Source of the DNA: an uncultured Marinilabiliaceae bacterium
GTDB lineage: Bacteria > Bacteroidota > Bacteroidia > Bacteroidales > Marinilabiliaceae
Direction: 5' to 3'
Length of the DNA stretch: 64,000 bases
Assembly (NCBI GenBank): GCA_964608615.1
Contig: CAZSQG010000005.1
Coordinates: 23,651 to 87,650, forward strand
In this document: piece after piece, positions 1 through 64,000 of the stretch
Layout: every line of letters begins with the position of its first letter
Numbering within the stretch: the stretch's first letter is position 1
Notes under the pieces: model-generated
What the model saw: the letters and a program-made list of their open reading frames with translations, nothing else
What the model was told of the DNA's origin: nothing
Database searches by the model: none
Program-made: the position numbers and the translations under genes

Positions 1-102
1 TAAGGATTATACCCACATCATAAATACCTAAATAACATGTTATTCCTTGACAAAAAAATAGTTTACAAATAATTGAATTTTCCTTTTAACAAAGACATCT
101 AT

Positions 103-684
103 ATGGAGCTCATATTTGCCACTCATAATCAACATAAATTAAGTGAACTACAACAAATATTGGAGAATCAAATCCATTTAGTGAGTTTGGACGACCTAAA
201 TCATTTTGATGAGATTGAAGAAACAGGTTTAACACTAATTGATAACGCCATACTAAAAGCCCGTTATATCTACAACCAATACAAACTTGACACCTTTGCC
301 GATGACACAGGCCTTGAAATAGAAGCTCTTAATGGTGCCCCGGGCGTATTGTCGGCCCGTTTTGCCGGTGCCGAAAATAATGCAATAAACAACATGAAAA
401 AAGTGCTCGAACTAATGACGGGAGTTACAAACAGAAAGGCACAATTTAAAACTGTTATTGCATTAATAATTAACAATCGTGAGTTTCTTTTTGAAGGGTT
501 AGTGACTGGAAAAATACTTGAGTTTCCAATTGGCGACAAGGGTTTTGGCTACGATCCAATTTTTCAACCTCAAGGATATTCTGTCTCCTTTGCTCAAATG
601 GATGCCGAAACCAAAAATAAAATTAGTCATCGGGGTAAGGCTGTATTGCAATTAGTAGATTTCTTAAAAAAACTTCCAATTTGA
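103..684 (+). CDS. rdgB: Non-canonical purine NTP pyrophosphatase (RdgB/HAM1 family)
   Basis: The translation carries the family hallmarks FATHNxHK near the N-terminus, FADDTGLE, GFGYDPIF and ISHRGKA. The ORF-track start at 73 is TTG. The first ATG at 103 (MELIFATHN) is the likelier start. Confidence 0.9.
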   Translation: MELIFATHNQHKLSELQQILENQIHLVSLDDLNHFDEIEETGLTLIDNAILKARYIYNQYKLDTFADDTGLEIEALNGAPGVLSARFAGAENNAINNMKKVLELMTGVTNRKAQFKTVIALIINNREFLFEGLVTGKILEFPIGDKGFGYDPIFQPQGYSVSFAQMDAETKNKISHRGKAVLQLVDFLKKLPI

Positions 685-804
685 ACTTAAAGACTCAAAA
701 AATAACTGCATGCTATTTTCTATATGTGAATATGTTTGAGGTTTTGTACCTTTACAGGTATTAAATATAATTTAAACACCCATGGTGTATAATTCAGATA
801 ATTA

Positions 805-3273
805 ATGAACAACTTGTTGTTTTATTTTTTTGTACTATATGTTATTTTCAAATTGCATGAAGTTAAAAGAGCCAGACACTTTTTGAAAACTTCTCTGCTT
901 TTGGCTTTCATTTTACCATTTTTTGCTTATTCACAAAATGACAATTTGAAAATTGGTGATTGGAAACACCATTTTTCATTCAATGATTGCTTCTCCATTA
1001 TTGAAACCCCAACCCAAATAATTGGTGCATCCAGTTTGGGCCTCAACATCTTCACAAATAATGATCAATCATTATCGTCATTAACAAAAATCAATGGCCT
1101 TTCGGACTATAACCTCTCTGCTATAGCTTATCTACCTGATAATAACACTATTATTATAGGATACACAAATGGCAACATCGATTTGATAGAAAACGGATCT
1201 GTTTACAACATCAACGATTTGAAGATTAAACAGATGGACGGAAGCAAAAGAATCAATCATTTTTTGAATATAGATAATACAATTTACTGTAGTACTGATT
1301 TTGGGATTATCCTAATAAACACTGATAAAAAGGAAATTTCATCATCATGGTACATTGGTGAGGAGGCCTCTGGCTTACAGATTTTTCAACTTGTAACTGA
1401 CGGAAACAGCCTTTACGCAGCTACCAATAAGGGCGTGAGAAAAACCTCCTTATTAGGTTCTAATCCGGAATTTTTCGAAAATTGGCAAACCATTTCTCCA
1501 ACATCAAATCCCTACATCTCCATAGCATTATTCTCCGGACGCTTAATTGCTGCTTTAGGCCAAAAAGGACAGACCTGTTCGTTACAATCGTTTCAAGACA
1601 ATATTGTAACAACCTTTGCCTCTGTATCTTATTTTTACAGCATGAATATTTCTGCTAGTGAACTTATTGTTACTTCGGGTAATGCCATACGTTTTTTTAA
1701 CAGTTCACTACAACTTACCGAGCCTATAAGCTCGCCATACATTAATGAAACAACGTTTTCGCCAGCCTTTAGAAACGGAATTCTTGACAAGAACAACAAC
1801 CTCTGGGTTGCCGATAATTCAAAAGGCTTATTAAAGCGAGTTTCAAATAACTATTTCACCCCCTATAACATGCAAGGCCCGGCCAGTAACCAGTGCAAAC
1901 AATTACTTTTGGCCGGATCAAACCTCTGGATAGTAGCAGGGGGGTTAACAAGTTCATGGAATAACGCTGGTATTAAAGCATCATCATCGGTACTAACTTC
2001 CATGGGATGGCAGCATATAACATATGAAAACTCCCTACTTTTGGAAAACATCATAGACCTCATAGGCGTTTCGGCCAACCCGTTAAACCCCAATCACATT
2101 TTCATAAATTCATGGGGGCAAGGGGTCTTTGAACTGGAAGAAGAGGAGGGAACTTTTTATGTAAAAAACAATTTTAATAAATCAGAAACAGGCCTTCAAA
2201 ATATTGATTGGGCAGCACCTTCAGGCTATGTTAGAATTGGAGCAACTGCTTTTGATAAGAACAACACTCTCTTTATTACAAACTCTCAGGTCGATAATGG
2301 ATTGGTTGCCTATTTCCCCGAAGATCAGTCCTTTTTTCGACTTAATTACCAGTCAATAAAGGCAACTCAGGGTTTGGGTACTATGCTGATGCCATCATCC
2401 GGAGATAAGTGGATGATTATTGGCCGGGGTACATCAAAAGGACTATTTATTTGGAATGATAACGATACCCCAAAAAATCAATCAGACGACAAATACCGAA
2501 GCGCAATTCTTCCGGCCGATGAAACAGATACCCGAAACAAAGGTCAACTATTACTTTGGGACGATAATGGAGAGGTTATCACAAATAATATTTTCTCAAT
2601 CGCTGAAGACCACAATGGTTATATTTGGATTGGCACTGATGTTGGTATTGTTGTTCAGTATCAACCTCGTAAAATTCTCACTAAAGAAAAACCTATCTTT
2701 TCCAGAATTAAAATTTCCAGAAACGATGAATCGGGCCTGGCTGACTATCTTTTGGAAAATGAAACCGTTACATCAATAGTGGTTGATGCAGGTAATAGAA
2801 AATGGATTGGAACACAGGACGCCGGAGTATTCCTTGTTTCAGCCGATGGGACTAGAACTGTTTCTTCATATAACACCACCAATAGTCCAATACCATCCAA
2901 TTACATTACATCTATTGCTATAAACAATGAAACCGGTGAAGTTATTATTGCTACTGATAATGGCGTTATTGCCACCCGGGGCTCTGCTACAAAGGGAATG
3001 GATAAATTCAACAACATTTATGCTTTCCCAAATCCTGTTAAGCCTAATTTTTACGGAACTATAACTATTACAGGGTTGATGACAAAATCCAATGTTAAAA
3101 TCACGGATGTTACCGGCAAGTTGGTATATGAAACAACCTCTGTTGGTGGTCAGGCTTTTTGGGATGGATGCAATTTCTGGGGCGAAAAAGTGAAGTCAGG
3201 CATATACCTTGTTTTTGTAGCTTCAGAAGACGCATCTGAATCAGAAGTAACAAAAATTGCCATCATAAGATAA
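805..3273 (+). CDS. Secreted beta-propeller protein with T9SS C-terminal sorting domain (PorZ-like)
   Basis: 822 aa with a signal-like N-terminus (KTSLLLAFILPFFAYSQ). It has repeated two-component-regulator-propeller-like blades (GxxxGL, WIGT/WVAD motifs). The last ~82 aa look like a Por secretion tail. Size and architecture match PorZ-type T9SS components, but that specific assignment is not verified. Confidence 0.75.
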   Translation: MNNLLFYFFVLYVIFKLHEVKRARHFLKTSLLLAFILPFFAYSQNDNLKIGDWKHHFSFNDCFSIIETPTQIIGASSLGLNIFTNNDQSLSSLTKINGLSDYNLSAIAYLPDNNTIIIGYTNGNIDLIENGSVYNINDLKIKQMDGSKRINHFLNIDNTIYCSTDFGIILINTDKKEISSSWYIGEEASGLQIFQLVTDGNSLYAATNKGVRKTSLLGSNPEFFENWQTISPTSNPYISIALFSGRLIAALGQKGQTCSLQSFQDNIVTTFASVSYFYSMNISASELIVTSGNAIRFFNSSLQLTEPISSPYINETTFSPAFRNGILDKNNNLWVADNSKGLLKRVSNNYFTPYNMQGPASNQCKQLLLAGSNLWIVAGGLTSSWNNAGIKASSSVLTSMGWQHITYENSLLLENIIDLIGVSANPLNPNHIFINSWGQGVFELEEEEGTFYVKNNFNKSETGLQNIDWAAPSGYVRIGATAFDKNNTLFITNSQVDNGLVAYFPEDQSFFRLNYQSIKATQGLGTMLMPSSGDKWMIIGRGTSKGLFIWNDNDTPKNQSDDKYRSAILPADETDTRNKGQLLLWDDNGEVITNNIFSIAEDHNGYIWIGTDVGIVVQYQPRKILTKEKPIFSRIKISRNDESGLADYLLENETVTSIVVDAGNRKWIGTQDAGVFLVSADGTRTVSSYNTTNSPIPSNYITSIAINNETGEVIIATDNGVIATRGSATKGMDKFNNIYAFPNPVKPNFYGTITITGLMTKSNVKITDVTGKLVYETTSVGGQAFWDGCNFWGEKVKSGIYLVFVASEDASESEVTKIAIIR
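3025..3270 (+). other. T9SS C-terminal sorting domain (CTD) of the 805..3273 protein
   Basis: C-terminal 82 aa: FPNPVKPNFYGTITITGL...VKITDVTGKLVYE...GIYLVFVASEDASESEVTKIAIIR. This is the typical (Y/F)PNP start plus the GxY hydrophobic beta-sandwich pattern of Por_Secre_tail domains. Confidence 0.8.
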
Positions 3274-3313
3274 TAAACCCTAATTTTAACTTATTAGGTT
3301 AATTTTGAATAAA

Positions 3314-6055
3314 ATGTCTATGTTGAAAAAGAATATTACATTAGTTTTTATTACGTTCCTTGTTGTGCTGATTGGACTAATTTTCCTGTATATCCACAAA
3401 AACTTCATCTATGAAGAATCCCAGCCTATATCAGCAGTTCCAATTAATACAGGTGTCGTTATTCAAATAAGCCAATTACAAAAAACCAAAACTTCTCTAT
3501 TTAAAAACACAAGTTTTTCAGGAGATCTTGATAATTTCGAATCTTATAATACCATCAGTAAGGTAAACCAGTTTATTGATACATCATCAGTTTTTAAAAG
3601 TGATTTGGGCTCCAGTTTATTAGATAGAACACTAATTATTTCCTTGCACCCCGGAACTTCAACACAAACTGATTGGTTGGTTAATATTCCTATAAAAAGT
3701 CGAAACGAGGAGAAAGAACTTGGAAAACTAATAAGTAGCATACAACCCGATGTTGAACGAATAAAATTTAATGGCAGCACAATTTTTTCATTACTAAAAA
3801 ACAAGGCTTTTCCTATTCCTGCATTTGTTACAATTTACCGCGGGATATTATCCATCAGCAACAATCAGGATATATTAAAGACCTCTGTTACACAACGAAA
3901 CGAAAATAAAACCTTGTTGAATGATGAATCTTTTAACAACATTCACAAAACATCTCTCCAATCAAATCCGGTCTCTATTTACATTCATTATTCACAATTA
4001 GAAAAAATTACAAAGCCATTTTTTAATCCAAAAAAATTAAACTCTTCATTTGTATCTCGTATAGCAAACTGGAGCGAGTTGGATCTCGAAATTAGCAATG
4101 ACGCCATTTCTTTAACCGGATTTACCATAGCTGATAAAGAAGGTTTTTTTACTAATTTATTCAAAGGAGTATCTCCTCAGAAACCTGAAATTGTTCAAAT
4201 AATTCCAGCCGACACAAAATTTCTGATGAGCTATACTTTCCCGGAAAATAATCGATTCAGAGACAATCTTATCAACCTTGCTTTTTCAGGCGAAAATGCA
4301 GATACTTATAAAAAAGAATCAAATGAATTTAAAAACAAGACTGGAGTAGCGTTTGAAGAGACATTTTTTTCCTTTATCAATAATGAATGTGCACTCATAT
4401 ATACCGAGCCAAACCAGTTAAATCCAGATGGAAACCGGTTCCTGGTTTTTAGCACATCAGGCCAGGCAAAAACCCTTGAAGTACTCAATACTATAGACCG
4501 GAATAAAAAGGAGGCTGGAGATCCAACAACCTGGATTGAGCTTGATGATCAAACAAGATTTCCTGTATATCGGGCTCCCCAAATAAAATTAATGGATTTA
4601 TTCTGGAAAAACATATTTCCTGAAGTGCCCTCACGATATTATACTTTTTATCGCAACTTCATCATTTTTGCAAATAGCACGGAAGAACTACGCTTCTTTA
4701 TGTACTCAACTGTTTTAAACAAATCCCTTTCAAACCATCCTTACTATTCGTCGTTTATTGAAAACTTTTCTTTTCAAGAAAACTTTTTTCTTTTTGCAGA
4801 AATCCCCCATATTTTTTCTTTTGCTCAAAAAAGCCTTAACCCCTCTGTTTTTCACCCAACCAACAATCAGTATAAGGCTTTAAATCAATTTTATGGCATT
4901 GGATTACAATTTTCTTCGGCCGGAAATCTTACATACACTTCGGTGTTTACAAATTATACTCCACAACGAGATAAAGAACCCCGAACCATTTGGCAAAGCA
5001 GACTTGACTCTACAATAATTGGAAAACCTGTCCTCGTTGATAACCATATTACCGGCGAAAAGGAGATTTTAGTTCAGGATAAACTAAACAACCTTTACCT
5101 AATAAACAACATGGGTAGGGTTCTTTGGAAACGACCCATTGAGGGACCCATTTTGAGCGAAATATACCAGATTGATTTCTATAAAAACAATAAACTTCAA
5201 TATCTCTTTAATACAGCAGGCAAACTATACCTCCTTGACCGAAATGGAAACTATGTGGCCAAATATCCCTTTACCTTACCGGCTTCAGCAACAAACGGCC
5301 TTTCGGTTTTTGATTACGATAACAATAATGAGTATCGCATCTTTATTGCACTTGCTGATAACCGTATTTACCTTTTTGATAAAAATGGTAATCGAAATCC
5401 GGGATGGAATCCTCTTCAAACCGAAGGTAATGTTACAACGCCAATACAATATTTCAGTACCGGAGGAAGAGATTACATTGTTTTTAGCGACCAATATCGT
5501 AACTATATTTTGGATCGTCGGGGCGAAAACAGAGTTATTCCAGCCCGCAGTTTTATAAGAAATCCTAAGTCGCTTTTCTTTCTCGAAGAAGATGGCAGCA
5601 CCTCTTCCCTCGTTACAACTACCCAATCGGGTATCCTCACTAAAATATCTCTGCCATCGGGAGAATGTACCTTTAATGAGCTTTTCGAATGTCCCAAAGA
5701 TCACTTCTTTTCACTCATAGATGGAAACACTTCCTCTTCTTATGTATTTGTTACAGAAAACCAGCTTCTGTCTTTTAATAATGAAGGCAAAACAGAACTT
5801 GAGGTCTCTTTTGATCAACCCATTTTAATACATACTGATATTTACTTATTCTCGGCCAACGATATAAAATTTGGTATTGTGGAAAAAAACGGAGGACAAA
5901 TTCACCTTATTGACAGGAATGGGAAAAACTATCAGCGTTTTCCACTTAAGGGAAATAGTCGCTTTTCAATTGGTTTTTTAAAATCATCGACTTACAGGTT
6001 TAACCTTATTGTAGGTGGAAACCATAACTTCCTGAACAACTACCGTATTGAATAA
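3314..6055 (+). CDS. Large membrane-anchored protein of unknown function with C-terminal beta-propeller-like repeats
   Basis: ORF 3305..6055 starts at TTG and the first ATG is at 3314. There is an N-terminal TM helix (ITLVFITFLVVLIGLIFLYI). The C-terminal third carries about 6 repeats of the form h-Y-L-h-D/N-x-N/M-G-x5-8-P (LYLINNMGRVLWKRP, LYLLDRNGNYVAKYP, IYLFDKNGNRNPGWNP, NYILDRRGENRVIP, LLSFNNEGKTELEV, IHLIDRNGKNYQRFP). I recognise no catalytic motif. Confidence 0.7.
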   Translation: MSMLKKNITLVFITFLVVLIGLIFLYIHKNFIYEESQPISAVPINTGVVIQISQLQKTKTSLFKNTSFSGDLDNFESYNTISKVNQFIDTSSVFKSDLGSSLLDRTLIISLHPGTSTQTDWLVNIPIKSRNEEKELGKLISSIQPDVERIKFNGSTIFSLLKNKAFPIPAFVTIYRGILSISNNQDILKTSVTQRNENKTLLNDESFNNIHKTSLQSNPVSIYIHYSQLEKITKPFFNPKKLNSSFVSRIANWSELDLEISNDAISLTGFTIADKEGFFTNLFKGVSPQKPEIVQIIPADTKFLMSYTFPENNRFRDNLINLAFSGENADTYKKESNEFKNKTGVAFEETFFSFINNECALIYTEPNQLNPDGNRFLVFSTSGQAKTLEVLNTIDRNKKEAGDPTTWIELDDQTRFPVYRAPQIKLMDLFWKNIFPEVPSRYYTFYRNFIIFANSTEELRFFMYSTVLNKSLSNHPYYSSFIENFSFQENFFLFAEIPHIFSFAQKSLNPSVFHPTNNQYKALNQFYGIGLQFSSAGNLTYTSVFTNYTPQRDKEPRTIWQSRLDSTIIGKPVLVDNHITGEKEILVQDKLNNLYLINNMGRVLWKRPIEGPILSEIYQIDFYKNNKLQYLFNTAGKLYLLDRNGNYVAKYPFTLPASATNGLSVFDYDNNNEYRIFIALADNRIYLFDKNGNRNPGWNPLQTEGNVTTPIQYFSTGGRDYIVFSDQYRNYILDRRGENRVIPARSFIRNPKSLFFLEEDGSTSSLVTTTQSGILTKISLPSGECTFNELFECPKDHFFSLIDGNTSSSYVFVTENQLLSFNNEGKTELEVSFDQPILIHTDIYLFSANDIKFGIVEKNGGQIHLIDRNGKNYQRFPLKGNSRFSIGFLKSSTYRFNLIVGGNHNFLNNYRIE

Positions 6056-6124
6056 CAAAAACAATAATCAGGGATTTTTGACGATTGGAACGCATATTAC
6101 GGGTAAAAATAATTTCGCATAGCT

Positions 6125-7111
6125 ATGAAAAAACTAAAAATTGGCATATTGGGAGTTTCAAATCATTTCATTAAAAGAATTATTATTCCCTTAACAAACA
6201 GCACAAACTGTACTCCATACGCTATTGCCTCACGAATCACTGACAACGCATCGGAGGCTGCAAATGAGTTTAATATTCCGGTAATACACAATAATTACCA
6301 AGCTATACTCGATGATCCTAACGTAGACGCTGTTTATATTCCTTTACCAAACCACATACACGCCGAGTGGGTTATTAAAAGTCTAAAAGCCGGGAAACCT
6401 GTGCTTTGCGAGAAACCGCTGGCAATGAACCTTCATGAAGCGGAAAAGATGATTAAAGAATCGGAAAAAACCGGAGTCCCATTGATGGAAGCCTTTATGT
6501 TCCGTTTTCATCCAATGTGGTTACACGTTCGCGATTTAGTGCGAACCAATCAACTGGGAAAAATCAATTATATTCATACTTCCTTTTCATATAACAACCC
6601 TTCTCCTTCAAATATCAGAAATATTGCGGCTTATGGTGGAGGCAGCCTTATGGATATTGGGTGTTATGCCATTTCAGCTCCCCGGTTTATTTTGAACCAG
6701 GAACCACTCCGGGTTATATCTTTAAGCTCGGCTCATCCAGAATTTAAAACTGACATGCACACTTCTGGCCTGCTTGATTTTGGAGAAAGCAGAGCCACAT
6801 TTCATGTTTCAACCACATCGGAACCTTTTCAAAAAGTTGATATTATTGGTACATCAGGTTCAGTTACCATCCCAATTCCGTTTAACACCTATGTAGATAC
6901 TCCTTCTTCAATTATTGTTAATACCGGTATGGGTTCAAGAGAAATTACATTTCCCGTCTCAAACGCCTATCAACTTATGTTTGAGGAATTTGCTTCTTCC
7001 GTTATTGAAAATAAAAGCGTTCCTCTTCCTCTCTCAGACGCAATTAATAACATGAAAATCATTGACGCCATACGCAGATCTTCAGAAATCAGTAATTGGG
7101 TTAATTTGTAA
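6125..7111 (+). CDS. Gfo/Idh/MocA family NAD(P)-dependent oxidoreductase
   Basis: N-terminal Rossmann start KIGILGVSNH is present, followed by the conserved LCEKPLA motif (family EKP signature) and a C-terminal alpha/beta domain of typical length (328 aa). Confidence 0.85.
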   Translation: MKKLKIGILGVSNHFIKRIIIPLTNSTNCTPYAIASRITDNASEAANEFNIPVIHNNYQAILDDPNVDAVYIPLPNHIHAEWVIKSLKAGKPVLCEKPLAMNLHEAEKMIKESEKTGVPLMEAFMFRFHPMWLHVRDLVRTNQLGKINYIHTSFSYNNPSPSNIRNIAAYGGGSLMDIGCYAISAPRFILNQEPLRVISLSSAHPEFKTDMHTSGLLDFGESRATFHVSTTSEPFQKVDIIGTSGSVTIPIPFNTYVDTPSSIIVNTGMGSREITFPVSNAYQLMFEEFASSVIENKSVPLPLSDAINNMKIIDAIRRSSEISNWVNL

Positions 7112-7213
7112 ACATTCTGTGATAATAATCAAAAACAGCCGCAAATTTTGCTTAGTTTAACAGGAAACAACCTGCAATTATGTTTGTTATTCCAAAATCC
7201 TCTGATGTTATAA

Positions 7214-7549
7214 TGATTCTCTGATTGTCAGGATTTGACTTAAATTGAAACCTGAAACGCAATAATTTATTAATAAGAAGATCCGTGTTGATAACAAACT
7301 ATTTTTAAAGTAATGCATCACCACCATGTAATGTCGCCTTGAATAGGCAAAAGCACAAATTGCTCTTGTTCCTTTAGGGTTATATGATTTATGTTCAACC
7401 CATCGGGCGTTGTCCGATGCTTTTGCTCCGGCCCCCTTGGGCGTGCAGATAGTTCTTTTCACAGAAAAACATTACATCAAGACATCAATGTAGTTATTCA
7501 TTTCTATTATTCAAATAGTCAAGTCCTGACTTGTAATCATAAGGAATCA
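7214..7549. repeat. Imperfect ~30-nt inverted repeat pair bounding ~340 bp of non-coding DNA (MITE-like or decayed element?)
   Basis: Left arm 7214..7240 is tgattctctgattgtcaggatttgact. The reverse complement of right arm 7517..7549 is tgattccttatgattacaagtcaggacttgact. The shared blocks are tgattc, tgatt, gtcagga and ttgact, giving 24 of the 27 left-arm bases matched with two indels. A partial third copy (aatgataaggaa) lies near 7859. Confidence 0.3.
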
Positions 7550-7685
7550 CTATTGTCCGGTAAAAAATATTTCTTCGTTCAAGTGCTTAAGCCGCACGGG
7601 CTCTTACTTTTTTTCTACAGCAAAAAAAAGTAAGCAAAAAATGCCGCCGCTGCATATAATTTCCTAAAAATCATATTAATAGTCT

Positions 7686-7727
7686 AAAATCCGGGAACTC
7701 GCTCCGCTCAAACAGCCCGGATTTTTT
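7686..7727 (+). terminator. Hairpin + T-run (terminator-like) inside the non-coding region
   Basis: aaaatccggg (7686..7695) pairs with cccggatttt (7716..7725), giving a 10-bp stem. The loop is 20 nt and tttttt follows. The large loop makes it atypical, and no annotated gene ends just upstream. Confidence 0.3.
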
Positions 7728-8131
7728 AACGACAATTAATCTGATTTTATTAACGGAAATTCTCTGAGGCGGAAAGTAAGCCCCAAGAAAACAAGACCTC
7801 CAGGAATCCTTATTATTTAAAGCATTTAAATGATTTTCTAAAAATTTTACCGGACACCAATGATAAGGAAAATCTAAAAAGCTTTGATCTATAAAATCAA
7901 TAGCAAAAAAACACAGTAATTTATTGCCTAAACTATTTATTAGTACCTGTATAATTATTTACCTTTTCCTCCGTTATACATTAAACTGTCAACAATTTAA
8001 GTGTGTTGCCGTAATTTTTTGCAATAGTATAATCTATTAAAGTATCTTTCAAAACAGATTACTTATGTTAGGGTCTTAACAAGCAAGTTTTGGTGTTTCC
8101 TAATCAATTCAAATAATCATTTTGATTATTT

Positions 8132-9022
8132 ATGAGAAAGATAGCATTTCTGATATTACTATTTTTTATGATTTCTTGCACCAACAAAAAGCAAGTAAAA
8201 ATTGCCACGTTTAATGCAAGATTTTACAATTCAAACGAAGCAGAAAACTCCTGGGAAACAAGAGTTTCGTTAATGCAATCGTTCTTCAATAAAGAAGATT
8301 TCGACATCATCGGAATGCAGGAAGTAACCCATCATCAGATACTGGATCTTCAAAAAAGACTCCCCCATTACGAATATGTTGGTAAAGGACAGGCTGATGG
8401 GCACGAAGGAGGTGAGTACTGTCCCATATTCTATAAAAAAGACAAATATACTCTACTAGCAAAATCACAGTTTTGGTTGTCTGAAACCCCGGAAACACCT
8501 GGAAGTATTAACTGGGAAGGATTATTCCCACGAATTGTTACATGGGTAAAATTAGAAAACAATAAAACCGGTCATATATTCTTTGTCTTTAACACGCAAT
8601 TCTGCCATATAAGCGAATTTGCCAGGGAAAAAAGTGCCATTCTGATTCTCAAAAAAATAAACGAAATTGCCGATTATGCTCCTGTAATTTTGACCGGGGA
8701 TTTTAACATGCAAAAAGATTCAAAACCATACCTGATACTTACCTCCAACTGGGATCGCTTTATTTCATTAATTAACTCAGAAGAACTGGATAATAAGTTT
8801 GAGAATAAGGATTCAACAACATGTAATAACTTTTCGAGTAACTCGCCTTCTCATAAAACAGATTTCATTTTTGTGAATGGTTACTTAAGCGTTTCTAAGT
8901 ACAAAGTTCACGTTGTTAAGCAAAAAACTATTTCTGACAATTATCCTGTATCGGCTACTCTTAATTTCTTATTTGAACGACGTTTCCGTCATGGTAAATT
9001 ATTGGATGAACCCTGGCAATAA
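8132..9022 (+). CDS. Endonuclease/exonuclease/phosphatase (EEP) family lipoprotein
   Basis: A lipoprotein-type signal is present (LILLFFMISC). EEP motifs are IATFN, GMQEV and TGDFN. The C-terminal motif reads SDNYPV instead of the canonical SDHxPV. Confidence 0.8.
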   Translation: MRKIAFLILLFFMISCTNKKQVKIATFNARFYNSNEAENSWETRVSLMQSFFNKEDFDIIGMQEVTHHQILDLQKRLPHYEYVGKGQADGHEGGEYCPIFYKKDKYTLLAKSQFWLSETPETPGSINWEGLFPRIVTWVKLENNKTGHIFFVFNTQFCHISEFAREKSAILILKKINEIADYAPVILTGDFNMQKDSKPYLILTSNWDRFISLINSEELDNKFENKDSTTCNNFSSNSPSHKTDFIFVNGYLSVSKYKVHVVKQKTISDNYPVSATLNFLFERRFRHGKLLDEPWQ

Positions 9023-9031
9023 ATTATTAAT

Positions 9032-9835
9032 CTAAAAAATAAATTCAATAAGATATCCGGTGTGCCGGCGTAAGTTCACAACTTTTTCATCATTAAACAG
9101 CAAATATTGACCTTTAATTCCAGTCAGCAAACCCTTTAACTCCTTTGTTGTATCAAGATTAACCGTTTGGGGATGAGCCGGATATTTTTCGACAGGATAA
9201 TTCAACACTTGAATGGTATCTTCCCCGTGGCTATAACTTGCAAGCTCTTCAGGCAACAAACCCAAAGCTTTGGTTTTGAGGTTACACAAATCAACCTTTA
9301 GGTTAATATCATCCGAAACCATTTTCTTCCACATGGTTTTATCCGAAAACTCCTGCATAAGAAGCACTTCAATTAATCCGGCTATATGACGATTTGGGGT
9401 TTTACACACCTTAATGGCAGCCGTAGCCCCCTGATCGATCCACCGTGTAGGTATTTGGGATTCCCGTGTTACACCAACCTTTACTTCTCCTGTATTGGCC
9501 AGATATACATAATGCGGTTGTAAACAATGCTGTTTAGCCCAATTCATGTCGCGGGCCAAACCCAGATGAGCTTTGCATAGAACAGGACGAAGCACACATT
9601 CGTCGGCTTCGGGAGCCGTTTGCATACACCTAAAACAAAACCCCTGGGCATAGCTCTTTTTTGTTATCGCTCCGCATGAAATACAATTTATAATACCAGT
9701 ATATTTAATTTCTATTTCTTGTCCAACCAAATCATTCAGATAAATATCCTCACCTTCAAAATGCAGATGGTATTCCACTTCATTTTTACAGTTAAGCGTG
9801 CCAGACATTTTTCTTAGGTTACCCTTTACCACCAT
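9032..9835 (-). CDS. DUF2797-like protein with zinc-ribbon
   Basis: 267 aa with a CxxC...CxxC pair (CISCG...CFRC) followed by a conserved C-terminal domain. It resembles the DUF2797 family common in Bacteroidota. Function is unknown. Confidence 0.55.
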   Translation of the reverse strand: MVVKGNLRKMSGTLNCKNEVEYHLHFEGEDIYLNDLVGQEIEIKYTGIINCISCGAITKKSYAQGFCFRCMQTAPEADECVLRPVLCKAHLGLARDMNWAKQHCLQPHYVYLANTGEVKVGVTRESQIPTRWIDQGATAAIKVCKTPNRHIAGLIEVLLMQEFSDKTMWKKMVSDDINLKVDLCNLKTKALGLLPEELASYSHGEDTIQVLNYPVEKYPAHPQTVNLDTTKELKGLLTGIKGQYLLFNDEKVVNLRRHTGYLIEFIF

Positions 9836-9860
9836 GATACAATATTGCTCTACTTAATTG

Positions 9861-11117
9861 TTACTGCCTATCAATCTTATCGGCCGATATTATTTTATAT
9901 AGTTTATCAGCCCTACGTATCTTCACCTCCACCGGCATTGAAAACACATCTCCTCGTTTTACCTCATTTACCGGTTTTAAATCCACCCTTAACTCCCCAA
10001 CAATCATTTCAACAGCCCCGGTAGTTGGCCCAATAATCAATATTTCATCTCCAACCTTTAAATCCTGAGTCTCCATAAGAAACTCAGCAACACCAATTTT
10101 TGGAAAATAATTAGTGCCTTTCCCGATGTAAACTTTTCTTTTTGCGGCCAAAGAACCATAATTAGCACTCCACTCACCCAACGGTTGACCCAGATAATAA
10201 CCATTCCAAAAACCACGATTAAATACAGATGTTAATCGCTGATCCCAGTCAGCAATCAGTTCTTCATTAAAACGCCCATCCAAAACAGCCTGAATAGCTT
10301 CGCTATAGCATCTCGAAACAGTTTTAACATATTCCGGACCTCTGGCTCTACCTTCAATTTTAAATACACGCACACCTGAATCAATCATCTTATTTAAGAA
10401 ATGAATGGTTTTCAAATCTTTGGGCGACATGATGTATTGATTGTCAACCTCAAGCTCATTACCAGAGTCTTTGTCCGTTACAATATAACCACGTCGGCAA
10501 GGTTGAAGACAAGCCCCTCGATTTGCCGATGAATTAAACTGATGCAAACTCAAATAACACTTGCCTGAAACAGCCATGCAAAGGGCACCATGAGCAAACA
10601 TCTCAATTTGAACAAGTTCTCCTCCCGGTCCCCGCACATCGTCTCGCACAATAGCTTCATGAATGGCCTTTACCTGATCCATATTTAATTCCCGGGCCAA
10701 AACAACAACATCGGCATACTGACTGTAAAATTTCACAGCTTCAATATTTGAAATGTTTACCTGAGTAGATATATGTACTTCAATGTTTTTAGATCGCGCA
10801 TATTGAATGGCTGCCTGATCAGAGGCGATAACTGCGTTGATACCGCTATCAACAACCGCATCAACCATGCGATGCATTTCGGCTATATCTTCATCGTACA
10901 AAGTAATATTCAATGTCAGATAAGATTTTAACCCATTCTCACAACAAATAGACGCAATTTTTTTTAAATCATCAGGTGAAAAATTAGCCGACGATCTGGA
11001 ACGCATATTAAGATTGCCAGCCCCAAAATAAACAGAATTAGCCTCACCCTGAATAGCGGCCATCAATGACTCATACGAACCGGCTGGCGCCATTACTTCA
11101 AAATCTTTCCTGATCAT
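9861..11117 (-). CDS. Peptidase U32 family protein (collagenase-like / RNA-hydroxylation-associated family)
   Basis: The N-terminus is typical of U32 (EVMAPAGS...A.GA..VYFG). The conserved E..HGA.C...SG.C motif appears as EMFAHGALCMAVSGKC, and there is a C-terminal beta-barrel tail. The ORF-track start at 11147 is TTG. The ATG at 11117 is likelier. Confidence 0.85.
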   Translation of the reverse strand: MIRKDFEVMAPAGSYESLMAAIQGEANSVYFGAGNLNMRSRSSANFSPDDLKKIASICCENGLKSYLTLNITLYDEDIAEMHRMVDAVVDSGINAVIASDQAAIQYARSKNIEVHISTQVNISNIEAVKFYSQYADVVVLARELNMDQVKAIHEAIVRDDVRGPGGELVQIEMFAHGALCMAVSGKCYLSLHQFNSSANRGACLQPCRRGYIVTDKDSGNELEVDNQYIMSPKDLKTIHFLNKMIDSGVRVFKIEGRARGPEYVKTVSRCYSEAIQAVLDGRFNEELIADWDQRLTSVFNRGFWNGYYLGQPLGEWSANYGSLAAKRKVYIGKGTNYFPKIGVAEFLMETQDLKVGDEILIIGPTTGAVEMIVGELRVDLKPVNEVKRGDVFSMPVEVKIRRADKLYKIISADKIDRQ

Positions 11118-11163
11118 TATGTTAGCCCTTTTAATATTTAATTGCAAAGTTGTAAAGTTTAAG

Positions 11164-13002
11164 CTATCGCTTTAAGTGATCCAATGAAACCACTTGAAGC
11201 ATGGCTTTTCCGCGCAAACTATCGAGCGGAGAAACCTCACCCGTCATCATTACATATTTTTTTGCAGCATTGTCATACACCTGATAGGAGTCGGGTGTAA
11301 TCAAGCCAAAAGCATCAGGATAGGTAAAAAAAGCATACTCTTCAACATTGCGTGATAATAAATCCTTGCTGAAACCAAACATCTCTGAGTCGAGATCTAA
11401 CTGGTTTAGCAGGGTGGTTACCAAATCCTTCTGACTCCCTAAAGTAGAAACTACCGTATCCTGAACCGCCAAAGCGCCGCCCGTCCAAATCATGGGGATG
11501 TGATAGCGCTCTCTCATTTGCGAAGTGGCCTTTTTTGGTCCGGATGTGCCATGATCAGCAATAAGAATAAACAAGGTGTTAGCCCATAACCCCCTCTTCT
11601 TCACCTCAGCGAAAAAATCGCCCAGACAACGGTCGGTATAATAAACTGAGTTAAGATAAGAATCCTCATTCACCTTCTCCATAGGTACGTCAAAGGGCTC
11701 GTGACTACTAAGCGTAAAGTAATACTTAAAATAGGGTTTTTCACCGGTGTTGCTGGCTGCCATCTCCTCTATCAGGCGCTCAAAAGTATATTGGTCATGC
11801 ACACCCCATTTTTCACCTCGTGCAGAAAGCGGAAAATCATCAATGGTAATCACTTTGTCAAACCCGGATAAAGTAACAAACGAATTCATACCTTTAAAAC
11901 CGATGTCGCCCCCATAAATATAGCTCATATCGCTGTATCCGGCAGCCTTAAGCTTTTGAGGCATAAAGCTGAGCGATTGCGATTTGTGGGGATATTGTAT
12001 AATAGAATAGCTCGGCAGTACCTGATAACCAGCTAAAGTGGCCACCAATCCTTTGTCAGAGCGATCACTGGCAGCATAAATATTTGAAAATAAAATCCCT
12101 TCCCGAGTTAAAGCATCCAAATTTGGAGTAACCTTTTCACCACCGAGGGCACCAACCACCTGTGCCGAAAAACTTTCGAGTAAAATAACCACCACATTTG
12201 GTTGTCCATCCTTTAGCACCTTAATAGTCGAATCGGTCTTGAACGAATACATTTCCCTATATACCTCCAAAGCCTGCTCATCATCCATAAACCGGTAATG
12301 GTGCATGCGGGCATCCATTCGCTTAAAACTATAAAACAAATTCCATAGCGGATTAATGGCCGCATGATTGGCATAATTATGCGCTGAAAAATAAGCCACT
12401 CCGGTATTAATAGGGGCAACTCCAAAGCTTCCACGAATTGGAATAATCATCAGGGCACCTACAAATAACACAAAAAAAGAGGCTATACCGGCAGATAACC
12501 CTGACAGCTTTTTGGAAGGTTGTAATGGTTTCATCCAACGTTGGTTAAACCAAACAGCTCCGCAGGAAAACCCTATCAACAAAACCGTGAAAAGCAAACT
12601 TTCATACCATCTAACAGAGGCAATAATAACCCACGGAGTTTTTAAAAAGCTAAAACCTTCCGCATCAAGCAATCTACCCCAATAAGCATAAAGATTAATA
12701 TTACCCAGAAGCAAAGCCGTAAAAGCAATTATAAAAAACAGCTGAATGCCTTGTAATATTTTATAGGAAAATTGTCGCCCAATAGCCACCATAACCGCCT
12801 GCACAACACTCGGCAACAACAACAAATAGCCGGTCATTGATAAATCAAGTCGAAGGCCCACCAAAAAAGATTTGGCCAATGCTCCCAACGGCACATCAGC
12901 AGCATATCCCCAGTTAAACAGGATAAAAACCAAGCGGTAAAAAGCAAAAAACAACAGCCAAAAAACGGTTGTTTTAAGAAGATATTTGAGAAAATTAACC
13001 AT
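11164..13002 (-). CDS. LTA synthase / sulfatase-like membrane phosphotransferase (alkaline-phosphatase superfamily)
   Basis: Five N-terminal TM helices are followed by an extracytoplasmic sulfatase-type domain (VVVILLESFS...DRSDKG...IADHG). Confidence 0.8.
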   Translation of the reverse strand: MVNFLKYLLKTTVFWLLFFAFYRLVFILFNWGYAADVPLGALAKSFLVGLRLDLSMTGYLLLLPSVVQAVMVAIGRQFSYKILQGIQLFFIIAFTALLLGNINLYAYWGRLLDAEGFSFLKTPWVIIASVRWYESLLFTVLLIGFSCGAVWFNQRWMKPLQPSKKLSGLSAGIASFFVLFVGALMIIPIRGSFGVAPINTGVAYFSAHNYANHAAINPLWNLFYSFKRMDARMHHYRFMDDEQALEVYREMYSFKTDSTIKVLKDGQPNVVVILLESFSAQVVGALGGEKVTPNLDALTREGILFSNIYAASDRSDKGLVATLAGYQVLPSYSIIQYPHKSQSLSFMPQKLKAAGYSDMSYIYGGDIGFKGMNSFVTLSGFDKVITIDDFPLSARGEKWGVHDQYTFERLIEEMAASNTGEKPYFKYYFTLSSHEPFDVPMEKVNEDSYLNSVYYTDRCLGDFFAEVKKRGLWANTLFILIADHGTSGPKKATSQMRERYHIPMIWTGGALAVQDTVVSTLGSQKDLVTTLLNQLDLDSEMFGFSKDLLSRNVEEYAFFTYPDAFGLITPDSYQVYDNAAKKYVMMTGEVSPLDSLRGKAMLQVVSLDHLKR

Positions 13003-13556
13003 AAAAAAGAAATTAAATTGCTAAAAACAGCAATTTTATAAAACTTAACGACAAAAATACTATATATGAGTAACACTAAATAACCTTTGTCGAAAACATT
13101 TTAACTTATGCTTTAATTTAAAAAAACTGTTGGAAGCTGTGAAGACTTTTCCCACAACGCCAGAATAAAAGCATGGAGACGAGCATTCATGATATGCGTC
13201 AAACTTTTTTTGAATTGTCATAGCCCCCAAGAAACCATCCTGTTTTGACAGCAGATACCACTTGAACAACCCCGGCATGGGTAAATTCATTCTTGCAAAG
13301 TACGCATTCTAGTTCGCTCAAATTTCATATCTTTGGTGACATGAACAGTTTGACCAGTCTGATTCATGCTCAGGTATTTATTTTATCGTAATGACTAGCA
13401 AAAAAACATCGGAACGCAAATGAAGAAGTATCTGGAGCGGTTGAAGAAGGGGAATGGATATTTGCAGCATCGTTTGTTGATAGTTATTTTTCTTGTGTTT
13501 TTCTAAGGAGAGTAATCAGACTCAATTTTTGTGGAATTTTAATTTAACTATTACTT

Positions 13557-14432
13557 ATGACTTTTGTATCAATAATTATTCCAACATTCAACAGAAAAGA
13601 GCATTTGATTAAAGCCATTGAGAGCGTTTTTAGGCAAACATATCGTAATTGGGAATTAATTGTAGTAGATGATTGTTCAACAGATGATTCGTTTCCATTT
13701 GTTCAAAAATACTTTGAAGGAAAAAAAATTCGGTTTTTGCAGACCCCAAAAAATGGAGGACAAGGGGCTGCAAGGAATTTTGGAATTGAGCATTCAATGG
13801 CAGAATATATAGCTTTTTTGGATTCTGATGATGAGTGGGAACCTTTAAAGCTTGAAAAACAGGTTCAACTCTTTAACGCAAATGATGAAAATTTAGGATT
13901 GGTTTATTGTGGCGGCACCTTTACAGAAGGAAATTTTAAATCAAATATTCATCCTGATTTAAAAGGATACATTGAGAAGGAACTCTTCTTAAATCTGAAA
14001 GGTTTAGGATCAAGTAATTCAGGAATAATGATTAGACGCATCGTGTTTGAAAAGGTTGGAGGATATGATGTTTCTTTCAAATCACAGATGGATTTAGACT
14101 TTTTTGTGAGAATAGCCCGAAATTATAAGGTTGATTATATTGAAGGAAGCTATTCGATAATCTCAGTTAGCTTGCAAAATAATCGGATTTCTGATAATCC
14201 AGTTTCAGTAATGCAAGGTGAAATACAATTCTTACAAAAACATGAATCCCGTATGCGGGAGCTGGGTGTTTATCATCATGTGGCGCGAAAACTAGCACGG
14301 AAATATGCTATTTATAACAAAAACTTAAAAATGGCATACGCCTGTTTAATAAAAGCTATCCAATACAAACCCTTTTATTTATATGCCTATCTTTACGCTT
14401 TAAAATTGCCATTGTTGTATTTTAAAAAATGA
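13557..14432 (+). CDS. Glycosyltransferase family 2
   Basis: The N-terminus VSIIIPTFNR is present, together with DDCSTDDS and the DxD motif FLDSDDEW. Confidence 0.9.
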   Translation: MTFVSIIIPTFNRKEHLIKAIESVFRQTYRNWELIVVDDCSTDDSFPFVQKYFEGKKIRFLQTPKNGGQGAARNFGIEHSMAEYIAFLDSDDEWEPLKLEKQVQLFNANDENLGLVYCGGTFTEGNFKSNIHPDLKGYIEKELFLNLKGLGSSNSGIMIRRIVFEKVGGYDVSFKSQMDLDFFVRIARNYKVDYIEGSYSIISVSLQNNRISDNPVSVMQGEIQFLQKHESRMRELGVYHHVARKLARKYAIYNKNLKMAYACLIKAIQYKPFYLYAYLYALKLPLLYFKK

Positions 14433-14507
14433 GTATGAAACGGGCATGATCCAAAAAACACAAACAAGAAGGAAAATGGATTGGCGAGTTCCATACCAAC
14501 TTTAAAG

Positions 14508-14644
14508 AACAAATTATTTACGTATGAAACTAACATGTTAGCGGAAATGCACAATCACCAATGAAAATAGCTAACATGTAGTTCTCCCGATAAAACGGGA
14601 CAAGCTATACAACAACTTAAAAACAAATTATTTACCTATGAAAC
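14508..14644 (+). repeat. Direct duplication of the RBS/start-codon region of the 14638 gene
   Basis: aacaaattatttacGtatgaaac at 14508..14530 matches aacaaattatttacCtatgaaac at 14622..14644 at 22 of 23 positions. The second copy contains the real ATG at 14638. ctaacatgt is also repeated, at 14530 and 14571. Confidence 0.6.
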
Positions 14645-15618
14645 GTGCGTTCGTAACAGGTGCTGATGGTTTTATTGGATCCCACTTGGTTGAGATGCTA
14701 ATCGGCCAGGGATATACGGTGAAAGCCCTGTCTCAATATAATTCATTCAACTATTGGGGATGGTTAGATGACATGCCTCGACATCCAAATTTGGAAATCA
14801 TTTCGGGTGACGTGCGTGATCCCCATTTCTGCAAGAAATTCATTCGCGATGTGGATGTGGTATTCCATTTGGCTGCCCTAATTGCCATTCCTTATTCGTA
14901 TGTTGCTCCCGACAGTTATGTGGATACCAATGTGAAGGGAACCCTTAATGTGCTACAAGCAGCTCTGGAAAACGGAAACATTAGGGTGATCCATACCTCC
15001 ACCTCCGAGGTTTATGGAACTGCGCTATACGTTCCTATTGACGAGAAACACCCTAAACAACCTCAATCCCCCTATTCTGCATCAAAAATTGGAGCAGATG
15101 CCATGGCAATGAGTTTTTACAACGCTTTTAATCTTCCCGTTACGGTAGCGCGTCCCTTCAATACTTATGGCCCCCGTCAATCGGCCCGTGCCATCATTCC
15201 AACCATTATTACCCAAATTGCTTCGGGGATTAAAGAAATTAAACTAGGGGATCTATCCCCAACACGTGATTTCAATTATGTGAAAGACACCTGTCGGGGG
15301 TTTATTGCCTTGTCCAATTGCACTGACACCATTGGCCGGGAGATCAATATTGCCACCAACAGCGAGATTTCCATGCAAGATTGCTTGCTTCTTATCAAAG
15401 AGATCATGCAGAGCGATGTGGCCTTTGTAACCGACGAACAACGGCTTCGCCCGGGCAAATCGGAGGTGTTTCGACTTTGGGGCGACAATACCTTGATTCG
15501 TGAATTGGCGGGATTCAAGCCCGCCTATTCGTTGCGGCAAGGATTGACCGAAACCATCGAGTGGTTGCAAAAACCGGAGAATTTGAAAAAGTATAAGGCG
15601 GATATTTATAATGTATAG
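14638..15618 (+). CDS. NAD-dependent sugar-nucleotide epimerase/dehydratase (extended SDR)
   Basis: The GADGFIGSHL Rossmann motif and the catalytic YSASK (YxxxK) are present. Length is 326 aa. Confidence 0.9.
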   Translation: MKRAFVTGADGFIGSHLVEMLIGQGYTVKALSQYNSFNYWGWLDDMPRHPNLEIISGDVRDPHFCKKFIRDVDVVFHLAALIAIPYSYVAPDSYVDTNVKGTLNVLQAALENGNIRVIHTSTSEVYGTALYVPIDEKHPKQPQSPYSASKIGADAMAMSFYNAFNLPVTVARPFNTYGPRQSARAIIPTIITQIASGIKEIKLGDLSPTRDFNYVKDTCRGFIALSNCTDTIGREINIATNSEISMQDCLLLIKEIMQSDVAFVTDEQRLRPGKSEVFRLWGDNTLIRELAGFKPAYSLRQGLTETIEWLQKPENLKKYKADIYNV

Positions 15619-15620
15619 CC

Positions 15621-16766
15621 ATGTGGAAAGTACCCTTGTTTGAATTGAATTATGATTCAGCCGAATCGAAGGCTGTTCAAGAAGTGCTCGACAGCCAGTG
15701 GCTCTCCATGGGCGAAAAAACGTTGGCATTTGAACGGCGTTTTGCTGAAATGTTGAATGATTCGGATGTGCAGTGTACCTTGGTGTCCAATTGTACAGCG
15801 GCTCTTTACATGGCATTGCTGGCTTTGGATTTGAAAAGCGATGATGAAATAATTATCCCATCGATGACCTTTGTGGCCGATTTAAATGCCACCCTTATGG
15901 CAGGTGCAAAACCCGTGCTTGCCGATTGCGATTCACTCGAAAACTGGAATGTTTCGGCTCGAACCATTCGTCCATTGATCACCCCAAAAACTAGGGCTGT
16001 GATGATTGTTCATTTTGCTGGATATCCTTGCGAGATGGATGAAATTGTCGCCTTGTGTCACCAACACAACCTTGCCCTCATCGAGGATGTGGCACATGCA
16101 CCCGGTGCCACCTACAAGGGCAAAGCATGTGGTACCTTTGGCGACATTGGTTGTTTTAGTTTCTTTTCGAACAAAAACCTCTCCACTGGTGAAGGAGGAA
16201 TGATTTCAACGCGGAATGCGACTATGTATGAACGCATTCGTCATATTCGTTCGCATGGCATGTCCACACTGACGTTCGACCGTCACAAAGGTCGAGCCAT
16301 TTCATACGATGTGATGCGTCCCGGATTAAATTTCCGAAGTGACGAGATACATGCAGCTCTTGGATTGGCTCAGTTGGACAAACTGGCAAATGCCAATCAT
16401 CAACGAGCATTATTATCAGCATATTATAGAAAAAAGTTAATTGATATTCCTGAAGTCACAGTTCCATTTGAGGAGATTGGTGATACTTTGCCTGTTTATC
16501 ATGTATTTCCAATCTTGTTACATCAACAACTGGATCGGATAAAAGTGATTACCTCACTCAAGGAAGATGGCATTCAGTCGAGCATTCATTATCCATCATT
16601 TCAAGACTTTACAGGGTTTAAACATCTGTCGTTGAACGCAACTCCCATCGCATCTGAGATATCAGCGAGAGAGTTGACTCTTCCGCTTTTCCCTACTATG
16701 ACAAACGCGCAAATCGACATGGTGGTTGAAGGCTTAAAACAAGCCATAAAACAAGCTGTATTATGA
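15621..16766 (+). CDS. DegT/DnrJ/EryC1/StrS family sugar aminotransferase (PLP-dependent)
   Basis: The family pattern is present, including FSFFSNKNLSTGEGG (PLP-Lys region). The gene lies 2 nt after the SDR gene. Confidence 0.9.
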   Translation: MWKVPLFELNYDSAESKAVQEVLDSQWLSMGEKTLAFERRFAEMLNDSDVQCTLVSNCTAALYMALLALDLKSDDEIIIPSMTFVADLNATLMAGAKPVLADCDSLENWNVSARTIRPLITPKTRAVMIVHFAGYPCEMDEIVALCHQHNLALIEDVAHAPGATYKGKACGTFGDIGCFSFFSNKNLSTGEGGMISTRNATMYERIRHIRSHGMSTLTFDRHKGRAISYDVMRPGLNFRSDEIHAALGLAQLDKLANANHQRALLSAYYRKKLIDIPEVTVPFEEIGDTLPVYHVFPILLHQQLDRIKVITSLKEDGIQSSIHYPSFQDFTGFKHLSLNATPIASEISARELTLPLFPTMTNAQIDMVVEGLKQAIKQAVL

Positions 16767-17827
16767 ATCGTGATATCATCATATCATCGGGGGAAACTTT
16801 GATGACAGGCATCAAGCGAATGGATGATGTCAAACGTAAGCTCTTGATCGTCAATCATAATGATCGTTTTTTTTCGTTGTTGAGCATTGGCGATATTCAG
16901 CGGGCTATTTTAAGGAATATTGAAATTGGTACTGCCACGATTTACGATACCATTAAGAATAAACCCATTGATGTGTGCCATGAAGGCGAATCTATGGAAG
17001 ATATTCGGCAAAAGATGCTGGCCATCAGATGTGAGTTTATGCCTGTGTTGAGCGACAAAGGGGAACTCAAAAAAGTGATTTTTTGGGAAGACTTTTTTTT
17101 ACCCGACCAAATTGAGAAGGGCCAGTCTGCTTCATTAGCCAATATTCCGGTAGTGATTATGGCAGGGGGAAAAGGCGAACGCCTGCAACCCATCACCAAT
17201 ATCTTGCCAAAACCTTTGATTCCCATGGGGAAAAAGCCCATCGTACAGGTCATCATGGAAAAGTTCCGATCGTATGGGGCCAATCAGTTTTTTATGTCGG
17301 TTAATTATCGTGCCGAAATGATTCAGTTTTATTTCGACTCATTGAAGGAAAGGGATTACTCCATTGAGTATTGTCATGAAGAAAAACCATTGGGTACGGC
17401 TGGCAGTTTGGCATTGTTAAAGGGTAAAATCAACGAGACTTTTTTTGTGTCGAATTGCGATATAATCATTAATCACAATTTTCCCGAGATGCTCGAATAT
17501 CATCGCGTCAATGGGAACGACATGACTGCCATTGCTGCCATGAAATTCTATTCCATTCCTTATGGAACCTTTGAAGTTGAAGAGAATGGTCGGTTAATTT
17601 CTATTCAGGAGAAACCCGAATTGTCATATATGATTAACACAGGGATGTATATTTTAGAACCTCATGTGTTGGAAATGATTAACGACAATGAACACATTCA
17701 CATTACCGAATTGATGGAAAAAGTCAATAAGGGAATTGGTAAAGTGGGAGTTTACCCCATCAACTCAAATTCGTGGATTGACATTGGAACCTGGAAGGAA
17801 TATAATAAAGTATCGAATATTTTTTAG
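16763..17827 (+). CDS. CBS-domain sugar-phosphate nucleotidyltransferase
   Basis: An N-terminal CBS pair is followed by the NTP-transferase motif VVIMAGGKGERLQPIT..PKPLIP. It shares a 4-nt ATGA overlap with the aminotransferase gene. Confidence 0.85.
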   Translation: MNRDIIISSGETLMTGIKRMDDVKRKLLIVNHNDRFFSLLSIGDIQRAILRNIEIGTATIYDTIKNKPIDVCHEGESMEDIRQKMLAIRCEFMPVLSDKGELKKVIFWEDFFLPDQIEKGQSASLANIPVVIMAGGKGERLQPITNILPKPLIPMGKKPIVQVIMEKFRSYGANQFFMSVNYRAEMIQFYFDSLKERDYSIEYCHEEKPLGTAGSLALLKGKINETFFVSNCDIIINHNFPEMLEYHRVNGNDMTAIAAMKFYSIPYGTFEVEENGRLISIQEKPELSYMINTGMYILEPHVLEMINDNEHIHITELMEKVNKGIGKVGVYPINSNSWIDIGTWKEYNKVSNIF

Positions 17828-17846
17828 GTTTAAGCTTAAACCCAAT

Positions 17847-18719
17847 ATGAATTATTTTACGAGGCTTCGATTTAAGTTTTTAGCTCAAATTCGACTTTCA
17901 AAAATAGCTTCAAGTGATGAAAATTCCGTTTTTGGAATTGTTTTTTCCAAGGACCGCCCCATTCAATTGCATGCCCTGTTAGAATCATATACCCATTATA
18001 CCGCAAACCCCGCTCAATTGGTGGTGCTTTATAATGTGTCGGACAATAATTACGAGAAGGGTTACGAAGAACTTCAAAAGCTTTGGCCCCAGATTCAATT
18101 TGTTAAAGAAGTTTAATTTAGAAAATCATTGATGGAATTGTTGAATTGCCTTCGCGTCGAAAAAGTATTCTTTTTAGTGGACGATATCATTTTCAACCGC
18201 CATTATGATTTAAAAGGGATTTTGGCCATTGATTGTAAGCGATATATTCCAAGTCTAAGGATGGGAGAAAACATCACATACAGTTATGTGCGAAATAAAC
18301 CCATTCAGCAGCCTGTTTTTGAAGCAGTGTCTGAGTCGATGATTTCTTGGTATTGGTCGAAGAAAAATAGTTACTGGTCGTATCCATTATCGGTGGATGG
18401 TCATTTTTTTATTCTAAAGGAAGTGATTGTTTTACTTGAGTTGATTCAGTTTAAAGCTCCCAATTCGCTGGAAGCCAATTTGCAGTTATTTACTCCAATT
18501 TTCAGGAAAAGAAAAGGTGTTGCGTTTCGAAACAGCGTGATTGTGAATGCGCCATGGAATATGGTGCAAACCGAAATTGAGAACCAAAATGAATCCATTA
18601 GTCCCGAATACTTGCTCAATCAATGGAACAGACATCAACGCATCAATTTTTTAAGTTATGAAAATGAAAATTATGACAGTCCTCATGTTGCATTGCCACT
18701 TTCTTTGATCAGTCGATAA
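17847..18719 (+). pseudogene. Glycosyltransferase-like gene interrupted by a single in-frame TAA (18114..18116)
   Basis: ORFs 17847..18116 (first ATG, MNYFTRL...) and 18129..18719 are in the same frame, since both start coordinates are divisible by 3. Only one stop codon and four sense codons separate them (...QFVKEV*FRKSLMELL...). The joined product would be about 290 aa, with IVFSKDRPIQL near the N-terminus and FFLVDDIIF (DxD-like) just after the stop. Confidence 0.6.
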
Positions 18720-18739
18720 CAATTTTAGGAATTTACCAT

Positions 18740-19828
18740 ATGAAGCAAAAAGTTTGTTTTATCAACTCATCAAAAATTTGGGGAGGTGGCGAAGGCTGGC
18801 AACTTGAAACAATGCTTGATTTTAAAAATAAGGCTGATGTGGTTTCACTCTCATCACCTAAAGGCCCATTGCATAAAAAGGCTGCTGCTGCTGGCATTAC
18901 CACGATACCCATTATTGTCGGAAATTTTTCATTTCTCAATCCAGTTAAAATCATTAAAGCATATCGTTTGTTGAAACAGTTGGCGCCTCATGCCATCATG
19001 TTCAATATACCCAACGATTTTAAACTGTTTACCATGCCGGCCAAATGGGCAGGAATTCCCTATCGATTGTATCGACGCGATAATGGTAAACCCATGAAAA
19101 GTCATTTGCTCAATAAAGTATTGTTACGCAGGGGTATAACTCATTTTTTGCCCTGTTCAAAATATATTCGACGATCAGCCCTTTCCAAAAATCCCAATCT
19201 GTTTCCGGTAGAGAAAATTCAGGTGATATACAACAGCATCAACCTCGAAAATTGGGATGCCACGCCTGCAATGCCATTGACCGGGAAGAGAAATGACGGA
19301 GAGCTTGTTTTTGGATGTATTGGTCGTTTATCCTCTGAAAAGGGACAACTGTTTTTGCCCGAGATAGCACGCATATTAAAAAACAAAGGTCTAAAAGCCA
19401 GAATATTGGTGGCAGGTACCGGACCACTGCGTGACCAAATGGAAGATGCCATTGATCGTTGTAAAGTTGCAGATTATGTTGAGCTGCTTGGTTTTGTTGA
19501 AAGCAGCAAATCCTTTATGGCCACAATCGACTGCCTGTTGATTCCCTCGCACTGGGAAGGTCTGTCAACGGTGGCCATCGAAGCCATGGCAATGAACAAG
19601 CCGGTTATTGCATTCGATGTGGCAGGAAATCCGGAGGTAGTGATTCATCAGGAAACTGGATTCCTGATTCCCCCCTTCGATTTGGAGCGGTTTGCCGATG
19701 CGATGGAAAAATTCATTGCACAACCCGATTTGATCAATCAATTGGGTCAATCGGGGCGTCAATTGGCTCAGAAACAGTTTTCACGAGCCGTGACCAATCG
19801 TGAGTTGGAGGTCTTTTTCACAACTTAG
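18740..19828 (+). CDS. Glycosyltransferase family 4 (GT-B, GT1 clan)
   Basis: The C-terminal EX7E region reads PSHWEGLSTVAIEAMAMNKPVIAFDVAGNPEVV. Confidence 0.9.
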   Translation: MKQKVCFINSSKIWGGGEGWQLETMLDFKNKADVVSLSSPKGPLHKKAAAAGITTIPIIVGNFSFLNPVKIIKAYRLLKQLAPHAIMFNIPNDFKLFTMPAKWAGIPYRLYRRDNGKPMKSHLLNKVLLRRGITHFLPCSKYIRRSALSKNPNLFPVEKIQVIYNSINLENWDATPAMPLTGKRNDGELVFGCIGRLSSEKGQLFLPEIARILKNKGLKARILVAGTGPLRDQMEDAIDRCKVADYVELLGFVESSKSFMATIDCLLIPSHWEGLSTVAIEAMAMNKPVIAFDVAGNPEVVIHQETGFLIPPFDLERFADAMEKFIAQPDLINQLGQSGRQLAQKQFSRAVTNRELEVFFTT

Positions 19829-20060
19829 TCCGATGCCTTAATCAAATCTCCCAGAGACAATTAGATAATGGAATCATCTCTTCAAAAAGATCGTTTTTTC
19901 CATTTGACCACATCAATTGATAAGCCACAACAAGCAAGTGTAGCAAATAGAGTTCGGGTGCAAACGTCCATGAATTCATCCATCCTTTATCTTCGAGTCA
20001 TATTACTATTATTATAGATGACCGTAATAGCTCAGACCTCCAAGAAAGAAAAAGTATTTG

Positions 20061-20942
20061 CTACTTTTTTAGTATAATATAGTTCTTATATTCAAAAAAA
20101 CGGTAATTAAAAAGACGCTCCAGCGCATATAACAAATTTTCCCTGGGAGATAATCTAATTTTATTAACGTCAATATCAACTTTCCAATTCAAATTAGACA
20201 TTAACTCCTTCATGACGGATGGATGATCACCATCAAACTTTTTTACCGCATCAACAATTGAATAATCAAAGTTTTCACACGTTTCTAAAATTTTCTGCAG
20301 GGTATTGCCAGAGTGATAAAAAGAATGAAAGTGGCTAATCTTTTTCTTAATCACATCGGGCGGACGAACATATCCATAATGATAAACAGTTGCACTTACT
20401 CTTTTAACATGTAGCTTACAGTCATTTTTCCTGAAACCTTGAGCATCCTTATAAGACCTAATACTTATGTCATTTCTGATTATGCGTATTTCATTTCGAT
20501 ACCAACTGCGACTAATACCTACAAAATCATAAGTTCCCCAAAAATGGAGATATTTTAGCAATAAACCTTCAACCCTGTTATCCTCCAGATAATTTTTCAT
20601 AGCGTCTGTAATAGCATGATAGTCCTTGTCATGAAGTACCTCATCGGCCTGAAGATATATACACCAGTCAAATTCATCTCCCACTGCATCAAATGCTTTA
20701 TTGGTTTCCACAGCTAAAACCCGACCTCCTGACCTCAGTGAATCATCCCAAACAGTCTCAACAATCTCAATTTTTGAAGGATCAATCGTTTTTATCAAAT
20801 GTAATGTATCATCATCAGACTTACCAACGGCCACAACAATTTTATCGCAAATTGGCAACAAAGATTTGATGGACTCCACAACGGGATATCCATATTTTAT
20901 AGCATTCCTAACAATTGTAAATCCGCAAACTCTCATAATCAA
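20061..20942 (-). CDS. Glycosyltransferase (GT2-like)
   Basis: The N-terminus GFTIVRNAIKYGYPVVESIKS and an acidic motif YLQADEV are typical of a GT-A subfamily found in LPS/polysaccharide loci. Confidence 0.65.
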   Translation of the reverse strand: MIMRVCGFTIVRNAIKYGYPVVESIKSLLPICDKIVVAVGKSDDDTLHLIKTIDPSKIEIVETVWDDSLRSGGRVLAVETNKAFDAVGDEFDWCIYLQADEVLHDKDYHAITDAMKNYLEDNRVEGLLLKYLHFWGTYDFVGISRSWYRNEIRIIRNDISIRSYKDAQGFRKNDCKLHVKRVSATVYHYGYVRPPDVIKKKISHFHSFYHSGNTLQKILETCENFDYSIVDAVKKFDGDHPSVMKELMSNLNWKVDIDVNKIRLSPRENLLYALERLFNYRFFEYKNYIILKK

Positions 20943-20948
20943 TTTGTG

Positions 20949-22088
20949 CTAACTATTTAAACATTGGTTATAGATATTCATAAAGCTTTTCCCAATATAT
21001 TCAGGTGTGAAGCGTTGGGCATATTGATGGCCTTGTTGAATCATCCTGGCACGTAAATTACCGTCACTTAAAACAGTAATAACAGCCTGTTTTAATTCAT
21101 AAATACTTGTTGCATCCACATAAATACTCGAAGGGCCACCCGCCTCAGCAAAACAACCGTCTTTCGAAGTAATAACAGGGGTCCCACAAAAAAGTGCTTC
21201 TATAATTGGAATTCCAAATCCTTCAAATAAGGAAGGATAAATAAATAGTTGAGCCGATTGATACAACATGGCTAATTCCTCATTGGATACTCCTTTAAGA
21301 AATGAGACTTTTGATTCCATTTGTTTATCAGCAATATATTCTTTAACTTTTTGGGAATAGGATGTTTCAGAACCAACAATTACAAGATGTGTATCAATAT
21401 CCTCAATGGCTTTGATTCCTACCAAAATATTCTTGCGTTCCTCAATTGTTCCAACATTGAGAATATAGTTATCGGGTAAGTTAAACTTTCGCAACACCAA
21501 ATTTCGAGCCTCAAGCGAAAAGGATTGTTTAAATACATCCTGACAACCTTGATAAACAACCTTTATCTTATCAGGTTTAACCCCAAAAAACTCTATAATA
21601 TCCTTCTTTGTTTGCTCACTCACAGCTACAACAACATCGGCGTTTTTAACAGCATATCGTGCCTTTATCTTATGAATATAACGATCAAAAATTGAATAAA
21701 ATTGGGGATAACGTAGAAATATAAGATCATGAACAGTAACCACTGTCTTGATGCCCTTCTTTTTTAATCCATGAGGAATCTCTCCTGATAAACCATGAAA
21801 AATTTGAATATCATCTTTCAGCAAATCAACTGAGATAAACTTTTGACGCCATAGATTATAAAAAAACTTATTAATAGCTGATGAAGGAAGAGCCTCCTTA
21901 ACATTTTTATTGTCGCATTTAAATATAGACTTTTTGCCCTTCTTAGGATTATAAAGGATATATTGATTTTCAGGGTGATATTTGGAGAGTATACACACCA
22001 GATCACGACTATAATTACCAAGACCAGTTCGGTTATGATAAATTCTTTTGGCATCAAAACCAATCATTTTCCCCATTAAGTGATTCAT
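20949..22088 (-). CDS. Glycosyltransferase family 4
   Basis: The EX7E region reads PSLFEGFGIPIIEALFCGTPVITS. An alternative start is MIGFDAK at 22067. Confidence 0.9.
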   Translation of the reverse strand: MNHLMGKMIGFDAKRIYHNRTGLGNYSRDLVCILSKYHPENQYILYNPKKGKKSIFKCDNKNVKEALPSSAINKFFYNLWRQKFISVDLLKDDIQIFHGLSGEIPHGLKKKGIKTVVTVHDLIFLRYPQFYSIFDRYIHKIKARYAVKNADVVVAVSEQTKKDIIEFFGVKPDKIKVVYQGCQDVFKQSFSLEARNLVLRKFNLPDNYILNVGTIEERKNILVGIKAIEDIDTHLVIVGSETSYSQKVKEYIADKQMESKVSFLKGVSNEELAMLYQSAQLFIYPSLFEGFGIPIIEALFCGTPVITSKDGCFAEAGGPSSIYVDATSIYELKQAVITVLSDGNLRARMIQQGHQYAQRFTPEYIGKSFMNIYNQCLNS

Positions 22089-22214
22089 TGTATTTTTGTT
22101 TATTTAATCATTGGCTAAAATCCGGATATCTTTAAGCCAAGACAGTTTATCGGCCTGAGCGTAAATCTTGTATGACCAGTGGCGTAAATTAATAATAAAT
22201 AAAATCTTCACAAC

Positions 22215-23840
22215 TCAAAACTTATAATTAATTCCAATATTTAAGCCAAAGCTTCGATATAATTCACCAAAATCAAAACCAACAGCTCCCTTAAAGTCTA
22301 ACCCAGTTTTGAAAACATTTATTCCGAAAACCTCAATATGAGAATAAAACTGCTGTTTTGTTTTTTCAAAAAAATAATCAGGCGCTAAAATCCAACTATA
22401 ACGCCCATAATATTTCTCGGCCCAGCTTCCGTTATTAAGCGAACAAGTAAACTTCATGGAATACTTCCATTGCTCATTAATAGGACCTTGTATCCCTACA
22501 TTAAATGCCCGCACACGATTATTGATGAAAAATCCATAATTATTGGGTTGCCACCCCGGAGCATATTGCATAACCATAGATTTGGTATGAAACAGAGGTG
22601 TTCCTAAGGATTGCCCCATATAAGAATATCCCCGGTAATACATACTATTATTAAAGTTATCACCTCTTCCACCGTAATAATGACCATGGTTAAAATTAGT
22701 AATCCAATACTGATTAAAAAGTTCTTCATTCCATCCTCCCTCAGGCGTTGGAATACCTACAAAACTTTCAGCCATAAAAGAGTCCCAGTCATCAATTAGC
22801 CAAGGAAAAATCATCTGTCCCACTCTACTGGGGTCCTTTGCAAATCCCTCAGGAAACAAAGGATCAGGGATTCCTTCTCCTGATTGATGGTCTGTTTTAA
22901 AAAACTCCAGTACAATACGATCAATAAATTTAAAATTAACAGGCTCCCAATCAAACAAAAGAATAAAATCGTGATTCAACCGAAATGCCTTGTTTAGGGC
23001 ATAACCATTACGATCGGTAAACGGCTTATTTAATCCCAGATGCATCTTTCCTACAACCGTATTGGCATCAATACCAAAATCCCAAAAACCTTCATGTGCT
23101 CCAGCGGCATTGGTAAGCTCCCCACCTCCAAGCAGCTCTGAACCCTTTGCACAAAAAGTTGCCCAAAAGTCAACCGGAATTTTAGATCCATCGCTATACT
23201 CTCCACCAAAAAGAGCAGAATGAACAAGCCCTGCATAAGGTTTAATAAAAAATTTATTGATCCGTAAAAAAGCATATTTTTCATGAAGCAACACCTTCCC
23301 CACTCTTCCATATTCTGGATCTTCATTTAAAAACCCCTGACTAATCATCCCTTTCACCTGTAACCAACCCTTCGAAAATGGAACCGTCTTATAGTCAAAG
23401 ATACCCAGACTTATTCGTGGAATTGGCCGGGCATTAGAACTCATTAAATAAGATCCCGTTCCCAAATCATCGTAATGATCCAGCGGACTATAAGCTTTCT
23501 TACCCAACACGTAATCGATAAAATAAACAGATCCTGACAGATACAATTCATGGATAATACTGTTTTGATTATAAGACGGAACAACAACTCCCAATCCACT
23601 TTCAATAACAAGATTCTCCTTATTAAGAAAGATCACTTCTCCATTAGCTTTAACATATATATCGGCTTGACCAGAAGGATCAACCAATCCCCAACTATTC
23701 GAATAGTTCCATAATGGCTTAATCTGATCACTGGAAACACTAACCAATGTACTGATTGAACCTTTCATCAGTAACTGGGAATTAACAGGCAGTACACACA
23801 ATAAACAAAAAAACAGAAAAATCCTTCTCGCCATGTACAT
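22215..23840 (-). CDS. Outer-membrane beta-barrel protein (possibly Wzi-like capsule-assembly family)
   Basis: A signal peptide (RRIFLFFCLLCVLPVNSQ) is present. The sequence is aromatic/Gly-rich and ends in the OMP beta-signal ...GINYKF. The gene is embedded among glycosyltransferase genes. The Wzi assignment is only a guess from size and context. Confidence 0.6.
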   Translation of the reverse strand: MYMARRIFLFFCLLCVLPVNSQLLMKGSISTLVSVSSDQIKPLWNYSNSWGLVDPSGQADIYVKANGEVIFLNKENLVIESGLGVVVPSYNQNSIIHELYLSGSVYFIDYVLGKKAYSPLDHYDDLGTGSYLMSSNARPIPRISLGIFDYKTVPFSKGWLQVKGMISQGFLNEDPEYGRVGKVLLHEKYAFLRINKFFIKPYAGLVHSALFGGEYSDGSKIPVDFWATFCAKGSELLGGGELTNAAGAHEGFWDFGIDANTVVGKMHLGLNKPFTDRNGYALNKAFRLNHDFILLFDWEPVNFKFIDRIVLEFFKTDHQSGEGIPDPLFPEGFAKDPSRVGQMIFPWLIDDWDSFMAESFVGIPTPEGGWNEELFNQYWITNFNHGHYYGGRGDNFNNSMYYRGYSYMGQSLGTPLFHTKSMVMQYAPGWQPNNYGFFINNRVRAFNVGIQGPINEQWKYSMKFTCSLNNGSWAEKYYGRYSWILAPDYFFEKTKQQFYSHIEVFGINVFKTGLDFKGAVGFDFGELYRSFGLNIGINYKF

Positions 23841-23890
23841 TCATTGATTCTTTATCAACTTAACTATTAACGGTAAAGATATAATATGGA

Positions 23891-24703
23891 TTATGGAACT
23901 AGATACTTATTCAATCCATCAACACACCAATAACTTCCTGAATACTTTATCTCCTTAACAACATTAAGATGAACCTGCTCGTTTTCGCGTGATGCTTTTG
24001 GATGCCATAAATGATAGGCTACTCCCCCCATTTTTAAAAACCGTTTTTTGATTCCATAATTCAAAAGCCTGTAGGCCAGCTCGGTATCCTCATGACCCCA
24101 GAAAGTAAGTTGTTCATTATACCCATTTACAGCAAACAAATCCTCTTTCCAAAAAGCCATATTACAACCCCTGAGCCGATGAACCTCCTTTTGTCCGTAT
24201 CTCGAAGCTAAAAAACTCCGAACAATTTTTGATCTAAGTTCATTGAAAATATAACCCAATCCACCACTAAAACGAGCCTTATTAATATTTCGGGAAGATA
24301 ATATCTGATCAGTGCATTTCTGGCTAAGAGAAACTCTGCTTCCACATACGAAAGCTCCAACCTTAGCAACCTCGAGGTGATCCTTTACGAAATTTTTATC
24401 AAGTAAAATGTCACCATCAATTTGTATAATATAGGTCCCACCCGAAGCCAAAATGACTTTATTTCTTATTGTTGTTAGTCTAAATCCTTGATCTTCGTGC
24501 CAAATATGTTTAATCGCCACAGGAGAAATGCTTTGATAATGGCTAATCAACTCTTTTGTGTCATTTCTTGAACCATCATCGGCAATGATAATCTCATAAG
24601 GTAAAACAGTTTGTTTCAAAGCACTCTCCAGACAAAGAGAAAGTGCCTCTTTCCAGTTATAGGTACTAATTATCAAGGATGCTGATATTTTGTTACTTAT
24701 CAT
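23891..24703 (-). CDS. Glycosyltransferase family 2
   Basis: SLIISTYNW, ADDGSRNDT and QIDGD (DxD) are present. The ORF-track start at 24745 is GTG. The ATG at 24703 (MISNKISASL) is likelier. Confidence 0.85.
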   Translation of the reverse strand: MISNKISASLIISTYNWKEALSLCLESALKQTVLPYEIIIADDGSRNDTKELISHYQSISPVAIKHIWHEDQGFRLTTIRNKVILASGGTYIIQIDGDILLDKNFVKDHLEVAKVGAFVCGSRVSLSQKCTDQILSSRNINKARFSGGLGYIFNELRSKIVRSFLASRYGQKEVHRLRGCNMAFWKEDLFAVNGYNEQLTFWGHEDTELAYRLLNYGIKKRFLKMGGVAYHLWHPKASRENEQVHLNVVKEIKYSGSYWCVDGLNKYLVP

Positions 24704-24963
24704 AGAAATAAAATTCTTATTAATTAACGGACAATTTTGTTCCACGAAATTTCATAATTGGTAATCAAAAATAATCAGGTTAACACATATATGGTGGTAG
24801 TTGAAAATTAAATAAAAAAGACTCCGGAACAATAATAAAAAAACCGTGAGCCGGTATAAGCGAGATATATTTGTGTATAAGCTATTAACCAATCAAAGCC
24901 TGTTATTAAATCAAACTCACCTCTTTAATTCTTATTTAAAAAGCCAAAATTTAGTCAGCAGCT

Positions 24964-26019
24964 TCAAAAAGTTATATTTGAATGATTTTTTACAAGCACC
25001 TTCATTATTCTTTCCAGAACCATTTCAACAGTAATTTGATTCATACAGGCAAAATCGCCACGGTGACATTCAATATTCCCATAAACAGAGCATGGCCTGC
25101 ATGCCAAATCAACCTGAACAGCATTTTCTGAATCCTGTCCCCATCCATAAAAACCTGCAAAAGGATGCGTGGCTCCCCAGATACTAACAACTGGTGTTTC
25201 AACCAAACTGGCAAGATGCATATTGGCAGAATCCATACTCACCATCAAATCAAGATGTGCCATAACCTGCAACTCTTTCTTCATGGTTAAAAGACCCGCA
25301 AGATTATAACAATTCAACAACTCCGAAGACCAAAGGTCTAGTTTTTCTTTTTCTTCGCCCCTTCCACCGAACAAAAAAAGCTGCATTCCCTTTTCACTCA
25401 ACATAGAAAGCAACTCACGCATTTTTTCTTCGGGCCACATTTTCCATACATGTTTGGCAAATGGAGCTATCCCAATTTTCTTTCCTGGCTTCAGCAAAGC
25501 GTCAAAAGGCTCCTTTTCGTCACCCGAATAAAGCTTTCTCCCGGGGAAAGAAGATAAATTAAAGAAGTAACCACCCATTTCAAAAACCGCCTGATACCTG
25601 TCAACAGTATTTTCCAATGGTTTGAAAATTTTGTCACCCTTACTGCACAAGGCCTTCTTTTGATTTCTTCCTTTATCAATAACAACAGTTTTAACACCGC
25701 TCAATTTAAAAAGGATAGATAGAACTTTTGTTCGAACAACACCATGCAAATCTGCAACAAAACTCCACGGACCTAACTTTCTTATTTCAAGAAAAAGCTT
25801 AATCAGCCCTTTAAGCCCTTTATAGTCTTTCTTGAAATCAACCGAAAAAAAACTCACTCCTTCAATCGGCTCAATAAAATCACGAGCAAAGGGCCGCGAA
25901 ACAAATAATATGTCACAATCAGGATATTGAGTTCGAAACGACCATATTACAGGAATTGTCATTGCAACATCGCCCAAAGCACTAAACCTGAGAACAAGAA
26001 TTTTTTGATTGTCCCTCAC
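24964..26019 (-). CDS. Glycosyltransferase family 9 (LPS heptosyltransferase-like)
   Basis: KILVLRFSALGDVAMTIPV at the N-terminus and a DSANMHLAS motif are typical of GT9. Confidence 0.85.
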   Translation of the reverse strand: MRDNQKILVLRFSALGDVAMTIPVIWSFRTQYPDCDILFVSRPFARDFIEPIEGVSFFSVDFKKDYKGLKGLIKLFLEIRKLGPWSFVADLHGVVRTKVLSILFKLSGVKTVVIDKGRNQKKALCSKGDKIFKPLENTVDRYQAVFEMGGYFFNLSSFPGRKLYSGDEKEPFDALLKPGKKIGIAPFAKHVWKMWPEEKMRELLSMLSEKGMQLFLFGGRGEEKEKLDLWSSELLNCYNLAGLLTMKKELQVMAHLDLMVSMDSANMHLASLVETPVVSIWGATHPFAGFYGWGQDSENAVQVDLACRPCSVYGNIECHRGDFACMNQITVEMVLERIMKVLVKNHSNITF

Positions 26020-26022
26020 ATT

Positions 26023-26625
26023 TTATTTTTTATATAAAACTGGATTTAATGCCGGATCATTATACATTTTCATTTGTTTGTAAAGCTTCATTCTCTTTTT
26101 ACCATTTTCAATATCGGATAAAAGTTCATCAATAGCCTTACTGAGATCAACACGCTGACTTAGCAACACATCAAGTTTTTGGTTACAGCCAGCCATGTGT
26201 TCTGCTGATGCATCCTTACGAAGCGTTTCCTGCTCCATATGATAAATTTTCAATGACAAAATTGACAATCGGTCAATAGCCCATGCAGGTGTTTCAGTGT
26301 TTAACCCAGCTCCTTCATTAGGCTTTAAATCCTTGAACTTATTCATAAAATAGCCATCGATATACTCCACAAGATCTGTACGGTCCTGATTTGATTTATC
26401 AATACGCCTTTTAATCTTTAGAGCTTCTTCCGGATTGATGTTTGGGTCACGAATAATATCTTCAAGATGCCACTGCACAGCATCAATCCAGTTTTTTGAA
26501 AAAAGCAAAAATTCAAGACTTCCTTCCTTAAAGGGATTGGCTGGTGTATAATCCACATTATCAGTTTTATGATATAATAATGTAGTTTCCGAAAATATAC
26601 GGTTACAAATTTGGCTAATGCTCAT
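26023..26625 (-). CDS. DUF4254 domain protein
   Basis: 200 aa lying 3 nt upstream of the GT9 gene. I recall the DUF4254 + GT9 pairing as conserved in Bacteroidota. The sequence resembles that family (WHLEDIIRDP...RIDKSNQDR). Not verified. Confidence 0.55.
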   Translation of the reverse strand: MSISQICNRIFSETTLLYHKTDNVDYTPANPFKEGSLEFLLFSKNWIDAVQWHLEDIIRDPNINPEEALKIKRRIDKSNQDRTDLVEYIDGYFMNKFKDLKPNEGAGLNTETPAWAIDRLSILSLKIYHMEQETLRKDASAEHMAGCNQKLDVLLSQRVDLSKAIDELLSDIENGKKRMKLYKQMKMYNDPALNPVLYKK

Positions 26626-26810
26626 TTTTATTCATTTTAAAATTTAAAGGGGCAAAAATATCATTTTAAATTTCTTTTCCGAAGACCTTGAGTCATATTA
26701 GAAAAAAAGAATAATTCTACACCTCTTCGTATTTGATGAGAAAACTATGTCAGAAACAATTACTAACAAAATATTTCAGCGGAAATTAAGAAATAAAAAA
26801 AATTACTCTA

Positions 26811-28621
<1,811 letters not shown>

Positions 28622-28771
28622 TTACAAAAAAATAAATGAGTTAAAGGATTCAAATTTCTCAAAAAATTTGATTCCTGAAAAACAGACCAATTTTCCTTGA
28701 AAAATTTTTAATAATGTTACCAAACAATAAAGCAATGTAAAAATCAAAAGTAACGAACTCGTAAATATAAG

Positions 28772-28802
28772 AAAAAGTCTCCTATGTAAAACAGAGTCTT
28801 TT
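28772..28802 (-). terminator. Possible terminator after the polyprenyl synthase gene
   Basis: aaaaagtctc (28772..28781) pairs with gagtctttt (28794..28802), giving a 9-bp stem with one mismatch. Read on the minus strand it is followed by a T-run. Confidence 0.35.
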
Positions 28803-28845
28803 ATTGAAAACACATACTATTAACCCGGGAAGCATAAAACAGCCA

Positions 28846-29823
28846 TTATCGTGTACGCTTCATAAGTTGCCATGCAAAATCTTTAAGTTCATTTTTAATA
28901 TCACTTGATACATCAATAAAGTCGAGCTGCTTTATGGCGTTTTGATAATAAAAATCCATAATACTCTTTGTTTTTGCAGAAACGTTAGCTTCTTCATAAA
29001 GGTTACGAACCGCACTAACTTTTTCATCCCTGTCGAAATCCTTTTTTGAAATCCAATAATCAAGTTCTTTTTTTGCATTTCCCGAAAGTTGGGTTAGTGC
29101 ATTTATTAACAGGTATGTTTTTTTATTGCTTGCAATATCTCCGCCTATTGATTTGCCAAAAACATCAGGATCACCATAAACATCAAGCCAGTCGTCCTGA
29201 AGTTGAAAAGAAAGACCTATACTGCTGCCAAAATCATACAAATACTCAGCATCACTTTTTTTTGCTCCACCAATAAGAGCTCCAATTTTTAAGCTGGCAC
29301 CAAGCAATACGGCCGTTTTTAACCTAATCATTTCTAAATACTCCGATTCAGAAACATTTAACTTTGACTCAAAATCCATATCAAATTGCTGTCCTTCACA
29401 AACCTCCATTGCCGTTTTATTAAAAACTTCAAGAACAGAACTTAAAACAGCCTCAGGTGTTTGAGCAATAAACTGATAAGCCATAATTAGCATAGCATCA
29501 CCCGATAAAATGGCTGTATTATTATTCCAACGCACATGAACAGTAGGTTTGTTCCTTCTCATCAAGGAGCCATCCATGATATCGTCGTGTAAAAGAGTAA
29601 AATTATGAAAAATCTCAAGCCCTAATGCAGGGTTCATACAATCCTTTTCTTTCTCCTGATCAAAAAGAGTGCAAGCCGTTAAACATAGTGCCGGCCGAAT
29701 GCGCTTTCCTCCAAGCGTTAAAACGTAAGCAATAGGAGCATACAAAGCTGATGGTTCTTTCTCAATAACCATGTTGCCAAAAGCTGCTTCCACTTTATCC
29801 TGAAACCCTTTTATTATTGACAT
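28846..29823 (-). CDS. Polyprenyl diphosphate synthase (trans-isoprenyl diphosphate synthase family)
   Basis: The first Asp-rich motif is LLHDDIMD and the second is QLQDDWLD. Length is 325 aa. Confidence 0.9.
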   Translation of the reverse strand: MSIIKGFQDKVEAAFGNMVIEKEPSALYAPIAYVLTLGGKRIRPALCLTACTLFDQEKEKDCMNPALGLEIFHNFTLLHDDIMDGSLMRRNKPTVHVRWNNNTAILSGDAMLIMAYQFIAQTPEAVLSSVLEVFNKTAMEVCEGQQFDMDFESKLNVSESEYLEMIRLKTAVLLGASLKIGALIGGAKKSDAEYLYDFGSSIGLSFQLQDDWLDVYGDPDVFGKSIGGDIASNKKTYLLINALTQLSGNAKKELDYWISKKDFDRDEKVSAVRNLYEEANVSAKTKSIMDFYYQNAIKQLDFIDVSSDIKNELKDFAWQLMKRTR

Positions 29824-29825
29824 GA

Positions 29826-32255
29826 CTATTCATTTATGTTCATCGTTTCATCAACAACCTCCAATATTGGTTCTTTTTTACCCTGGATTACAAGATTGTC
29901 AAGTTCAATATCTTCATCCTCATTGTAAATGGCTAATAATGGTTCCTTAAACGACTGGTTGGTAATCATTTTTTCTAATGTAAGTAATAAAGATGGCAAC
30001 AAAATCAGATTGGAAAAAAGAGCAATCAATAAAGTTATTGCAACCAAAGTACCAAGAGCAACTGTTCCCCCAAATTCTGATATACTGAATATTCCAAATC
30101 CAAAAAACAAGATGATTGAAGTATAGATCATGCTATGACCGGTTTCTTTCAAAGCCAAAACAACTGCCGCTCTTATACTCCAGTTGGTTTCGTTCAGCTC
30201 CTGCCTATATTTGGCTAAAAAATGAATCGTGTCATCGACTGAGATGCCAAATGCAATACTAAAGACCAAAATGGTTGATGGCTTAATGGGAATTCCAAAA
30301 TAACCCATTAATGCCGCAGTCATAATTAGCGGGATTAAATTAGGAATCAACGAAACCAGCACCATTCTTTTGGAACTAAACATCCAAGCCATAAAAGAAG
30401 CAATCAACAGTATTGCCAGGAACAAACTTATAAAAAGATTATGAATCAAGTAATTAGTCCCTTTAAAAAACACAACACTGGCACCCGTAACAGACGTTTC
30501 ATACTTATCAGGAGGAAATATCTCGGTAATTTTTCCTCTTACATAAGTATCGAGTTCGTCCATGCGAGTTGTTCCAATATCGGCCATTCTAAGACTTATC
30601 CGGGTTTTTTGCCGGGTTGAGTCAAGAAAAGACATCATAACTTCTGATGAAGCACCTCTCCCTCCTTGTAAATATGACAATATAAAATTCCTTTCCTGTT
30701 GATTTGGAACACCATAAAATGCCGGATTTCCATTATAAAAAGCCTGTCTTGAAAACTTCACAACTTCCAAAACAGAAAGAGCTTTTGAAAGTTCCGGTAA
30801 TGCTTCAAGCTCTTGCTGTAACTTATCAAGTTTTCGTATGGTGGCAGGTTGCATTACCCCATTAGGTTTTTTTGTGTCAATAAAAATCTCAAGCGGCATT
30901 AACCCGTTAAAGTGTTCCTCAAAAAACTTAAGGTCGGTATAGAGTTCATGATCATGCGGGATATCATCTAACATAAAACCGGTAGTTTTTATTCTTGAAA
31001 TACCATAACCACCTGCAACTACCATTACTGCAGTTATAATAAAAACCCATTTGCGGTGATGCAAAGAAATATGAAGCAATTGACTCACCGTCTTATTCAT
31101 TACTACACTGTCGAGATGCTTTACGTGCCGTTCAGCGGGATCAGGTAAAAAACTAAATATAATAGGAATTAAAAGTAAAGAAAGAATAAAAACAACAAGT
31201 ATATTGATAGAAGCAACAACCCCAAATTCAACCAGGATTCGGCTACTGGTAAAAATAAAGGTTGCAAATCCACAAGCGGTTGTAAGATTTGTCAAAAAAG
31301 TGGCATTCCCAATTTTTCTGATTACACGTTGTAAGGATTTAATTTTATTACCATGCTTTCGAAATTCCTGATGATATTTATTTAGAAGAAAAACCGAGTT
31401 GGGTATTCCGATAACAATAATTAGTGGAGGAATCATCCCTGTTAATATGGTAATTTTATAACCCAACAGGGCCTGACTTCCCAATGCCCATATAACCGCT
31501 GTTCCAACAACCAACATGGAAAACATAACCACCTTGAACGAACGGAAAAATAAGAATATTATAAGCGCTGTAACTCCAAGAGTCAAAAAAATAAACATAT
31601 TCAACTCTCTTTTAATCATCTCGGCAGTCTCAACTCGAATAAACGGGAGTCCAGAATATTTTAATGTAACACCTGATTTTTGTTCATACGATAAGCCCGC
31701 GGCTTTAATATTGTCCATTAATCTAACACGATCAGAGCTTTCAAGAATCTCTGGTACTAATGTTACGGCTAGCAAATAAGTCTGCGTTTCATTATTATAA
31801 ATCTGTTTAATATAAAATGGAAGCTCCAGAAACCCATTTTTCAAGCTGTCGAGTGCTTCTTGGTTCCTGACGTCTTTAAAATGTGGTTTAAGGTCAAACC
31901 TTCGGGCATTGCCATCTTTAACCAAATTATAAGCGTTTGAAACCGAAAAAACAGATTTTACTCCTACTATTGAATTTAATGACCGGCTAAGCTCTTCCCA
32001 TGTTTTAAAGTGATCGTAATCAAAAAATTTATCATCCTGAACTCCTAAAACCAAAAGATTGCCTTCGTTCCCAAACAAACTAAGAAAATTTTGATACTCC
32101 ACAAAAGCCGGATCATCAGCAGGTAAAAGCGGTGCATACTGATATGACATTTCTATCTTTCTTGCTTGAAAACCCATAAAAATAGTTATACCAGCAAGCA
32201 AAAATAGAATTGGTAAACGGTTTCTTAAAATGGCACTTGCTATTCGAATCCACAT
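29826..32255 (-). CDS. RND-superfamily MMPL/HpnN-like exporter (two sterol-sensing-like 6-TM halves)
   Basis: 809 aa with an internal duplication visible in the sequence: GIPNSVFLLNKYHQE... matches GISVDDTIHFLAKYRQE.... There are 12 predicted TM helices and two periplasmic loops. The gene ends 2 nt before the polyprenyl synthase start. Confidence 0.8.
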   Translation of the reverse strand: MWIRIASAILRNRLPILFLLAGITIFMGFQARKIEMSYQYAPLLPADDPAFVEYQNFLSLFGNEGNLLVLGVQDDKFFDYDHFKTWEELSRSLNSIVGVKSVFSVSNAYNLVKDGNARRFDLKPHFKDVRNQEALDSLKNGFLELPFYIKQIYNNETQTYLLAVTLVPEILESSDRVRLMDNIKAAGLSYEQKSGVTLKYSGLPFIRVETAEMIKRELNMFIFLTLGVTALIIFLFFRSFKVVMFSMLVVGTAVIWALGSQALLGYKITILTGMIPPLIIVIGIPNSVFLLNKYHQEFRKHGNKIKSLQRVIRKIGNATFLTNLTTACGFATFIFTSSRILVEFGVVASINILVVFILSLLLIPIIFSFLPDPAERHVKHLDSVVMNKTVSQLLHISLHHRKWVFIITAVMVVAGGYGISRIKTTGFMLDDIPHDHELYTDLKFFEEHFNGLMPLEIFIDTKKPNGVMQPATIRKLDKLQQELEALPELSKALSVLEVVKFSRQAFYNGNPAFYGVPNQQERNFILSYLQGGRGASSEVMMSFLDSTRQKTRISLRMADIGTTRMDELDTYVRGKITEIFPPDKYETSVTGASVVFFKGTNYLIHNLFISLFLAILLIASFMAWMFSSKRMVLVSLIPNLIPLIMTAALMGYFGIPIKPSTILVFSIAFGISVDDTIHFLAKYRQELNETNWSIRAAVVLALKETGHSMIYTSIILFFGFGIFSISEFGGTVALGTLVAITLLIALFSNLILLPSLLLTLEKMITNQSFKEPLLAIYNEDEDIELDNLVIQGKKEPILEVVDETMNINE

Positions 32256-32811
32256 AATAGTTTAATTTCCCATTCAAAAATGGCGTGAAGATAACGAAAA
32301 AGATAAATGACGAAAATATTATTACAGCTTCAGATATGTTAAAAAATAAATATTCAAAGCTTTGGCCAAAAATCAATTGTTTAAAATAAGCGTATAAAAC
32401 GACTAAAAAACAAAGAAATTTTAAACAACAACAAAAGTGAATCAAGATTTTAAATTCCAACGTTGATAAAGCAATAGCCAGCATTCGTAATAATGACAAA
32501 AAATACAGAAGAATTTATTACCGACACCGTAGGATACTTAATAATTGAACCCCTTGTATTACTCTGCTATCAAAAATTTTCCTATCAACACGTCTAATTA
32601 TCAGGACTTTCTCTTATTTGATTTCTTATTTTCATAATCATTTCTATGCTTAATAACAATTACAAATCTCATTTATTTCTTCAAAAATAACAGTTACAAA
32701 AACATAAAACACAAGCAATAAAGTGTCAAAAAAGGATAAATTATTAAAAAAAAGAAACCTAAATCTTTCCTGTTCGTAACACGGTAAAGACAAAAACAGT
32801 AAGATTTAGTT

Positions 32812-33330
32812 ATGATTATGAAAAGATTTTACCTTTTAGCACTATTGCTTCTTATCCCTATGCTTTCAATGGGACAGATTGCAAAATTTAAAGCCGTTTT
32901 TACCCTGAATTTTATCAGGTACATCGGTTGGAGTGAAAGTTCCAAACAAGGAGACTTTGTTATTGGAGTATTACGAAACAAAGAAGTGGCAGATTATCTT
33001 AGAGAACAGTCGTACGGTAAACCATTTGGTTTTCAAAAAGTCGTTATAAAGGAGTATCGCTCTGTTGAAGAAATTGATAATTGCCAGGTAGTATTTGTTT
33101 CTTCTGCTATAAACATGCGAAGTAGCGGTGCTTTTATTATGGATAAAGCAAAACAATACAATACGCTGATCATTGCCGAGTCAGAAGGAGCAACCCAATA
33201 TGGCGCTACAATCAACTTTGTTGTTCGCGAAAACGCTTTGAAATTTGAACTTCATAAAGGCAATGCAGCACGACAGGGACTCCAGTTTAGTTCTCGCTTG
33301 GAAGGTATGGCAGCAGCCATAAACTTATAA
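32812..33330 (+). CDS. YfiR-like periplasmic protein (DUF4154)
   Basis: A signal peptide is present (LLALLLLIPMLSMGQ). The family pattern includes F..Y..W, the C-terminal INFV...N.L.FE, and a tail (NAARQGLQFSSRLEGMA) that fits the family. Confidence 0.7.
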   Translation: MIMKRFYLLALLLLIPMLSMGQIAKFKAVFTLNFIRYIGWSESSKQGDFVIGVLRNKEVADYLREQSYGKPFGFQKVVIKEYRSVEEIDNCQVVFVSSAINMRSSGAFIMDKAKQYNTLIIAESEGATQYGATINFVVRENALKFELHKGNAARQGLQFSSRLEGMAAAINL

Positions 33331-33370
33331 AGAAAAGAGTGCAGCTTAATAAGATAACTGTCGACTATTT

Positions 33371-33405
33371 ACTTAAAAACCTGTCGTAAGGACAGGTTTT
33401 TAAGT
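33371..33405 (+). terminator. Rho-independent-type hairpin after the YfiR-like gene
   Basis: A perfect 15-bp stem forms between acttaaaaacctgtc (33371..33385) and gacaggtttttaagt (33391..33405), with the 5-nt loop gtaag. The U-tract lies within the descending arm. Confidence 0.6.
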
Positions 33406-33896
33406 AAAAAAAGTCTCTTAATGTTGCTGTTGATTAAAAACAATGATAAAATTAATTGCTAACATTTGTATTAATCTAAACAAAATCGAAGGTTATTTTT
33501 AAGTACTATTACGATTATCAACTTTAATTAACCAACCTAATCGGTATTAAGTTTTTTCCATAAAAATGGTATAAAATGATTATATTTATGAAAATGTCAT
33601 AATTCTTAAGCATTATGAAGAACTAAATAACGAAGGAAGCTTACATGAGCTTTAGCTCACAAGAAGAGATGACTTAGGTTCATACAAATTTCACCAGAAC
33701 AGTACTTTAACTAATTATTGTTCAGATGAAAGAAACAAGTTGGATAAACACACGGCTTATGATTATTGTATAGTTATTCTCAATTATCATAACAAAAAAC
33801 ATGAAAGGCCATGTTAAGATCATTCACATGTCGAATGATTGTTTCCATGGGAATTTTTCCAGAAATCAGGAATATAAAAAACAAATTAAGAAACAG

Positions 33897-35606
33897 ATGA
33901 AATTCAATTTTAACATTGCTCAAAAGCTGATTTATGGCTTCGGTTTAATTCTGATAGTTGTTTTCTTAAACAGTATATTGACCCTATATACCCTTAATAA
34001 AAGTACAAACCGGAACAATCAGGTTACTGAAGTATTCAGCCCAACTGTAAAATCCCTCGATGATTTAGACATGCTAATTACCCAAAGCAAGATGTTAATA
34101 CGTAATTGGGTTTTTATAGATAAGCAGCCTGGAACACCTGATAAACTAAAACTTATTGAACTTCACGATAAAGAATTTAGTTCTTTAAAAAACACCTTAA
34201 ATGTTCTATCGGAACAATGGAAAAATGATGACGACAAGCAGGAACTTAAAAGCATCATAACCCAAACTGATTCTCTTTTTGAAATGCACAAATACATTAT
34301 AAAAAGTTTAAACTCTTTTGATGCTTATGAAGATGCATTCATAATGTTTGAAGTTGAAGACATGGTAATGGAAGGAGGAAAAATCATTACCTTAACCGAT
34401 AATATTGCAACCGAGATAATGGCTCTTACTACAAAATATAACACCAGTAACGATATTGCTCTGGCAGATATGAAAAGTGCCTTTGCTAATTTAACCTGGG
34501 TAGTTATAATCATGGGAATTATACTGCTTGTGGCCTCCCTTGCAATTGGATGGCTCCTTTATTCCTCCATTGTTAATCCACTTATTAAGGGCGTTTCATT
34601 TACTAAAGCTATTGGTGCTGGAGATCTCACTGCCAAGGTTGAAATAAATCAAAATGATGAAATTGGAATATTGGCCAAAGAACTTAGCAATATGGCCGAG
34701 AATCTTAAGAAGACAGTATTTACCATAAAAGATAATGCTTCAAACCTTGTTTCCTCAAGCGGAACTTTAAAAACCAGCTCTCTTCAGTTATCAAGAGGTT
34801 CAGCTGATCAGGCTGCATCTGCCGAAGAGGTATCAACATCTATTGAAGAAATGGTGGCCAATATTGACCAAAACACTGATAATGCTATTCAAACTGAAAA
34901 AATTACCGTTGAAACAGCAAAAGATGTTAATATTGCAAACGAATTAAGCTCCGAAGCAGCTATGGCTATGAGTGCCATTTCGGAGAAAATATCTATTATT
35001 AGTGACATAGCATTTCAAACCAATATTCTGGCGCTAAATGCTGCTGTTGAAGCAGCCAGAGCAGGAGAGCACGGACGTGGATTCTCTGTTGTAGCCGCTG
35101 AAGTGCGAAAATTGGCCGAACGAAGTAAATCAGCTGCAGATGAAATTGTAACATTAGTGAAAAAAGGTCTTAAAGTTTCTCAGGAAGCAGGAAACAAGGC
35201 AAGACTTCTGGTTCCGGACATTGAAAAAACCACTGTTCTTGTTAAAGAGATTGCTGCGGCCAGTATGGAACAAAAAACCGGCGCTGACCAAATAAACCTG
35301 GCCATGCAACAATTAAATATGATTACACAAGAAAACGCTTCAAGTTCAGATCAATTAACACAAAGTTCTGACGAGTTGCTTAAATTAGCTGAAAACCTTC
35401 AAGAAGCTGTTAGCTATTTCAGCATTGGCAAAGAAGATTTTGTTAGCAAGAAACAATCTCAAGGAAACGAAAAATCAGTAAGCCAACAAAATGAAACCGA
35501 AATAGCAAAAACGTCTAAAAAAACAAACTCAACAAAAAACAGTCCAATTCATAACCTTTCCAATCTTGAAAAGGAATTTGACATGGATAATTATGAAAAG
35601 TTTTAA
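33897..35606 (+). CDS. Methyl-accepting chemotaxis protein (2 TM, periplasmic sensor, HAMP, MCP signalling domain)
   Basis: The conserved hairpin tip is [37 protein letters not shown]. The TM helices are at [14 protein letters not shown] and [21 protein letters not shown], followed by a HAMP domain. The likely start is the ATG at 33897 ([10 protein letters not shown]), whereas the ORF track begins at 33801. Confidence 0.95.
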
Positions 35607-35639
35607 TTTTTTATCGAAACTTCTCAAAAAGAAATATGT

Positions 35640-35948
35640 ATGACTGAGAACTTTATTATAGACTTCAAAGAGAATAAAAATCAACTAGATATGGTTTTTA
35701 GTGGTCAATTAACCATAAATTCCATTGCTAAAATAACAGAAGAGGTTAAATTGCATCTTAAAAACCCTTCTGTTGTGAATATTAAAGTTAAAGACGTTGA
35801 TAATATTGACTTGACTTTTATTCAATTATTACACGCAATCAGTAACAGTGGAAAGAAAAAAGCGTTCGATGTAAATATCTCATTATCTGTTTCGGACGAA
35901 ATTTCTTCTTTGCTCACAAATGCAGGATTTGTAGATTATTTAAAATGA
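35640..35948 (+). CDS. STAS-domain protein (anti-sigma-antagonist-like)
   Basis: 102 aa showing the STAS pattern: FSGQLTINS...VNIKVKDVDNIDLTFIQLL...SDEISSLLTNAGFVDYL. Confidence 0.75.
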   Translation: MTENFIIDFKENKNQLDMVFSGQLTINSIAKITEEVKLHLKNPSVVNIKVKDVDNIDLTFIQLLHAISNSGKKKAFDVNISLSVSDEISSLLTNAGFVDYLK

Positions 35949-35972
35949 TAAAATCTTAAACCCGTTTATATT

Positions 35973-36338
35973 ATGGCTAAAACCGTTTTAATTGTTGATG
36001 ACTCCGAAAGTATCCGGGAAGTCGTAAATTTTACCCTTCAAAACGAAGGATATGATGTTTTGGTGGGAGTTGATGGAGATGATGCACTTAAGTTTCTTGA
36101 TGGTCGTCATATTGACATAATTATTACCGACCTTCACATGCCAAACCTTGATGGACTAGGCCTTATTCGAAAAGTAAGAGAGATGGATGATTACAAACAC
36201 ATACCCATCCTTTTCCTTACCACCGAATCGCAGGCTGCTAAAAAAATGGAAGCCAAGGAAGCCGGAGCAACAGGCTGGATTATAAAACCATTTGTTCCAG
36301 CTAAATTGCTTTCTGCAATTTCCAGAGTAATAAGGTAA
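35973..36338 (+). CDS. cheY: CheY-like single-domain response regulator
   Basis: LIVDDS, DIIITDLHMPNLDG (phospho-Asp), LTT and the IIKPF Lys are all present. Confidence 0.9.
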   Translation: MAKTVLIVDDSESIREVVNFTLQNEGYDVLVGVDGDDALKFLDGRHIDIIITDLHMPNLDGLGLIRKVREMDDYKHIPILFLTTESQAAKKMEAKEAGATGWIIKPFVPAKLLSAISRVIR

Positions 36339-36345
36339 CAAAAGT

Positions 36346-36678
36346 ATGATCGAAAAAATAAAGGAACAGTTCCATTTAGAAACCTTAAATGAATTGCAAA
36401 TTATAAGCACCAATTTATCTGCTGAGATAATCTCTCCTGAAGATATGTCCTTGCTTATAAATAGAATATTTTCAATAACCCACCAAATTAGTGGTACCGG
36501 ACCAATGCTTGGTTTTGACTACACTTCTAAGTTGTCTCGGAAAATTGAGAAAACATTCTATGAAATCAGATCAGGTGAAAAAGCCCTTAACATGCAGATT
36601 GTTTTGCAAACTCGTCGTACAATTGATACAATGATAAAATCAATTAACGATGAGTTCAACAGCAAAAGAATCATATAA
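36346..36678 (+). CDS. Stand-alone Hpt (histidine phosphotransfer) domain protein
   Basis: 110 aa. RIFSITHQISGTGPMLGF parallels the CheA P1 motif RIFRAMHSLKGGGAMFGF of the next gene. Confidence 0.7.
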   Translation: MIEKIKEQFHLETLNELQIISTNLSAEIISPEDMSLLINRIFSITHQISGTGPMLGFDYTSKLSRKIEKTFYEIRSGEKALNMQIVLQTRRTIDTMIKSINDEFNSKRII

Positions 36679-36722
36679 CAATAAAAATAGTTTTTTAATT
36701 ATGCTTAAATGCTTTGTGTCTC

Positions 36723-38768
36723 ATGATAGATAAGTTTAGAGCGAAGTTTGTTGAAGAGTCCACCGATAACATTCACGACATGGAAGAGGCATTGCTTCTT
36801 CTTGAAAAGGACATGAGAAATAAAGAGCTTATTGAGCGCATATTCAGAGCTATGCACTCTCTTAAGGGAGGCGGAGCCATGTTTGGTTTTAACCACTTAA
36901 GTGAGTTTACACACCACCTTGAAACTATTTTTGACTATGTGAGGAATGGTAAAACGGAAGTGTCCACAGACCTTATTACTCTTACTTTTTCAGCTATTGA
37001 CCAAATCAATTTTCTTCTTAAAACAGGAGATCTTACCAAGGAAGAGGACCTGAATGAACAAAAAATATTTATTAAAAAACTACAGGATTTCATCTCTGGA
37101 TCCGAATCACCTGTACAAGTAGCAGGAACAAAAGAAGAGTCATTTTCGGAAACCACAACTCCCGACAAACCTGAAAAAAGTTACCTGATTACTTTTATCC
37201 CTCACGAAGATCTTTTAAAAAACGGTACCAACCCTTTTTATTTACTGGACGATTTACATGCAATGGGCAAAACCAGACTCCTTGCCTTTAAAAACAAAAT
37301 TCCTTCTCTCGATTTATTAGATTTAACAACTAATTACTGCTATTGGCAGGTGATTCTCAGTTCAGTTGAATCAATTAACGAAATCCGAGATGTTTTTATT
37401 TTTGTGGAAGATGAATGTGAATTACATATTGATCTGATTTCTGAAATATCCATTATTGACAAACCAGAAGCTATTTCTCTGGCTGAAACTGCTTTGCAAA
37501 CCAAAACATTACTTTCGGTTGACGATTTTAAACATAGCGACTGGGCGCGACCTTTAGAGATAAAGGATGATGATGATAAGAAAAAGGCGTTATTAAAAGA
37601 ACATAAAATATCAAGCATCAGAGTTTCATCACATAAAATTGATGAGTTGGTTACTCTGGTAAGTGAAATGGTTACCATACAAGCTCAACTATCCTTATAT
37701 GCCGAAAACAGTGGTGATCCGGCAATTGTAGCCCTTACCGAAACCATTCAAAAACTTACTCGTCAATTACGCGATAATGCTTTTGATGTGAGCCTTATTC
37801 CTCTTCAGAATGAATTAATGCGGTTCCAAAGATTAGTCCGCGACTTATCAAAAGAACAAAAGAAAGATGTTGATTTTATAATTGAAGGAGGCGATCTGGA
37901 ACTTGATAAGAATATCATAGAACACCTCACCGACCCTCTTTTACACATCCTGCGTAATTCAATTGACCATGGAATTGAACTACCACAAGAAAGAATTGCT
38001 GCAGGGAAATCGCCAAAAGGCACTATCATTTTTAAAGCGTTTCATTCAGGGGCTAATGTGATTGTTGAAATTTCCGATGATGGCAAAGGCATTGATCCTG
38101 AATTCATAAAACAAAAAGCCATTAGTAAGGGACTTATTGATGCGGATGCCATTCTTGATAAGAAAGATACTTTTGACTTGCTTTTTATTAGTGGTTTTTC
38201 AACCCGCGACACAGTTTCCGGAGTTTCCGGACGCGGTGTGGGAATGGATGTAGTAAGAAGGAAAATTGCAAACATTAGAGGAGAAGTTTCCTTGGAATCA
38301 GGAAAAGGAAAAGGGACAATTATTTCCATTCGCCTGCCACTAACCTTATCAATAATTGATGGTTTATTGGTGACGGTTGGTGATAATCAATATGTAATAC
38401 CAATTTCGGCTATCGAAAAAATATTTGCTTTTGAACAATCATTGTTAAAAAATACATTTAACAATGTTGTGGTCATTGATAATGAACAGATACCTTATGT
38501 TAGTCTGCGTGAAATCTTTAATATGCCAAAGTTTGAAGAAAATAAATTTGAGATGGTAATGATTCGGGCTGAAGACAGAAAGCTTGGAGTAATTGTTGAC
38601 TCGGTGGTTGGCGAATATCAAACCGTAGTTAAGCCCATGGGCCGATACATGGAGAAACAAGAGATAATATCAGGAGCTTCTATCATGGGTGATGGAACAA
38701 TTTCAATGGTAATTGATACTTCCAGACTTTTTCAGTCGAGAAAAACAAGGAAAGTCCTGGTAGAATAA
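36723..38768 (+). CDS. cheA: Chemotaxis histidine kinase CheA (P1-P5, no receiver domain)
   Basis: The P1 Hpt domain has HSLKGGGAMFGF. Kinase motifs are the N-box HILRNSIDHGIE, G1 DDGKGID and G2 GRGVGMDVV. A C-terminal CheW-like P5 is present. The ORF-track start at 36714 is TTG. The ATG at 36723 (MIDKFRAKF) is likelier. Confidence 0.95.
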   Translation: MIDKFRAKFVEESTDNIHDMEEALLLLEKDMRNKELIERIFRAMHSLKGGGAMFGFNHLSEFTHHLETIFDYVRNGKTEVSTDLITLTFSAIDQINFLLKTGDLTKEEDLNEQKIFIKKLQDFISGSESPVQVAGTKEESFSETTTPDKPEKSYLITFIPHEDLLKNGTNPFYLLDDLHAMGKTRLLAFKNKIPSLDLLDLTTNYCYWQVILSSVESINEIRDVFIFVEDECELHIDLISEISIIDKPEAISLAETALQTKTLLSVDDFKHSDWARPLEIKDDDDKKKALLKEHKISSIRVSSHKIDELVTLVSEMVTIQAQLSLYAENSGDPAIVALTETIQKLTRQLRDNAFDVSLIPLQNELMRFQRLVRDLSKEQKKDVDFIIEGGDLELDKNIIEHLTDPLLHILRNSIDHGIELPQERIAAGKSPKGTIIFKAFHSGANVIVEISDDGKGIDPEFIKQKAISKGLIDADAILDKKDTFDLLFISGFSTRDTVSGVSGRGVGMDVVRRKIANIRGEVSLESGKGKGTIISIRLPLTLSIIDGLLVTVGDNQYVIPISAIEKIFAFEQSLLKNTFNNVVVIDNEQIPYVSLREIFNMPKFEENKFEMVMIRAEDRKLGVIVDSVVGEYQTVVKPMGRYMEKQEIISGASIMGDGTISMVIDTSRLFQSRKTRKVLVE

Positions 38769-38799
38769 TATAATTCAACGCTTAAATGTTTAAGCACTT

Positions 38800-39249
38800 A
38801 TGGAAAATGTGAATAAAACTATACTATCATTCCAGATAAATGAGAATGTCTTTGCAGTAGATGCTCTTCAAGTTGCGCATATACTTGAAATTCCTTCCAT
38901 TATCACAAAAGTTCCAAACACACCAGATCATCTAGTAGGTGTAATAAACCTTCATGGTAATATTATTCCTGTAGTGGACATGAGAATTATTATGGCCGAA
39001 GAGATTGGCGAGTCAAATGCCGACAACGCTATTATTGTCATTAATCCAGCCGAAATTCAGGATTCCAGATTTGGTATTATGGTAGATTTGGTTAAAGAAG
39101 TCTTGGAGATTAACTCAAATGATTTAAAAGAGACCATCTTAGAAGGAAGAAAAGGTATGATTGAAAACTTTGAAGGCACACTATTACAAAATGATACTTT
39201 TATTCATATCATCGACATTAACCATTTGGCTGAAATAATTGAAAAATAA
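38800..39249 (+). CDS. cheW: CheW coupling protein
   Basis: 149 aa with the CheW-like domain pattern (FQINENVFAVDALQV..I......KVPNTPDHLVGVINLHGNIIPVVD). Confidence 0.9.
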   Translation: MENVNKTILSFQINENVFAVDALQVAHILEIPSIITKVPNTPDHLVGVINLHGNIIPVVDMRIIMAEEIGESNADNAIIVINPAEIQDSRFGIMVDLVKEVLEINSNDLKETILEGRKGMIENFEGTLLQNDTFIHIIDINHLAEIIEK

Positions 39250-39267
39250 AAGGATAACAAAAAAAAT

Positions 39268-39756
39268 ATGGCCTCGATATTGAATTCATACCTTACATTC
39301 CTGATTGGAGAAGAGGTTTTTGGTGTTAATGTGACAAAAGTAATGGAAATCACAGAATATCAGACTCCAAAGCCACTTCCGCAAACCCTGCCATTTGTTT
39401 CAGGGGTAATACAATTCCGCGATGAAATCATCCCCTTAATAGATACAGGGATTAAATTTGGCATGTCACCTGTTGCCATTTTACCGGGTACATGTATTAT
39501 TATCCTTCAACTAATAAGCGACACTCTCGGTAAAACTTACCGTGTTGGCGTTTTAGTTGATGCTGTATCTGATGTGTTGGAATGTGATAATATTGATATG
39601 AAAAGTATTGAGGACGATTATAAACCTAATTACATCCTTACCACCTATCCTGTTGAAGATAAACTTATTTTTATTCTGAATGCCGATGTTGTTTTCAGCC
39701 AGAAAGAAATTATTAAAATGATTGAAATGATTAATAAACAAAAAAAAGAATCTTAA
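39268..39756 (+). CDS. cheW: CheW coupling protein (second copy)
   Basis: 162 aa with a CheW-like domain (FLIGEEVFGVNVTKV.EI......LPQTLPFVSGVIQFRDEIIPLID). Confidence 0.9.
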   Translation: MASILNSYLTFLIGEEVFGVNVTKVMEITEYQTPKPLPQTLPFVSGVIQFRDEIIPLIDTGIKFGMSPVAILPGTCIIILQLISDTLGKTYRVGVLVDAVSDVLECDNIDMKSIEDDYKPNYILTTYPVEDKLIFILNADVVFSQKEIIKMIEMINKQKKES

Positions 39757-39759
39757 TCA

Positions 39760-40629
39760 ATGGAGAAATCCGTTCATAATTCTGGGGGCCTGGACTGCTT
39801 TAAAGCTGAACTTTCGGAAAAAGACTTCCAGGTTTTCAGTCAATTTATTTATTCCGAATATGGAATAAAAATGCCACCTATTAAAAGAATTATGCTTCAG
39901 GGCAGACTCCTGAAAAGAATTAGAGAATTACAAATGTCATCGTATTCTGAATATAAAGATTACTTTTTTAGTAAAGAAGGACAAGATAAAGAGTTACTTC
40001 AATTTTTAAATGTTGTAACAACTAATAAAACTGATTTTTTTAGAGAACCTGTTCATTTTAATTTTATGAACGATGTAGTTCTTACGGCCTTTAAAAACAA
40101 CGGTATTAACGGTCAGCCTATAAAAATCTGGAGTGCTGGATGTTCAAGTGGAGAGGAACCTTACACCATATCGATCATTCTCAATGAGTATGAAAGATTA
40201 AATCCCTTGTTTAAATTTGATATTCTTGGTTCAGATATCTCCACACAAATGCTTGAAAAAGCAGCAAAAGGAGTTTATCAGGCAAACAAGCTGGTTACAG
40301 TTCCCATGGAACTAAAGAAAAGATATTTTTTGAAAAGCAAAGACCCCAACATTCACAACGTTAGGGTTCATCCTATTTTACAAAAAAACATCAGATTAAC
40401 CTATCTTAACCTGATGGATAATAGTTATTCAATTAAAGAGACATTTGATGTAATATTTTGTCGTAATGTTCTTATATATTTTGACCGTCCAACACAGGAA
40501 AAAGTTATAAATAAGCTCTGTTTACAGCTTAAACCCGGAGGATATTTTTTTATAGGACACTCCGAGTCCCTTTCAGGAATGGACGTTCCCTTAGAACATG
40601 TAAAACCGACAATATTCAAAAAAAAATAA
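39760..40629 (+). CDS. cheR: Chemotaxis protein methyltransferase CheR
   Basis: TDFFREPVHF, the SAM motif IWSAGCSSGEEPYT and DVIFCRNVLIYFD are all present. Confidence 0.95.
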   Translation: MEKSVHNSGGLDCFKAELSEKDFQVFSQFIYSEYGIKMPPIKRIMLQGRLLKRIRELQMSSYSEYKDYFFSKEGQDKELLQFLNVVTTNKTDFFREPVHFNFMNDVVLTAFKNNGINGQPIKIWSAGCSSGEEPYTISIILNEYERLNPLFKFDILGSDISTQMLEKAAKGVYQANKLVTVPMELKKRYFLKSKDPNIHNVRVHPILQKNIRLTYLNLMDNSYSIKETFDVIFCRNVLIYFDRPTQEKVINKLCLQLKPGGYFFIGHSESLSGMDVPLEHVKPTIFKKK

Positions 40630-40659
40630 GTATAACCACCAAGACGAAATAACAACATT

Positions 40660-41559
40660 ATGATGAACATTTCTGACAAACAGCTTTTAAAAGAGTTAAA
40701 AATCAAACTCGAGGAGCGGAAGAAATTTGAGGATGAAGTAAACCTACTTTCACAAGAACTTCAGGAAGTTACTCAACGCTTTAAGGAATCTGAAGCATTA
40801 AAAAGTCATTTTATTTCAAACATTTCCAATGAAATAGTAAACCCGTTTACATCTATACTAGGCCTTTCCAAATCAATTCTTGCCGTTGAAAAAAACGACT
40901 GGAAAAAAGTTGTAAGTATGGTAGCACTTATTCATAGTGAGGCCTTCAATCTCGATTTTCAGCTAAAGAACATCTTTGTTGCCGCCAAAATTGAAGCTGG
41001 AGAAGTTGTTCCCAATGTTGCCAAGGTTAATGTCAGAAACATAATCCAAACCATGATCGAATCATTTAGTCTGGTGGCTCGTAAAATGGCTATTGAAATT
41101 GATTTCAAGTTTAACATTGAATATGGTTTTGGGAAAAATTTCTATTTTAAAACCGACAGTGAAAAATTAAAGCTTATTCTGAGCAATCTCATGAATAACG
41201 CATTAAAATATAGTTATAAGGACAGCAAAGTAATTATAACAGTTTGGGTTGATGAAGATATTCTCAACTTCTCAGTACAGGATTTTGGTACAGGCATTTC
41301 TGAAAAAAATCAAAAAGTTATTTTCGAACGCTTCAAGCGACTCGATTCAGGCATTAATTCAATAAACCGCGGCCATGGGCTTGGACTCTCCATTACTAAA
41401 GCATTGCTAGATGTAATGGGAGGTTCTATTGAAATTGAAAGCAAAAAGGGTGAAGGCTCTACCTTTTATGCTAGGATACCTGAAGCCAAAAACATAATTG
41501 AAGGGTTTAGTGGAGAAGGTAATGAAACATTCTTCGATGAAGATGACGAGATTTTTTAA
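40660..41559 (+). CDS. Cytoplasmic histidine-kinase-like protein with degenerate H-box (HisKA + intact HATPase_c)
   Basis: A coiled-coil N-terminus is followed by the H-box region KSHFISNISNEIVNPFTSILG, which aligns to the consensus FlanmSHELRTPL with Asn (codon aat, 40828..40830) at the His position. The N-box LSNLMNNALKYS, G1 QDFGTGIS and G2 GHGLGLSI are intact. Confidence 0.8.
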   Translation: MMNISDKQLLKELKIKLEERKKFEDEVNLLSQELQEVTQRFKESEALKSHFISNISNEIVNPFTSILGLSKSILAVEKNDWKKVVSMVALIHSEAFNLDFQLKNIFVAAKIEAGEVVPNVAKVNVRNIIQTMIESFSLVARKMAIEIDFKFNIEYGFGKNFYFKTDSEKLKLILSNLMNNALKYSYKDSKVIITVWVDEDILNFSVQDFGTGISEKNQKVIFERFKRLDSGINSINRGHGLGLSITKALLDVMGGSIEIESKKGEGSTFYARIPEAKNIIEGFSGEGNETFFDEDDEIF

Positions 41560-41568
41560 GGAATTATA

Positions 41569-42039
41569 ATGGATCAATATTTACAACATTTTTTGTATCC
41601 TTCAACACTGTTTGCCAGTAAAGACCCTTATATGGTTAAAACCATACTGGGTTCGTGCGTAGCAATATGCCTCTACGATCCGGTTCAGAAGGTGGGTGGA
41701 ATAAACCACTATATGTTATCTAACTGGAACGGAAAAGATTTGGCTTCGCCCAAATATGGTAATATAGCCATAGAAAAACTGATTGAACGAATGTTGCATT
41801 ATGGATGTAAAAAAGAAAATCTACAAGCAAAAATTTTCGGTGGTGGCGATTTGATTGCTGCCGGCCGGAGTGCAATGCTAATAGGTGAGCGCAATATAAG
41901 GGTCGCCCGATTAATATTAGAAGAGAAAAACATTCCAATTATTGCCTCCAGTACAGGCGGTAGAAAAGGACGGAAAATTTTGTTCTTTACTGATACAGGC
42001 GAGGTAAGGCATAAATTTCTTGAGAAAAAAGAGTATTAA
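41569..42039 (+). CDS. cheD: Chemoreceptor glutamine deamidase CheD
   Basis: The LGSCVAICLYD catalytic Cys motif, GINHYMLS and KIFGGG are present. Confidence 0.9.
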   Translation: MDQYLQHFLYPSTLFASKDPYMVKTILGSCVAICLYDPVQKVGGINHYMLSNWNGKDLASPKYGNIAIEKLIERMLHYGCKKENLQAKIFGGGDLIAAGRSAMLIGERNIRVARLILEEKNIPIIASSTGGRKGRKILFFTDTGEVRHKFLEKKEY

Positions 42040-42060
42040 TCTTGTGGCAAGTTTATAGTA

Positions 42061-43143
42061 ATGATGGAGAAAAAAATTAGGGTATTAGTCGTAGATGATT
42101 CAGCGGTAGTCAGGCAAAGCCTTACCTCAATTCTGGAATCCGATCCGGATATTGAAGTAATGGGTACAGCTGCAGACCCCCTGATCGCTGTACGAAAAAT
42201 AATGAAGGAGATCCCTGATGTTATTACTCTTGATATTGAAATGCCTCGCATGGATGGACTCACCTTCCTGCGAAAGATAATGTCGCAACACCCCATTCCT
42301 GTTGTTGTAATTTCGTCATTAACCAGTCAGGGAACCGAGGTGGCAATGAAAGCGCTTGAATATGGTGCTTCAGAGATAATAGGCAAACCCGCAATGAATG
42401 CAGCCCAATTCTTTAATGAATCTCGAATATTACTTTGCGATGCAGTAAAAGCTGCTTCACAAGTTAAACTATCCAGACTAAAAATCACGAATACTCCATC
42501 ATTTGATTTAGTTAAGCCAAAATACTCAGCCGATATCATTCTTGAAAAAGCAACTCTCAAAAGTCGTATTGTAGACACTGAAAAAATTATTGTACTTGGT
42601 GCTTCAACGGGGGGAACGGAAGCTATACGTTTGCTTCTGCGTAACCTTCCGGCAAGGATGCCAGGTATTGCCATTGTACAACACATGCCCGAAGGCTTCA
42701 CCAAATCGTTTGCAAAAAGTCTCAATGCAAATTCGGAATTGGAGGTAAAAGAAGCAGAAGATGGTGATCGTATTTATCAGGGACGCGTACTTATTGCTCC
42801 CGGTAATTATCATATGTTGCTTAAAAGAATAGGGAAAGAGTATTCAGTAGAAGTAAGAGAAGGTCCTTTGGTTAACAGACACCGACCCTCGGTGGATGTT
42901 CTTTTTCGTTCAGCGGCCAGATATGCCGGTCAAAATGCTACAGGGATACTTCTTACCGGAATGGGTGCTGATGGCGCAAAAGGATTATTGGAACTAAAAG
43001 AAGCCGGAGCCCATACAATTGCTCAGGATCAACAATCTTCCGTTGTTTTTGGTATGCCTAAGGAGGCGATAAAACTTGGTGCAGCTGACGAAATATTAGG
43101 AATGAATAACATTGCACCCTATCTGGTGAAGAAGTTTTATTAA
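42061..43143 (+). CDS. cheB: Chemotaxis response regulator protein-glutamate methylesterase CheB (REC + esterase)
   Basis: The REC domain has VLVVDDS and [12 protein letters not shown]. The esterase triad context is LGASTGG, VQHMP and TGMGADGA. Confidence 0.95.
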
Positions 43144-43286
43144 CCCTTTTTATTATGAATCGTATAATAGTATCATTGAAGTTTAAATATTAAAAGCCAA
43201 CACTAAATAATTTGATTAATAATTAGTTATGTAGAATTATTAAGTTGGTAAAAAAAGACCAATCAGCCTAACAAAAAAATTGTGGC

Positions 43287-45164
43287 ATGAAAAAAATACA
43301 GCCAAAAGCACTAATTACAAAATACACCTTCATTGGTACAACATTAGGAGTATTCATAACCCTGGTAATTTTTCTGCTAAGCATGGATTCTCCACAATAT
43401 AAATTATCCAACAGCTCTATTACAAGCTTGTTCACTATGTTTCCTGCCCTATGGGCTGCTCTGTGCCTTCCTTTCATTAGTGGAATAGCTGGTTTTTTCC
43501 TTGCAAAAAGCTTTTCGAAGATCATTAAAAAACAAACCAATAAGCTTAAAAAAGAAGCCAGTAAAACCAAAATGGTGCTTTCATTTATTGACAATCTCAG
43601 ACAAAATAAACTGGAAGAGGTTATAAAAGTAAAAGATGAAAATGATCCTCTTACTCAAGCGTTAGTCAATTTGCGAAGATTTATGATTCATAGTAAGGAA
43701 GAACAGGAAAAGCGTCGCATTGAAGAAGAACAACGAAACTGGGTTACAGAAGGATTAGCTCAATTTGGAGAAATACTACGACAAAATAACGATAACCTTG
43801 AAGAAATATCTTTAACAATAATCCGATACCTGGTAACTTATATTAAAGTCAATCAGGGCGGTGTTTTTCTTGCAAACAAGACAAAGTCGGGGGAAAAAGT
43901 TTTAGAAATGACCGCCTGTGTTGCTTATGACCGAAAAAAGTTTGCCGATAAAATTGTAAAATGGGGCGAAGGCCTACTGGGTAGATGTGCTTTAGAAAAA
44001 GAAACCATATTCATTACTGACGTACCCAACCAATATATTAATATCACTTCCGGACTTGGCGATTCTAACCCAGGAACGCTTTTGCTGGTACCATTAAAGA
44101 CTAACGAAGAAATATATGGAGTAATTGAGCTTGCTTCGTTCCAGGTTCTCCAAAGATTTGAAATTGAGTTTGTTGAAAAAACTGCCGAGAGCATTGCTTC
44201 TACAATATCAACAGTAAAAAATAATATACAAACCAATAATCTTCTGCGCGAAACACAGATACAAGCCGAAAAAATGTCCCAGCAGGAAGAAGAATTGCGT
44301 CAGAATCTTGAAGAAATGCGTGCAACACAAGAAGAAAGCGACAGACGGGAAGTTGAACGGAAAGGTATTCTTGAAGCAATTGACCATGCAGCTATTTCAT
44401 GCGAATTCGATACATCCGGAACGCTCTTATCAATTAACGATAATTTTCTTAAAACATTTAAGTATAAACCCGAAGAGGTTGAAGGTCAAAACCTGAAAAT
44501 ATTCTTTTTTAAGGATGATGTAGGAGAGCTTGACCGGATTCTTGCCGACCTCTCAAATGGACACAACTTTAGGGGCCGCGTACGCAGAAGAACCAAAGCC
44601 GGTGAAGAAATTTATTTACTCACAACTTATAGTCCGGTAATAGATCATAATGGGGAAATTCTTAAAATTCTGAGTCTTGAAAACGATGTAACCGAACAAG
44701 TTGAATTGGAAGAAGCCCTTAAACATTCCAAGGAAGAACTTGGACTCTTACTAGAAGACGCCAGAAATGAAGTTATGGAACAGTTTAAAGAAATTGAGTC
44801 TGTTAAAATCCGTAACGAAAAAACCCTTGAAGGAGCTCTTGATGCAATAATTACCACCAACAAAGAAGGAACTTTAGAGTTTTTTAATCTGGCTGCTGAG
44901 AAATTGTGGGGTTACGAAAGAAATGAAGTACTTGGACAAAATGTTTCAATGTTATTTTCTAAAGAAACATCTAAAACCAACGAATTCGTTTCTGCTTTTA
45001 TCTCCATTGATGGTGAGAAAATTGTAGGAGAAAGACGGGAAATTCCTATCAGGAATAAATATGGAGAAGACATTTCAGTTCTTTTCTTACTATCAGAAGC
45101 AAAAGTGGGCGATGATCACTCCTTTACGGCTTTCATCCAGAATGTAGAAGTTGAACTTTTTTAA
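43287..45164 (+). CDS. Membrane-anchored GAF + 2x PAS sensor protein without recognisable output domain
   Basis: Two N-terminal TM helices and a coiled coil precede a GAF domain (NQGGVFL...GEGLLGR...ITSGLGDSNPGTLLLVPL...YGVIELASF). An E/Q-rich coiled coil (QQEEELRQNLEEMRATQEE) follows, then two PAS-like domains. The protein ends directly after the second PAS domain. Confidence 0.8.
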   Translation: MKKIQPKALITKYTFIGTTLGVFITLVIFLLSMDSPQYKLSNSSITSLFTMFPALWAALCLPFISGIAGFFLAKSFSKIIKKQTNKLKKEASKTKMVLSFIDNLRQNKLEEVIKVKDENDPLTQALVNLRRFMIHSKEEQEKRRIEEEQRNWVTEGLAQFGEILRQNNDNLEEISLTIIRYLVTYIKVNQGGVFLANKTKSGEKVLEMTACVAYDRKKFADKIVKWGEGLLGRCALEKETIFITDVPNQYINITSGLGDSNPGTLLLVPLKTNEEIYGVIELASFQVLQRFEIEFVEKTAESIASTISTVKNNIQTNNLLRETQIQAEKMSQQEEELRQNLEEMRATQEESDRREVERKGILEAIDHAAISCEFDTSGTLLSINDNFLKTFKYKPEEVEGQNLKIFFFKDDVGELDRILADLSNGHNFRGRVRRRTKAGEEIYLLTTYSPVIDHNGEILKILSLENDVTEQVELEEALKHSKEELGLLLEDARNEVMEQFKEIESVKIRNEKTLEGALDAIITTNKEGTLEFFNLAAEKLWGYERNEVLGQNVSMLFSKETSKTNEFVSAFISIDGEKIVGERREIPIRNKYGEDISVLFLLSEAKVGDDHSFTAFIQNVEVELF

Positions 45165-45179
45165 TATAAACCCTTAAGA

Positions 45180-46025
45180 ATGCAGGAAAGCGAAGAGGAT
45201 ATTACTTTTAAAGAATATCTGCAAATACTTAAGGACTCCTCACCATACGATTTCAGTGAGTATTCAGATAATTCAATTTTTCGCCGCTTACATAAAGTTA
45301 TGCGCGATTATCATATTAGTCTTAATGAGCTCGTTAAAAAAACGAAAACTGACAGAGATTTTGTTGAAGAAATAGTTGAAGCTATAACGGTTAACACTAC
45401 CGAGCTCTTTCGCGATCCATCGGTTTGGATGTTTATTCTTGAAAAGCTGCTCCCTCCTTTAGCAAATAAACCAAACATCAACATCTGGCATGCCGGATGT
45501 TCTTCGGGCCAGGAAGTTTATTCCAACCTCATTTTGCTTGACCATCTTGGACTTTTAGAACACTCCAATATATATGCAACCGACATCAGCCAGAAAGTTC
45601 TTGATCAGGCTAAAAAGGGTGTTTACAAATACCGTTTCAACCTGAATTACATCGAGAACTTCAACCAGGTACTCAACCTCAAAAATAAAGAAGATTTTTC
45701 CAAGTATTTTGATATAAATGAATCGGAAGATAAAATCGTTGTTAAGGATTTTTTAAGAAAGATACCTAAGTTTATAAAACACGATCTGGTTCAGGAAAAA
45801 ATGCCGTTTTATAATAAATTTGACATCATCTTTTGCCGTAATGTTTTGATTTATTTCAACACAGGACTTCAATCAAGAATTATACAACGGTTTTATGATA
45901 ACCTTTTCCCCGGTGGATCGTTGGTTTTGGGAACACATGAAGCCATAACAGGTTTTTTCAAAACTAAATTTATTAAGACCGGATTAATTTATTCAAAAAG
46001 CAACGTGTTTCATTTTAAATCTTAA
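45180..46025 (+). CDS. CheR-type methyltransferase (second, orphan copy)
   Basis: TELFRDPSVW, the SAM motif IWHAGCSSGQEVYS and DIIFCRNVLIYFN are present. Confidence 0.85.
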   Translation: MQESEEDITFKEYLQILKDSSPYDFSEYSDNSIFRRLHKVMRDYHISLNELVKKTKTDRDFVEEIVEAITVNTTELFRDPSVWMFILEKLLPPLANKPNINIWHAGCSSGQEVYSNLILLDHLGLLEHSNIYATDISQKVLDQAKKGVYKYRFNLNYIENFNQVLNLKNKEDFSKYFDINESEDKIVVKDFLRKIPKFIKHDLVQEKMPFYNKFDIIFCRNVLIYFNTGLQSRIIQRFYDNLFPGGSLVLGTHEAITGFFKTKFIKTGLIYSKSNVFHFKS

Positions 46026-46033
46026 GAAAAACC

Positions 46034-46858
46034 GTGAACTTTAGTATAAATGAAATAAAGGAAATTACGCTCTCTATGTTAACATACCCTAACATGGACT
46101 ATACTAATTATTCCATTTCGTTTTTAAAGCGAAAATTCTCTTCAGTTTTCGCTAAACTTAATATTAAAAGAAAAGAACAACTTTATGAAAGGTTAAAAAA
46201 GAAGGACTTCAGGGATCAACTCATTACCCAAATGCTTGTGGAAAACACAGAAATGTTTCGCGATCCTGCCTTTTGGAGACTTCTTAGAGATAAAGTAATT
46301 CCCTTATTGCCTGACAACTCAACTGTATGGTTACCAAACGAAAGCAGTGGCGAAGAAGCATATTCAGTTTCGGTTTTGCTAAATGAAAAAAAAGTTGCTT
46401 CTAAAATTAAAATTATTTGCAATAATCCATCTTTAGAGATGTGCAACTCCATTAACCAAGGCCATTTAAACGGGAAACATTTTGACATAAATCTTACCAA
46501 CTACCGTCGTCTGGAAGAAAACGACTTTTTCGATGAGTATTTTTCACTCGAAAACAATGATCTGGTTGTTTGTAATAAACTAAGGGGAAACGTAAATTGT
46601 AAATATGGGTTTATTTCCGACACCATTCCTACAGAAGATATATCCCTAATTCTTTTCAGAAACATAGCGATTTATTATAATAATCGACTTGCCAATACTG
46701 TTTTCAATATATTATATGAGAAACTAATTCCCGGTGGATACCTCGTTATTGGAGTTAAAGAACAATTACCCTCAGGTATAGCAGAAAAAATGATAACAGT
46801 TAATGAAACAGAAAAAATATTTAAAAAACCCTTAGCCCAAACTAATGGATATTCTTAA
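46034..46858 (+). CDS. CheR-like protein with degenerate SAM-binding motif
   Basis: The start codon is GTG. TEMFRDPAFW is retained, but the motif equivalent to WSAGCSSGEE reads WLPNESSGEE, and FCRNVLIYF reads LFRNIAIYY. Confidence 0.75.
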   Translation: MNFSINEIKEITLSMLTYPNMDYTNYSISFLKRKFSSVFAKLNIKRKEQLYERLKKKDFRDQLITQMLVENTEMFRDPAFWRLLRDKVIPLLPDNSTVWLPNESSGEEAYSVSVLLNEKKVASKIKIICNNPSLEMCNSINQGHLNGKHFDINLTNYRRLEENDFFDEYFSLENNDLVVCNKLRGNVNCKYGFISDTIPTEDISLILFRNIAIYYNNRLANTVFNILYEKLIPGGYLVIGVKEQLPSGIAEKMITVNETEKIFKKPLAQTNGYS

Positions 46859-47429
46859 AATTGACCGATGTTTTAAACTCATTGTTATGGGGGGTTCTGC
46901 AGGTAGTTTTTCTGTGGTTTCAAAAATACTGTCTCAAATTAAGCCTGATTTTAATATCCCCATAATCCTGTCGCTCCATCGTCTGAAACATGTGCGTTCA
47001 GGCTTGGTTGAAAGCTTAAGCTTTAAATCGGTTTTAAAGTTAATAGAGCCAAACGATAAAGAAAAAATCCGCCCTAATATGGCGTATCTCGCTCCTTCTA
47101 ACTACCATCTTTTCATAGAATATGACGGTCATTTTTCATTATCTACCGAAGAATCTCTCAACCATAGCAGGCCTTCTATTGATCACTCATTTTCATCGGC
47201 AGGCGATGCATATCGCGAAAAAACACTTGGAATTCTACTAACCGGAGCAAATAAAGATGGAGCACAGGGATTAAAAAACATATACGATCACAAGGGTTTT
47301 ACAATTGTTCAAGATCCAAAAACCTGTGATATTGAAACCATGCCACAATCGGCCCTTAAGCTTTTTAATCCCAATATGATATTATCTCCCGATCAAATTA
47401 TTCTTTTCCTTAACAACCTGCCACAATGA
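46845..47429 (+). CDS. CheB-type methylesterase domain protein lacking a receiver domain
   Basis: 194 aa with MGGSAGS (Ser nucleophile context), SLHRLKH and LTGANKDGAQG, which parallel the CheB esterase motifs. It overlaps the preceding gene by 14 nt. Confidence 0.8.
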   Translation: MDILKIDRCFKLIVMGGSAGSFSVVSKILSQIKPDFNIPIILSLHRLKHVRSGLVESLSFKSVLKLIEPNDKEKIRPNMAYLAPSNYHLFIEYDGHFSLSTEESLNHSRPSIDHSFSSAGDAYREKTLGILLTGANKDGAQGLKNIYDHKGFTIVQDPKTCDIETMPQSALKLFNPNMILSPDQIILFLNNLPQ

Positions 47430-48199
47430 ATATTCAAAAAAAAATTAACAAACCGTTTACATACTGGTTTTTTCTGTTGGCAGGAATCGTATTCCTGCTT
47501 ACAATAACCCGACACTTTCTTTTTGAGTCAAAGGCAGAGCCAATGTTCTATTATTTTGAGATAATTTCATTTATAGTATTTATGGTAATGCTTTTACTAA
47601 CAGAGAAACAATGTGCTAGTTTTCAGGAGCAAATCAGGCTACTTAATGAAACATATAAAAATGACAAAACTGAATGGCAAAATAAAATCCTTGATTTACA
47701 AAACAACCTTTCAGTTTTTGAAAAAGAAGAGAAAGAGGTACAAGGCATGTTAATTAAACAGGAAACTATTATAAAACAGGTTTTTGATAACAAAAGCAAT
47801 AAAAAGGGAAACACAAGTTTTCTTTATTTATTTTCGGAAGCAACTCATGCCTCGGCAGCAATTCTTTACAAAGAAACAAAACCCTCGGGTGGTTTTATCG
47901 TACAAGATTCTTACGGATTACCAGAAGATTTTTCACCGCAATCATTTGAACGTGGAGAAGGACTTTGTGGCCAAACGGTAATAGATGGAGTTCCTCTGTT
48001 AATTGAAGATATTCCTGACGATTACTTTATGATGTTATCAGGGCTTGGAAAAGCTAAACCAAAATTTATCTATTTCCTGCCGGTAATGGATAATAATAAT
48101 TGCATAGCTTTAATAGAATTAGCTACCTTTAAAAAAAACGACCTGGAAAAAATGTGGCAGGGCATTTCAACCAAAATAATTGATAAAGGAATTTTATAA
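47426..48199 (+). CDS. Membrane-anchored GAF-domain protein
   Basis: Two TM helices and a coiled coil precede a GAF-like domain (GEGLCGQ...MLSGLGKAKPKFIYFLPV...CIALIELATF). It overlaps the CheB-like gene by 4 nt. Confidence 0.7.
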   Translation: MNIQKKINKPFTYWFFLLAGIVFLLTITRHFLFESKAEPMFYYFEIISFIVFMVMLLLTEKQCASFQEQIRLLNETYKNDKTEWQNKILDLQNNLSVFEKEEKEVQGMLIKQETIIKQVFDNKSNKKGNTSFLYLFSEATHASAAILYKETKPSGGFIVQDSYGLPEDFSPQSFERGEGLCGQTVIDGVPLLIEDIPDDYFMMLSGLGKAKPKFIYFLPVMDNNNCIALIELATFKKNDLEKMWQGISTKIIDKGIL

Positions 48200-48208
48200 A
48201 AAAACTAA

Positions 48209-50827
48209 ATGTCGTTTAAACCTGAAAATATAAGTATAAAAGATTTGAGAAGAGCTATCTCCCTTAAGGAGATCTCGTATTCAAAGAAGTTTATTCTATA
48301 TACTTCTTTCATACTTCTTTTTATTCTTTCTTGGTCAGGCTTTTTAGCTCTGGAAAAAACCAATTTTTCACTACTGAGTATTATAGCTCTTCACAAAAAT
48401 GCTCTGGTTTGGTTTACCGACTTTCTTATTTTTGGAGTTGCTTTTTCGGGTATTGTTTACTTTAACCTTTTAAAATCCAAAACCGAAAAACTAAAAAACA
48501 AAGTTTATGAACTTAACGAAAGAATACAGGTTAACATTGAACTTGCAAATAATCTTAAATATGCAAATTGGGAAAAACTCCAAGCCAATGGAGACATCTT
48601 ATCCCAAACATTATTAGAACTTGGACTTAACATTAGAGACAGTAAAAAAAGAGAAGAAGAACAAAACTGGATTACAAACGGGAAAGATCTGATTTCAGAT
48701 TTGCTTAGAAATTCTCATAACCTGGAGGATCTATCCGTTTCAGTTATTAAAGCTCTAATCAACTATATGGGTGGCATACAAGGTGCTTTTTACCTAAATC
48801 AAGGGAGCGTACTTAAAAGAAGTGCTATGTATGCCTATGGGCGTCGACGCTTTGAATACAATGAAATACCAATTGGTAAGGGCCTTATTGGTGCCTCCGC
48901 TTATGAAAAAGCCATAATTTTTCGGTCCGAAATTCCCGAAGATTACTTTATTGTAACCTCAGGTCTTATAGGAGAGCAAAAACCTAAAAGCATATTACTG
49001 ATTCCTTTACTTCAGGAAGAGGATTTACAAGGTGTTTTGGAAATAGCCTTTCTGGAAACTCGTCTTCCAAAATATAAAAACATTTTTGCCGAGGAGGTAG
49101 GTTCAATAATTGGACAAACAATTTACAACCTAAAAATTACCACCCGTACCGAAATGTTGCTTAAGGAATCGCAGGAAATGACCACCATTCTTAGGGAAAA
49201 CGAAGAAAAACTGCGCCAAAACGCAAGAGAAATGATTGTTGGTCAGGAAGAACTCGAACGTAGCAACCAGATGCTTGAATCACAAATACAGGAGGTTGCA
49301 AACTCCCAAAAGAAACTTGAAGCATTGCTTACCAACGCCTCTGAATTCATCTCAATTTATGACGAAAACCAAATCCTTGTTTTTGAAAGTCCTTCAGTTA
49401 AGAGAATTCTGGGTTATTCTGATTCAGACATCATAAATGGCATGGATCCCGAAATATTAACTCCCAGAGGTTTAAAAACAATAAATCGATTATTCCAATT
49501 CCTACTTGATACCCCAGGAGGTGAACAAATTGCACAATACACTTATTTAAGGAAAAATGGGGAGAAGCTTTTTCTGGAGACTAAAGGAAAAAACTTACTT
49601 CACGATCAGGCAATCAGAGGTATAATTTTTAATACTCAGGATATAACCGAACGAAAACGTGCCGAAAAAGAGGAACGTATGAAAAGCCGGATGCAAAGCT
49701 TATCGGAAAATTCTCCTGATATGATCATCCGAATTAACTTATTGGGAAAGCTTGTTTATGTAAACCCTGCTGTTTCAAGATTCATTGACATTCCAGCGTC
49801 TGAACTTGTTAAGAAACGAATACCCGATTTAATGATCGATCCTCGTTTTATTGAATTCATGCAGGAAACATTAGCTTCCGTACGAGATCAACAACAACAA
49901 ATTATTTCGGAGGTTGCTGTAAGCTCAAATGATGGCGAACGAATTATGGAGATTAAAGTAATCCCTGAATTAGGTGAAGAGGGCGAACTTGAAACCATAC
50001 TGTTCGTAGCTCATGATATGACTGATTTCAAAAAAATAGAACAGGAAATAAAGGAAAAAAATAAAAAGATTTCAGACAGTATTAACTATGCACAAAGGAT
50101 TCAAACATCCATTTTACCCAATACTGGGTTACTACAAGAATACTTTCCACGTTCATTTATCTTTTATCGTCCCAAAGATATAGTAAGTGGTGATTTCCCG
50201 TGGTTTTTCAGAAAAGATAATATATACTATGTTGCTGCAGTTGACTGCACAGGCCATGGTGTTCCGGGGGCTTTAATCAGTTTTATCGGACATTTCCTTT
50301 TAAACAACATTGTAAGCGTTGATAATAACTCAACTGCTGCCCAGATTATGGATAATCTCCATCTTGAGGTTAGAAGTACTTTAAAACAAGATCAGGAAGG
50401 AGCTACAGGGCGCGACGGAATGGATCTTGCATTATGCAAGATCGATCCCGATAATAAAATTCTTGAATTTGCCGGAGCTCATCGTCCTTTATATTATCTT
50501 CGAAAGGGAGAATTAACAGAATATCAAGGTACACGAAAAGGAATTGGAGGAATACCATTAGCAAAAAAAACTGAAAAAGATTTTGAAAATCATGTTATCC
50601 ACTATCAAAGTGGTGATCAAATATTTATTTTTAGTGATGGATTACCTGATCAGCTGGGAGGACCGGAACGTAAAAAATACCAGTCACGTCGTATTCGTGA
50701 AGCATTAACTGAAAAACAGAATGTTTCAATGGCTCATTTTTCGCGCCATTTTTCAATGGATTTTTACGACTGGCTGGGAGAAGAAAAACAAGTTGACGAT
50801 GTCCTTTTGATAGGAATTGAATTGTAA
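48209..50827 (+). CDS. Membrane GAF + 2x PAS + PP2C (SpoIIE/RsbU/SiaA-type) protein phosphatase
   Basis: TM helices precede a GAF domain (GIQGAFYL...GKGLIGA...VTSGLIGEQKPKSILLIPL...QGVLEIAFL). A coiled coil and two PAS domains follow. The C-terminal PP2C motifs are SGDFPWF, AVDCTGHGVPGA and FSDGLPDQ. Confidence 0.9.
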   Translation: MSFKPENISIKDLRRAISLKEISYSKKFILYTSFILLFILSWSGFLALEKTNFSLLSIIALHKNALVWFTDFLIFGVAFSGIVYFNLLKSKTEKLKNKVYELNERIQVNIELANNLKYANWEKLQANGDILSQTLLELGLNIRDSKKREEEQNWITNGKDLISDLLRNSHNLEDLSVSVIKALINYMGGIQGAFYLNQGSVLKRSAMYAYGRRRFEYNEIPIGKGLIGASAYEKAIIFRSEIPEDYFIVTSGLIGEQKPKSILLIPLLQEEDLQGVLEIAFLETRLPKYKNIFAEEVGSIIGQTIYNLKITTRTEMLLKESQEMTTILRENEEKLRQNAREMIVGQEELERSNQMLESQIQEVANSQKKLEALLTNASEFISIYDENQILVFESPSVKRILGYSDSDIINGMDPEILTPRGLKTINRLFQFLLDTPGGEQIAQYTYLRKNGEKLFLETKGKNLLHDQAIRGIIFNTQDITERKRAEKEERMKSRMQSLSENSPDMIIRINLLGKLVYVNPAVSRFIDIPASELVKKRIPDLMIDPRFIEFMQETLASVRDQQQQIISEVAVSSNDGERIMEIKVIPELGEEGELETILFVAHDMTDFKKIEQEIKEKNKKISDSINYAQRIQTSILPNTGLLQEYFPRSFIFYRPKDIVSGDFPWFFRKDNIYYVAAVDCTGHGVPGALISFIGHFLLNNIVSVDNNSTAAQIMDNLHLEVRSTLKQDQEGATGRDGMDLALCKIDPDNKILEFAGAHRPLYYLRKGELTEYQGTRKGIGGIPLAKKTEKDFENHVIHYQSGDQIFIFSDGLPDQLGGPERKKYQSRRIREALTEKQNVSMAHFSRHFSMDFYDWLGEEKQVDDVLLIGIEL

Positions 50828-50867
50828 CTATATTTACATAATTTTGGACAATTTTGAAATAAACACG

Positions 50868-51434
50868 ATGGAAAAGGAAAACCAAGGGTTTCTGGAGTTT
50901 GCTTATCAGCTCTATAAAACAATGAAAACCAATGAAATTAATTTGGTTTACGAAGGCGAGGTCACACAGGAAATAACCAAAACCTTTACCACTCTTACCG
51001 AAAAGAGTCTTTCGAAAAATGCCGAATCAAATACCGTTCAAAAAAAAGTATTCAATGTAATGGTTGAGTGTTTACAAAACATTAGTAAACACGCTGATTC
51101 TTTGAATGATGAAGATGAAGAACGTAGGGGAATTGTAATGGTTAGCAAGGGCGAGGATAGCTATAACATCATTACCGGCAACGTTATTAAAAACGAAAAA
51201 GTTCCAGAATTGAAAAAGAGCCTGGAGCTTATTAACAGTCTGGACAAAGAAGGCCTTTCCACATTGTTTAAACAACAAATTAGGGAAACAACCATTTCAG
51301 ATAAAGGTGGTGCCGGACTTGGACTAATTGACATTGCAAAAAAAACCGGGAGCAAGCTATCCTATCAGTTCAAAGAGCTAAACCAGAGTGTCTCTTTTTT
51401 CATTTTGACTTCTACCATTAAAAGAAACGGATAA
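50868..51434 (+). CDS. SiaB-like GHKL-type protein kinase (partner-switch kinase)
   Basis: About 188 aa from the ATG at 50868 (MEKENQGF), whereas the ORF-track start is upstream. An anti-sigma-kinase-like fold is suggested by ECLQNISKH and the ATP-lid GGAGLGLIDIAKKTG. It sits between a PP2C gene and a DUF1987 gene, as siaB does. Confidence 0.7.
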   Translation: MEKENQGFLEFAYQLYKTMKTNEINLVYEGEVTQEITKTFTTLTEKSLSKNAESNTVQKKVFNVMVECLQNISKHADSLNDEDEERRGIVMVSKGEDSYNIITGNVIKNEKVPELKKSLELINSLDKEGLSTLFKQQIRETTISDKGGAGLGLIDIAKKTGSKLSYQFKELNQSVSFFILTSTIKRNG

Positions 51435-51445
51435 AATAAGCAACC

Positions 51446-51826
51446 ATGAACATCATAAATATTAAAGGTACAGATGATACCCCAAACGTTATCCTTGATA
51501 AGGATAAGCAATTATTCGAAATATCAGGAAGGTCTCTTCCCGAAGATGTAAATATGTTTTATGAACAAATTCTGGATTGGATTGATAGTTACTCCGAAGA
51601 TCCAAATGATAGGACAGAGTTCAATTTTAAACTGGAATATTTTAATACCGCCTCCTCAAAAGTTATTCTCGATATTCTTCTTAAATTTGAAGAAATATTG
51701 GAAAAAGGAAAAGATGTGGTAATTAAATGGCATTACCATGAAGACGAAGAAGACATGCTCGAAGCAGGTGAAGAATATGCCGACATTGTTGAAATTCCTT
51801 TCGATTACGTGGTATACAACGACTAG
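51446..51826 (+). CDS. SiaC-like DUF1987 protein (phospho-Thr switch protein)
   Basis: 126 aa showing the DUF1987 pattern: G..DTP.V.LD......EISGRS.PED...FY..IL.W...Y, followed by LEYFNTASSK. The Thr of the FNT motif is residue 68 (codon acc, 51647..51649). Confidence 0.75.
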   Translation: MNIINIKGTDDTPNVILDKDKQLFEISGRSLPEDVNMFYEQILDWIDSYSEDPNDRTEFNFKLEYFNTASSKVILDILLKFEEILEKGKDVVIKWHYHEDEEDMLEAGEEYADIVEIPFDYVVYND

Positions 51827-51851
51827 ACCTGACAGACTTTTCCTTTAAAAA

Positions 51852-54800
51852 ATGAGTGAAGAAATTCTAAAAGCATTAATGCAGTTGTTTGGTTTACTAA
51901 CCAAACAAGATGGAGGTGTTGGATCCAACGAGACAGAATATGTGCGTACGTTTCTTAAGCAACAACTAAATAAAGAAGCTGTTGAAGAATATTTTTCGCT
52001 CTTTTTAACTTACACAACCGAAGAAAATAAAACCAAACCGGGCGATGAAGAAGGTAAGATTCAACTTACCTCCATGAAAGACTCAGTTAGAATTCTGGGT
52101 ATATGCAAAAAAATAAATAAACAGCTTAACAGGGAACAAAAAGTTGTTGTGTTAGTGCGATTATATGAGCTTGTCAGCATGGATATGAAGCTGACCGATC
52201 AACGCATGGCCATCATCAACACTGTTGCCGATGTTTTCAAATTACCTAAGAACGAGATATCTGCAATTGAGGCATTTGTTCTTCAAAATGATATCACAAA
52301 ATTGAACTTCCCTGACATACTGATAGCCAATGACACGGAGATTCAGGATGTACAGTTTAAACATATTAATACAACCGGTCTTCATGGATCAGTTCTGGTT
52401 TTAAATGTAAAAAGTGCCGAACTGTATTTTATGCGTTACAACGGCGACCAGGATGTTTTTTTGAATGGCTTGGTTATCAGTAATAAAAGAATTTATCTGT
52501 TTCCTAATGGGAGCTTTATTAGAATACCTATTGGAAAACCAATATATTATACTGATGTTGTTAGTCGGTTTATGGCCGATTCTGATTCACCAAAAATCAC
52601 TTACGAAGTTAAAAACGTTCATTTTCGTTTTAAAAGTGGAGCAGTAGGTCTGCGCAACATCAATATAGCAGAAGAACAAGGCCGCCTCATTGGAATAATG
52701 GGTGCCTCAGGTGCAGGAAAAACCACCTTGCTCAACGTTCTCTCTGGCATTGAAAAACCAACTGAAGGAGAAGTTCTTATCAATAACTATAATCTCCATG
52801 CCGATAAAGAAGATCTCAACGGAGTTATTGGTTTAATTCCACAAGATGACTTGCTTATTGAAGAACTCACCGTTTTTGAAAATCTTTATTATAACGCAAA
52901 ACTCTGTTTCAGAGATAAAGGGGAAGAAGAATTAATCGGCATGGTTAATGAAACCCTTCAAAATCTTGGCCTTTTTGAAAGACGACATTTAAAAGTTGGA
53001 TCACCTCTTAACAAGATGATTAGTGGAGGCCAGCGTAAAAGATTAAACATAGCACTGGAATTAATTCGTCAGCCATCAGTTTTATTTGTTGATGAGCCAA
53101 CCTCCGGTCTTTCTTCACGCGATTCTGAAAACGTGATGAACCTGCTTAGAGAACTAACACTAAAGGGAAAACTGATCTTTGTGGTTATCCACCAACCATC
53201 TTCCGACATCTATAAGATGTTTGATAAAATGTTTATCCTTGATACTGGCGGCTATCCTGTTTATTATGGAAATCCGGGTGAATCGCTTATTTACTTTAAA
53301 CAACTTGACGCACAAATAAATAGCGATCAGGGTGAATGCCCAACTTGTGGTAATCTGAACCCCGAACAAATATTCAATATCATTGATGCCAATGTTATTG
53401 ATGAATATGGAAATTATACAAACAAAAGAAAAGTAGAAGCAGAAGATTGGTATAAACTCTTTGAAAAAACGCATTCGCTACCCTCTGTTAAAACCGTTGA
53501 AACCTCTCCCCCAAAGAGTTTGAACATCCCATCATGGTTCAATCAGTTTAAAATTTACACCTTACGCGATTTTTTCGCCAAAATTAGTAACACCCAATAT
53601 ATTGCCCTTAACTTATTAGAAGCACCATTTTTGGGTTTTATTCTTGCCTATTTGATCCGTTATATTGCTGATCCAACATCGAATTTTTACATTTTCAGAG
53701 AAAACGAAAACATACCACCTTACATATTTATGGGCATAGTGGTGGCTCTGTTCTTTGGTTTAATAATTAGTGCCGAAGAAATATTTAAAGATTCCAAAAT
53801 ACTGAAAAGAGAGTCATTTCTAAATCTTAGCCGTTCAAGCTATCTGAGTTCCAAGATTCTCCTGCTTTTCACTATTTCAGCCATTCAAATGTTCCTTTTT
53901 GTTTTCGTAGCAAATACAATTCTTGGTATTAAGGACATGTATTTTGAATTCTGGCTCGCATTATTCTCCATTTCAGCTTTTGCCAATATTCTCGGATTAA
54001 TATTATCAGCATCATTTAACAGTATTGTTACCATATATATTCTTATTCCATTGGTAATGATTCCTCAAATGGTATTGGGTGGAGCTATGTTTACATTCGA
54101 TAAACTAAACAAGGACTTTACCAGTGTCGACAAAGTGCCAGCAGTTGCTGAATTCATGCCTTCGCGATACATTTATGAAGGATTGATTGTACATCAGTAC
54201 AAGCACAATAATTTCAAAAAGAATTACTTTGACATCGAGCTTCAGGAAAGTAAAAGCGACTTTAAACAAGTACATTACCTTCCAGAATTACACGATATTT
54301 TAAATGAGTGTTCTTTACATATAATTGATGGCAAACCCACATCAGACAAGACATTTGTCAACGATCTGGAATTAATAAGGAATGAGATTTCGAAAGAATT
54401 AATAAGAGTTCCCGAATTGCAATTTAGTTTAATTGATAAAATCACACCTGAAGAATTTAATTCAGATATTGCCCAAAATATTGACAACTACCTAAACAAC
54501 TTGCTTGTATATTACCGAGGTGTTTTTACTAAAGCAAATAGTTCAAAGGACCGCTTTATAAGTATCAACATCAACCAAGATGCCACACGTTTTAACCGCA
54601 TTAAAGATGAGTACTATAATGAAAGTATTTCATCAATTGTTCGCAAAGAATTTGAGAAAAATAAAATTCTGAGACAAGACAACCATTTAGTACAAATGGC
54701 TGACCCTATTTATCAGATTCCCGAACCTTCAGGTTTCTGGTCGTTTCGTACCCATTTCTTTGCTCCGGTTAAACATTTAGGTGGAAATTTCTTTGAAACA

Positions 54801-54920
54801 TTATGGTTCAATATATTCATGGTATGGATTTTGACTATATCGTTATATATTGTTTTGCATTTTGACCTATTGAAAAAGGGATTAAACCTTATAGAATCAA
54901 TAAAATGGCGAAAAAAGTAA
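51852..54920 (+). CDS. ABCG-type (ABC-2) ATP-binding/permease fusion with ~270-aa N-terminal extension (TerB-like + FHA-like)
   Basis: Walker A is GIMGASGAGKTT, the signature is ISGGQRKRL and Walker B is VLFVDEPTSGL. A C-terminal multi-TM ABC-2 domain is present. The N-terminus (ILKALMQLFGLLTKQDGGVGSNETEYVRTFL) looks TerB-like. Residues around 175-240 (...YNGDQDVFLNGLVISNKRIYLFPNGSFIRI) look like a degenerate FHA domain. Confidence 0.85.
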   Translation: MSEEILKALMQLFGLLTKQDGGVGSNETEYVRTFLKQQLNKEAVEEYFSLFLTYTTEENKTKPGDEEGKIQLTSMKDSVRILGICKKINKQLNREQKVVVLVRLYELVSMDMKLTDQRMAIINTVADVFKLPKNEISAIEAFVLQNDITKLNFPDILIANDTEIQDVQFKHINTTGLHGSVLVLNVKSAELYFMRYNGDQDVFLNGLVISNKRIYLFPNGSFIRIPIGKPIYYTDVVSRFMADSDSPKITYEVKNVHFRFKSGAVGLRNINIAEEQGRLIGIMGASGAGKTTLLNVLSGIEKPTEGEVLINNYNLHADKEDLNGVIGLIPQDDLLIEELTVFENLYYNAKLCFRDKGEEELIGMVNETLQNLGLFERRHLKVGSPLNKMISGGQRKRLNIALELIRQPSVLFVDEPTSGLSSRDSENVMNLLRELTLKGKLIFVVIHQPSSDIYKMFDKMFILDTGGYPVYYGNPGESLIYFKQLDAQINSDQGECPTCGNLNPEQIFNIIDANVIDEYGNYTNKRKVEAEDWYKLFEKTHSLPSVKTVETSPPKSLNIPSWFNQFKIYTLRDFFAKISNTQYIALNLLEAPFLGFILAYLIRYIADPTSNFYIFRENENIPPYIFMGIVVALFFGLIISAEEIFKDSKILKRESFLNLSRSSYLSSKILLLFTISAIQMFLFVFVANTILGIKDMYFEFWLALFSISAFANILGLILSASFNSIVTIYILIPLVMIPQMVLGGAMFTFDKLNKDFTSVDKVPAVAEFMPSRYIYEGLIVHQYKHNNFKKNYFDIELQESKSDFKQVHYLPELHDILNECSLHIIDGKPTSDKTFVNDLELIRNEISKELIRVPELQFSLIDKITPEEFNSDIAQNIDNYLNNLLVYYRGVFTKANSSKDRFISININQDATRFNRIKDEYYNESISSIVRKEFEKNKILRQDNHLVQMADPIYQIPEPSGFWSFRTHFFAPVKHLGGNFFETLWFNIFMVWILTISLYIVLHFDLLKKGLNLIESIKWRKK

Positions 54921-54979
54921 CCTTTTATTTTTCATAATAGTATAAGAGAGAACATTAGAAAACACTTAAACTTTTTGTC

Positions 54980-55897
54980 ATGTTAAAAAAACTATCTTAC
55001 CTATTGCTAATACTAGCCGCAACTCAGTTATTTAACGGCTGTTCGGGCTGCTCAGATAAAAAGTCTAAAGGCAGTGATTCACTTGCATTACCTGATTCGG
55101 TTATCAGCGATACACCATTAAAGCTTTCAGAAGACATTATGAATGAGGTTATTCAAAATATCTCATCGCCCGTTGAGATGGCTAATCTAATAAAATCTTC
55201 TGGTGCTGAATTTTCACAGCGAATCCTTAATAATACTGACAATGTTTCACGATATGAAACTTCATATAAAAGAGCTTTAAACCTAGGTGTATTTAGTGCC
55301 GATCTTGGATACATCAATATTTTCGATAAGAATAACGTTGTTGTTTCATACCTTTTGTCGGTAAAAAATCTTGCCGATGGTATTCGTGTTGGCCAATTCT
55401 TTGATTTCAATGCTCTGCGGCGTATGGCATCCAATTCAACTAACCTTGATTCTTTAATGGATATGTCAGTATCAAGTTTTAATAAGATGGATGCCTATTT
55501 ACGCGATCAAAACCGCAGTAATGTGAGTACTCTTATTGTTACCGGTACCTGGATTGAAGGTTTGTATATCGCTTCAAGCGTTGTAAAAGAAACCAAAAGT
55601 AAAGAATTATCTATTCGCATAGCCGAACAAAAAAATATTATTGATATACTTGAAATAATTCTCAGCAATTATATTAGTGAACCTAATTTTGCAACCCTGG
55701 TTGATGATATTCGTGAGCTTAAGAATGCTTATTCTGATATTAGGATTACAACAGAATTGGGAGAGCCAAAAAGAATTGAAAAAGATGGTATGCTTATTGT
55801 AATTCAGGATGAAATAAGCACAGTACATTATACCGATGAGCAGCTAGCTATGATTATGGATTTGATCGGAAAAATCCGCAATAAAATTGTTGAATAG
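54980..55897 (+). CDS. Lipoprotein of unknown function
   Basis: The lipobox is LFNGC. The remaining ~280 aa appear mostly helical. I recognise no motif. Confidence 0.6.
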   Translation: MLKKLSYLLLILAATQLFNGCSGCSDKKSKGSDSLALPDSVISDTPLKLSEDIMNEVIQNISSPVEMANLIKSSGAEFSQRILNNTDNVSRYETSYKRALNLGVFSADLGYINIFDKNNVVVSYLLSVKNLADGIRVGQFFDFNALRRMASNSTNLDSLMDMSVSSFNKMDAYLRDQNRSNVSTLIVTGTWIEGLYIASSVVKETKSKELSIRIAEQKNIIDILEIILSNYISEPNFATLVDDIRELKNAYSDIRITTELGEPKRIEKDGMLIVIQDEISTVHYTDEQLAMIMDLIGKIRNKIVE

Positions 55898-55951
55898 TTA
55901 TAATTGTTTTAACATCAAAACAATTACAAAAGGAAATATAAACCAATTACT

Positions 55952-56407
55952 ATGAAAAAAATATTGTTAGGCTTAATATTAGTTCTTTCAATAAATTCTT
56001 TCAGCGTTTCGGCACAATGTGATGAATCGCTTAAAAAACAGGCACTGAAAGAGATGGGAGAAAGCCAATACATCAGAGACTTTTCTATTGACCTGAGAAA
56101 AGCAAAAAAGGATTTAAAAACGGGATTTGTGAAGTTTTCTGTTATTCTTAACAGTCGTAATGCATATAAGTTTACCGTTGTTAATAACCCCTCAAACCAA
56201 GAAGAAGTAATAATGCAGCTTTATGATGGTGACAAATTAATGATGAGTAATTTTGAAGGGGGTAAAATGTACAAGGCTACAACATTTATTTGCCGTACTA
56301 CCAAAATATACCATCTCACATTTTCGTTCAAGGGCGGAGAAGAAGGTTGTGCTGAAGCTGTTATTTCTTTAGTAAAACAATATGCTTCGGGTGAAATGGG
56401 ATTTTAG
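55952..56407 (+). CDS. Small secreted protein of unknown function
   Basis: The signal peptide is MKKILLGLILVLSINSFSVSA. The protein is 151 aa with several Cys residues in the mature part. No family is recognised. Confidence 0.55.
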   Translation: MKKILLGLILVLSINSFSVSAQCDESLKKQALKEMGESQYIRDFSIDLRKAKKDLKTGFVKFSVILNSRNAYKFTVVNNPSNQEEVIMQLYDGDKLMMSNFEGGKMYKATTFICRTTKIYHLTFSFKGGEEGCAEAVISLVKQYASGEMGF

Positions 56408-56422
56408 CAAAATGTAAAACCT

Positions 56423-56459
56423 AAAAAAAAGCGCCGGAATTTTCTCTGGCGCTTTTTTT
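56423..56459. terminator. Bidirectional rho-independent terminator
   Basis: The sequence aaaaaaaagcgccggaattttctctggcgctttttt forms a GC stem (agcgcc / ggcgct) flanked by an A-run and a T-run. It lies between convergent genes ending at 56407 (+) and 56533 (-). Confidence 0.75.
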
Positions 56460-56532
56460 ATGAATAAATATTATAGACAATAAAACTAAAACCGACAGTA
56501 CAACAGATTAAAATAGCCTTTTTATATGATAA

Positions 56533-56922
56533 TTACAATTCAGGCCTAGGCTCTTTATCAATTGGAAACCCCTGCTCTACCCATTCTTTGAAGCCCCCTT
56601 CAAGATCATAAACTTTCTTAAAATTATGTTCTTGTAATATTATAGCAACCTGTTTGGTACGTTCTCCTTTTTCGCAATATATAAAAATTGACCTGTCAGT
56701 ACTTATTTCTGATAATATATCTTCAAGAACCGTTTTTTTACCAGCCCAGATAGCGTTAACAATTCGGCTTTCACAATAATCTTCTGAGATTCTTACATCC
56801 AAAAGAATAGGATTATTATCATTCTCCATTTGTATGTAAAAATCGCCCGGAGTAAGATTAATAACGATAATCTTACCTATAAAAAAAACAGATAGTAAAA
56901 CCCTAAGAAAAACCATAATCAA
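56533..56922 (-). CDS. Rhodanese-like domain protein (membrane-anchored)
   Basis: An N-terminal hydrophobic helix is followed by a rhodanese fold with the active-site loop IYCEKGERT. It overlaps hemW by 4 nt. Confidence 0.8.
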   Translation of the reverse strand: MIMVFLRVLLSVFFIGKIIVINLTPGDFYIQMENDNNPILLDVRISEDYCESRIVNAIWAGKKTVLEDILSEISTDRSIFIYCEKGERTKQVAIILQEHNFKKVYDLEGGFKEWVEQGFPIDKEPRPEL

Positions 56923-58040
56923 GTATTTGAAACAATAAAATCTTCGATAATTCCATCAACTTGAAACCAACTTTCTTCACGACATTTTAAATGAGATTCT
57001 TCAATATATAACAATCCCCTTTTACACCATTTATCCGCCAAGGTTAAAAAAAACTTATATAAATCCGCAAATTCAAGCCGGCATCTTTCCATGTCCACAC
57101 CCCAACAAGCTCGTAAACCCAACATTATCATTTCATTATAACGATCAACATTGCTTAATGTTTCCTCTTGATACAATAAATTGAACTGCCCCGAGAGATA
57201 ATGGTTAAGAAAAGCCTTATTCCAAAACCTCTTATTATTTACATAAGAGTGGCTTCCAGGGCCAAAACCAAGGTATGGAACTCCTTTCCAATATGATGAA
57301 TTGTGACGCGAGAAACAACCTGGTTTACTAAAATTTGAAACTTCATAATGATCCATCCCAACTTGATGTAATCCATTACAAAGCAACAAATACTGCTCCA
57401 AACTTTCGGAGTCATTTATTTCTTTCATCTGCCCCATCAACTTCTTTTTATGAAAAGCAGTACCTTTTTCAATTGAAAGATGATAAGCTGATATATGTTG
57501 CACCGGCAGGTTTTTAAAAAAATCAAGATTTTGAAGAAAAGAATCTCGGTTACTCCAGGGTAAGCCATAAATAAAATCCACGCCAATGTTATTGAAACCA
57601 GCCTTAACGGCTCCCTGTATTACCCTAAACCCCTGATTGGCATTATGCCGTCTGCCCATTTTCACTAAGTCAACATCGTTAAAACTTTGAATCCCTATGC
57701 TTAAACGGTTAAAGCCAATATTAATAATTTCATCAAGATAAGATGGATTTAAATCATCAGGATTGCATTCAATAGTTATTTCAGAATCATTGGAAACATT
57801 ATAATGTTTATAAAACAAATCTAAAACTACTTTTAATAATTTAGCACTTAACAACGATGGAGTACCTCCTCCAAAATAAATAGTATTTACTTCAAATGGG
57901 AAATTATGAGAATTAGAGGCGATTTCCTTACTCAAACTATCTACAAACGCAGGAATAGCCTTAAGGTTTGTTGATTTAAAAAAATCACAATAGCCGCATC
58001 TGGAAAAACAAAAAGGAATATGAACATAAAGTCCCGCCAT
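56919..58040 (-). CDS. hemW: Radical SAM heme chaperone HemW (HemN-like, oxygen-independent coproporphyrinogen oxidase family)
   Basis: LYVHIPFCFSRCGYCDF (CxxxCxxC), GGGTPS and the HemN C-terminal domain are present. Confidence 0.85.
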   Translation of the reverse strand: MAGLYVHIPFCFSRCGYCDFFKSTNLKAIPAFVDSLSKEIASNSHNFPFEVNTIYFGGGTPSLLSAKLLKVVLDLFYKHYNVSNDSEITIECNPDDLNPSYLDEIINIGFNRLSIGIQSFNDVDLVKMGRRHNANQGFRVIQGAVKAGFNNIGVDFIYGLPWSNRDSFLQNLDFFKNLPVQHISAYHLSIEKGTAFHKKKLMGQMKEINDSESLEQYLLLCNGLHQVGMDHYEVSNFSKPGCFSRHNSSYWKGVPYLGFGPGSHSYVNNKRFWNKAFLNHYLSGQFNLLYQEETLSNVDRYNEMIMLGLRACWGVDMERCRLEFADLYKFFLTLADKWCKRGLLYIEESHLKCREESWFQVDGIIEDFIVSNT

Positions 58041-58235
58041 AATAAAATTGTTTCACGTGAAACATTAAAAAACAGTGTGTTATATGGGTTTATTAACAAG
58101 TTTTAAACATATATAAACAGGTTTATTAACAATTTAGCCATAAAAATAAGTGTTCTTTGTAAAGGTAACCACTAAATAATTTGGTTTTTACAATAGTACC
58201 AAACATTTGAAAAAACCGTATTTTGCAAAAAAAAA

Positions 58236-58604
58236 ATGATAATAAAACAATACCGAATAACAATATTAAGTTTTATTCTTATTCTCTATTTAAGCTTTAT
58301 GAATGAAGGAGCCATCCCGCATAGTAAAATTTTCCTATTTAGAAGATCCGATCTAGTTATTCACTTTTTAATGTATTCCTTTTTATCGTATATTTTCTTT
58401 TTAGAGAGATATAGAAAAATTAAAACCACATTGTTTCCATGGCTTTATATATCGTTATTTACTATCCTTGGTGCCACTATTGAAATATTACAGCCCGCTT
58501 TAGCCAACAGAAGCTGTGAAATATTTGATTTTATGGCCAATTTCTCAGGTGTTTTGTGGGGTTACTTCTCTTTTGGTCTTACACGTAATTATTTAAAGAG
58601 ATAA
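58236..58604 (+). CDS. VanZ family membrane protein
   Basis: 122 aa with 4 TM helices and the pattern D...H...Y......E..Q........D..AN..G typical of VanZ-like proteins. Confidence 0.65.
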   Translation: MIIKQYRITILSFILILYLSFMNEGAIPHSKIFLFRRSDLVIHFLMYSFLSYIFFLERYRKIKTTLFPWLYISLFTILGATIEILQPALANRSCEIFDFMANFSGVLWGYFSFGLTRNYLKR

Positions 58605-58776
58605 AATAACTTTTTATACTTTTCGTAGTTAAAACTATTGTTTCAATTTTAAAGCAATGCTCCTCCTCTACTTGAAATATTTTATCAAATAGTATTAAGA
58701 TGACTTAAATCGAAAGTCACTTTTTAGTAATCTGTAATAAATTCTTTATTATTTTAATTCATTAAAATATAATAAA

Positions 58777-59217
58777 CTAAAGTAGTCTGATTTTGTTTAT
58801 TCGTGATTCATGTCTTCCTCCATCAAAAGATGTTTCCAAAAACAAATCAACTATTTTCTTTGCCTCCTCCACTGACACAAATCGCGCAGGTAACGAACAA
58901 ACATTGGCATTATTATGAGCCCTTGCAAGCCTTGAAATTTCACTAATCCAACAAAGAGCAGCTCTAATACCCTGATGCTTATTAACGGTCATATTTATAC
59001 CATTTCCACTACCGCAAATAGTAAAACCTATTTCACATTCGCCTTTTTCAACCGAAAAAGCCAATGGATGGGCATAATCAGCATAATCAACACTATCTGT
59101 TGAATCAGTACCAAAATCAATTACTTCAATATTCTTGACCTTAAGATACTCTTTTAGAATAACTTTCAAATCATATCCTGCATGGTCGCAACCAATTGCT
59201 ACTTTTTTAAACAACAT
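58777..59217 (-). CDS. rpiB: Ribose-5-phosphate isomerase B
   Basis: IGCDHAGYDLK, the active-site region CGSGNGI and the 146-aa length fit the family. Confidence 0.9.
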   Translation of the reverse strand: MLFKKVAIGCDHAGYDLKVILKEYLKVKNIEVIDFGTDSTDSVDYADYAHPLAFSVEKGECEIGFTICGSGNGINMTVNKHQGIRAALCWISEISRLARAHNNANVCSLPARFVSVEEAKKIVDLFLETSFDGGRHESRINKIRLL

Positions 59218-59974
59218 TGTTTTGTTTTAAATAGATTAATTATATTATGAATCATTACTGACCGACTGAAATAATAAGATTCTTCGCTTCATTATGAATA
59301 ACAAGCGATATTTAAGTTTGTAGTAAGTGGATATAATTTTCGTTTATACCGCAAACCATAAATATATCATTGTCTTTTCAAACGAAAAGAGAAATCTCAA
59401 AGTAAAATTATTTCTCGGGTCATTAGTAATTATAAATGTTAATAATTCAATTTTGCTCTTCAAATATACTAATTTATAGAATCATGATACACAAACTATA
59501 TTAAGTTGATAATACAATAAATCTAAAACAGTTACATATATATAATTAATATAGAGCTTTTTATATTACATTTTTTGCAAAATTTAAAAACTAAGATATC
59601 CATAATAACTTGTTAATAACATGTGAAAACACCAACAAAACTTTTCAAAAATAAGTGTTGTTTTATTCATAATTTTTCTAATGCATATTAAGAAAATCAT
59701 AAGACAAATTATAAATGGAAATATTATTGATTTTTTTAAACAGCTTTAACCTTAAAATTCACACCTGAAACAAATGAAATTAATAACTTTGATAACTATA
59801 AACATGTTGTGAATAAAGTTCTGTTATTGTTCATTTTCAATTAATAACATCAGTAATAGCTGTTAATACTTTTGTTATAAGTTAATCAATATTTTAATGT
59901 CAAGGGTTTTTGATATTTTTTGTCAACAATTTAAACAGGATATTATAATTACCATATTATTTAAACTCTAATAT

Positions 59975-60970
59975 ATGAATAATAATAGTGTGTGGATAAA
60001 AGCAGGATATGTTACGGATGAAATTCCGGAAACAATAAATCTGGTTGAAGAGATTGAGAAATTAAAGAAAGAAAAAAACGCCGTAATTATGGCGCATTAT
60101 TATCAGATTAAAGAAATACAGGATATAGCCGATTTTGTTGGAGATAGTCTTGCATTGGCCCAACTGGCTACGAAAACAAATGCTGATATTATTTTGTTGG
60201 CAGGTGTTTTATTTATGGGTGAAACAGCTAAGATATTATCACCCGAGAAAAAAGTAATTATTCCAGATTTAAATGCAGGTTGTTCACTTGCCGATAGTTG
60301 TCCCAGTGATGAATTTGAGAAATTTGTGAAAAAATATCCTGATCACGTGGTAGTTACGTATGTTAATACTACTGCTGCTGTAAAGGCCTTATCTGATATT
60401 GTTGTAACTAGCACAAATGCTTTAGGAATAATTAATAGTATACCAATTGATAGGAAGATACTTTTTGGTCCCGATAGAAATCTTGGTAATTATTTAAAGA
60501 GCTTAAGTGGAAGAAATATGGTTTTATGGGATGGAGCTTGTCATGTACATGAGAAATTTTCGGTAGAGAAAATTATTGAATTGAAAAGGATTCATCCTAA
60601 GGCCGAAATTATTGCACATCCTGAATGTAAAAAACCATTATTATTGTTAGCCGATTTTGTTGGAAGTACTGCTGCTATGCTTAAATATTCAATTGAATCG
60701 GAAAAAAATGAGTTTATTGTAGCTACTGAATCAGGGATATTACATCAAATGGAAAAGGCTGCACCCGATAAAAAGTTTATTGCTGCTCCTCCACTAGATT
60801 CAACATGTGGATGCAATGATTGTGAATTTATGAAGCTTAATACTTTAAAAAAAATTTATTTGTCGTTAAAAAATGAGTTTCCACTAATTGAAATTGATGA
60901 GGATTTAAGAAAAAGGGCTCTTGTTCCTATTGAGAGGATGCTTTCTATCTCAAAGGAATTGAAACTATAG
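59975..60970 (+). CDS. nadA: Quinolinate synthase
   Basis: The family pattern AHYYQ....IADFVGDSL...A is present, along with the Cys ligands and HPEC. Length is 331 aa. Confidence 0.93.
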   Translation: MNNNSVWIKAGYVTDEIPETINLVEEIEKLKKEKNAVIMAHYYQIKEIQDIADFVGDSLALAQLATKTNADIILLAGVLFMGETAKILSPEKKVIIPDLNAGCSLADSCPSDEFEKFVKKYPDHVVVTYVNTTAAVKALSDIVVTSTNALGIINSIPIDRKILFGPDRNLGNYLKSLSGRNMVLWDGACHVHEKFSVEKIIELKRIHPKAEIIAHPECKKPLLLLADFVGSTAAMLKYSIESEKNEFIVATESGILHQMEKAAPDKKFIAAPPLDSTCGCNDCEFMKLNTLKKIYLSLKNEFPLIEIDEDLRKRALVPIERMLSISKELKL

Positions 60971-61059
60971 GAATAATTGTTTTTGTAATTTGTATATTTG
61001 AATTTTGCTTTTGAAAGTAATACACTTTATTTATTTTATTAGGTTGTAATAATTTTTGC

Positions 61060-61446
61060 ATGAATGGATTATCTTTACTTTTAGTTGAAGACAATATTCT
61101 TAATCAAAAATTGATTTTTTTAAACCTTGTTAAATTCGGGTTTAATATTGATATTGCTAATAATGGTTTAGAGGCAATTGAAAAGTTTAAAGAAAGAAAA
61201 TATAGTATTATTCTTATGGATTTGATGATGCCCGTTATGGACGGTATTGATGCCACAAAGGAAATTAGAGAATTGGAAAATTGTAATGGTGGCCATACTC
61301 CAATAGTAGGTCTTACTGCCAATACATATGATGCAGATAGGGAAAAATGTCTGGCAAGTGGAATGGATGAATTTATGACAAAACCGTTCGACATAGAAAT
61401 TTTTCAAAGTATTGTAAAAGAGCTTGGCATTGAAATTAGTAATTAA
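61060..61446 (+). CDS. Single-domain response regulator (receiver only)
   Basis: LLVEDN, IILMDLMMPVMDG, GLTAN and MTKPF are present. Length is 128 aa. Confidence 0.85.
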   Translation: MNGLSLLLVEDNILNQKLIFLNLVKFGFNIDIANNGLEAIEKFKERKYSIILMDLMMPVMDGIDATKEIRELENCNGGHTPIVGLTANTYDADREKCLASGMDEFMTKPFDIEIFQSIVKELGIEISN

Positions 61447-61460
61447 TGCCTTATAATTGA

Positions 61461-62480
61461 ATGAGTATTGATATAAGAAAGCTTGACATAAGCATTAATG
61501 CTGATAAAGAGGTTGAGCAAAAGTTACGACCACTTTGTTTTCATGATTTTAAGGGCCAATATAAAACCGTTGAAAATCTGGAAATATTTGTAAAAGCTGC
61601 CTTGATGCGAGGTGATTCTTTGGATCACGTATTACTTCATGGACCTCCAGGACTAGGAAAAACTACGCTTTCATGTATTCTTGCAAACGAATTAAATGTT
61701 GGGTTTAAAGTTACAAGTGGTCCGGTATTAGACAAACCTGGTGACTTGGCTGGAATATTAACAAGCCTGGAAACTAATGATGTATTGTTTATTGATGAAA
61801 TACATCGTTTAAGTCCTGTTGTTGAAGAATATCTTTATTCAGCTATGGAAGATTTCAGGATTGATATAGTTATTGATAAAGGTCCTGGTGCTAAGTCTAT
61901 TCAAATTGATTTAAATCCCTTTACATTAATTGGTGCAACCACTCGTAGTGGTTTGTTAACTAGTCCTTTAAGAGCAAGATTTGGGATTAATTGTCATCTT
62001 GAGTATTATGATAGTGATATACTATCTGGAATAATTGAAAGATCTTCGAAAATTTTGAATGCTCCAATTAATTCAATTGCTGCTGGTGAAATTGCACGAA
62101 GAAGTAGGGGAACACCTAGAATTGCTAATGCTTTGTTAAGAAGGGTTAGAGATTTTGCTATGGTTAAAGGAAATGGTTTTATTGATTTGGAAATCACTAA
62201 ATACTCATTAAAAGCATTAAATATTGACGAATATGGTTTAGATGAGATGGATCATAAAATATTGTTAACCTTGATAGATAAATTTCAAGGTGGACCAGTT
62301 GGATTGAATACCATTTCTACTGCGATTGGAGAAGATTCGGGAACTATTGAGGAAGTTTATGAACCTTTTTTAATTAAGGAAGGATTTTTAAAAAGAACAC
62401 CGCGCGGACGAGTTGTCACAGCATTGGCATATAGTCATTTTGGTAGAGATTTAGGAACTTTTCAAAACACATTGTTTTAA
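61461..62480 (+). CDS. ruvB: Holliday junction branch migration DNA helicase RuvB
   Basis: Walker A is GPPGLGKTT and Walker B is LFIDEIHRL. The sensor motif and [16 protein letters not shown] are also present. Confidence 0.97.
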
Positions 62481-62484
62481 TTTT

Positions 62485-63963
62485 ATGGGTGGAAACTTAA
62501 AAGTACTTGCCGGTGAAACTATAGTTTATGGTGTTAGTACAATGGTTGGACGTTTACTAAATTGGCTATTAATGCCTTTTTATATTCGCACACTTTTGCC
62601 TGATGAGTATGGTGTGATCGTTAATATGTACGGTATAATTTCCATATTACTAGTTGTTTTTACTTATGGATTAGAGACAGGTTTTTTCAGGTTTTCCAGA
62701 AAGGGCGAGCAAGCTGATGTTTTTAAAACATCTCTTGTTTTGATTGGAAGTACAAGTTTATTATTGATTATATTAACTGGTATTAGTGCTAATAATATTA
62801 GTAGTTTTTTTTATAATGGTTTTTATAAGAACTCACTTATTCTGGTAAGTATTATCGTTGCATTCGATTGTTTTTTAGCTATTCCTTTTTCTAATCTACG
62901 TTTGAATAATAAAGCCATTAAGTTTGGTATTTTTAAGATTACCAATATTATTTTGAACATTTTTTTTAATTTGGTTTTCCTTTTATTGATGCCTTATTTA
63001 ATTAAACATCATTATATTAGTGATTACTGGACTAGTTTATATAATAGTGGAAATGGAGTTTTTTATGTTTTACTAAGCAATGCTTTTAGTAGTGTTATTA
63101 CTTTATTTCTTTTTATAGGAGAATTTAAGAATCTTAAAGGTGTTTTTGATTATAGTTTATTAGTTAAATTATTAAGGTATTCATGGCCTGTTTTAATTGT
63201 GGGAATAACAGGAATGATTGTTCAAAATAGTGATAAAGTAATGATGCCAAAGCTTATTGGAAAAGATGGGTTTAAAGAGTTAGCTGTTTATGGAGCTAAC
63301 TTTAAAATTGGTGTTTTGATGAGTTTATTTACACAATCATTCCGTTTTGCATTTGAACCTTATTTTTTTAAAAATCAGGATAAAGGAAAAGAGTCGTACG
63401 CAAGAATTATGGAGTATTATGTTTTTTTTGGAGTATTTATTTTTCTTGGAGTGACATTGTTTTTGGATGTCATAAATATCATGCTAACAAAGGAATATTT
63501 ATATGGAAATATTGTTATTCCGTTTGTTTTGGTAGGACAGCTTTTTTATGGTATATATTTTAATTTATCTCTTTGGTATAAGTTGACAGATAAAACTATT
63601 TATGGTGCAATTTTTGGTGTGTTAGGAACTTTAATTACTGTTTGTATCAATTTTATATTGATACCTAAATTTGGCATCATTGGTGGTGCGCTTGCAATAA
63701 TGATTGGTTATGGCGTAATGATGGTAATTTCTTATTTTGTGGGTCAAAAGTATTATGCTGTACCCTATTCCTTGAAAAAAATTGGATTGGTGGTTTTAGT
63801 TGGACTGCTTGTATATATTGTAGATGGAATGGTTTATTTTGATTATGTGATATATAGATTTATTTTTAAAGGAGTTATATTTGTTTCTTTTGTTTTTATT
63901 TTTTTGTTGATAAATGGAAATTTGAAGCTTAATAATGGGTTAAAATGGTTGAAATTAAGGTAA
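62485..63963 (+). CDS. Polysaccharide biosynthesis protein / oligosaccharide flippase (Wzx/MOP superfamily)
   Basis: 492 aa with about 12-14 TM helices. The N-terminus (G.TIVYG.S....RLLN.LL.PFY.R.L....YG) is typical of Bacteroidota flippase-like proteins. Confidence 0.75.
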   Translation: MGGNLKVLAGETIVYGVSTMVGRLLNWLLMPFYIRTLLPDEYGVIVNMYGIISILLVVFTYGLETGFFRFSRKGEQADVFKTSLVLIGSTSLLLIILTGISANNISSFFYNGFYKNSLILVSIIVAFDCFLAIPFSNLRLNNKAIKFGIFKITNIILNIFFNLVFLLLMPYLIKHHYISDYWTSLYNSGNGVFYVLLSNAFSSVITLFLFIGEFKNLKGVFDYSLLVKLLRYSWPVLIVGITGMIVQNSDKVMMPKLIGKDGFKELAVYGANFKIGVLMSLFTQSFRFAFEPYFFKNQDKGKESYARIMEYYVFFGVFIFLGVTLFLDVINIMLTKEYLYGNIVIPFVLVGQLFYGIYFNLSLWYKLTDKTIYGAIFGVLGTLITVCINFILIPKFGIIGGALAIMIGYGVMMVISYFVGQKYYAVPYSLKKIGLVVLVGLLVYIVDGMVYFDYVIYRFIFKGVIFVSFVFIFLLINGNLKLNNGLKWLKLR

Positions 63964-64000
63964 TTAATAAGAGCACAAATCCCTTACCTCAATTTAGCAC

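Follow-up and report, generated by a model that had tools for sequence, protein, structure and literature searches.

A conserved Marinilabiliaceae gene array linking a chemosensory core to a SiaABC-type partner switch and an ABCG-type exporter

In a 64,000-nt stretch of DNA (the window) from a Marinilabiliaceae-type Bacteroidales host, we document a 22-gene array with its gene content, domain identities, key residues, conservation, and linkage (Table 1). The array consists of four linked modules: a chemosensory core that is complete and adapting, with a YfiR-like periplasmic protein encoded ahead of it (module A), CheR2, CheR3, CheB2, and membrane GAF sensors (module B), a SiaABC-type partner switch (module C), and an ABCG transporter with a lipoprotein and a small secreted protein (module D). 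We read it as a signaling-plus-export supercluster, in which the Che core and the sensors would feed the switch and the switch would gate the exporter, and we give this reading about an even chance of being correct. The arrangement suggests that chemosensing here controls export, not swimming.

Organization and boundaries of the array

The ORF listing bears out the co-directional 22-gene array and the spacing reported in the initial annotation, and Pfam together with NCBIfam matched every domain call made there. All genes lie on the + strand from 33897 to 56407, separated by 3-59 nt or overlapping by 4-14 nt, with the sole exception of a 143-nt gap (43144-43286) between the genes encoding CheB1 and the GAF-PAS-PAS sensor. 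Mechanical ORF starts lie at 33801 for the MCP, for which ortholog N-termini favor 33897, and at 50817 for the SiaB-like kinase.

Table 1. Features of the array and its boundaries (module letters as in the text).
Feature	Module	Position	Strand	Evidence
YfiR/HmsC-like periplasmic protein (DUF4154, signal peptide)	A	32812..33330	+	PF13689 E 1.3e-28; NCBIfam TOL_0243 YfiR-like
Terminator-like hairpin, A/T runs on flanks		33368..33407	.	DUF4154-MCP interval; -27.5 kcal/mol, z = -8.7
Transmembrane chemoreceptor MCP (HAMP + MCPsignal)	A	33897..35606	+	Pfam
Single-domain STAS	A	35640..35948	+	PF01740, 25.2 bits
CheY-type single receiver	A	35973..36338	+	PF00072 E 1.8e-27
Stand-alone Hpt	A	36346..36678	+	PF01627, 25.9 bits
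CheA (Hpt, dimerization, HATPase, CheW-like)	A	36714..38768	+	Pfam; NCBIfam CheA models 368-416 bits
CheW 1	A	38800..39249	+	PF01584 E 2.4e-26
CheW 2	A	39268..39756	+	PF01584 E 4e-25
CheR1, complete (N + C domains)	A	39760..40629	+	PF01739 E 2.9e-61, PF03705
His-less histidine-kinase-like protein	A	40660..41559	+	HATPase_c E 5.9e-26; HisKA only 17.7 bits
CheD	A	41569..42039	+	PF03975 E 1.9e-28
CheB1 (REC + methylesterase)	A	42061..43143	+	Pfam; NCBIfam CheB 435.6 bits, above cutoff
Membrane-anchored GAF-PAS-PAS sensor, no output domain	B	43287..45164	+	Pfam; 2 TM segments
CheR2	B	45180..46025	+	PF01739 E 3.3e-40
CheR3, degenerate CheR paralog, C-domain only	B	46034..46858	+	PF01739 E 5e-21 only
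CheB2, methylesterase domain only, REC-less	B	46845..47429	+	PF01339 E 1.2e-43
TM-GAF, no output domain	B	47426..48199	+	GAF_2, 28.8 bits; 2 TM segments
SiaA-like PP2C with TM-GAF-PAS-PAS sensor	C	48209..50827	+	SpoIIE E 3.4e-18
SiaB-family GHKL Thr kinase	C	50868..51434	+	DUF6272 E 5.9e-43; NF038262 172.9 bits (cutoff 85)
SiaC-family phosphoprotein (DUF1987)	C	51446..51826	+	PF09345 E 1.9e-41
TerB / FHA-like / ABCG-type transporter (NBD-TMD), 1022 aa	D	51852..54920	+	Pfam TerB + ABC_tran + ABC2_membrane
Lipoprotein, lipobox ...NGC	D	54980..55897	+	Cys21 nearly invariant
Small secreted Cys-containing protein	D	55952..56407	+	Signal peptide; Q22, C23, C133 invariant
Bidirectional intrinsic terminator		56424..56459	.	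Array end; fold -21.5 kcal/mol, z = -6.1

The strong hairpin previously described as closing the array folds as a bidirectional intrinsic terminator, although it is absent from the list of the consensus scanner; it is not the only obvious one, since a second strong hairpin lies upstream of the MCP gene. In relatives, the gap between CheB1 and the GAF sensor spans only 26-57 nt, which argues for co-transcription of the two halves, whereas in the window the longer gap, together with the hairpin before the MCP gene, leaves room for separate transcripts. The DUF4154 gene lies directly 5' of the MCP gene in 6/6 genera (with a 16-nt gap in Breznakibacter), and we therefore propose it as the 23rd member of the array.

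Chemosensory core and host context

The receptor has two TM segments (TM scan), a periplasmic domain of ~170 aa, and a HAMP domain (Pfam). Its signaling domain is 34H, with two symmetric 7-residue deletions compared with E. coli Tsr. Residues 306, 314, and 454 of the receptor match the methylation consensus, and the protein ends in the NWETF-like pentapeptide NYEKF (...DLDNYEKF in 6/6 orthologs), which would tether CheR/CheB. The STAS protein is weakly conserved overall and retains a D-x-T-[FC]-x-Q motif in 6/6 orthologs, while Hpt carries its conserved histidine within THQISGTGP. The His-less kinase-like protein (family identity 75-94%) combines a DHp-like helix with an intact GHKL ATPase; its H-box reads S-N-E-I-V-N-P, and asparagine occupies the phospho-acceptor histidine position in 121/121 homologs.

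As for the host, the T9SS signature recognized earlier is borne out by a PorZ-like T9SS gene at 805-3273. Members of the Marinilabiliaceae are gliding or non-motile and non-flagellated, which makes flagellar control by the array unlikely.

The gene order of the core is like that of ancestral "stage 1" F7 clusters, comprising STAS, cheY, cheA, two cheW, receptor, cheR, cheD, and cheB, with a receptor, STAS, and a serine phosphatase after cheB (PMC7184735). In contrast, the receptor characterized here is transmembrane and 34H, with an NWETF-like pentapeptide, and the literature ties both the 34H receptor and the C-terminal pentapeptide to F8 (PMC11253619); on the features compared, the "ACF class" label suggested initially finds no support. 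The Shewanella che1 locus likewise includes a partner switch, CrsR/CrsA (PMC9855816). With these two precedents, the composition is not unprecedented; the initial annotation had known of no characterized system like it.

Conservation and linkage across genomes

The order of the array is kept in at least 10 Marinilabiliaceae genera and in some gut Bacteroidales MAGs, and its colinear recurrence in dozens of species genomes is far beyond chance. Alkaliflexus, Breznakibacter, and an uncultured relative represented by a 5.7-Mb contig all share one order from the DUF4154 and MCP genes to SiaC, as does Thermophagus, except for the Hpt gene, which is missing from its array. The stretch from CheD to the secreted protein is colinear in 36-37 of the 60 species loci with room, spread over many genera, contrary to the possibility raised initially that the Che and Sia halves never co-occur. 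The flanks are variable (of the 46 loci with room, just 6-7 have the rhodanese/HemN neighbors), which indicates that clustering is held by selection and not by inertia. The SiaB-SiaC pair is present in 80/80 loci and PP2C lies upstream in 60/71; ABCG follows the pair directly, 25-100 nt from SiaC, in 71/74 species loci, and is itself followed by the lipoprotein in 66/69, the secreted protein being present in 62/65.

The best-surviving alternative, which we regard as a serious candidate but a rather unlikely one, is that two independent systems lie side by side: the Che core would steer gliding or other motility via CheY, the GAF/PP2C/SiaB/SiaC/ABCG genes would form a separate envelope-export regulon, and adjacency would reflect co-expression at most. 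With CheR, CheB, CheD, methylation sites, and the pentapeptide, the core forms a complete adapting pathway, a single-domain CheY is typical of motor control, and the 143-nt gap separates the two halves. Other Bacteroidales possess modules B, C, and D, or C and D alone, and neither CheD nor CheB1 was found within the DNA examined (up to 10 kb upstream) near their switch-exporter loci. In Carboxylicivirga, the array is broken between PP2C and SiaB, with the parts ~100 kb apart on one contig. However, PP2C there remains with the Che half, away from SiaB-SiaC and hence from its own substrate, and SiaC still precedes ABCG. In addition, the halves stay colinear in many genera despite reshuffled flanks, and the gap is shorter in relatives. 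To our knowledge, the best-studied gliding Bacteroidetes do not need Che genes. Finally, the STAS, Hpt, and His-less kinase inside the core are not taxis components, and their presence is reminiscent of partner-switch-linked ancestral F7 clusters (PMC7184735).

Partner switch and exporter

On alignment, the PP2C protein, the kinase, and the DUF1987 protein are true homologs of P. aeruginosa SiaA, SiaB, and SiaC, in line with the SiaABC-like switch proposed from the initial inspection. The best NCBIfam match of the PP2C protein is SiaA, over the PP2C domain; in the PDB it is matched best by P. aeruginosa SiaA-PP2C (6K4E, E 2.7e-26), and the metal-binding Asp motifs of the two align. The kinase best matches SiaB (6KKO_A, E 7e-16), including the catalytic Glu. 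The SiaC-like protein (identity 63-92% across 80 species) matches SiaC structures (6KKO/6K4F/7E6G, E 6e-17), and its aligned T68 is invariant in 21 homologs. In P. aeruginosa the SiaC target is a diguanylate cyclase, whereas no SiaD is encoded in the array and ABCG adjoins SiaC instead.

The ABCG transporter, which matches TIGR00955 (NCBIfam) below the cutoff (E 1e-71), has a large loop preceding its last TM segment (TM scan). Its N-terminal module is modeled as TerB-like helices followed by a beta domain (AlphaFold, Foldseek), for which every one of the 50 top-ranking PDB matches is an FHA domain (probability 0.72-1.0, 44/50 at >=0.9; TM-score ~0.4-0.58). The model has a mean pLDDT of 68, Foldseek E-values are weak (0.01-0.3), and Pfam FHA does not match even at E <= 10; the "FHA-like" call made earlier thus has structural but not profile support, and we predict an FHA-like fold with moderate confidence. 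The Arg that canonically binds phosphothreonine is not conserved. The N-terminal module family comprises 578 clusters at E <= 1e-10 (full-length members ~1000-1160 aa), and the module was seen only at the N-terminus of ~1000-aa proteins. Searches of Pfam, NCBIfam, and PDB yielded no relative of the lipoprotein, and searches including Pfam and NCBIfam yielded no relative or family for the small secreted protein.

SiaC-type proteins regulate an adjacent protein (PMC8457831), and an FHA-ABCG transporter, Rv1747, is regulated by Thr phosphorylation (PMC3138270). Transport, suggested as a possible output at the outset, is now the best-supported one, because ABCG is the most consistent neighbor of SiaC and carries the predicted FHA-like fold. 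By analogy with P. aeruginosa SiaABC, the membrane GAF/PAS sensors would set the balance between PP2C and SiaB kinase, which in turn would set phosphorylation of SiaC at Thr68. From the invariant adjacency and the predicted fold, we infer that one of the two SiaC forms may dock on the TerB/FHA-like module and toggle export, probably of an envelope component. Conserved clustering is what points to the last step, in which the Che core would feed an adapting, receptor-derived signal into the switch, with CheY~P, the His-less kinase, and STAS as candidate links. The wiring of a His-Asp relay into a Ser/Thr switch put forward earlier is suggested by gene linkage; against it, the PP2C protein has no receiver domain (CheY and CheB1 carry the only receivers of the array), and no physical or phosphotransfer link joins modules A and C. 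Because of the Carboxylicivirga split and the switch-exporter modules elsewhere without a Che core, we keep this wiring at the level of inference.

It is improbable, in our estimation, that something other than ABCG is the target of the switch, e.g., an unlinked diguanylate cyclase (the P. aeruginosa case) or a sigma/anti-sigma pair (the case of Shewanella CrsR/CrsA), with ABCG, the lipoprotein, and the secreted protein as co-transcribed cargo. SiaC and STAS switches are known to act on cyclases and sigma factors (PMC8457831, PMC9855816), ABCG is missing from three loci that have SiaB-SiaC, and the FHA-like domain lacks its Arg. Yet a scan of the window in all frames yielded no G[GS][DE]EF (GGDEF-type) motif, and, in agreement with the initial annotation, Pfam assigns none of the 22 array proteins a domain of the GGDEF, EAL, sigma-factor, or DNA-binding kind. 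ABCG, moreover, keeps its place after SiaC even in the rearranged Carboxylicivirga and has a dedicated N-terminal regulatory module exclusive to its transporter family.

Orphan CheR/CheB proteins and membrane GAF sensors

The orphan CheR/CheB genes travel in other loci with the GAF/PP2C/Sia/exporter genes, not with the Che core. CheR2 orthologs keep the AGCSxGxE and D-I-S motifs, and CheB2, whose GGSAGS, HRLKH, and GAN.DGA motifs are conserved in 51 orthologs, would be constitutive, being REC-less. Over TM-coil-GAF-S-helix, the GAF-PAS-PAS sensor and the sensor of the PP2C protein share 32% identity (E 1e-37), and TM-GAF has the GAF motif in common with the PP2C protein; as judged from sequence, the membrane GAF sensors are paralogs of the PP2C-attached one.

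Least probable of the alternatives is that the second half forms its own methylation-adapting Che-like pathway, in which CheR2/CheB2 (with pseudo-CheR3 as adaptor) would methylate the GAF sensors, the PP2C output would adapt, and the CheA core would be a later Marinilabiliaceae add-on: the catalytic motifs, the sensor paralogy, and four loci from distant lineages (L075, L080, L078, L087), in which CheR2, CheR3, CheB2, and TM-GAF accompany PP2C-SiaB-SiaC-ABCG in rearranged orders, are consistent with it, but no MCP-type methylation consensus was found in the GAF-PAS-PAS sensor, TM-GAF, or the PP2C protein, a Che core may lie near these loci beyond the DNA examined, and we know of no established non-MCP substrate of CheR.

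CheR3 itself, which had no match in the NCBIfam search, is probably a pseudo-methyltransferase; in 51 orthologs it has P-x-x in place of the AGC motif and has lost the ribose-binding Asp. With a median identity of 36%, it ranks near the bottom of the array in conservation, only TM-GAF being lower (30%).

Organization of the gene array

The initial annotation described 22 co-directional genes running from a chemoreceptor (MCP) gene to a gene encoding a small secreted protein, and this was borne out by 22 consecutive + strand ORFs (see the table below), separated by 3-59 nt or overlapping by 4-14 nt, with a lone gap of 143 nt, also anticipated, which showed no significant structure on folding. 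Its domain calls agreed gene by gene with Pfam and NCBIfam, and the chosen MCP start matched the N-termini of six orthologues. The hairpin proposed to close the array folds with -21.5 kcal/mol (z = -6.1); this real terminal hairpin was missed by the terminator scan, in which counts of sigma-70 promoters and of terminators were close to the shuffled expectation, Bacteroidota promoters lying outside the scan. As expected from the annotated absence of a c-di-GMP or transcriptional output, Pfam detected no GGDEF, EAL, sigma-factor, or DNA-binding domain in the array proteins, and the GGDEF-type motif G[GS][DE]EF occurs in no frame of the window. The window comes from an uncultured Bacteroidales MAG with Marinilabiliaceae as its nearest relatives, a lineage that is non-flagellated according to the family description.

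Positions in the window of the array components and flanking features
Feature	Position	Strand	Remark
PorZ-like beta-propeller gene	805-3273	+	Type IX secretion system (T9SS)
Block with glycosyltransferase genes	14000-20000		~40-42% GC
MMPL/sterol-sensing-domain RND-type transporter gene	29826-32255	-	Divergent from the array
DUF4154 (YfiR/HmsC-like) gene	32812-33330	+	Proposed 23rd array member
Upstream hairpin	33368-33407		-27.5 kcal/mol, z = -8.7
Array of 22 genes	33897-56407	+	MCP to small secreted protein
Receptor C-terminus	35580-35606	+	DLDNYEKF
His-less kinase gene	40660-41559	+	Asn in place of the phospho-acceptor His
Lone long gap	43144-43286		143 nt
TM-GAF-PAS-PAS sensor gene	43287-45164	+
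CheR2 gene	from 45180	+
CheR3 gene	from 46034	+
CheB2 gene	from 46845	+
TM-GAF gene	47426-48199	+
TM-GAF-PAS-PAS-PP2C gene	48209-50827	+	SiaA-type phosphatase
SiaB gene	50868-51434	+
SiaC (DUF1987) gene	51446-51826	+
ABCG transporter gene	51852-54920	+	1022 aa
Transporter residues ~745-980	54084-54791	+	Probable extracytoplasmic loop
Terminal hairpin	56424-56459		-21.5 kcal/mol, z = -6.1
Low-GC stretch	58000-64000		26-32% GC

SiaABC-type partner switch

The best solved-structure matches of the PP2C protein, SiaB, and SiaC are the Pseudomonas aeruginosa SiaA-PP2C, SiaB, and SiaC proteins, respectively, and we regard the presence of a SiaABC-type switch as nearly certain. The PP2C domain matched 6K4E (P. 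aeruginosa SiaA-PP2C) with E 2.7e-26 and with the catalytic motifs aligned; SiaA was also its best NCBIfam match over this domain, with a whole-protein score of 165 that falls short of the cutoff (700) owing to the different sensor part. SiaB scored 172.9 bits with NF038262 (cutoff 85) and matched 6KKO_A (E 7e-16), and SiaC scored 141 bits with PF09345, its invariant T68 aligning with that of P. aeruginosa SiaC. The SiaC-like protein is unusually conserved (63-92% identity across 80 species). By the same GGDEF domain and motif searches of the array and of every window frame, no SiaD diguanylate cyclase was found. It was proposed with the SiaC-SiaD structure that DUF1987 proteins generally act as modulators of the protein next to them (PMC8457831); the protein adjacent to SiaC here is the ABCG transporter.

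ABCG transporter, lipoprotein, and secreted protein

The transporter comprises a TerB domain, an ABC ATPase, and an ABC-2 membrane domain (Pfam ABC_tran and ABC2_membrane), with intact Walker A, signature, and Walker B motifs readable in the sequence; its best subfamily match is TIGR00955 (E 1e-71), under the cutoff of that model. In the AlphaFold model of residues 1-270 (pLDDT 77), a helical bundle of the TerB type precedes a beta domain. Foldseek searches with the whole N-terminal model returned TerB-like bundles only, and a similarity to FHA domains emerged only on modeling the beta domain by itself (pLDDT 68): all 50 best PDB matches were then FHA domains, including EmbR and the Bdellovibrio DgcB FHA, with a probability of 0.72-1.0, a TM-score of ~0.4-0.58, and E 0.01-0.3. 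By sequence, segment 131-270 had no Pfam FHA match at E <= 10, and a beta-domain profile searched against PDB sequences yielded no FHA protein, the one match, VasD, being attributed to chance. Of the FHA phosphothreonine-binding triad, mapped by eye onto the FHA consensus, Ser188 and Asn205-Gly206 are invariant, and no conserved Arg stands at the expected position. The N-terminal module defines a small family of 578 clusters at E <= 1e-10, all complete members of which are ~1000-1160 aa long.

Between TM5 and the final TM segment (980-998) lie ~235 residues with no family match, which probably form a large extracytoplasmic loop, a possible contact site for the lipoprotein and the secreted protein. 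Neither this loop nor these two proteins gave a meaningful Pfam match at E <= 10, and lipoprotein and secreted-protein profiles searched against PDB sequences produced chance-level matches only, with no detectable relatives. Identity of the transporter or lipoprotein with GldA/F/G-type gliding ABC transporters or Gld lipoproteins was rejected, no Pfam Gld family being matched.

Chemosensory core and receptor

MCP, CheA, CheW, the CheY-type receiver, and CheR/CheB all exceeded their Pfam gathering scores. The receptor has two TM segments, MCP methylation consensus sites, and a periplasmic domain of ~170 aa, for which Pfam gave nothing meaningful at E <= 10. Compared with E. coli Tsr, a 36H receptor, it lacks 7 residues at each of two symmetric positions around the hairpin tip, and these heptad deletions identify it as 34H; a 36H reading, initially taken from end-to-end NCBIfam Tar/Tsr/Aer2 matches, was dropped on residue-level alignment to Tsr. 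Its C-terminal DLDNYEKF, present in six of six orthologues, contains an NWETF-like CheR/CheB tethering pentapeptide, and three CheR and two CheB paralogues are encoded in the same cluster. The order STAS, CheY, (Hpt), CheA, CheW, CheW, CheR, (His-less kinase), CheD, CheB resembles that of the ancestral stage 1 F7 system, with additional genes intercalated in the array and its receptor gene in first place; NCBIfam CheA models did not discriminate between Che classes. Thermophagus xiamenensis (locus L094, 5914-5991) has no stand-alone Hpt gene between CheY and CheA, so that this gene is dispensable for the array in that genus.

In the His-less kinase, Asn replaces the phospho-acceptor His in 121/121 homologues, and HisKA scores 17.7 bits against a cutoff of 26.9. 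The ATP-binding boxes of the protein are intact, and few genes in the array are as well conserved as the one encoding it (75-94% identity across the family); judged by these sequence features, the protein is a conserved pseudo-histidine kinase and not the product of gene decay. Possible roles, by analogy with DivL-type pseudokinases and HisKA phosphatase motifs, are the reading or dephosphorylation of CheY~P or the phosphorylation of the STAS protein.

The DUF4154 gene lies directly 5' of the MCP gene in 6/6 genera. The two are 16 nt apart in Breznakibacter and 566 nt apart in the window, where a very stable hairpin with flanking A/T runs stands between them, followed on its 3' side by ~490 nt of AT-rich non-coding DNA, an unusual length in so compact a region. 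When compared with YfiBNR, the gene retains the DUF4154 family match, with the MCP as its conserved neighbor; no YfiN cyclase partner was detected as a GGDEF-motif protein in the window or as a GGDEF domain in the array. The DUF4154 protein may pair with the periplasmic domain of the MCP.

Second CheR/CheB set and GAF sensors

In addition to the core adaptation proteins, the array encodes CheR2 and the receiver-less CheB2, whose catalytic motifs are kept in 51 orthologues, and CheR3, which is without SAM-binding motifs in all 51: when examined for AGCSxGEE and for the Asp of D-I/L-S, the window protein reads P-N-E-S-S-G-E-E and N-N-P-S. CheR3 also has no CheR_N domain and is among the least conserved proteins (median identity 36%), TM-GAF alone being lower (30%).

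The three membrane GAF proteins are paralogues. Over the TM-coil-GAF-S-helix region, the TM-GAF-PAS-PAS sensor and the PP2C protein are 32% identical (E 1e-37), and the GAF motif also occurs in TM-GAF. All three possess a tight two-TM hairpin with no periplasmic domain, and an enzymatic output is present in just one of them. These sensors contain no MCP-type methylation consensus.

Conservation and natural rearrangements

The SiaC-like protein served as the anchor for 80 species-representative loci, extended by 10 kb on each side, onto which all window proteins were mapped. SiaB and SiaC were found in 80/80 loci; where the locus left sufficient room, the ABCG transporter lay 3' of SiaB-SiaC in 71/74, the lipoprotein was present in 66/69, and the secreted protein in 62/65, while PP2C lay 5' of SiaB-SiaC in 60/71. 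Whether the Che and Sia halves co-occur elsewhere had been raised as a check on the initial annotation, and they do: 36-37 of the 60 loci with room are colinear from CheD through to the secreted protein, among them Natronoflexus, Alkaliflexus, Geofilum, Anaerophaga, Thermophagus, Plebeiibacterium, Saccharicrinis, Labilibacter, and Breznakibacter, as well as rumen or horse-gut MAGs, though SiaC is only 67-68% identical in the latter. With the His-less kinase as the anchor, the order of the first half was found unchanged in Alkaliflexus, Breznakibacter, Thermophagus, and one uncultured relative. In three relatives, 26-57 nt separate the first CheB gene from the GAF sensor gene; in two more, the distance is 108-206 nt. 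Downstream of the array, the rhodanese and HemN genes of the window recur in just 6-7 of 46 loci with room, so the array is maintained while its surroundings change.

The two halves are also found apart. In Carboxylicivirga, the stretch from DUF4154 to PP2C ends beside a threonine dehydratase gene, and SiaB, SiaC, the transporter, the lipoprotein, and the secreted protein are encoded ~100 kb off on the same contig; ten further Carboxylicivirga-type loci show the same break (11 in total). Other Bacteroidales encode a 4HB_MCP-GAF-PAS-PAS sensor followed by TM-GAF-PAS-PAS-PP2C, SiaB, SiaC, the transporter, the lipoprotein, and the secreted protein, with no CheD or first CheB gene in up to 10 kb upstream. 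This split and these sets argue that the SiaB-SiaC-exporter unit is autonomous. Four loci (L075, L078, L080, and L087) carry CheR2, CheR3, CheB2, and TM-GAF in rearranged positions beside the switch-exporter set, which assigns the orphan CheR/CheB genes to that unit and not to the CheA core. The CheA core itself appears to be a Marinilabiliaceae-centered addition or retention.

In Carboxylicivirga linearis, a stand-alone TerB gene (124 aa; L031:8683-9057) lies directly 5' of SiaB, besides the TerB domain fused to the transporter. Three loci encode SiaB-SiaC and no ABCG transporter (L064, L068, and L083); in the last, from a Chitinophagales MAG (1163-5587), the gene after SiaC encodes a 1474-aa PKD/CHU_C T9SS-secreted protein. 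In a goat-abomasum Bacteroidales MAG, the lipoprotein and secreted-protein pair is tandemly duplicated 3' of the transporter (L081:12418-15233 and 17374-18396), and an MCP-like gene follows.

Comparison with characterized systems

Searches of the literature on Che systems in Marinilabiliaceae, on a link between SiaC/DUF6272 and ABC transporters, and on Che systems combined with PP2C and a partner switch returned no characterized equivalent. Among the closest known systems are the F7 stage 1/2 clusters (Vibrio cholerae cluster III, P. aeruginosa Che2, and Shewanella oneidensis Che1 with CrsR/CrsA), which resemble the array in the order STAS, cheY, cheA, two cheW, ..., cheR, cheD, cheB. They also carry a STAS-type protein and a serine phosphatase at the downstream end, as does the array with PP2C and the STAS-like SiaC, and their output is non-flagellar, being uncharacterized or stress-related (PMC7184735, PMC9855816). 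The ancestral stage 1 F7 cluster of Ortega et al. ends in this way, and its function "remains unclear" (PMC7184735), while the Shewanella che1 locus includes the CrsR/CrsA partner switch for RpoS (PMC9855816). In contrast, the F7 receptor is a cytoplasmic 36H Aer2 encoded between cheW and cheR, whereas the array is headed by a transmembrane 34H receptor with a periplasmic domain; its PP2C carries GAF-PAS sensors instead of a receiver domain, and its switch is of the SiaB/SiaC type. Hpt, the His-less kinase, CheR2/CheR3, CheB2, the GAF sensors, and the 3' exporter are extras, and the host, as inferred from taxonomy, has no flagellar F6 partner system, unlike hosts of F7 stage 1/2 clusters. An in-cluster 34H receptor with a C-terminal pentapeptide, as in the array, is associated with F8 systems, e.g., P. 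syringae cluster II (PMC11253619); however, F8 hosts are flagellated proteobacteria, and neither a partner switch nor an exporter is reported in F8.

SiaABCD of P. aeruginosa encodes a PP2C phosphatase (SiaA), a GHKL Thr kinase (SiaB), and a DUF1987 phosphoprotein (SiaC, T68) in the same order. It differs in having the SiaD diguanylate cyclase, in place of which the TerB/FHA-like/ABCG transporter follows SiaC in the array, in the phosphatase sensor (a periplasmic domain-HAMP in SiaA, TM-GAF-PAS-PAS here), and in not being placed inside a Che cluster. The nearest characterized exporter analogue is Mycobacterium tuberculosis Rv1747 (FHA-FHA-ABCG, regulated by PknF), activated by Thr phosphorylation (PMC3138270); both are ABCG-type half-transporters with an N-terminal cytoplasmic regulatory region, of FHA fold in Rv1747 and of predicted FHA-like fold here, and an adjacent Ser/Thr kinase (PMC3138270, PMC8339232). 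However, Rv1747 has two canonical FHA domains, whereas the array protein has one degenerate FHA-like domain after a TerB-like bundle and, unlike Rv1747, is without the canonical phosphothreonine-binding Arg; the kinase here is GHKL SiaB-type, expected to act on SiaC, and in Rv1747 a Hanks kinase acting on the transporter. Envelope or polysaccharide machinery is also under partner-switch control in V. fischeri SypE/SypA and Anabaena HenR-STAS, phospho-STAS-type switches on a non-sigma envelope target, built from other protein families and described with neither a Che core nor an ABCG target (PMC10120452, PMC13555669).

Proposed function and significance

In the best-supported model, the sensors would act on the PP2C/SiaB balance, which would set the phosphorylation state of SiaC T68, and this state would regulate the ABCG transporter through its TerB/FHA-like module, while the chemosensory core, which is conserved, may provide a second input to the switch. 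We consider the chances of this composite model to be evenly balanced. Its parts differ in strength: the exporter is probably the target of the switch, whereas coupling of the Che core to the switch is a tentative proposal, somewhat short of even odds. The main rival explanation, in which the Che core independently steers gliding, appears unlikely to us; it has to be weighed with both the colinearity of the two halves and their separation in Carboxylicivirga. The most far-reaching form of our model, namely that in non-flagellated Bacteroidales a chemoreceptor array with full adaptation by methylation gates an FHA-like ABCG exporter complex of transporter, lipoprotein, and periplasmic protein through a SiaA/SiaB/SiaC Thr-phosphorylation switch and steers no motor, is speculative and, taken whole, rather improbable.

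Che clusters bearing partner switches, SiaABC, and FHA-ABCG transporters are already known singly; what is new is that they are combined, that an exporter takes the place of SiaD, and that the array stands in a lineage non-flagellated by its family description. If true, this far-reaching form of the model would mean that chemosensing controls the export of an envelope or surface component and that the SiaC family has a target other than a cyclase, the first of its kind. The SiaABC paradigm would then reach beyond c-di-GMP control, and the regulation of FHA-type ABCG transporters by Thr phosphorylation would gain a second, independent example. The outputs of Che systems in bacteria without flagella or pili, and of partner-switch-bearing ancestral F7-type clusters, are an open question (PMC7184735), for which the array offers a compact and strongly conserved case with a candidate output, the exporter, encoded within it; since several cultured Marinilabiliaceae carry the array, this case is also genetically tractable. 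Four conserved oddities offer testable parts: the His-less kinase, the pseudo-CheR, the receiver-less CheB, and the YfiR-like protein paired with a chemoreceptor.

Flanking regions

The MMPL/RND-type transporter gene is the same neighbor of the array in 5/6 genera, the exception being Thermophagus; a link to the substrate of the exporter is possible. The type IX secretion background noted initially was confirmed by the PorZ-like gene, and a tRNA scan of the window found none. Base composition shifts along the window, first in the block with glycosyltransferase genes and again in the low-GC stretch at its 3' end, where the GC skew is strongly positive.

Follow-up and report, generated by a model that had tools for sequence, protein, structure and literature searches.

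Organization of the locus

In textbook accounts, chemotaxis receptors keep their memory by reversible methylation of glutamates, and the locus described here raises the question of which proteins are modified by three additional adaptation-type enzymes lying beside a Che cluster that is already equipped with its own. Sequence comparison and predicted structures suggest that these enzymes, CheR2, CheR3 and CheB2, probably form a private methylation module of the neighbouring GAF sensors rather than a second MCP adaptation set.

The window, that is, the entire 64-kb stretch of DNA analysed, contains a complete Che-like cluster at positions 33801–43143, in which Pfam identifies an MCP, a STAS protein, CheY, Hpt, CheA, two CheW proteins, CheR1, an HK-like protein, CheD and CheB1, with CheR1, CheD and CheB1 serving as its own adaptation enzymes. 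All features described here lie on the forward strand. The cluster is followed by GAF1 (43287–45164), a membrane-anchored protein of 625 aa arranged as GAF, long helix, PAS and PAS with no output domain, and, after a spacing of 15 nt, by CheR2 (45180–46025), CheR3 (46034–46858) and CheB2 (46845–47429). CheR2 and CheR3 are separated by 8 nt, CheR3 and CheB2 overlap by 14 nt, and CheB2 overlaps by 4 nt with GAF2 (47426–48199), a small membrane protein of 257 aa containing only a GAF domain (Pfam GAF_2). Next comes GAF3-PP2C (48209–50827), an 872-aa SiaA-like sensor phosphatase with the order GAF, S-helix, PAS, PAS and PP2C (Pfam GAF_2, PAS, SpoIIE), so that the trio is flanked by membrane GAF proteins, GAF1 on one side and GAF2 and GAF3 on the other. 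The block continues with a SiaB-family kinase (50817–51434; NCBIfam SiaB_fam, 172.5 bits against a cut-off of 85), the phosphoprotein SiaC (51446–51826; Pfam SiaC, 141 bits) and an ABC exporter located 3' of this switch (51852–54920) in a conserved gene order. The coordinates, strand and spacing of the trio match those of the initial annotation. A promoter and terminator scan, which performs at chance level, leaves Bacteroidota promoters uncovered and does not fix operon boundaries, detected no terminator-like site between the Che cluster and the trio.

The gene at 33801 encodes the sole MCP of the window, consistent with the earlier remark that no second receptor lies nearby; the accompanying term "orphan" is only relative, as other contigs of the genome carry at least six additional MCP genes, and there are two more Che clusters. 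In total, at least seven MCP genes and three CheA genes are accompanied by only two canonical CheR/CheB pairs, and the third CheA/CheW/MCP cluster, on the short contig C108, has no visible CheR or CheB.

The modification enzymes

CheR2 (Pfam CheR, 138 bits) is a predicted, catalytically competent protein-glutamate methyltransferase. Its motifs IWHAGCSSGQE, ATDIS and FCRNVLIYF are present, and the key SAM-binding residues are invariant across 35 orthologues, bearing out the initial description of intact motifs. CheR3, whereas its CheR domain is still recognized (75.5 bits; no CheR_N domain called by Pfam), lacks intact SAM-binding motifs. Specifically, motif I reads WLPNESSGEE in place of W(H/S)AGCSSGEE, and the post-I acidic residue is lost: CheR2 D135 (ATDIS) aligns with CheR3 N131-P132 (CNNPS), and the equivalent position across the CheR3 clade is occupied by N, H, A, V or S. 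CheR3 is therefore predicted to be a pseudo-methyltransferase with a CheR fold, as the initial annotation proposed, given that its SAM-motif residues are degenerate, its post-I Asp is gone and the gene is conserved. The same annotation misassigned LFRNIAIYY as a divergent post-I region; this segment is the retained R-N motif, and the true loss is the post-I acidic residue.

The AF2 model of CheR3 (pLDDT 92) superimposes on Bacillus subtilis CheR (5FTW) with a TM score of 0.77–0.83. The open reading frame begins with GTG, the neighbouring ATG being out of frame, and its homologues fall into about 30 sequence clusters. With a dN of 0.21 while dS is saturated, CheR3 is maintained as a gene, evolving at about twice the rate of CheR2; dN alone is given and dN/dS omitted, since even the comparison with the closest relative yields a saturated dS. 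The degenerate CheR3 is seen only alongside CheR2, which is found at every CheR3-bearing locus (34/34). CheR3 is proposed to act as a non-catalytic docking or regulatory subunit.

CheB2 consists of the methylesterase/deamidase catalytic domain alone, with 194 aa and a start lying inside the 3' end of the CheR3 gene; the 38 orthologues range from 185 to 240 aa. The triad S18/H45/D138 aligns with that of 1CHD and is invariant in all 38. Pfam calls only CheB_methylest (149 bits), in line with the receiver-less state noted earlier: the N-terminal receiver on which canonical CheB is phosphorylated by CheA is absent, and CheB2 is therefore beyond CheA control by phosphorylation.

GAF sensors and the E/Q-heptad S-helix

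Pfam assigns GAF1 a GAF_2 domain (residues 170–307) and two PAS domains (370–470 and 513–552). The initial annotation placed E/Q-rich segments immediately after the GAF domains, and in the AF2 model of GAF1 (pLDDT 80) this segment indeed lies within a single continuous helix spanning residues 290–368. The S-helix proper (residues 319–355, positions 44241–44351, LLRETQIQAEKMSQQEEELRQNLEEMRATQEESDRRE) presents E/Q pairs at a seven-residue spacing, E335/E336, E342/E343 and E349/E350, which are proposed as methylation sites. Its EEMRAT segment fits EExxA(S/T), the classical CheR site consensus. The helix is almost invariant in 27 orthologues, the whole proteins being 33–85% identical. The triple heptad [EQ][EQ][LMIV]x4 occurs in 9 of the 8566 ORFs of the genome, five of them MCPs (one a fragment) and one the 625-aa GAF1; because the pattern is rare in the genome and found mostly in MCPs, chance composition is ruled out.

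The S-helix of GAF3-PP2C (residues 317–353, positions 49157–49267, LLKESQEMTTILRENEEKLRQNAREMIVGQEELERSN) is conserved in 28 orthologues and carries two good pairs flanking a degenerate middle pair (R-E), while relatives without GAF1 bear a fuller helix, NEEQLRQNAEEMRATQEELE. As the triple-heptad expression misses the GAF3 helix of the window, a profile covering the GAF end and the helix (A4) was added, and this profile is common to GAF1 and RsbK-type kinases. In addition, GAF1 aligns with an RsbK-type Neobacillus HAMP-GAF-helix-HisKA-HATPase-REC protein at 31% identity over 189 aa (E=3e-28), the alignment ending at the helix-start motif LLxE(S/T)Q. Pfam finds no histidine kinase module (HisKA-HATPase-REC) in GAF1, which is outputless, or in GAF3, which ends in PP2C/SpoIIE. 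Nor is an N-terminal CHASE3 or HAMP domain called by Pfam in either protein of the window; in the 1119-aa phosphatase orthologue from an MCP-less genome, Pfam recognizes a HAMP domain. GAF1 is proposed to be a methyl-accepting co-sensor and GAF3-PP2C the main methyl-accepting signal transducer.

In all trio and pair loci, GAF2 is the gene that separates CheB2 from the phosphatase; with a dN of 0.38, it is the fastest-evolving member. A C-terminal pentapeptide tether was considered for GAF1 (…VEVELF) and rejected, this terminus being the end of a PAS domain without the aromatic-x-x-F signature.

The Sia switch and the ABC exporter

The window contains a PP2C phosphatase of SiaA type, a SiaB kinase and a SiaC phosphoprotein, corresponding to the SiaABCD set with the exception of SiaD: no GGDEF gene encoding a diguanylate cyclase output is present in the block, which carries an ABC exporter instead. 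The match of GAF3-PP2C to NCBIfam SiaA (165 bits) extends over the PP2C part only and lies below the equivalog cut-off of 700. GAF3-PP2C presumably controls the SiaB/SiaC partner switch. The order SiaB-SiaC-ABC-p305-p151 is conserved and the exporter lies 3' of the switch in nearly all related loci; the ABC exporter is the likely output of the switch.

Phylogeny of the CheR and CheB proteins

The MCP-linked CheR and CheB clades comprise CheR1, CheB1 and the C27 pair, with CheR2, CheR3 and CheB2 all placed outside them. CheR2 forms its own clade (100/98), and long branches part both CheR2 and CheR3 from the MCP-linked CheR1. The CheR1-plus-fusion group is well supported (99/96), whereas the backbone split that puts CheR2 on its side is weak (86/55), leaving the exact placement of CheR2 unfixed. 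CheR3 is the sister of intact Sia-linked CheRs from MCP-less genomes, and appears from this tree to be a descendant of the original Sia-linked CheR. CheB2 nests (99*) among receiver-less CheBs encoded beside giant kinases, some of them from genomes with zero MCPs. Two origins considered for the trio are ruled out by the trees, namely recent duplication of CheR1/CheB1 and kinship with the CheB-CheR fusion kinases, whose domains join the MCP-linked clade, though via long branches. Comparison with the Bacteroidota fusions, a check suggested in the initial annotation, thus places CheR2 and CheB2 at a distance from them.

Conservation and linkage of the block

About 34 loci preserve the order GAF1-CheR2-CheR3-CheB2-GAF2-GAF3PP2C-SiaB-SiaC-ABC. 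In most genomes the Che cluster and the trio are contiguous and co-directional, and all trio genomes possess MCPs. Four loci (L026, L027, L030 and L040) combine the trio with the phosphatase block and show no Che cluster in the fetched upstream flank of up to 10 kb. Three complete genomes (G120, G320 and G368) encode the orthologous Sia-linked series CheR, receiver-less CheB, GAF2, HAMP-GAF-helix-PAS-PAS-PP2C, SiaB, SiaC and ABC, and contain no MCPsignal match above the cut-off and no CheW. The orthologous CheR/CheB pairs are thus independent of MCPs in these genomes; the genome of the window itself has MCPs.

The helix tracks the enzymes. Within an unbiased sample of SiaC loci, the phosphatase helix LLxESQ...LRQNAEEMxAxQEELE occurs only beside adjacent CheR/CheB (3/3 vs 0/11; Fisher p=0.003, shared ancestry uncorrected), and kinases beside pairs of CheR and receiver-less CheB carry the same combination of a GAF domain and a helix, LLEETQxQxEELxxQQEEL. 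Of the large ORFs at CheR/CheB-kinase loci, 33 of 100 show the heptad pattern, compared with 1 of 189 for the genome of the window (p=3e-16, shared ancestry uncorrected). Across the class Bacteroidia, CheR accompanies the GAF-helix module in 28 of 31 genomes (p=3e-9, shared ancestry uncorrected). CheR is missing from 5 of 37 helix-module genomes, so the helix can exist unmethylated and its conservation could be structural alone. Individual loci also depart from the pattern: L060 has CheR and CheB, yet few E/Q pairs in the helix, and L049 has CheR beside a short PP2C without the helix. In a sample of this class, CheR occurs in about 46 of ~100 genomes and an MCP in only 4 of those 46; because CheR-bearing Bacteroidia genomes are mostly MCP-less (about 42/46 sampled), the chemotaxis label on such genes is a systematic pipeline misannotation.

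Proposed mechanism and alternative substrates

In the proposed mechanism, CheR2 would methylate the paired Glu residues, recurring every seven residues, on the S-helices of GAF1 and of the SiaA-like GAF-PAS-PP2C protein, and CheB2, always active without a receiver, would strip the methyl groups and may deamidate Gln. Charge neutralization would alter helix packing and thereby the drive of the GAF/PAS domains on the PP2C domain, which would dephosphorylate SiaC against the SiaB kinase and so control the downstream ABC exporter. CheR3, predicted to lack normal SAM binding, would be kept as a non-catalytic partner, for example by docking CheR2 on its substrate. The sequence data show the gene anatomy, the state of the catalytic residues, the conserved linkage, the phylogeny and the homology to the RsbK module. 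Linkage to the GAF-PP2C-SiaBC block, orthologous pairs in MCP- and CheW-less genomes and the RsbK homology make the GAF proteins the most likely substrates, as the initial annotation had conceived in preference to an MCP; that the helices are methylated, how this would affect the phosphatase and what CheR3 does are inferred.

A more elaborate form of this mechanism is tentatively put forward as a possibility, with the odds against it: a two-CheR methyltransferase in which CheR2 catalyses and CheR3, the degenerate descendant of the Sia-linked enzyme, would be an obligatory non-catalytic subunit that either docks the substrate or senses how far it is methylated. With CheB2 permanently active, this enzyme pair would provide chemotaxis-style adaptation for a Ser/Thr-phosphatase partner switch leading from SiaA/B/C to the ABC exporter, physically coupled to the Che pathway, with GAF1 as an output-less methyl-accepting co-sensor.

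It is unlikely that CheR2 and CheB2 instead constitute a second chemoreceptor adaptation set, serving the 33801 MCP, orphan MCPs or the C108 Che cluster, with the adjacency of the GAF genes reflecting co-regulation only. As all trio genomes have MCPs and the third Che cluster shows no CheR or CheB, MCPs may be CheR2/CheB2 substrates; the surplus of MCP and CheA genes over canonical CheR/CheB pairs, the position of the trio directly after the Che cluster in most genomes, with no terminator-like site found by the chance-level scan, and the receptor specificity of Pseudomonas CheR/CheB paralogues (Garcia-Fontana et al. 2013, as cited in PMC4951495) point in the same direction. Against this, the Che cluster of the window is already equipped with CheR1, CheD and CheB1, four loci keep the trio with the phosphatase block and not with a Che cluster, CheR2 and CheB2 are distant from the MCP-linked clades, and the closest intact relatives of CheR3 as well as the CheB2 clade occur in MCP-less, CheW-less genomes.

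Modification of another component of the Sia module (SiaC, SiaB, GAF2 or the N-terminal domain of the exporter), or a CheB2 that is mainly a Gln deamidase, with the E/Q helix serving signal transmission only, is quite improbable. The linkage of the trio to the entire block rather than to the helix specifically would fit this reading, as would the invariable neighbour GAF2, which has no helix, the helix modules lacking CheR in some genomes and the helix-less PP2C beside CheR at L049. The known targets of CheR-family enzymes, however, are only Glu residues in helical coiled coils of MCPs and RsbK (PMC4574943); among SiaA-like phosphatases the helix follows the presence of CheR/CheB, and the same helix accompanies CheR/CheB beside kinases without Sia proteins. 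It is scarcely credible that the trio represents a functionless, decaying copy of adaptation genes: the SAM-binding residues of CheR3 are gone and its rate of evolution exceeds that of CheR2, but all three ORFs are intact in at least 34 loci of deeply diverged genera, dS is saturated against a dN of 0.1–0.2, CheR2 and CheB2 show no variation in their catalytic residues, and CheR3 is confidently modelled as a CheR fold.

Methylation of the GAF sensors would plug a methylatable GAF-helix module into a different kind of output, namely a PP2C partner switch with probable control over an exporter, and add to it a dedicated esterase and a conserved pseudo-methyltransferase. The system offers cultivable hosts (Alkaliflexus, Marinilabilia and Geofilum) and small soluble enzymes, its defined helix of ~35 residues allows methylation adaptation to be tested as a general property of coiled-coil signalling, and it lets one ask why a dead CheR is kept.

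Relation to known systems

The closest precedent is the RsbK-RsbM(-RsbY) system of Bacillus cereus, in which RsbM, an enzyme of CheR type, methylates the S-helix that follows the GAF domain of RsbK, as established by a 14C-SAM assay (PMC4574943; see also Chen et al. 2012, Environ Microbiol 14:2788, as cited therein). The present locus would accordingly not be the first extension of Glu methylation to a non-MCP protein, as had initially been supposed; RsbK/RsbM is the only biochemical case outside MCPs that was found in the literature. In both systems, a CheR-type gene adjoins a sensor with a GAF domain and an E/Q-heptad helix, an arrangement kept here in about 34 loci, the pathway ends in a PP2C phosphatase driving a phosphoprotein partner switch, and GAF1 shares a homologous GAF-helix module with RsbK-type kinases; homology to CheR3 also recovers the RsbK/RsbM-type loci L039 and L079. 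In contrast to RsbK-RsbM, the present locus has no histidine kinase, the helix being fused through two PAS domains to PP2C in GAF3 and to nothing in GAF1; the methyltransferase has a receiver-less CheB as its partner and is joined by a conserved but catalytically dead CheR paralogue; SiaB/SiaC, with an ABC exporter alongside, takes the place of RsbV/RsbW/sigma-B as the switch; and a full Che cluster adjoins the block. Three features are new, namely output through a PP2C partner switch, a methyltransferase paired with a CheB that lacks a receiver, and the conserved pseudo-CheR. Since B. cereus RsbM has no paired esterase (PMC4574943), reversible adaptation is unproven even in that model system.

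The Pseudomonas putida cluster cfcABCDE (PMC4951495), which combines CheR/CheB with a kinase, and the widespread cassette of CheR, receiver-less CheB and CHASE3/GAF hybrid kinase share with the trio stand-alone CheR and CheB proteins beside a GAF-helix sensor with no chemotaxis role. CheB2 belongs to the clade of cassette-type CheBs, the LLEETQ...QQEEL helix is shared, and CheR2 and CheR3, each in its own clade, are nearer to cassette-type CheRs than to CheR1. Unlike the locus described here, these systems have a single active CheR and a hybrid kinase that feeds a diguanylate cyclase. We know of no demonstration that CfcA is methylated. A literature search combining CheR/CheB with kinase or coiled-coil terms, heptad strings and CheB/CheR fusions returned no paper on methylation of a Bacteroidota GAF or kinase helix, and a passing remark in PMC5108060 mentions CheR/CheB downstream of multi-REC kinases.

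Canonical chemotaxis adaptation resembles the module in its enzyme folds and catalytic residues and in a helical coiled-coil substrate with heptad-spaced [EQ][EQ] pairs. It differs in that CheB2 has no receiver and thus no CheA feedback, the trio enzymes fall outside the MCP-linked clades, and the proposed substrate has neither the MCP signalling hairpin nor a CheW/CheA array. Bacteroidota CheB-CheR fusion sensor kinases (KEGG K13924) likewise join methylation enzymes to PAS kinases with NEEL-type heptad helices, largely in MCP-less genomes; unlike the trio, they are single polypeptides, and their domains group with the MCP-linked clade, with long branches involved. Finally, Pseudomonas aeruginosa SiaABCD shares the SiaA-like PP2C phosphatase, the SiaB-family kinase and the SiaC phosphoprotein, whereas here SiaD is absent, the phosphatase bears a GAF-helix-PAS sensor with methylation enzymes of its own, and an ABC exporter follows.

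Gene organization and conserved linkage

In this Marinilabiliaceae genome (Bacteroidota), all genes from 32812 to 56407 lie on the plus strand at tight spacing. The run opens with a YfiR-like gene and a Che cluster that extends to 43143, comprising an MCP (33801), STAS, CheY, Hpt, CheA, two CheW proteins, its own CheR1, an HK-like protein, and its own CheD and CheB1. These are followed by GAF1 (GAF-PAS-PAS; 43287–45164), the trio of CheR2 (45180–46025), CheR3 (46034–46858) and CheB2 (46845–47429), then GAF2 (47426–48199) and the GAF-PAS-PAS-PP2C protein GAF3-PP2C (48209–50827), with a SiaB-family kinase and SiaC, then an ABC exporter of 1022 aa and a conserved pair of small genes (p305, p151) on its 3′ side. 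The gene coordinates confirm the spacing recorded in the initial annotation, a gap of 8 nt and overlaps of 14 and 4 nt. A plus-strand scan of 42900–52000, itself weak evidence, found no terminator-like sites.

Searching one genome per species with a CheR3 family profile yielded 79 loci. All genes from CheA through the ABC exporter keep their order in L001–L025, L028, L029, L034 and L042; the trio and the phosphatase block (GAF2 to exporter) are appended to a complete Che cluster in the Marinilabiliaceae and certain gut Bacteroidales. Cultivable carriers of the block include Alkaliflexus imshenetskii DSM 15055, Marinilabilia salmonicolor JCM 21150 and Geofilum rhodophaeum. Loci L026, L027, L030 and L040 retain CheR2-CheR3-CheB2-GAF2-GAF3PP2C-SiaB-SiaC-ABC, while no Che cluster was found in their fetched flanks, where unrelated or opposite-strand genes precede the trio. 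Because these loci keep the block without a nearby Che cluster, the trio is tied to the phosphatase block rather than to the MCP/CheA block.

GAF2, a small GAF-only membrane protein, is present in all trio and pair loci and evolves much faster than its neighbors (dN 0.38 versus 0.01–0.2 for other genes); neither a helix nor an obvious role was recognized in it. Elsewhere in the genome, contig C23 carries a second SiaB-SiaC pair at ~44800–45850, with no PP2C, CheR/CheB or ABC gene recognized in the 12 kb upstream.

Catalytic state of CheR2, CheB2 and CheR3

CheR2 contains all CheR signature residues, and W103, G106, C107, S108, G110, E112, D135, R220 and N221 are invariant across 35 orthologues; its dN relative to the closest relative is 0.095, compared with 0.082 for CheR1. 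CheB2 is a bare catalytic domain without a receiver, as first described, whose Ser18, His45 and Asp138 correspond to the 1CHD triad in the alignment and are conserved in every one of 38 orthologues.

CheR3 represents a small family with a sharp boundary, comprising ~30 sequence clusters, beyond which scores fall from 249 to 119 bits, the level of ordinary CheRs. Its motif I has the form W-(L/F)-P-x-E-(S/T)-S-G-E-E, and the post-I acidic residue, which holds the SAM ribose in class I methyltransferases, is replaced by N131-P132. Distant members vary freely at the post-I position (N, H, A, V or S) and carry the motif I variants PDTPSGEE, PNLTNGYE and PGTTAGND. The LFRNIAIYY segment, earlier taken for the divergent post-I region, is instead the retained R-N motif. 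An AlphaFold model (pLDDT 92; TM 0.77/0.83 to B. subtilis CheR 5FTW) predicts an intact fold, N-terminal helical domain included, and the cheR3 gene is maintained, as indicated by a dN of 0.21 against saturated dS relative to the closest relative. CheR3 is a conserved pseudo-enzyme, in line with the earlier reading.

The most invariant CheR3 residues form the β-subdomain motif NxTNY(K/R)RLE and a basic N-terminal helix (FLKRR). Since the corresponding regions of canonical CheR contact the receptor, a docking role for CheR3 is plausible by analogy. CheR3 occurs only together with CheR2 (34/34 loci), and the CheR of single-CheR loci is intact, a pattern expected of two proteins that work in one pathway.

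Relatives in genomes without chemoreceptors

In the remaining loci, a CheR and a receiver-less CheB adjoin hybrid kinases of 1000–1450 aa, in hosts that include Flavobacterium, Spirosoma, Chitinophaga, Parapedobacter and Puteibacter as well as Bacillaceae, Alphaproteobacteria, Desulfosarcina and a spirochaete. The MCP signalling domain is absent from three genomes with such kinase-linked pairs.

SiaC loci were also sampled across the phylum without regard to CheR, and their surroundings were fetched. G120, G320 and G368, complete genomes from another family, all carry the order CheR, receiver-less CheB, GAF2, a HAMP-GAF-helix-PAS-PAS-PP2C protein, SiaB, SiaC, ABC, p305 and p151, where the helix is a long E/Q-heptad helix directly after the GAF domain (S-helix). 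As these genomes contain neither an MCPsignal match above cut-off nor CheW, their Sia-linked pair cannot act on an MCP. In G120 and G368, a top sub-threshold Pfam MCPsignal match (13–16 bits, model positions 73–146) coincides exactly with the S-helix of their SiaA-like phosphatase (G120:C8, locus L129, 9624–9854; G368:C4:75740–75970). Each of the three genomes also encodes, elsewhere, two to three GAF1-like proteins (~470–670 aa) with the same helix, a layout resembling multiple receptors with one common adaptation pair. A variant block in a Flammeovirgaceae MAG (L049, 9995–16742) comprises an intact CheR, a 276-aa PP2C-only protein, SiaB, SiaC, ABC, p305 and p151, lacking both CheB and the phosphatase helix; divergently upstream lies a 1154-aa kinase with a LLEETQRQAEELETQQ helix and its own CheR.

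CheB2 falls inside the receiver-less, kinase-linked CheBs (support 99*), and a branch of 2.2 substitutions per site separates its group from the catalytic domains of CheB1 and a second canonical CheB on contig C27. The CheR tree resolves MCP-linked CheR1 (100/100), kinase-linked CheRs (100/99), CheR2 (100/98), CheR3 (100/100) and a fifth group of intact Sia-linked CheRs from MCP-less genomes, L049 and L060. This fifth group joins CheR3, with support of 94/90 on the entire group and 81/53 on the inner join. CheR3 therefore looks like the degenerate descendant of the locus's original enzyme; CheR2 is an added catalytic paralogue whose deeper placement has weak backbone support (86/55). The CheB-CheR fusion kinases, against which the initial annotation had proposed placing CheR2 and CheB2, group instead with the MCP-linked clade through a join with long branches.

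The GAF-linked helix as proposed substrate

Residues 319–355 of GAF1, following its GAF domain, read LLRETQIQAEKMSQQEEELRQNLEEMRATQEESDRRE. The acidic pairs E335/E336, E342/E343 and E349/E350 recur at seven-residue intervals, with a hydrophobic core residue after each, in the register of the MCP methylation helix of the same genome, and EEMRAT matches Glu-Glu-x-x-Ala-Ser/Thr, the classical CheR site consensus. The stretch is almost invariant among 27 orthologues that share 33–85% identity elsewhere, and lies mid-way in a single 79-residue helix predicted by AlphaFold to run from GAF to PAS. A homologous helix occurs in GAF3-PP2C (LLKESQ...NEEKLRQNAREMIVGQEELERSN), where it is partly degenerate and has acidic pairs at E330/E331 and E346/E347, and a fuller one (...EQLRQNAEEMRATQEELE) in the phosphatases of GAF1-less relatives and of MCP-less genomes. 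In L060, whose helix is poor, CheR/CheB are retained. Across orthologues, the first pair is EE, ED, QE, EQ or QQ, an E/Q interchange typical of methylation sites. The hybrid kinases encoded beside CheR/CheB carry LLEETQxQ(A/S/T)EELxxQQEELRQxNEELEEQ directly after a GAF domain, plainly the same module.

A triple heptad pattern is found in only 9 of the 8566 ORFs of this genome, five of them MCPs (one a fragment) and one GAF1. Among ORFs of at least 800 aa, it marks 33/100 in kinase-linked CheR/CheB loci versus 1/189 in this genome (p=3e-16). Among loci where SiaB/SiaC adjoin a PP2C gene, the helix signature is confined to those with neighbouring CheR/CheB (3/3 versus 0/11, p=0.003); the three positive loci represent two independent lineages, and the co-occurrence p-values ignore shared ancestry. 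With a profile built from the GAF end and the helix (A4), the module was detected (E ≤ 1e-10) in 37 of 401 searched genomes of the phylum, 32 of them with a bona fide CheR and five without one. Within class Bacteroidia (~100 sampled genomes, counted by handle pattern), the module/CheR table is 28/3/19/50 (p=3e-9, shared ancestry ignored). Most of the 19 genomes that have CheR but not the module apparently carry CheB-CheR fusion kinases, judging by long ORFs with a CheR domain among those listed, and ~42 of the 46 CheR-positive Bacteroidia genomes, this one excluded, lack an MCP. Exceptions to the co-occurrence are G052, G068 and G168, genomes with giant proteins of ~2050–2150 aa that combine a GAF end and heptad helix, and with no bona fide CheR; comparable giants (~1900–2230 aa) also occur in CheR-positive genomes.

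Comparison with RsbK/RsbM

In Bacillus cereus, the hybrid kinase RsbK (CHASE3-HAMP-GAF-S-helix-HK-CA-REC) is methylated on its S-helix by RsbM, a CheR-type enzyme encoded beside it, as shown with 14C-SAM, and this methylation is required for sigma-B to stay off; 127 RsbK-like kinases were counted in 10 phyla, and RsbM has no paired esterase (PMC4574943; PMC12848376). In Pseudomonas putida cfcABCDE, the kinase CfcA is followed by a CheR/CheB pair for which a chemotaxis role was ruled out earlier (PMC4951495). The Neobacillus L039 and Peribacillus L079 loci are of RsbK/RsbM type (HAMP-GAF-helix-HisKA-HATPase-REC, then CheR), and GAF1 aligns with the Neobacillus kinase as far as the LLxE(S/T)Q helix start (31% identity over 189 residues, E=3e-28). 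This homology to an experimentally studied system supports the initial suggestion of a GAF-sensor substrate; it also means that methylating a sensor other than an MCP would not be new.

Several features set the present block apart. Unlike in RsbK, the GAF-helix sits on no histidine kinase and is joined via two PAS domains to the PP2C of a SiaB/SiaC switch, a fusion that in effect bypasses the RsbK-to-RsbY (REC-PP2C) step, whereas the GAF1 helix module carries no output at all. In contrast to RsbM, the CheR is always paired with a receiver-less CheB, so the modification should be reversible, and a conserved dead CheR stands beside the active one. Finally, the block is appended to a complete Che cluster in the Marinilabiliaceae and in certain gut Bacteroidales.

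Proposed mechanism and alternatives

The substrate of CheR2, CheR3 and CheB2 is probably the GAF-linked helix. Ligand or redox signals at the GAF/PAS domains would determine helix conformation, exposed Glu pairs would be methylated by CheR2 and the methyl groups taken off by CheB2, with enzyme access following the signalling state, as in MCPs. In E. coli, modelling and experiment show that state-dependent access suffices for adaptation without CheB phosphorylation. The methylation level would then bias PP2C activity on SiaC-P and hence the exporter, and GAF1 may serve as a methyl sink or as a co-sensor whose helix pairs with its homologue in the phosphatase.

Action of the trio on MCP substrates is rather unlikely: MCPs are encoded in all trio genomes, and a third Che-type cluster of this genome, without visible CheR/CheB, could be served by it, but the trio follows the phosphatase block rather than the MCP/CheA block, and the Che block has its own CheR1, CheD and CheB1. 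Some other substrate is less probable still, and decay of the trio is very improbable.

The third cluster lies outside the window on the minus strand of contig C108 (1–8980) and encodes a 1214-aa multi-PAS HisKA_3-type kinase with QELLAAMEELDTSNEELHANNEEL (NEEL) heptads, a LuxR-type response regulator, a single REC, CheA, CheW and, truncated where the contig ends, the N-terminal half of an MCP; the contig carries no CheR/CheB. Also outside the window, C77:11885–15598 encodes a 1237-aa membrane PAS kinase that no CheR/CheB adjoins and whose NEEY/NEEL heptad helix (LQSQNEEYAMLNEEYMALNEELRCTNEEL) directly before HisKA makes it a further candidate methyl-acceptor.

Follow-up and report, generated by a model that had tools for sequence, protein, structure and literature searches.

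In Pseudomonas, the Sia phosphorylation switch turns on a biofilm second-messenger enzyme. The 64-kb stretch of DNA from an uncultured Marinilabiliaceae bacterium analyzed here (the window) contains three closely spaced genes transcribed in the same direction (48209–51826) that code for a PP2C phosphatase, a small GHKL kinase, and a DUF1987 protein, and these recall SiaA, SiaB, and SiaC. This raises the question of what such a switch would control in this bacterium. An earlier note on this DNA held that the switch must act on something other than a diguanylate cyclase and gave no target; the ABC exporter gene located 25 bp 3′ of the siaC-like gene adds a name for a candidate. The genes considered in this work are listed in Table 1.

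Table 1. Features of the window (positions are those of the window).
Feature	Position	Strand	Characteristics
2TM-GAF-PAS-PAS sensor without output domain	43287..45164	+	Pfam GAF and PAS; two TM segments
CheR1, orphan CheR methyltransferase	45180..46025	+	Pfam CheR, 138 bits
CheR2, second, divergent CheR-like methyltransferase	46034..46858	+	Pfam CheR, 75.5 bits
CheB methylesterase domain only, receiver-less	46845..47429	+	Pfam CheB_methylest, 149 bits
Small 2TM-GAF protein	47426..48199	+	Pfam GAF_2, 28.8 bits; two TM segments
SiaA-like phosphatase	48209..50827	+	872 aa, predicted membrane-anchored: 2TM, GAF, coiled coil, two PAS, PP2C
SiaB-family GHKL Ser/Thr kinase	50868..51434	+	188 aa; NF038262, DUF6272, and 6KKO_A matches
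SiaC-family (DUF1987) protein	51446..51826	+	126 aa; predicted phosphosite Thr68 at 51647-51649
ABCG-type half-transporter, candidate target	51852..54920	+	1022 aa; Pfam TerB, ABC_tran, ABC2_membrane
P305, conserved lipoprotein	54980..55897	+	Lipobox-like Cys in 57/65 orthologues
P151, conserved small secreted protein	55952..56407	+	Predicted signal peptide, then conserved Cys

The Three Proteins Are Homologous to SiaA, SiaB, and SiaC

The DUF1987 protein scored 141 bits against the Pfam SiaC model PF09345 (cutoff 24.5), covering profile positions 1–119 of 120, and matched P. aeruginosa SiaC (6KKO_C/6K4F) with E=6e-17 in an ungapped alignment. Residue 68 is a threonine (codon ACC) within the motif LEYFNTASSK, and in a MAFFT alignment it pairs with T68 of P. 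aeruginosa SiaC, the phosphosite of that protein (PMC7647112, PMC8457831), which lies where helix alpha2 begins. All 134 transporter-linked SiaC orthologues have Thr at this position (134/134), and the YFNTASSK motif is invariant among them. As judged from these alignments, the proposal of the earlier note that Thr68 is a conserved phosphosite holds. The adjoining N67 is also conserved, and where P. aeruginosa SiaC has the SiaD-contacting residues S69 and I71, the orthologues have an invariant Ala and an invariant Ser.

The kinase gene was assigned the ATG at 50868 as its start, in agreement with independent gene calls (the list of open reading frames gave a TTG at 50817). Its product passed the NCBIfam family model SiaB_fam_kinase NF038262 (172.5 bits; cutoff 85), scored 146 bits against Pfam DUF6272, and matched the SiaB structure 6KKO_A with E=9e-16; its N-box ECLQN and G-box GGAGLGL align to those of SiaB and are conserved. 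Proteins in which SiaB and SiaC are fused also exist, and two loci (L127 and L151) contain SiaB copies in tandem.

Pfam analysis of the phosphatase revealed a SpoIIE/PP2C domain at aa 673–871 (E=3e-18; about 50225–50821), a PAS domain at aa 494–606, a second, weaker PAS at aa 392–466, and a GAF_2 domain at aa 170–284 whose 26.5 bits are slightly below the cutoff of 28.6; two hydrophobic segments are located at the N-terminal end. This is the arrangement of TM, GAF, and two PAS domains described in the earlier note, with GAF_2 just under its cutoff. The crystal structure of SiaA-PP2C (6K4E) aligns with the C-terminal 260 aa (E=2.5e-33), and the motifs SGDF, VDCTGHGVPGAL, SDGLPDQ, and VDDV of SiaA-PP2C are all kept. 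Using the list of metal-binding residues from PMC7647112, the alignment to 6K4E showed that the metal-binding Asp/Gly are conserved, in SGDF, VDCTGHG, SDGLPDQ, and VDDV. The full-length SiaA equivalog model NF038263 was matched only along its positions 394–654; the input region thus differs from that of SiaA, as had been noticed before, and only those 260 C-terminal residues fit.

Accordingly, the homology of the trio to SiaA/SiaB/SiaC is confirmed by family-level models, by matches to three solved Pseudomonas structures, and by the catalytic motifs. All three proteins fell below the NCBIfam equivalog (orthologue-level) cutoffs, with 165 bits for the phosphatase (NF038263, cutoff 700), 87.9 for the kinase (NF038264, cutoff 225), and 85.6 for the SiaC-like protein (NF038265, cutoff 150), so their biochemistry may differ from that in Pseudomonas.

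The Locus Encodes No SiaD-Type Diguanylate Cyclase

No [GASR][GAS][DE]EF pentapeptide was found in any of the six frames of the window. Even with the threshold relaxed to E<=10, a GGDEF consensus probe, validated by retrieving SiaD itself as its top PDB match, matched neither the window nor any of 168 related loci; these loci amounted to ~2 Mb, with flanks of 10 kb for genome loci and 6 kb for metagenome loci. No c-di-GMP riboswitch was present in the window either. The absence of a SiaD-type cyclase claimed by the earlier note is thus upheld for the window and the related loci.

It could be argued that the locus is part of a genuine SiaABCD system and that another region of the genome supplies the SiaD-type diguanylate cyclase. 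The scans covered 64 kb of the host genome and 6–10 kb flanks of the related loci, and of the three residues that SiaC requires for SiaD binding (PMC8457831), two, N67 and T68, are conserved. We consider this very improbable, because the switch genes show strong two-way linkage to other genes, those of the exporter (see below), and because diguanylate cyclases were reported to be missing from early Bacteroidetes genomes (PMC1183210); the absence of a single GGDEF match across the ~2 Mb and the change of the SiaD-contacting S69/I71 to invariant Ala/Ser point the same way. As far as sequence analysis reaches, the switch would act on another target.

The SiaC-Like Gene Is Linked to an ABC Exporter Gene

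A survey of the neighbors of DUF1987 genes in Bacteroidota, as suggested by the earlier note, revealed a TerB-ABC transporter gene directly 3′ of SiaC in 75/78 genome loci, with a median gap of 34 bp. These loci come from Marinilabiliales, other Bacteroidales, Cytophagales, and Flavobacteriales. SiaC is followed by genes for a TerB/FHA-like/ABCG-type exporter, a lipoprotein (P305, 3′ of the ABC gene in 65/68 loci), and a small secreted protein (P151, 3′ in 61/64 loci), and it is directly preceded by the kinase gene in 74 of 76 loci. In the reciprocal analysis, SiaC was located directly upstream in 56 of the 73 loci selected by the transporter N-terminus (a count that includes one locus, L111, corrected by hand), and SiaBC is missing from about a quarter of the transporter loci. 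The linkage of SiaC to the exporter is kept in Fulvivirga without a Che cluster, and it survives at one locus with the PP2C gene downstream (L080) and at another with divergent orientation (L105); Carboxylicivirga retains the five-gene block alone, with different flanks. A few SiaC paralogues adjoin unrelated genes. Since the loci are orthologous, part of this conservation of gene order is inherited synteny. The exporter would be the most likely target of the switch, because it is almost always encoded alongside, and DUF1987 proteins have earlier been suggested to regulate adjacent proteins (PMC8457831).

The Exporter Carries a Putative Cytoplasmic Regulatory Module

The transporter contains an N-terminal TerB-like helical domain (51852–52286), an FHA-like beta-sandwich (about 52299–52571), an NBD, an ABC-2 TMD, and a C-terminal extension that ends in a final TM. 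As in an ABCG-type (ABC-2, type V) exporter, Pfam placed ABC_tran at aa 267–418 and then ABC2_membrane at aa 565–782 of the same polypeptide. TM segments occur from aa 584 to 743, and the best PDB sequence matches were Pdr5/CDR1, ABCG1, ABCG2, and ABCG5. Of the two proteins encoded next to it, neither has a Pfam match. The AF2 model of P305 (pLDDT 72.5) returned nothing meaningful in Foldseek, and the orthologues of P151 have signal-peptide-like N-termini.

The AF2 model of aa 1–260 of the transporter had a pLDDT of 87, rising above 90 in the FHA-like region. Nearly all of the top 35 Foldseek matches of this region were FHA domains, with probabilities of 0.99–1.0, E values of only 0.03–0.3, and TM scores normalized by target of 0.4–0.56. 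Pfam FHA (PF00498) gave no match in the transporter up to E=10, and the best profile-to-PDB match of the domain was the MEK1 FHA domain (E=0.064). Its invariant residues are S188, F193, Y196, G198, N205, G206, G220, and D235. The canonical phospho-Thr pocket of FHA domains (GR/SxxH/N) is not conserved: there is no conserved GR, and the canonical Asn falls on the non-conserved Q200. Reading of pThr by this domain is therefore not supported. According to the model, the TerB domain and the FHA-like fold would form a dedicated cytoplasmic regulatory module of the transporter, which we count in favor of the exporter as target. Transporters without adjacent SiaBC retain the same N-terminal invariant residues, and consequently no SiaC-specific interface could be identified.

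The same exporter might also be controlled by a more classical logic, in which the SiaB-like kinase binds and inhibits, or phosphorylates, the N-terminal module, and unphosphorylated SiaC is a mere antagonist that sequesters SiaB. Canonical partner switches act via the kinase/anti-sigma component, and SiaABC has been described in this way (PMC7647112); SiaB is linked as tightly as SiaC, the fusions and tandem copies mentioned above also favor this logic, and the mycobacterial exporter Rv1747 is phosphorylated by PknF, the kinase of its operon (PMC3138270). However, the effector-binding partner in the sole characterized system is SiaC (PMC8457831), and a conserved Thr-rich linker could not be recognized in the transporter, whose sole disordered loop (aa 60–71) is variable. 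An action through SiaB is hence quite unlikely in our judgment.

The Upstream Genes Form a Frequent but Dispensable Neighborhood

The switch module closes a 23-kb co-directional Che array, and the earlier note placed the phosphatase downstream of a Che pathway. This is so in the window, but it is a lineage-specific rather than a general feature: the Che-cluster markers CheD and CheB-REC co-occur in only 18/61 loci, the upstream cluster is absent from Fulvivirga, Salinivirgaceae, and Carboxylicivirga, and the complete cluster is specific to Marinilabiliaceae. CheA, CheW, and MCP genes, though present upstream in the window, were not found as part of the conserved module. As conserved partners, the orphan CheR/CheB-methylesterase genes and the paralogous GAF proteins stand, but the CheA/CheW/MCP cluster does not.

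Such an array at the 5′ side of the module would be compatible with an unlinked target, be it a factor for transcription, a sigma factor, some other enzyme, or the Che-like pathway; in that case, the exporter operon would only be co-transcribed or regulated downstream. Sigma factors are often controlled by partner switches (PMC7647112), and both the SiaC paralogues beside unrelated genes and the unchanged N-terminal domain of SiaBC-less transporters could be explained in this way. We regard an unlinked target as rather unlikely, since the conserved block holds no sigma factor or DNA-binding gene, the full Che cluster shows the restricted linkage just described, and so tight a gene order (median gap 34 bp), seen from either gene, typically marks proteins that interact physically.

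Closer to the module, the SiaA-like phosphatase gene is located 5′ of SiaB-SiaC in 62/72 loci, the receiver-less CheB gene 5′ of the module in 53/67, and a CheR gene in 51/63, some of them without CheA/CheW/MCP nearby. The phosphatase, the two CheR genes, and the receiver-less CheB are thus frequent but dispensable neighbors. No CheR_N domain was detected in CheR2, whose position is conserved in most Bacteroidia loci. Pfam found no Response_reg domain in the short CheB, and alignment with the window's canonical CheB showed that it keeps the Ser (GGSAGS), His (LHRL), and Asp (LTGANKDG). The small 2TM-GAF protein has a conserved place directly 5′ of the phosphatase, and the 2TM-GAF-PAS-PAS sensor is found in many orthologous loci, not in all. 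The N-terminal half of this sensor is paralogous to the SiaA-like protein, with which it shares 32% identity along 320 aa (E=1e-37), the post-GAF coiled coil included.

A tentative reading, which we hold to be possible though improbable, is that the region 43287–56407 (~13 kb) encodes an undescribed chemosensory-like pathway without CheA, CheW, and MCPs that adapts the SiaB/SiaC-exporter switch. The orphan CheR and the receiver-less CheB would add methyl groups to, and remove them from, Glu pairs of the post-GAF coiled coil (conserved stretch NEEQLRQNAEEM.ATQEELE) in membrane-anchored GAF sensors, one being the PP2C phosphatase; methylation would adapt the Thr68 switch, which would gate the ABC exporter via the TerB/FHA-like module.

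Proposed Switch

We consider it moderately probable that the locus encodes a partner switch of the SiaABC type in which an ABC exporter has taken the place of the diguanylate cyclase as output. The predicted chemistry of the switch, that is, its components and Thr68, is well supported by sequence homology, and from gene linkage alone we infer that the exporter is the target. By homology, the SiaB-family kinase would phosphorylate the SiaC-family protein at Thr68, and the GAF-PAS-PAS-PP2C protein would strip this phosphate upon cytoplasmic or membrane signals. The linkage of the genes suggests that the phosphorylation state of SiaC would control the downstream exporter instead of a diguanylate cyclase, and that SiaC, or the SiaB-SiaC pair, probably acts by binding directly to the cytoplasmic N-terminal regulatory module or the NBD of the exporter. 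By the same token, the exporter may work together with the periplasmic or outer-membrane lipoprotein P305 and the small secreted P151, SiaB-SiaC-ABC-P305-P151 may be the invariant unit, and the phosphatase, the two CheR proteins, the receiver-less CheB, and the paralogous 2TM-GAF proteins would constitute a frequent, separable input layer.

Comparison With Known Systems

The closest counterpart is SiaABCD of P. aeruginosa (PA0169–PA0172), which has the same order of PP2C phosphatase, small GHKL kinase, and DUF1987 protein; the PP2C domain, the kinase, and the SiaC-like protein are homologous to 6K4E, 6KKO_A, and 6KKO_C, respectively, N67 and the adjoining phosphosite Thr68 are conserved, and both systems follow a partner-switch logic. 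In contrast to that system, the window has no SiaD/GGDEF protein and has the TerB/FHA-like/ABC exporter after SiaC, the phosphatase input is 2TM-GAF-PAS-PAS instead of the N-terminal region of SiaA, and the trio, which is accompanied by CheR, CheB-methylesterase, and GAF genes, remains below the equivalog cutoffs and has the SiaD-contacting S69 and I71 of SiaC replaced.

Control of an exporter recalls Rv1747/PknF of M. tuberculosis. Rv1747 is also an NBD-TMD (ABCG-like) exporter with N-terminal cytoplasmic regulatory domains, which are FHA domains there and FHA-like in the window; its operon likewise encodes proteins for Ser/Thr phosphorylation, and the kinase encoded with it regulates it positively (PMC3138270). 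Rv1747, however, contains a pair of canonical FHA domains that bind pThr, and the transporter itself is phosphorylated by a Hanks-type kinase. In the window, a single FHA-like fold without the canonical pocket residues occurs together with a TerB domain, the kinase is of the GHKL type, and SiaC is a separate protein.

With the STAS partner switches of non-sigma output (HptB-HsbR-HsbA to HsbD; RsbU/V/W), the locus shares its PP2C phosphatase, its GHKL kinase, and a small antagonist that can be phosphorylated and has a STAS-like fold, SiaC being structurally STAS-related (PMC8457831, PMC7647112), as well as, by prediction, an output controlled through protein–protein binding. It differs in that the phosphoprotein is a DUF1987 and not a STAS protein, and in that the output would be a transporter and not a sigma factor or cyclase. 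Finally, as in Che adaptation systems, CheR methyltransferases and a CheB methylesterase adjoin genes of membrane-anchored coiled-coil sensors; unlike in those systems, the conserved module has no MCP, CheA, or CheW, its CheB is receiver-less, and the neighboring sensors carry GAF/PAS domains, with a PP2C phosphatase at the C-terminal end of one of them.

Identification of a SiaA/SiaB/SiaC-Like Trio

Three co-directional ORFs, separated by gaps of 40 and 11 bp, occupy positions 48209–51826. The earlier note had taken them for a PP2C phosphatase with transmembrane, GAF, and two PAS inputs, a GHKL kinase, and a DUF1987 protein carrying Thr at the phosphosite position, residue 68. These assignments were upheld by Pfam and NCBIfam models and by matches to solved structures. 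The last 260 residues of the phosphatase matched the SiaA PP2C crystal structure (6K4E, E = 2.5e-33), and in this alignment the motifs SGDF, VDCTGHGVPGAL, SDGLPDQ, and VDDV were kept; they include the Asp and Gly residues given as strictly conserved in the active site (PMC7647112). The GAF domain of this protein scored slightly below the Pfam cutoff. The kinase passed both the NCBIfam SiaB-family kinase model (172.5 bits; cutoff 85) and Pfam DUF6272, and it aligned to SiaB (6KKO_A, E = 9e-16) with the GHKL N box and G box intact. The third protein passed the DUF1987 model and gave a gapless alignment to P. aeruginosa SiaC (6KKO_C and 6K4F; E = 6e-17), its Thr68 aligning exactly to T68 of that protein, which has been proven by experiment to be the phosphosite (PMC7647112; PMC8457831). 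Position 68 was Thr or Ser in all of 29 diverse SiaC-family members. These domain models, structure matches, and the T68 alignment confirmed the trio. All three proteins missed the NCBIfam equivalog cutoffs and, judged by sequence, they are relatives, not orthologues, of SiaA, SiaB, and SiaC. Given the homology, the preserved catalytic motifs, and the Thr at position 68, the trio very probably works as a phospho-switch.

Table. Coordinates and properties of the features discussed
Feature	Position	Strand	Length	Description
YfiR/HmsC-like protein	32812–33330			DUF4154, periplasmic; directly upstream of the MCP heading the Che cluster
Hpt protein	36346–36678			Stand-alone; adjoins CheY and CheA
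HATPase_c protein	40660–41559		299 aa	Between CheR and CheD in the Che cluster; no Pfam HisKA/Hpt match
GAF-PAS sensor	43287–45164		625 aa	
GAF-PAS coiled coil	44270–44350			Post-GAF; aa ~328–355
Two CheR paralogues and receiver-less CheB	45180–47429			
GAF protein	47426–48199		257 aa	
SiaA-like phosphatase	48209–50827	+	872 aa	Two N-terminal hydrophobic segments, GAF, two PAS, SpoIIE/PP2C (Pfam)
SiaA-like coiled coil	49140–49320	+		Post-GAF; aa ~312–370
SiaB-family kinase	50868–51434	+	188 aa	Start ATG 50868 by independent gene calls on identical contigs; ORF listing had TTG 50817
SiaC-family protein	51446–51826	+	126 aa	Pfam SiaC/DUF1987, 141 bits
Thr68 codon	51647–51649	+		ACC
TerB-ABC transporter	51852–54920	+	1022 aa	TerB domain, ABC ATPase, ABC-2 membrane domain
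TerB-ABC C-terminal extension	54220–54920	+	~230 aa	Unassigned; after the ABC-2 domain, aa ~790–1022; final predicted TM aa 980–998
P305	54980–55897			Conserved lipoprotein of 305 aa
P151	55952–56407			Small secreted protein of 151 aa
Low-G+C segment	58001–64000			G+C 26–32% (about 35–36% elsewhere); GC skew strongly positive (+0.24 to +0.33) over the nadA–ruvB region

Search for a Diguanylate Cyclase

No GGDEF-like pentapeptide was present in the six frames of the window. A GGDEF probe was also made from a self-written consensus; checked against the PDB, its best match was SiaD (7E6G, E = 8e-42), followed by PleD and WspR. The window, 80 genome loci (1.43 Mb), and 80 metagenome loci gave no match to this probe even at E ≤ 10, in agreement with the first reading, which had found no GGDEF or GGEEF motif in the window. 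No GGDEF fusion occurred among the multi-domain SiaC architectures found, and Rfam detected neither a c-di-GMP riboswitch nor any other family in the window. A literature search on Marinilabiliales and diguanylate cyclases returned nothing relevant, and a census by Galperin found these enzymes absent from the Bacteroidetes genomes then available (PMC1183210). Hitherto, the one known role of SiaABC has been to regulate a single diguanylate cyclase in Pseudomonas, and the same output would be retained here if a cyclase were encoded elsewhere in the genome; set beside these results, such a partner is very improbable.

The Che cluster of the window is preceded by a gene for a YfiR/HmsC-like protein. 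In Pseudomonas, YfiR is the repressor of the diguanylate cyclase YfiN; since no cyclase was found here, this would be a further c-di-GMP-associated family in another context.

Linkage of SiaB-SiaC to a TerB/ABC Exporter

In the window, the SiaC-like gene is followed after 25 bp by the gene for the TerB-ABC transporter. The survey of DUF1987 neighbours in Bacteroidota proposed in the earlier note was carried out by a SiaC alignment scan (one genome per GTDB species), which gave at least 563 matches to this subfamily. The best 80 of these (57–92% identical), from Marinilabiliales, other Bacteroidales, Salinivirgaceae, Cytophagales, and Flavobacteriales, formed the genome set, and their neighbouring ORFs were sorted by phmmer against the window proteins. 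The transporter gene lay directly downstream of SiaC in 75 of 78 loci, with a median gap of 34 bp; P305 came next in 65/68 and P151 after it in 61/64, and SiaB was directly upstream of SiaC in 74/76. A SiaA-like phosphatase was encoded upstream in 62/72 loci, a receiver-less CheB and CheR near the module in 53/67 and 51/63, respectively, and a complete Che cluster (markers CheD and CheB-REC) in 18/61. The block SiaB-SiaC-ABC-P305-P151 was kept together while its flanks varied. Only this block was present in seven loci of Carboxylicivirga type, five from named Carboxylicivirga genomes and two from MAGs; the two inspected in detail (L019 and L026) had different flanks. A Vicingaceae MAG had the PP2C gene downstream of the block. 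Fulvivirga maritima, from a different class, showed the array GAF-PAS/CheR/CheB-methylesterase/GAF/PP2C/SiaB/SiaC/TerB-ABC/P305/P151 adjoining a dCMP deaminase gene, with CheA, CheW, and MCP genes not nearby. This locus type is conserved in several Bacteroidota orders. Upstream of SiaB, Carboxylicivirga linearis (L019) has a small ORF resembling TerB; it was dropped, being conserved in no other locus. Promoter and terminator scans gave the same counts as shuffled controls; moreover, the sigma-70 consensus is unsuited to Bacteroidota.

The linkage was also followed from the exporter side, in 80 metagenome loci chosen by the N-terminal 245 residues of the transporter (37–74% identity). SiaC was directly upstream of the transporter in 56 of the 73 informative loci, including one (L111) in which the two genes overlap by 4 bp. 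Loci without SiaC mostly carried the most divergent transporters, and in them P305 may lie ahead of the ABC gene, or the latter may be followed by a two-component system. A divergent exporter clade (L156, L160, L162, L164, L165, L167, and L168; N-terminus 37–39% identity) had neither SiaB nor SiaC; a P305 homologue was encoded upstream of the ABC gene in L156, L162, L165, L167, and L168, and a response-regulator/histidine-kinase pair after it in L160 and L164. These arrangements point to alternative regulators of one exporter. From these SiaC-less loci, the exporter-P305-P151 unit looks ancestral and SiaB-SiaC a regulatory addition to it.

The lack of GGDEF matches in the window and the related loci and the two-way exporter linkage both support the non-cyclase target that had been proposed for the switch. 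From this linkage we infer, with modest confidence, that the trio switch controls the TerB/FHA-like/ABC exporter operon. The short gap between the SiaC and transporter genes could also reflect mere co-expression, the true target being unlinked; beside a linkage that holds in both directions, this is unlikely. SiaB adjoins SiaC as regularly as the exporter does, and the exporter could be the target yet be reached through SiaB, which we consider quite unlikely.

Several loci carried variants of the module. A SiaC-SiaC tandem precedes the transporter gene in L080 (9998–10789), SiaB-SiaB tandem genes occur in L127 and L151, and a second, unlinked SiaA/SiaB/SiaC set is present in the same genome for L068 and L086.

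The SiaC family is widespread, with 4637 representative clusters at E ≤ 1e-3, and within it the protein of the window was 79–94% identical to Marinilabiliaceae proteins, including those of Carboxylicivirga, Plebeiibacterium, Labilibacter, Marinilabilia, and Alkaliflexus. Two-domain tandem SiaC proteins of ~250–270 aa were numerous; multi-domain members were chiefly SiaB-SiaC fusions, others being combined with HEAT repeats, zinc ribbons, or a cytidylate-kinase-like domain. Other Bacteroidota SiaC paralogues adjoin genes for a PLP-decarboxylase, an HD hydrolase, or a radical-SAM enzyme, and these varied neighbours fit the suggestion that DUF1987 proteins modulate adjacent proteins (PMC8457831). 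In the literature library searched, queries on DUF1987, PF09345, DUF6272, and slr1658/9, by accession or name, gave nothing relevant apart from the Pseudomonas SiaC papers.

The Exporter and Its Partner Proteins

The nearest solved relatives of TerB-ABC were ABCG/PDR-type transporters. An AF2 model of its residues 1–260 (pLDDT 87, pTM 0.83) predicted a TerB-like domain of seven helices and, C-terminal to it, a beta-sandwich at ~156–232. Foldseek matches of this model in the PDB were almost all FHA domains, among them Rad53 FHA1, MEK1, CEP170, EssC, and Bdellovibrio DgcB, with probabilities of 0.99–1.0 and E-values of only 0.03–0.3; a profile of the beta-sandwich alone also retrieved the MEK1 FHA domain (E = 0.064). 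In the MEK1 alignment the canonical Asn fell on a variable position and the conserved Gly-Arg was absent. We concluded that the modelled domain would be FHA-like in its fold and its phosphate pocket degenerate. A canonical FHA mode of reading pThr68 was unsupported, since Pfam detected no FHA domain in the transporter sequence and the pocket residues are not conserved; only the description as an FHA-like fold was kept. Because the domain has invariant residues of its own (S188, F193, Y196, G198, N205, G206, G220, and D235), it could still read pThr68. No specificity-determining positions were found between SiaBC-linked and unlinked transporters.

P305 and P151 gave zero Pfam matches even at E ≤ 10. 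Structure gave no clue to the function of P305: its AF2 model had a pLDDT of 72.5, and the Foldseek matches in the PDB, to designed helical repeats, were not meaningful (best E = 0.3).

Sensor and Methylation Genes Upstream of the Trio

Two N-terminal TM segments were found in the SiaA-like phosphatase, the GAF-PAS sensor, and the GAF protein, and the phosphatase and the GAF-PAS sensor are paralogues, with 32% identity across 320 residues (E = 1e-37). Beside the GAF and PP2C genes, a pair of CheR paralogues and a receiver-less CheB are conserved, and this set persists without nearby CheA, CheW, or MCP genes in Fulvivirga (L007) and Salinivirgaceae (L045–L057). The catalytic triad of CheB consists of Ser, His, and Asp, all of which are kept in the receiver-less protein at positions aligned to the canonical CheB of the window. 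A coiled coil after the GAF domain was strongly conserved in 58 orthologues (NEEQLRQNAEEM.ATQEELE.SN) and reads QQEEELRQNLEEMRATQEE in the paralogue of the window. With Ala-Thr after its Glu-Glu pairs, this segment resembles one half of the consensus for MCP methylation sites. It adjoins CheR and CheB genes of the orphan type and might itself be methylated, a possibility that we offer as a lead. The recurrence of CheR/CheB-methylesterase/GAF neighbours raises the prospect that methylation-based adaptation might act on non-MCP sensors.

Comparison With Known Systems

The locus is a probable partner switch of SiaABC type with different input domains and, as proposed here, a different, previously undescribed output. 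For a phylum in which c-di-GMP signalling is reported to be scarce or absent, it provides a candidate non-cyclase output that is concrete enough to test, and its interest lies in making the role of SiaBC modules outside Pseudomonas directly testable. It also gives a regulatory context to three uncharacterised Bacteroidota-wide families, namely the TerB/FHA-like ABC exporter, the P305 lipoprotein, and P151. The nearest functional precedent for the FHA-like exporter is the ABC exporter Rv1747, which bears FHA domains; the Ser/Thr kinase PknF is encoded alongside it and regulates it positively (PMC3138270). Control of ABC exporters by reversible Ser/Thr phosphorylation would thereby be extended beyond this mycobacterial system.
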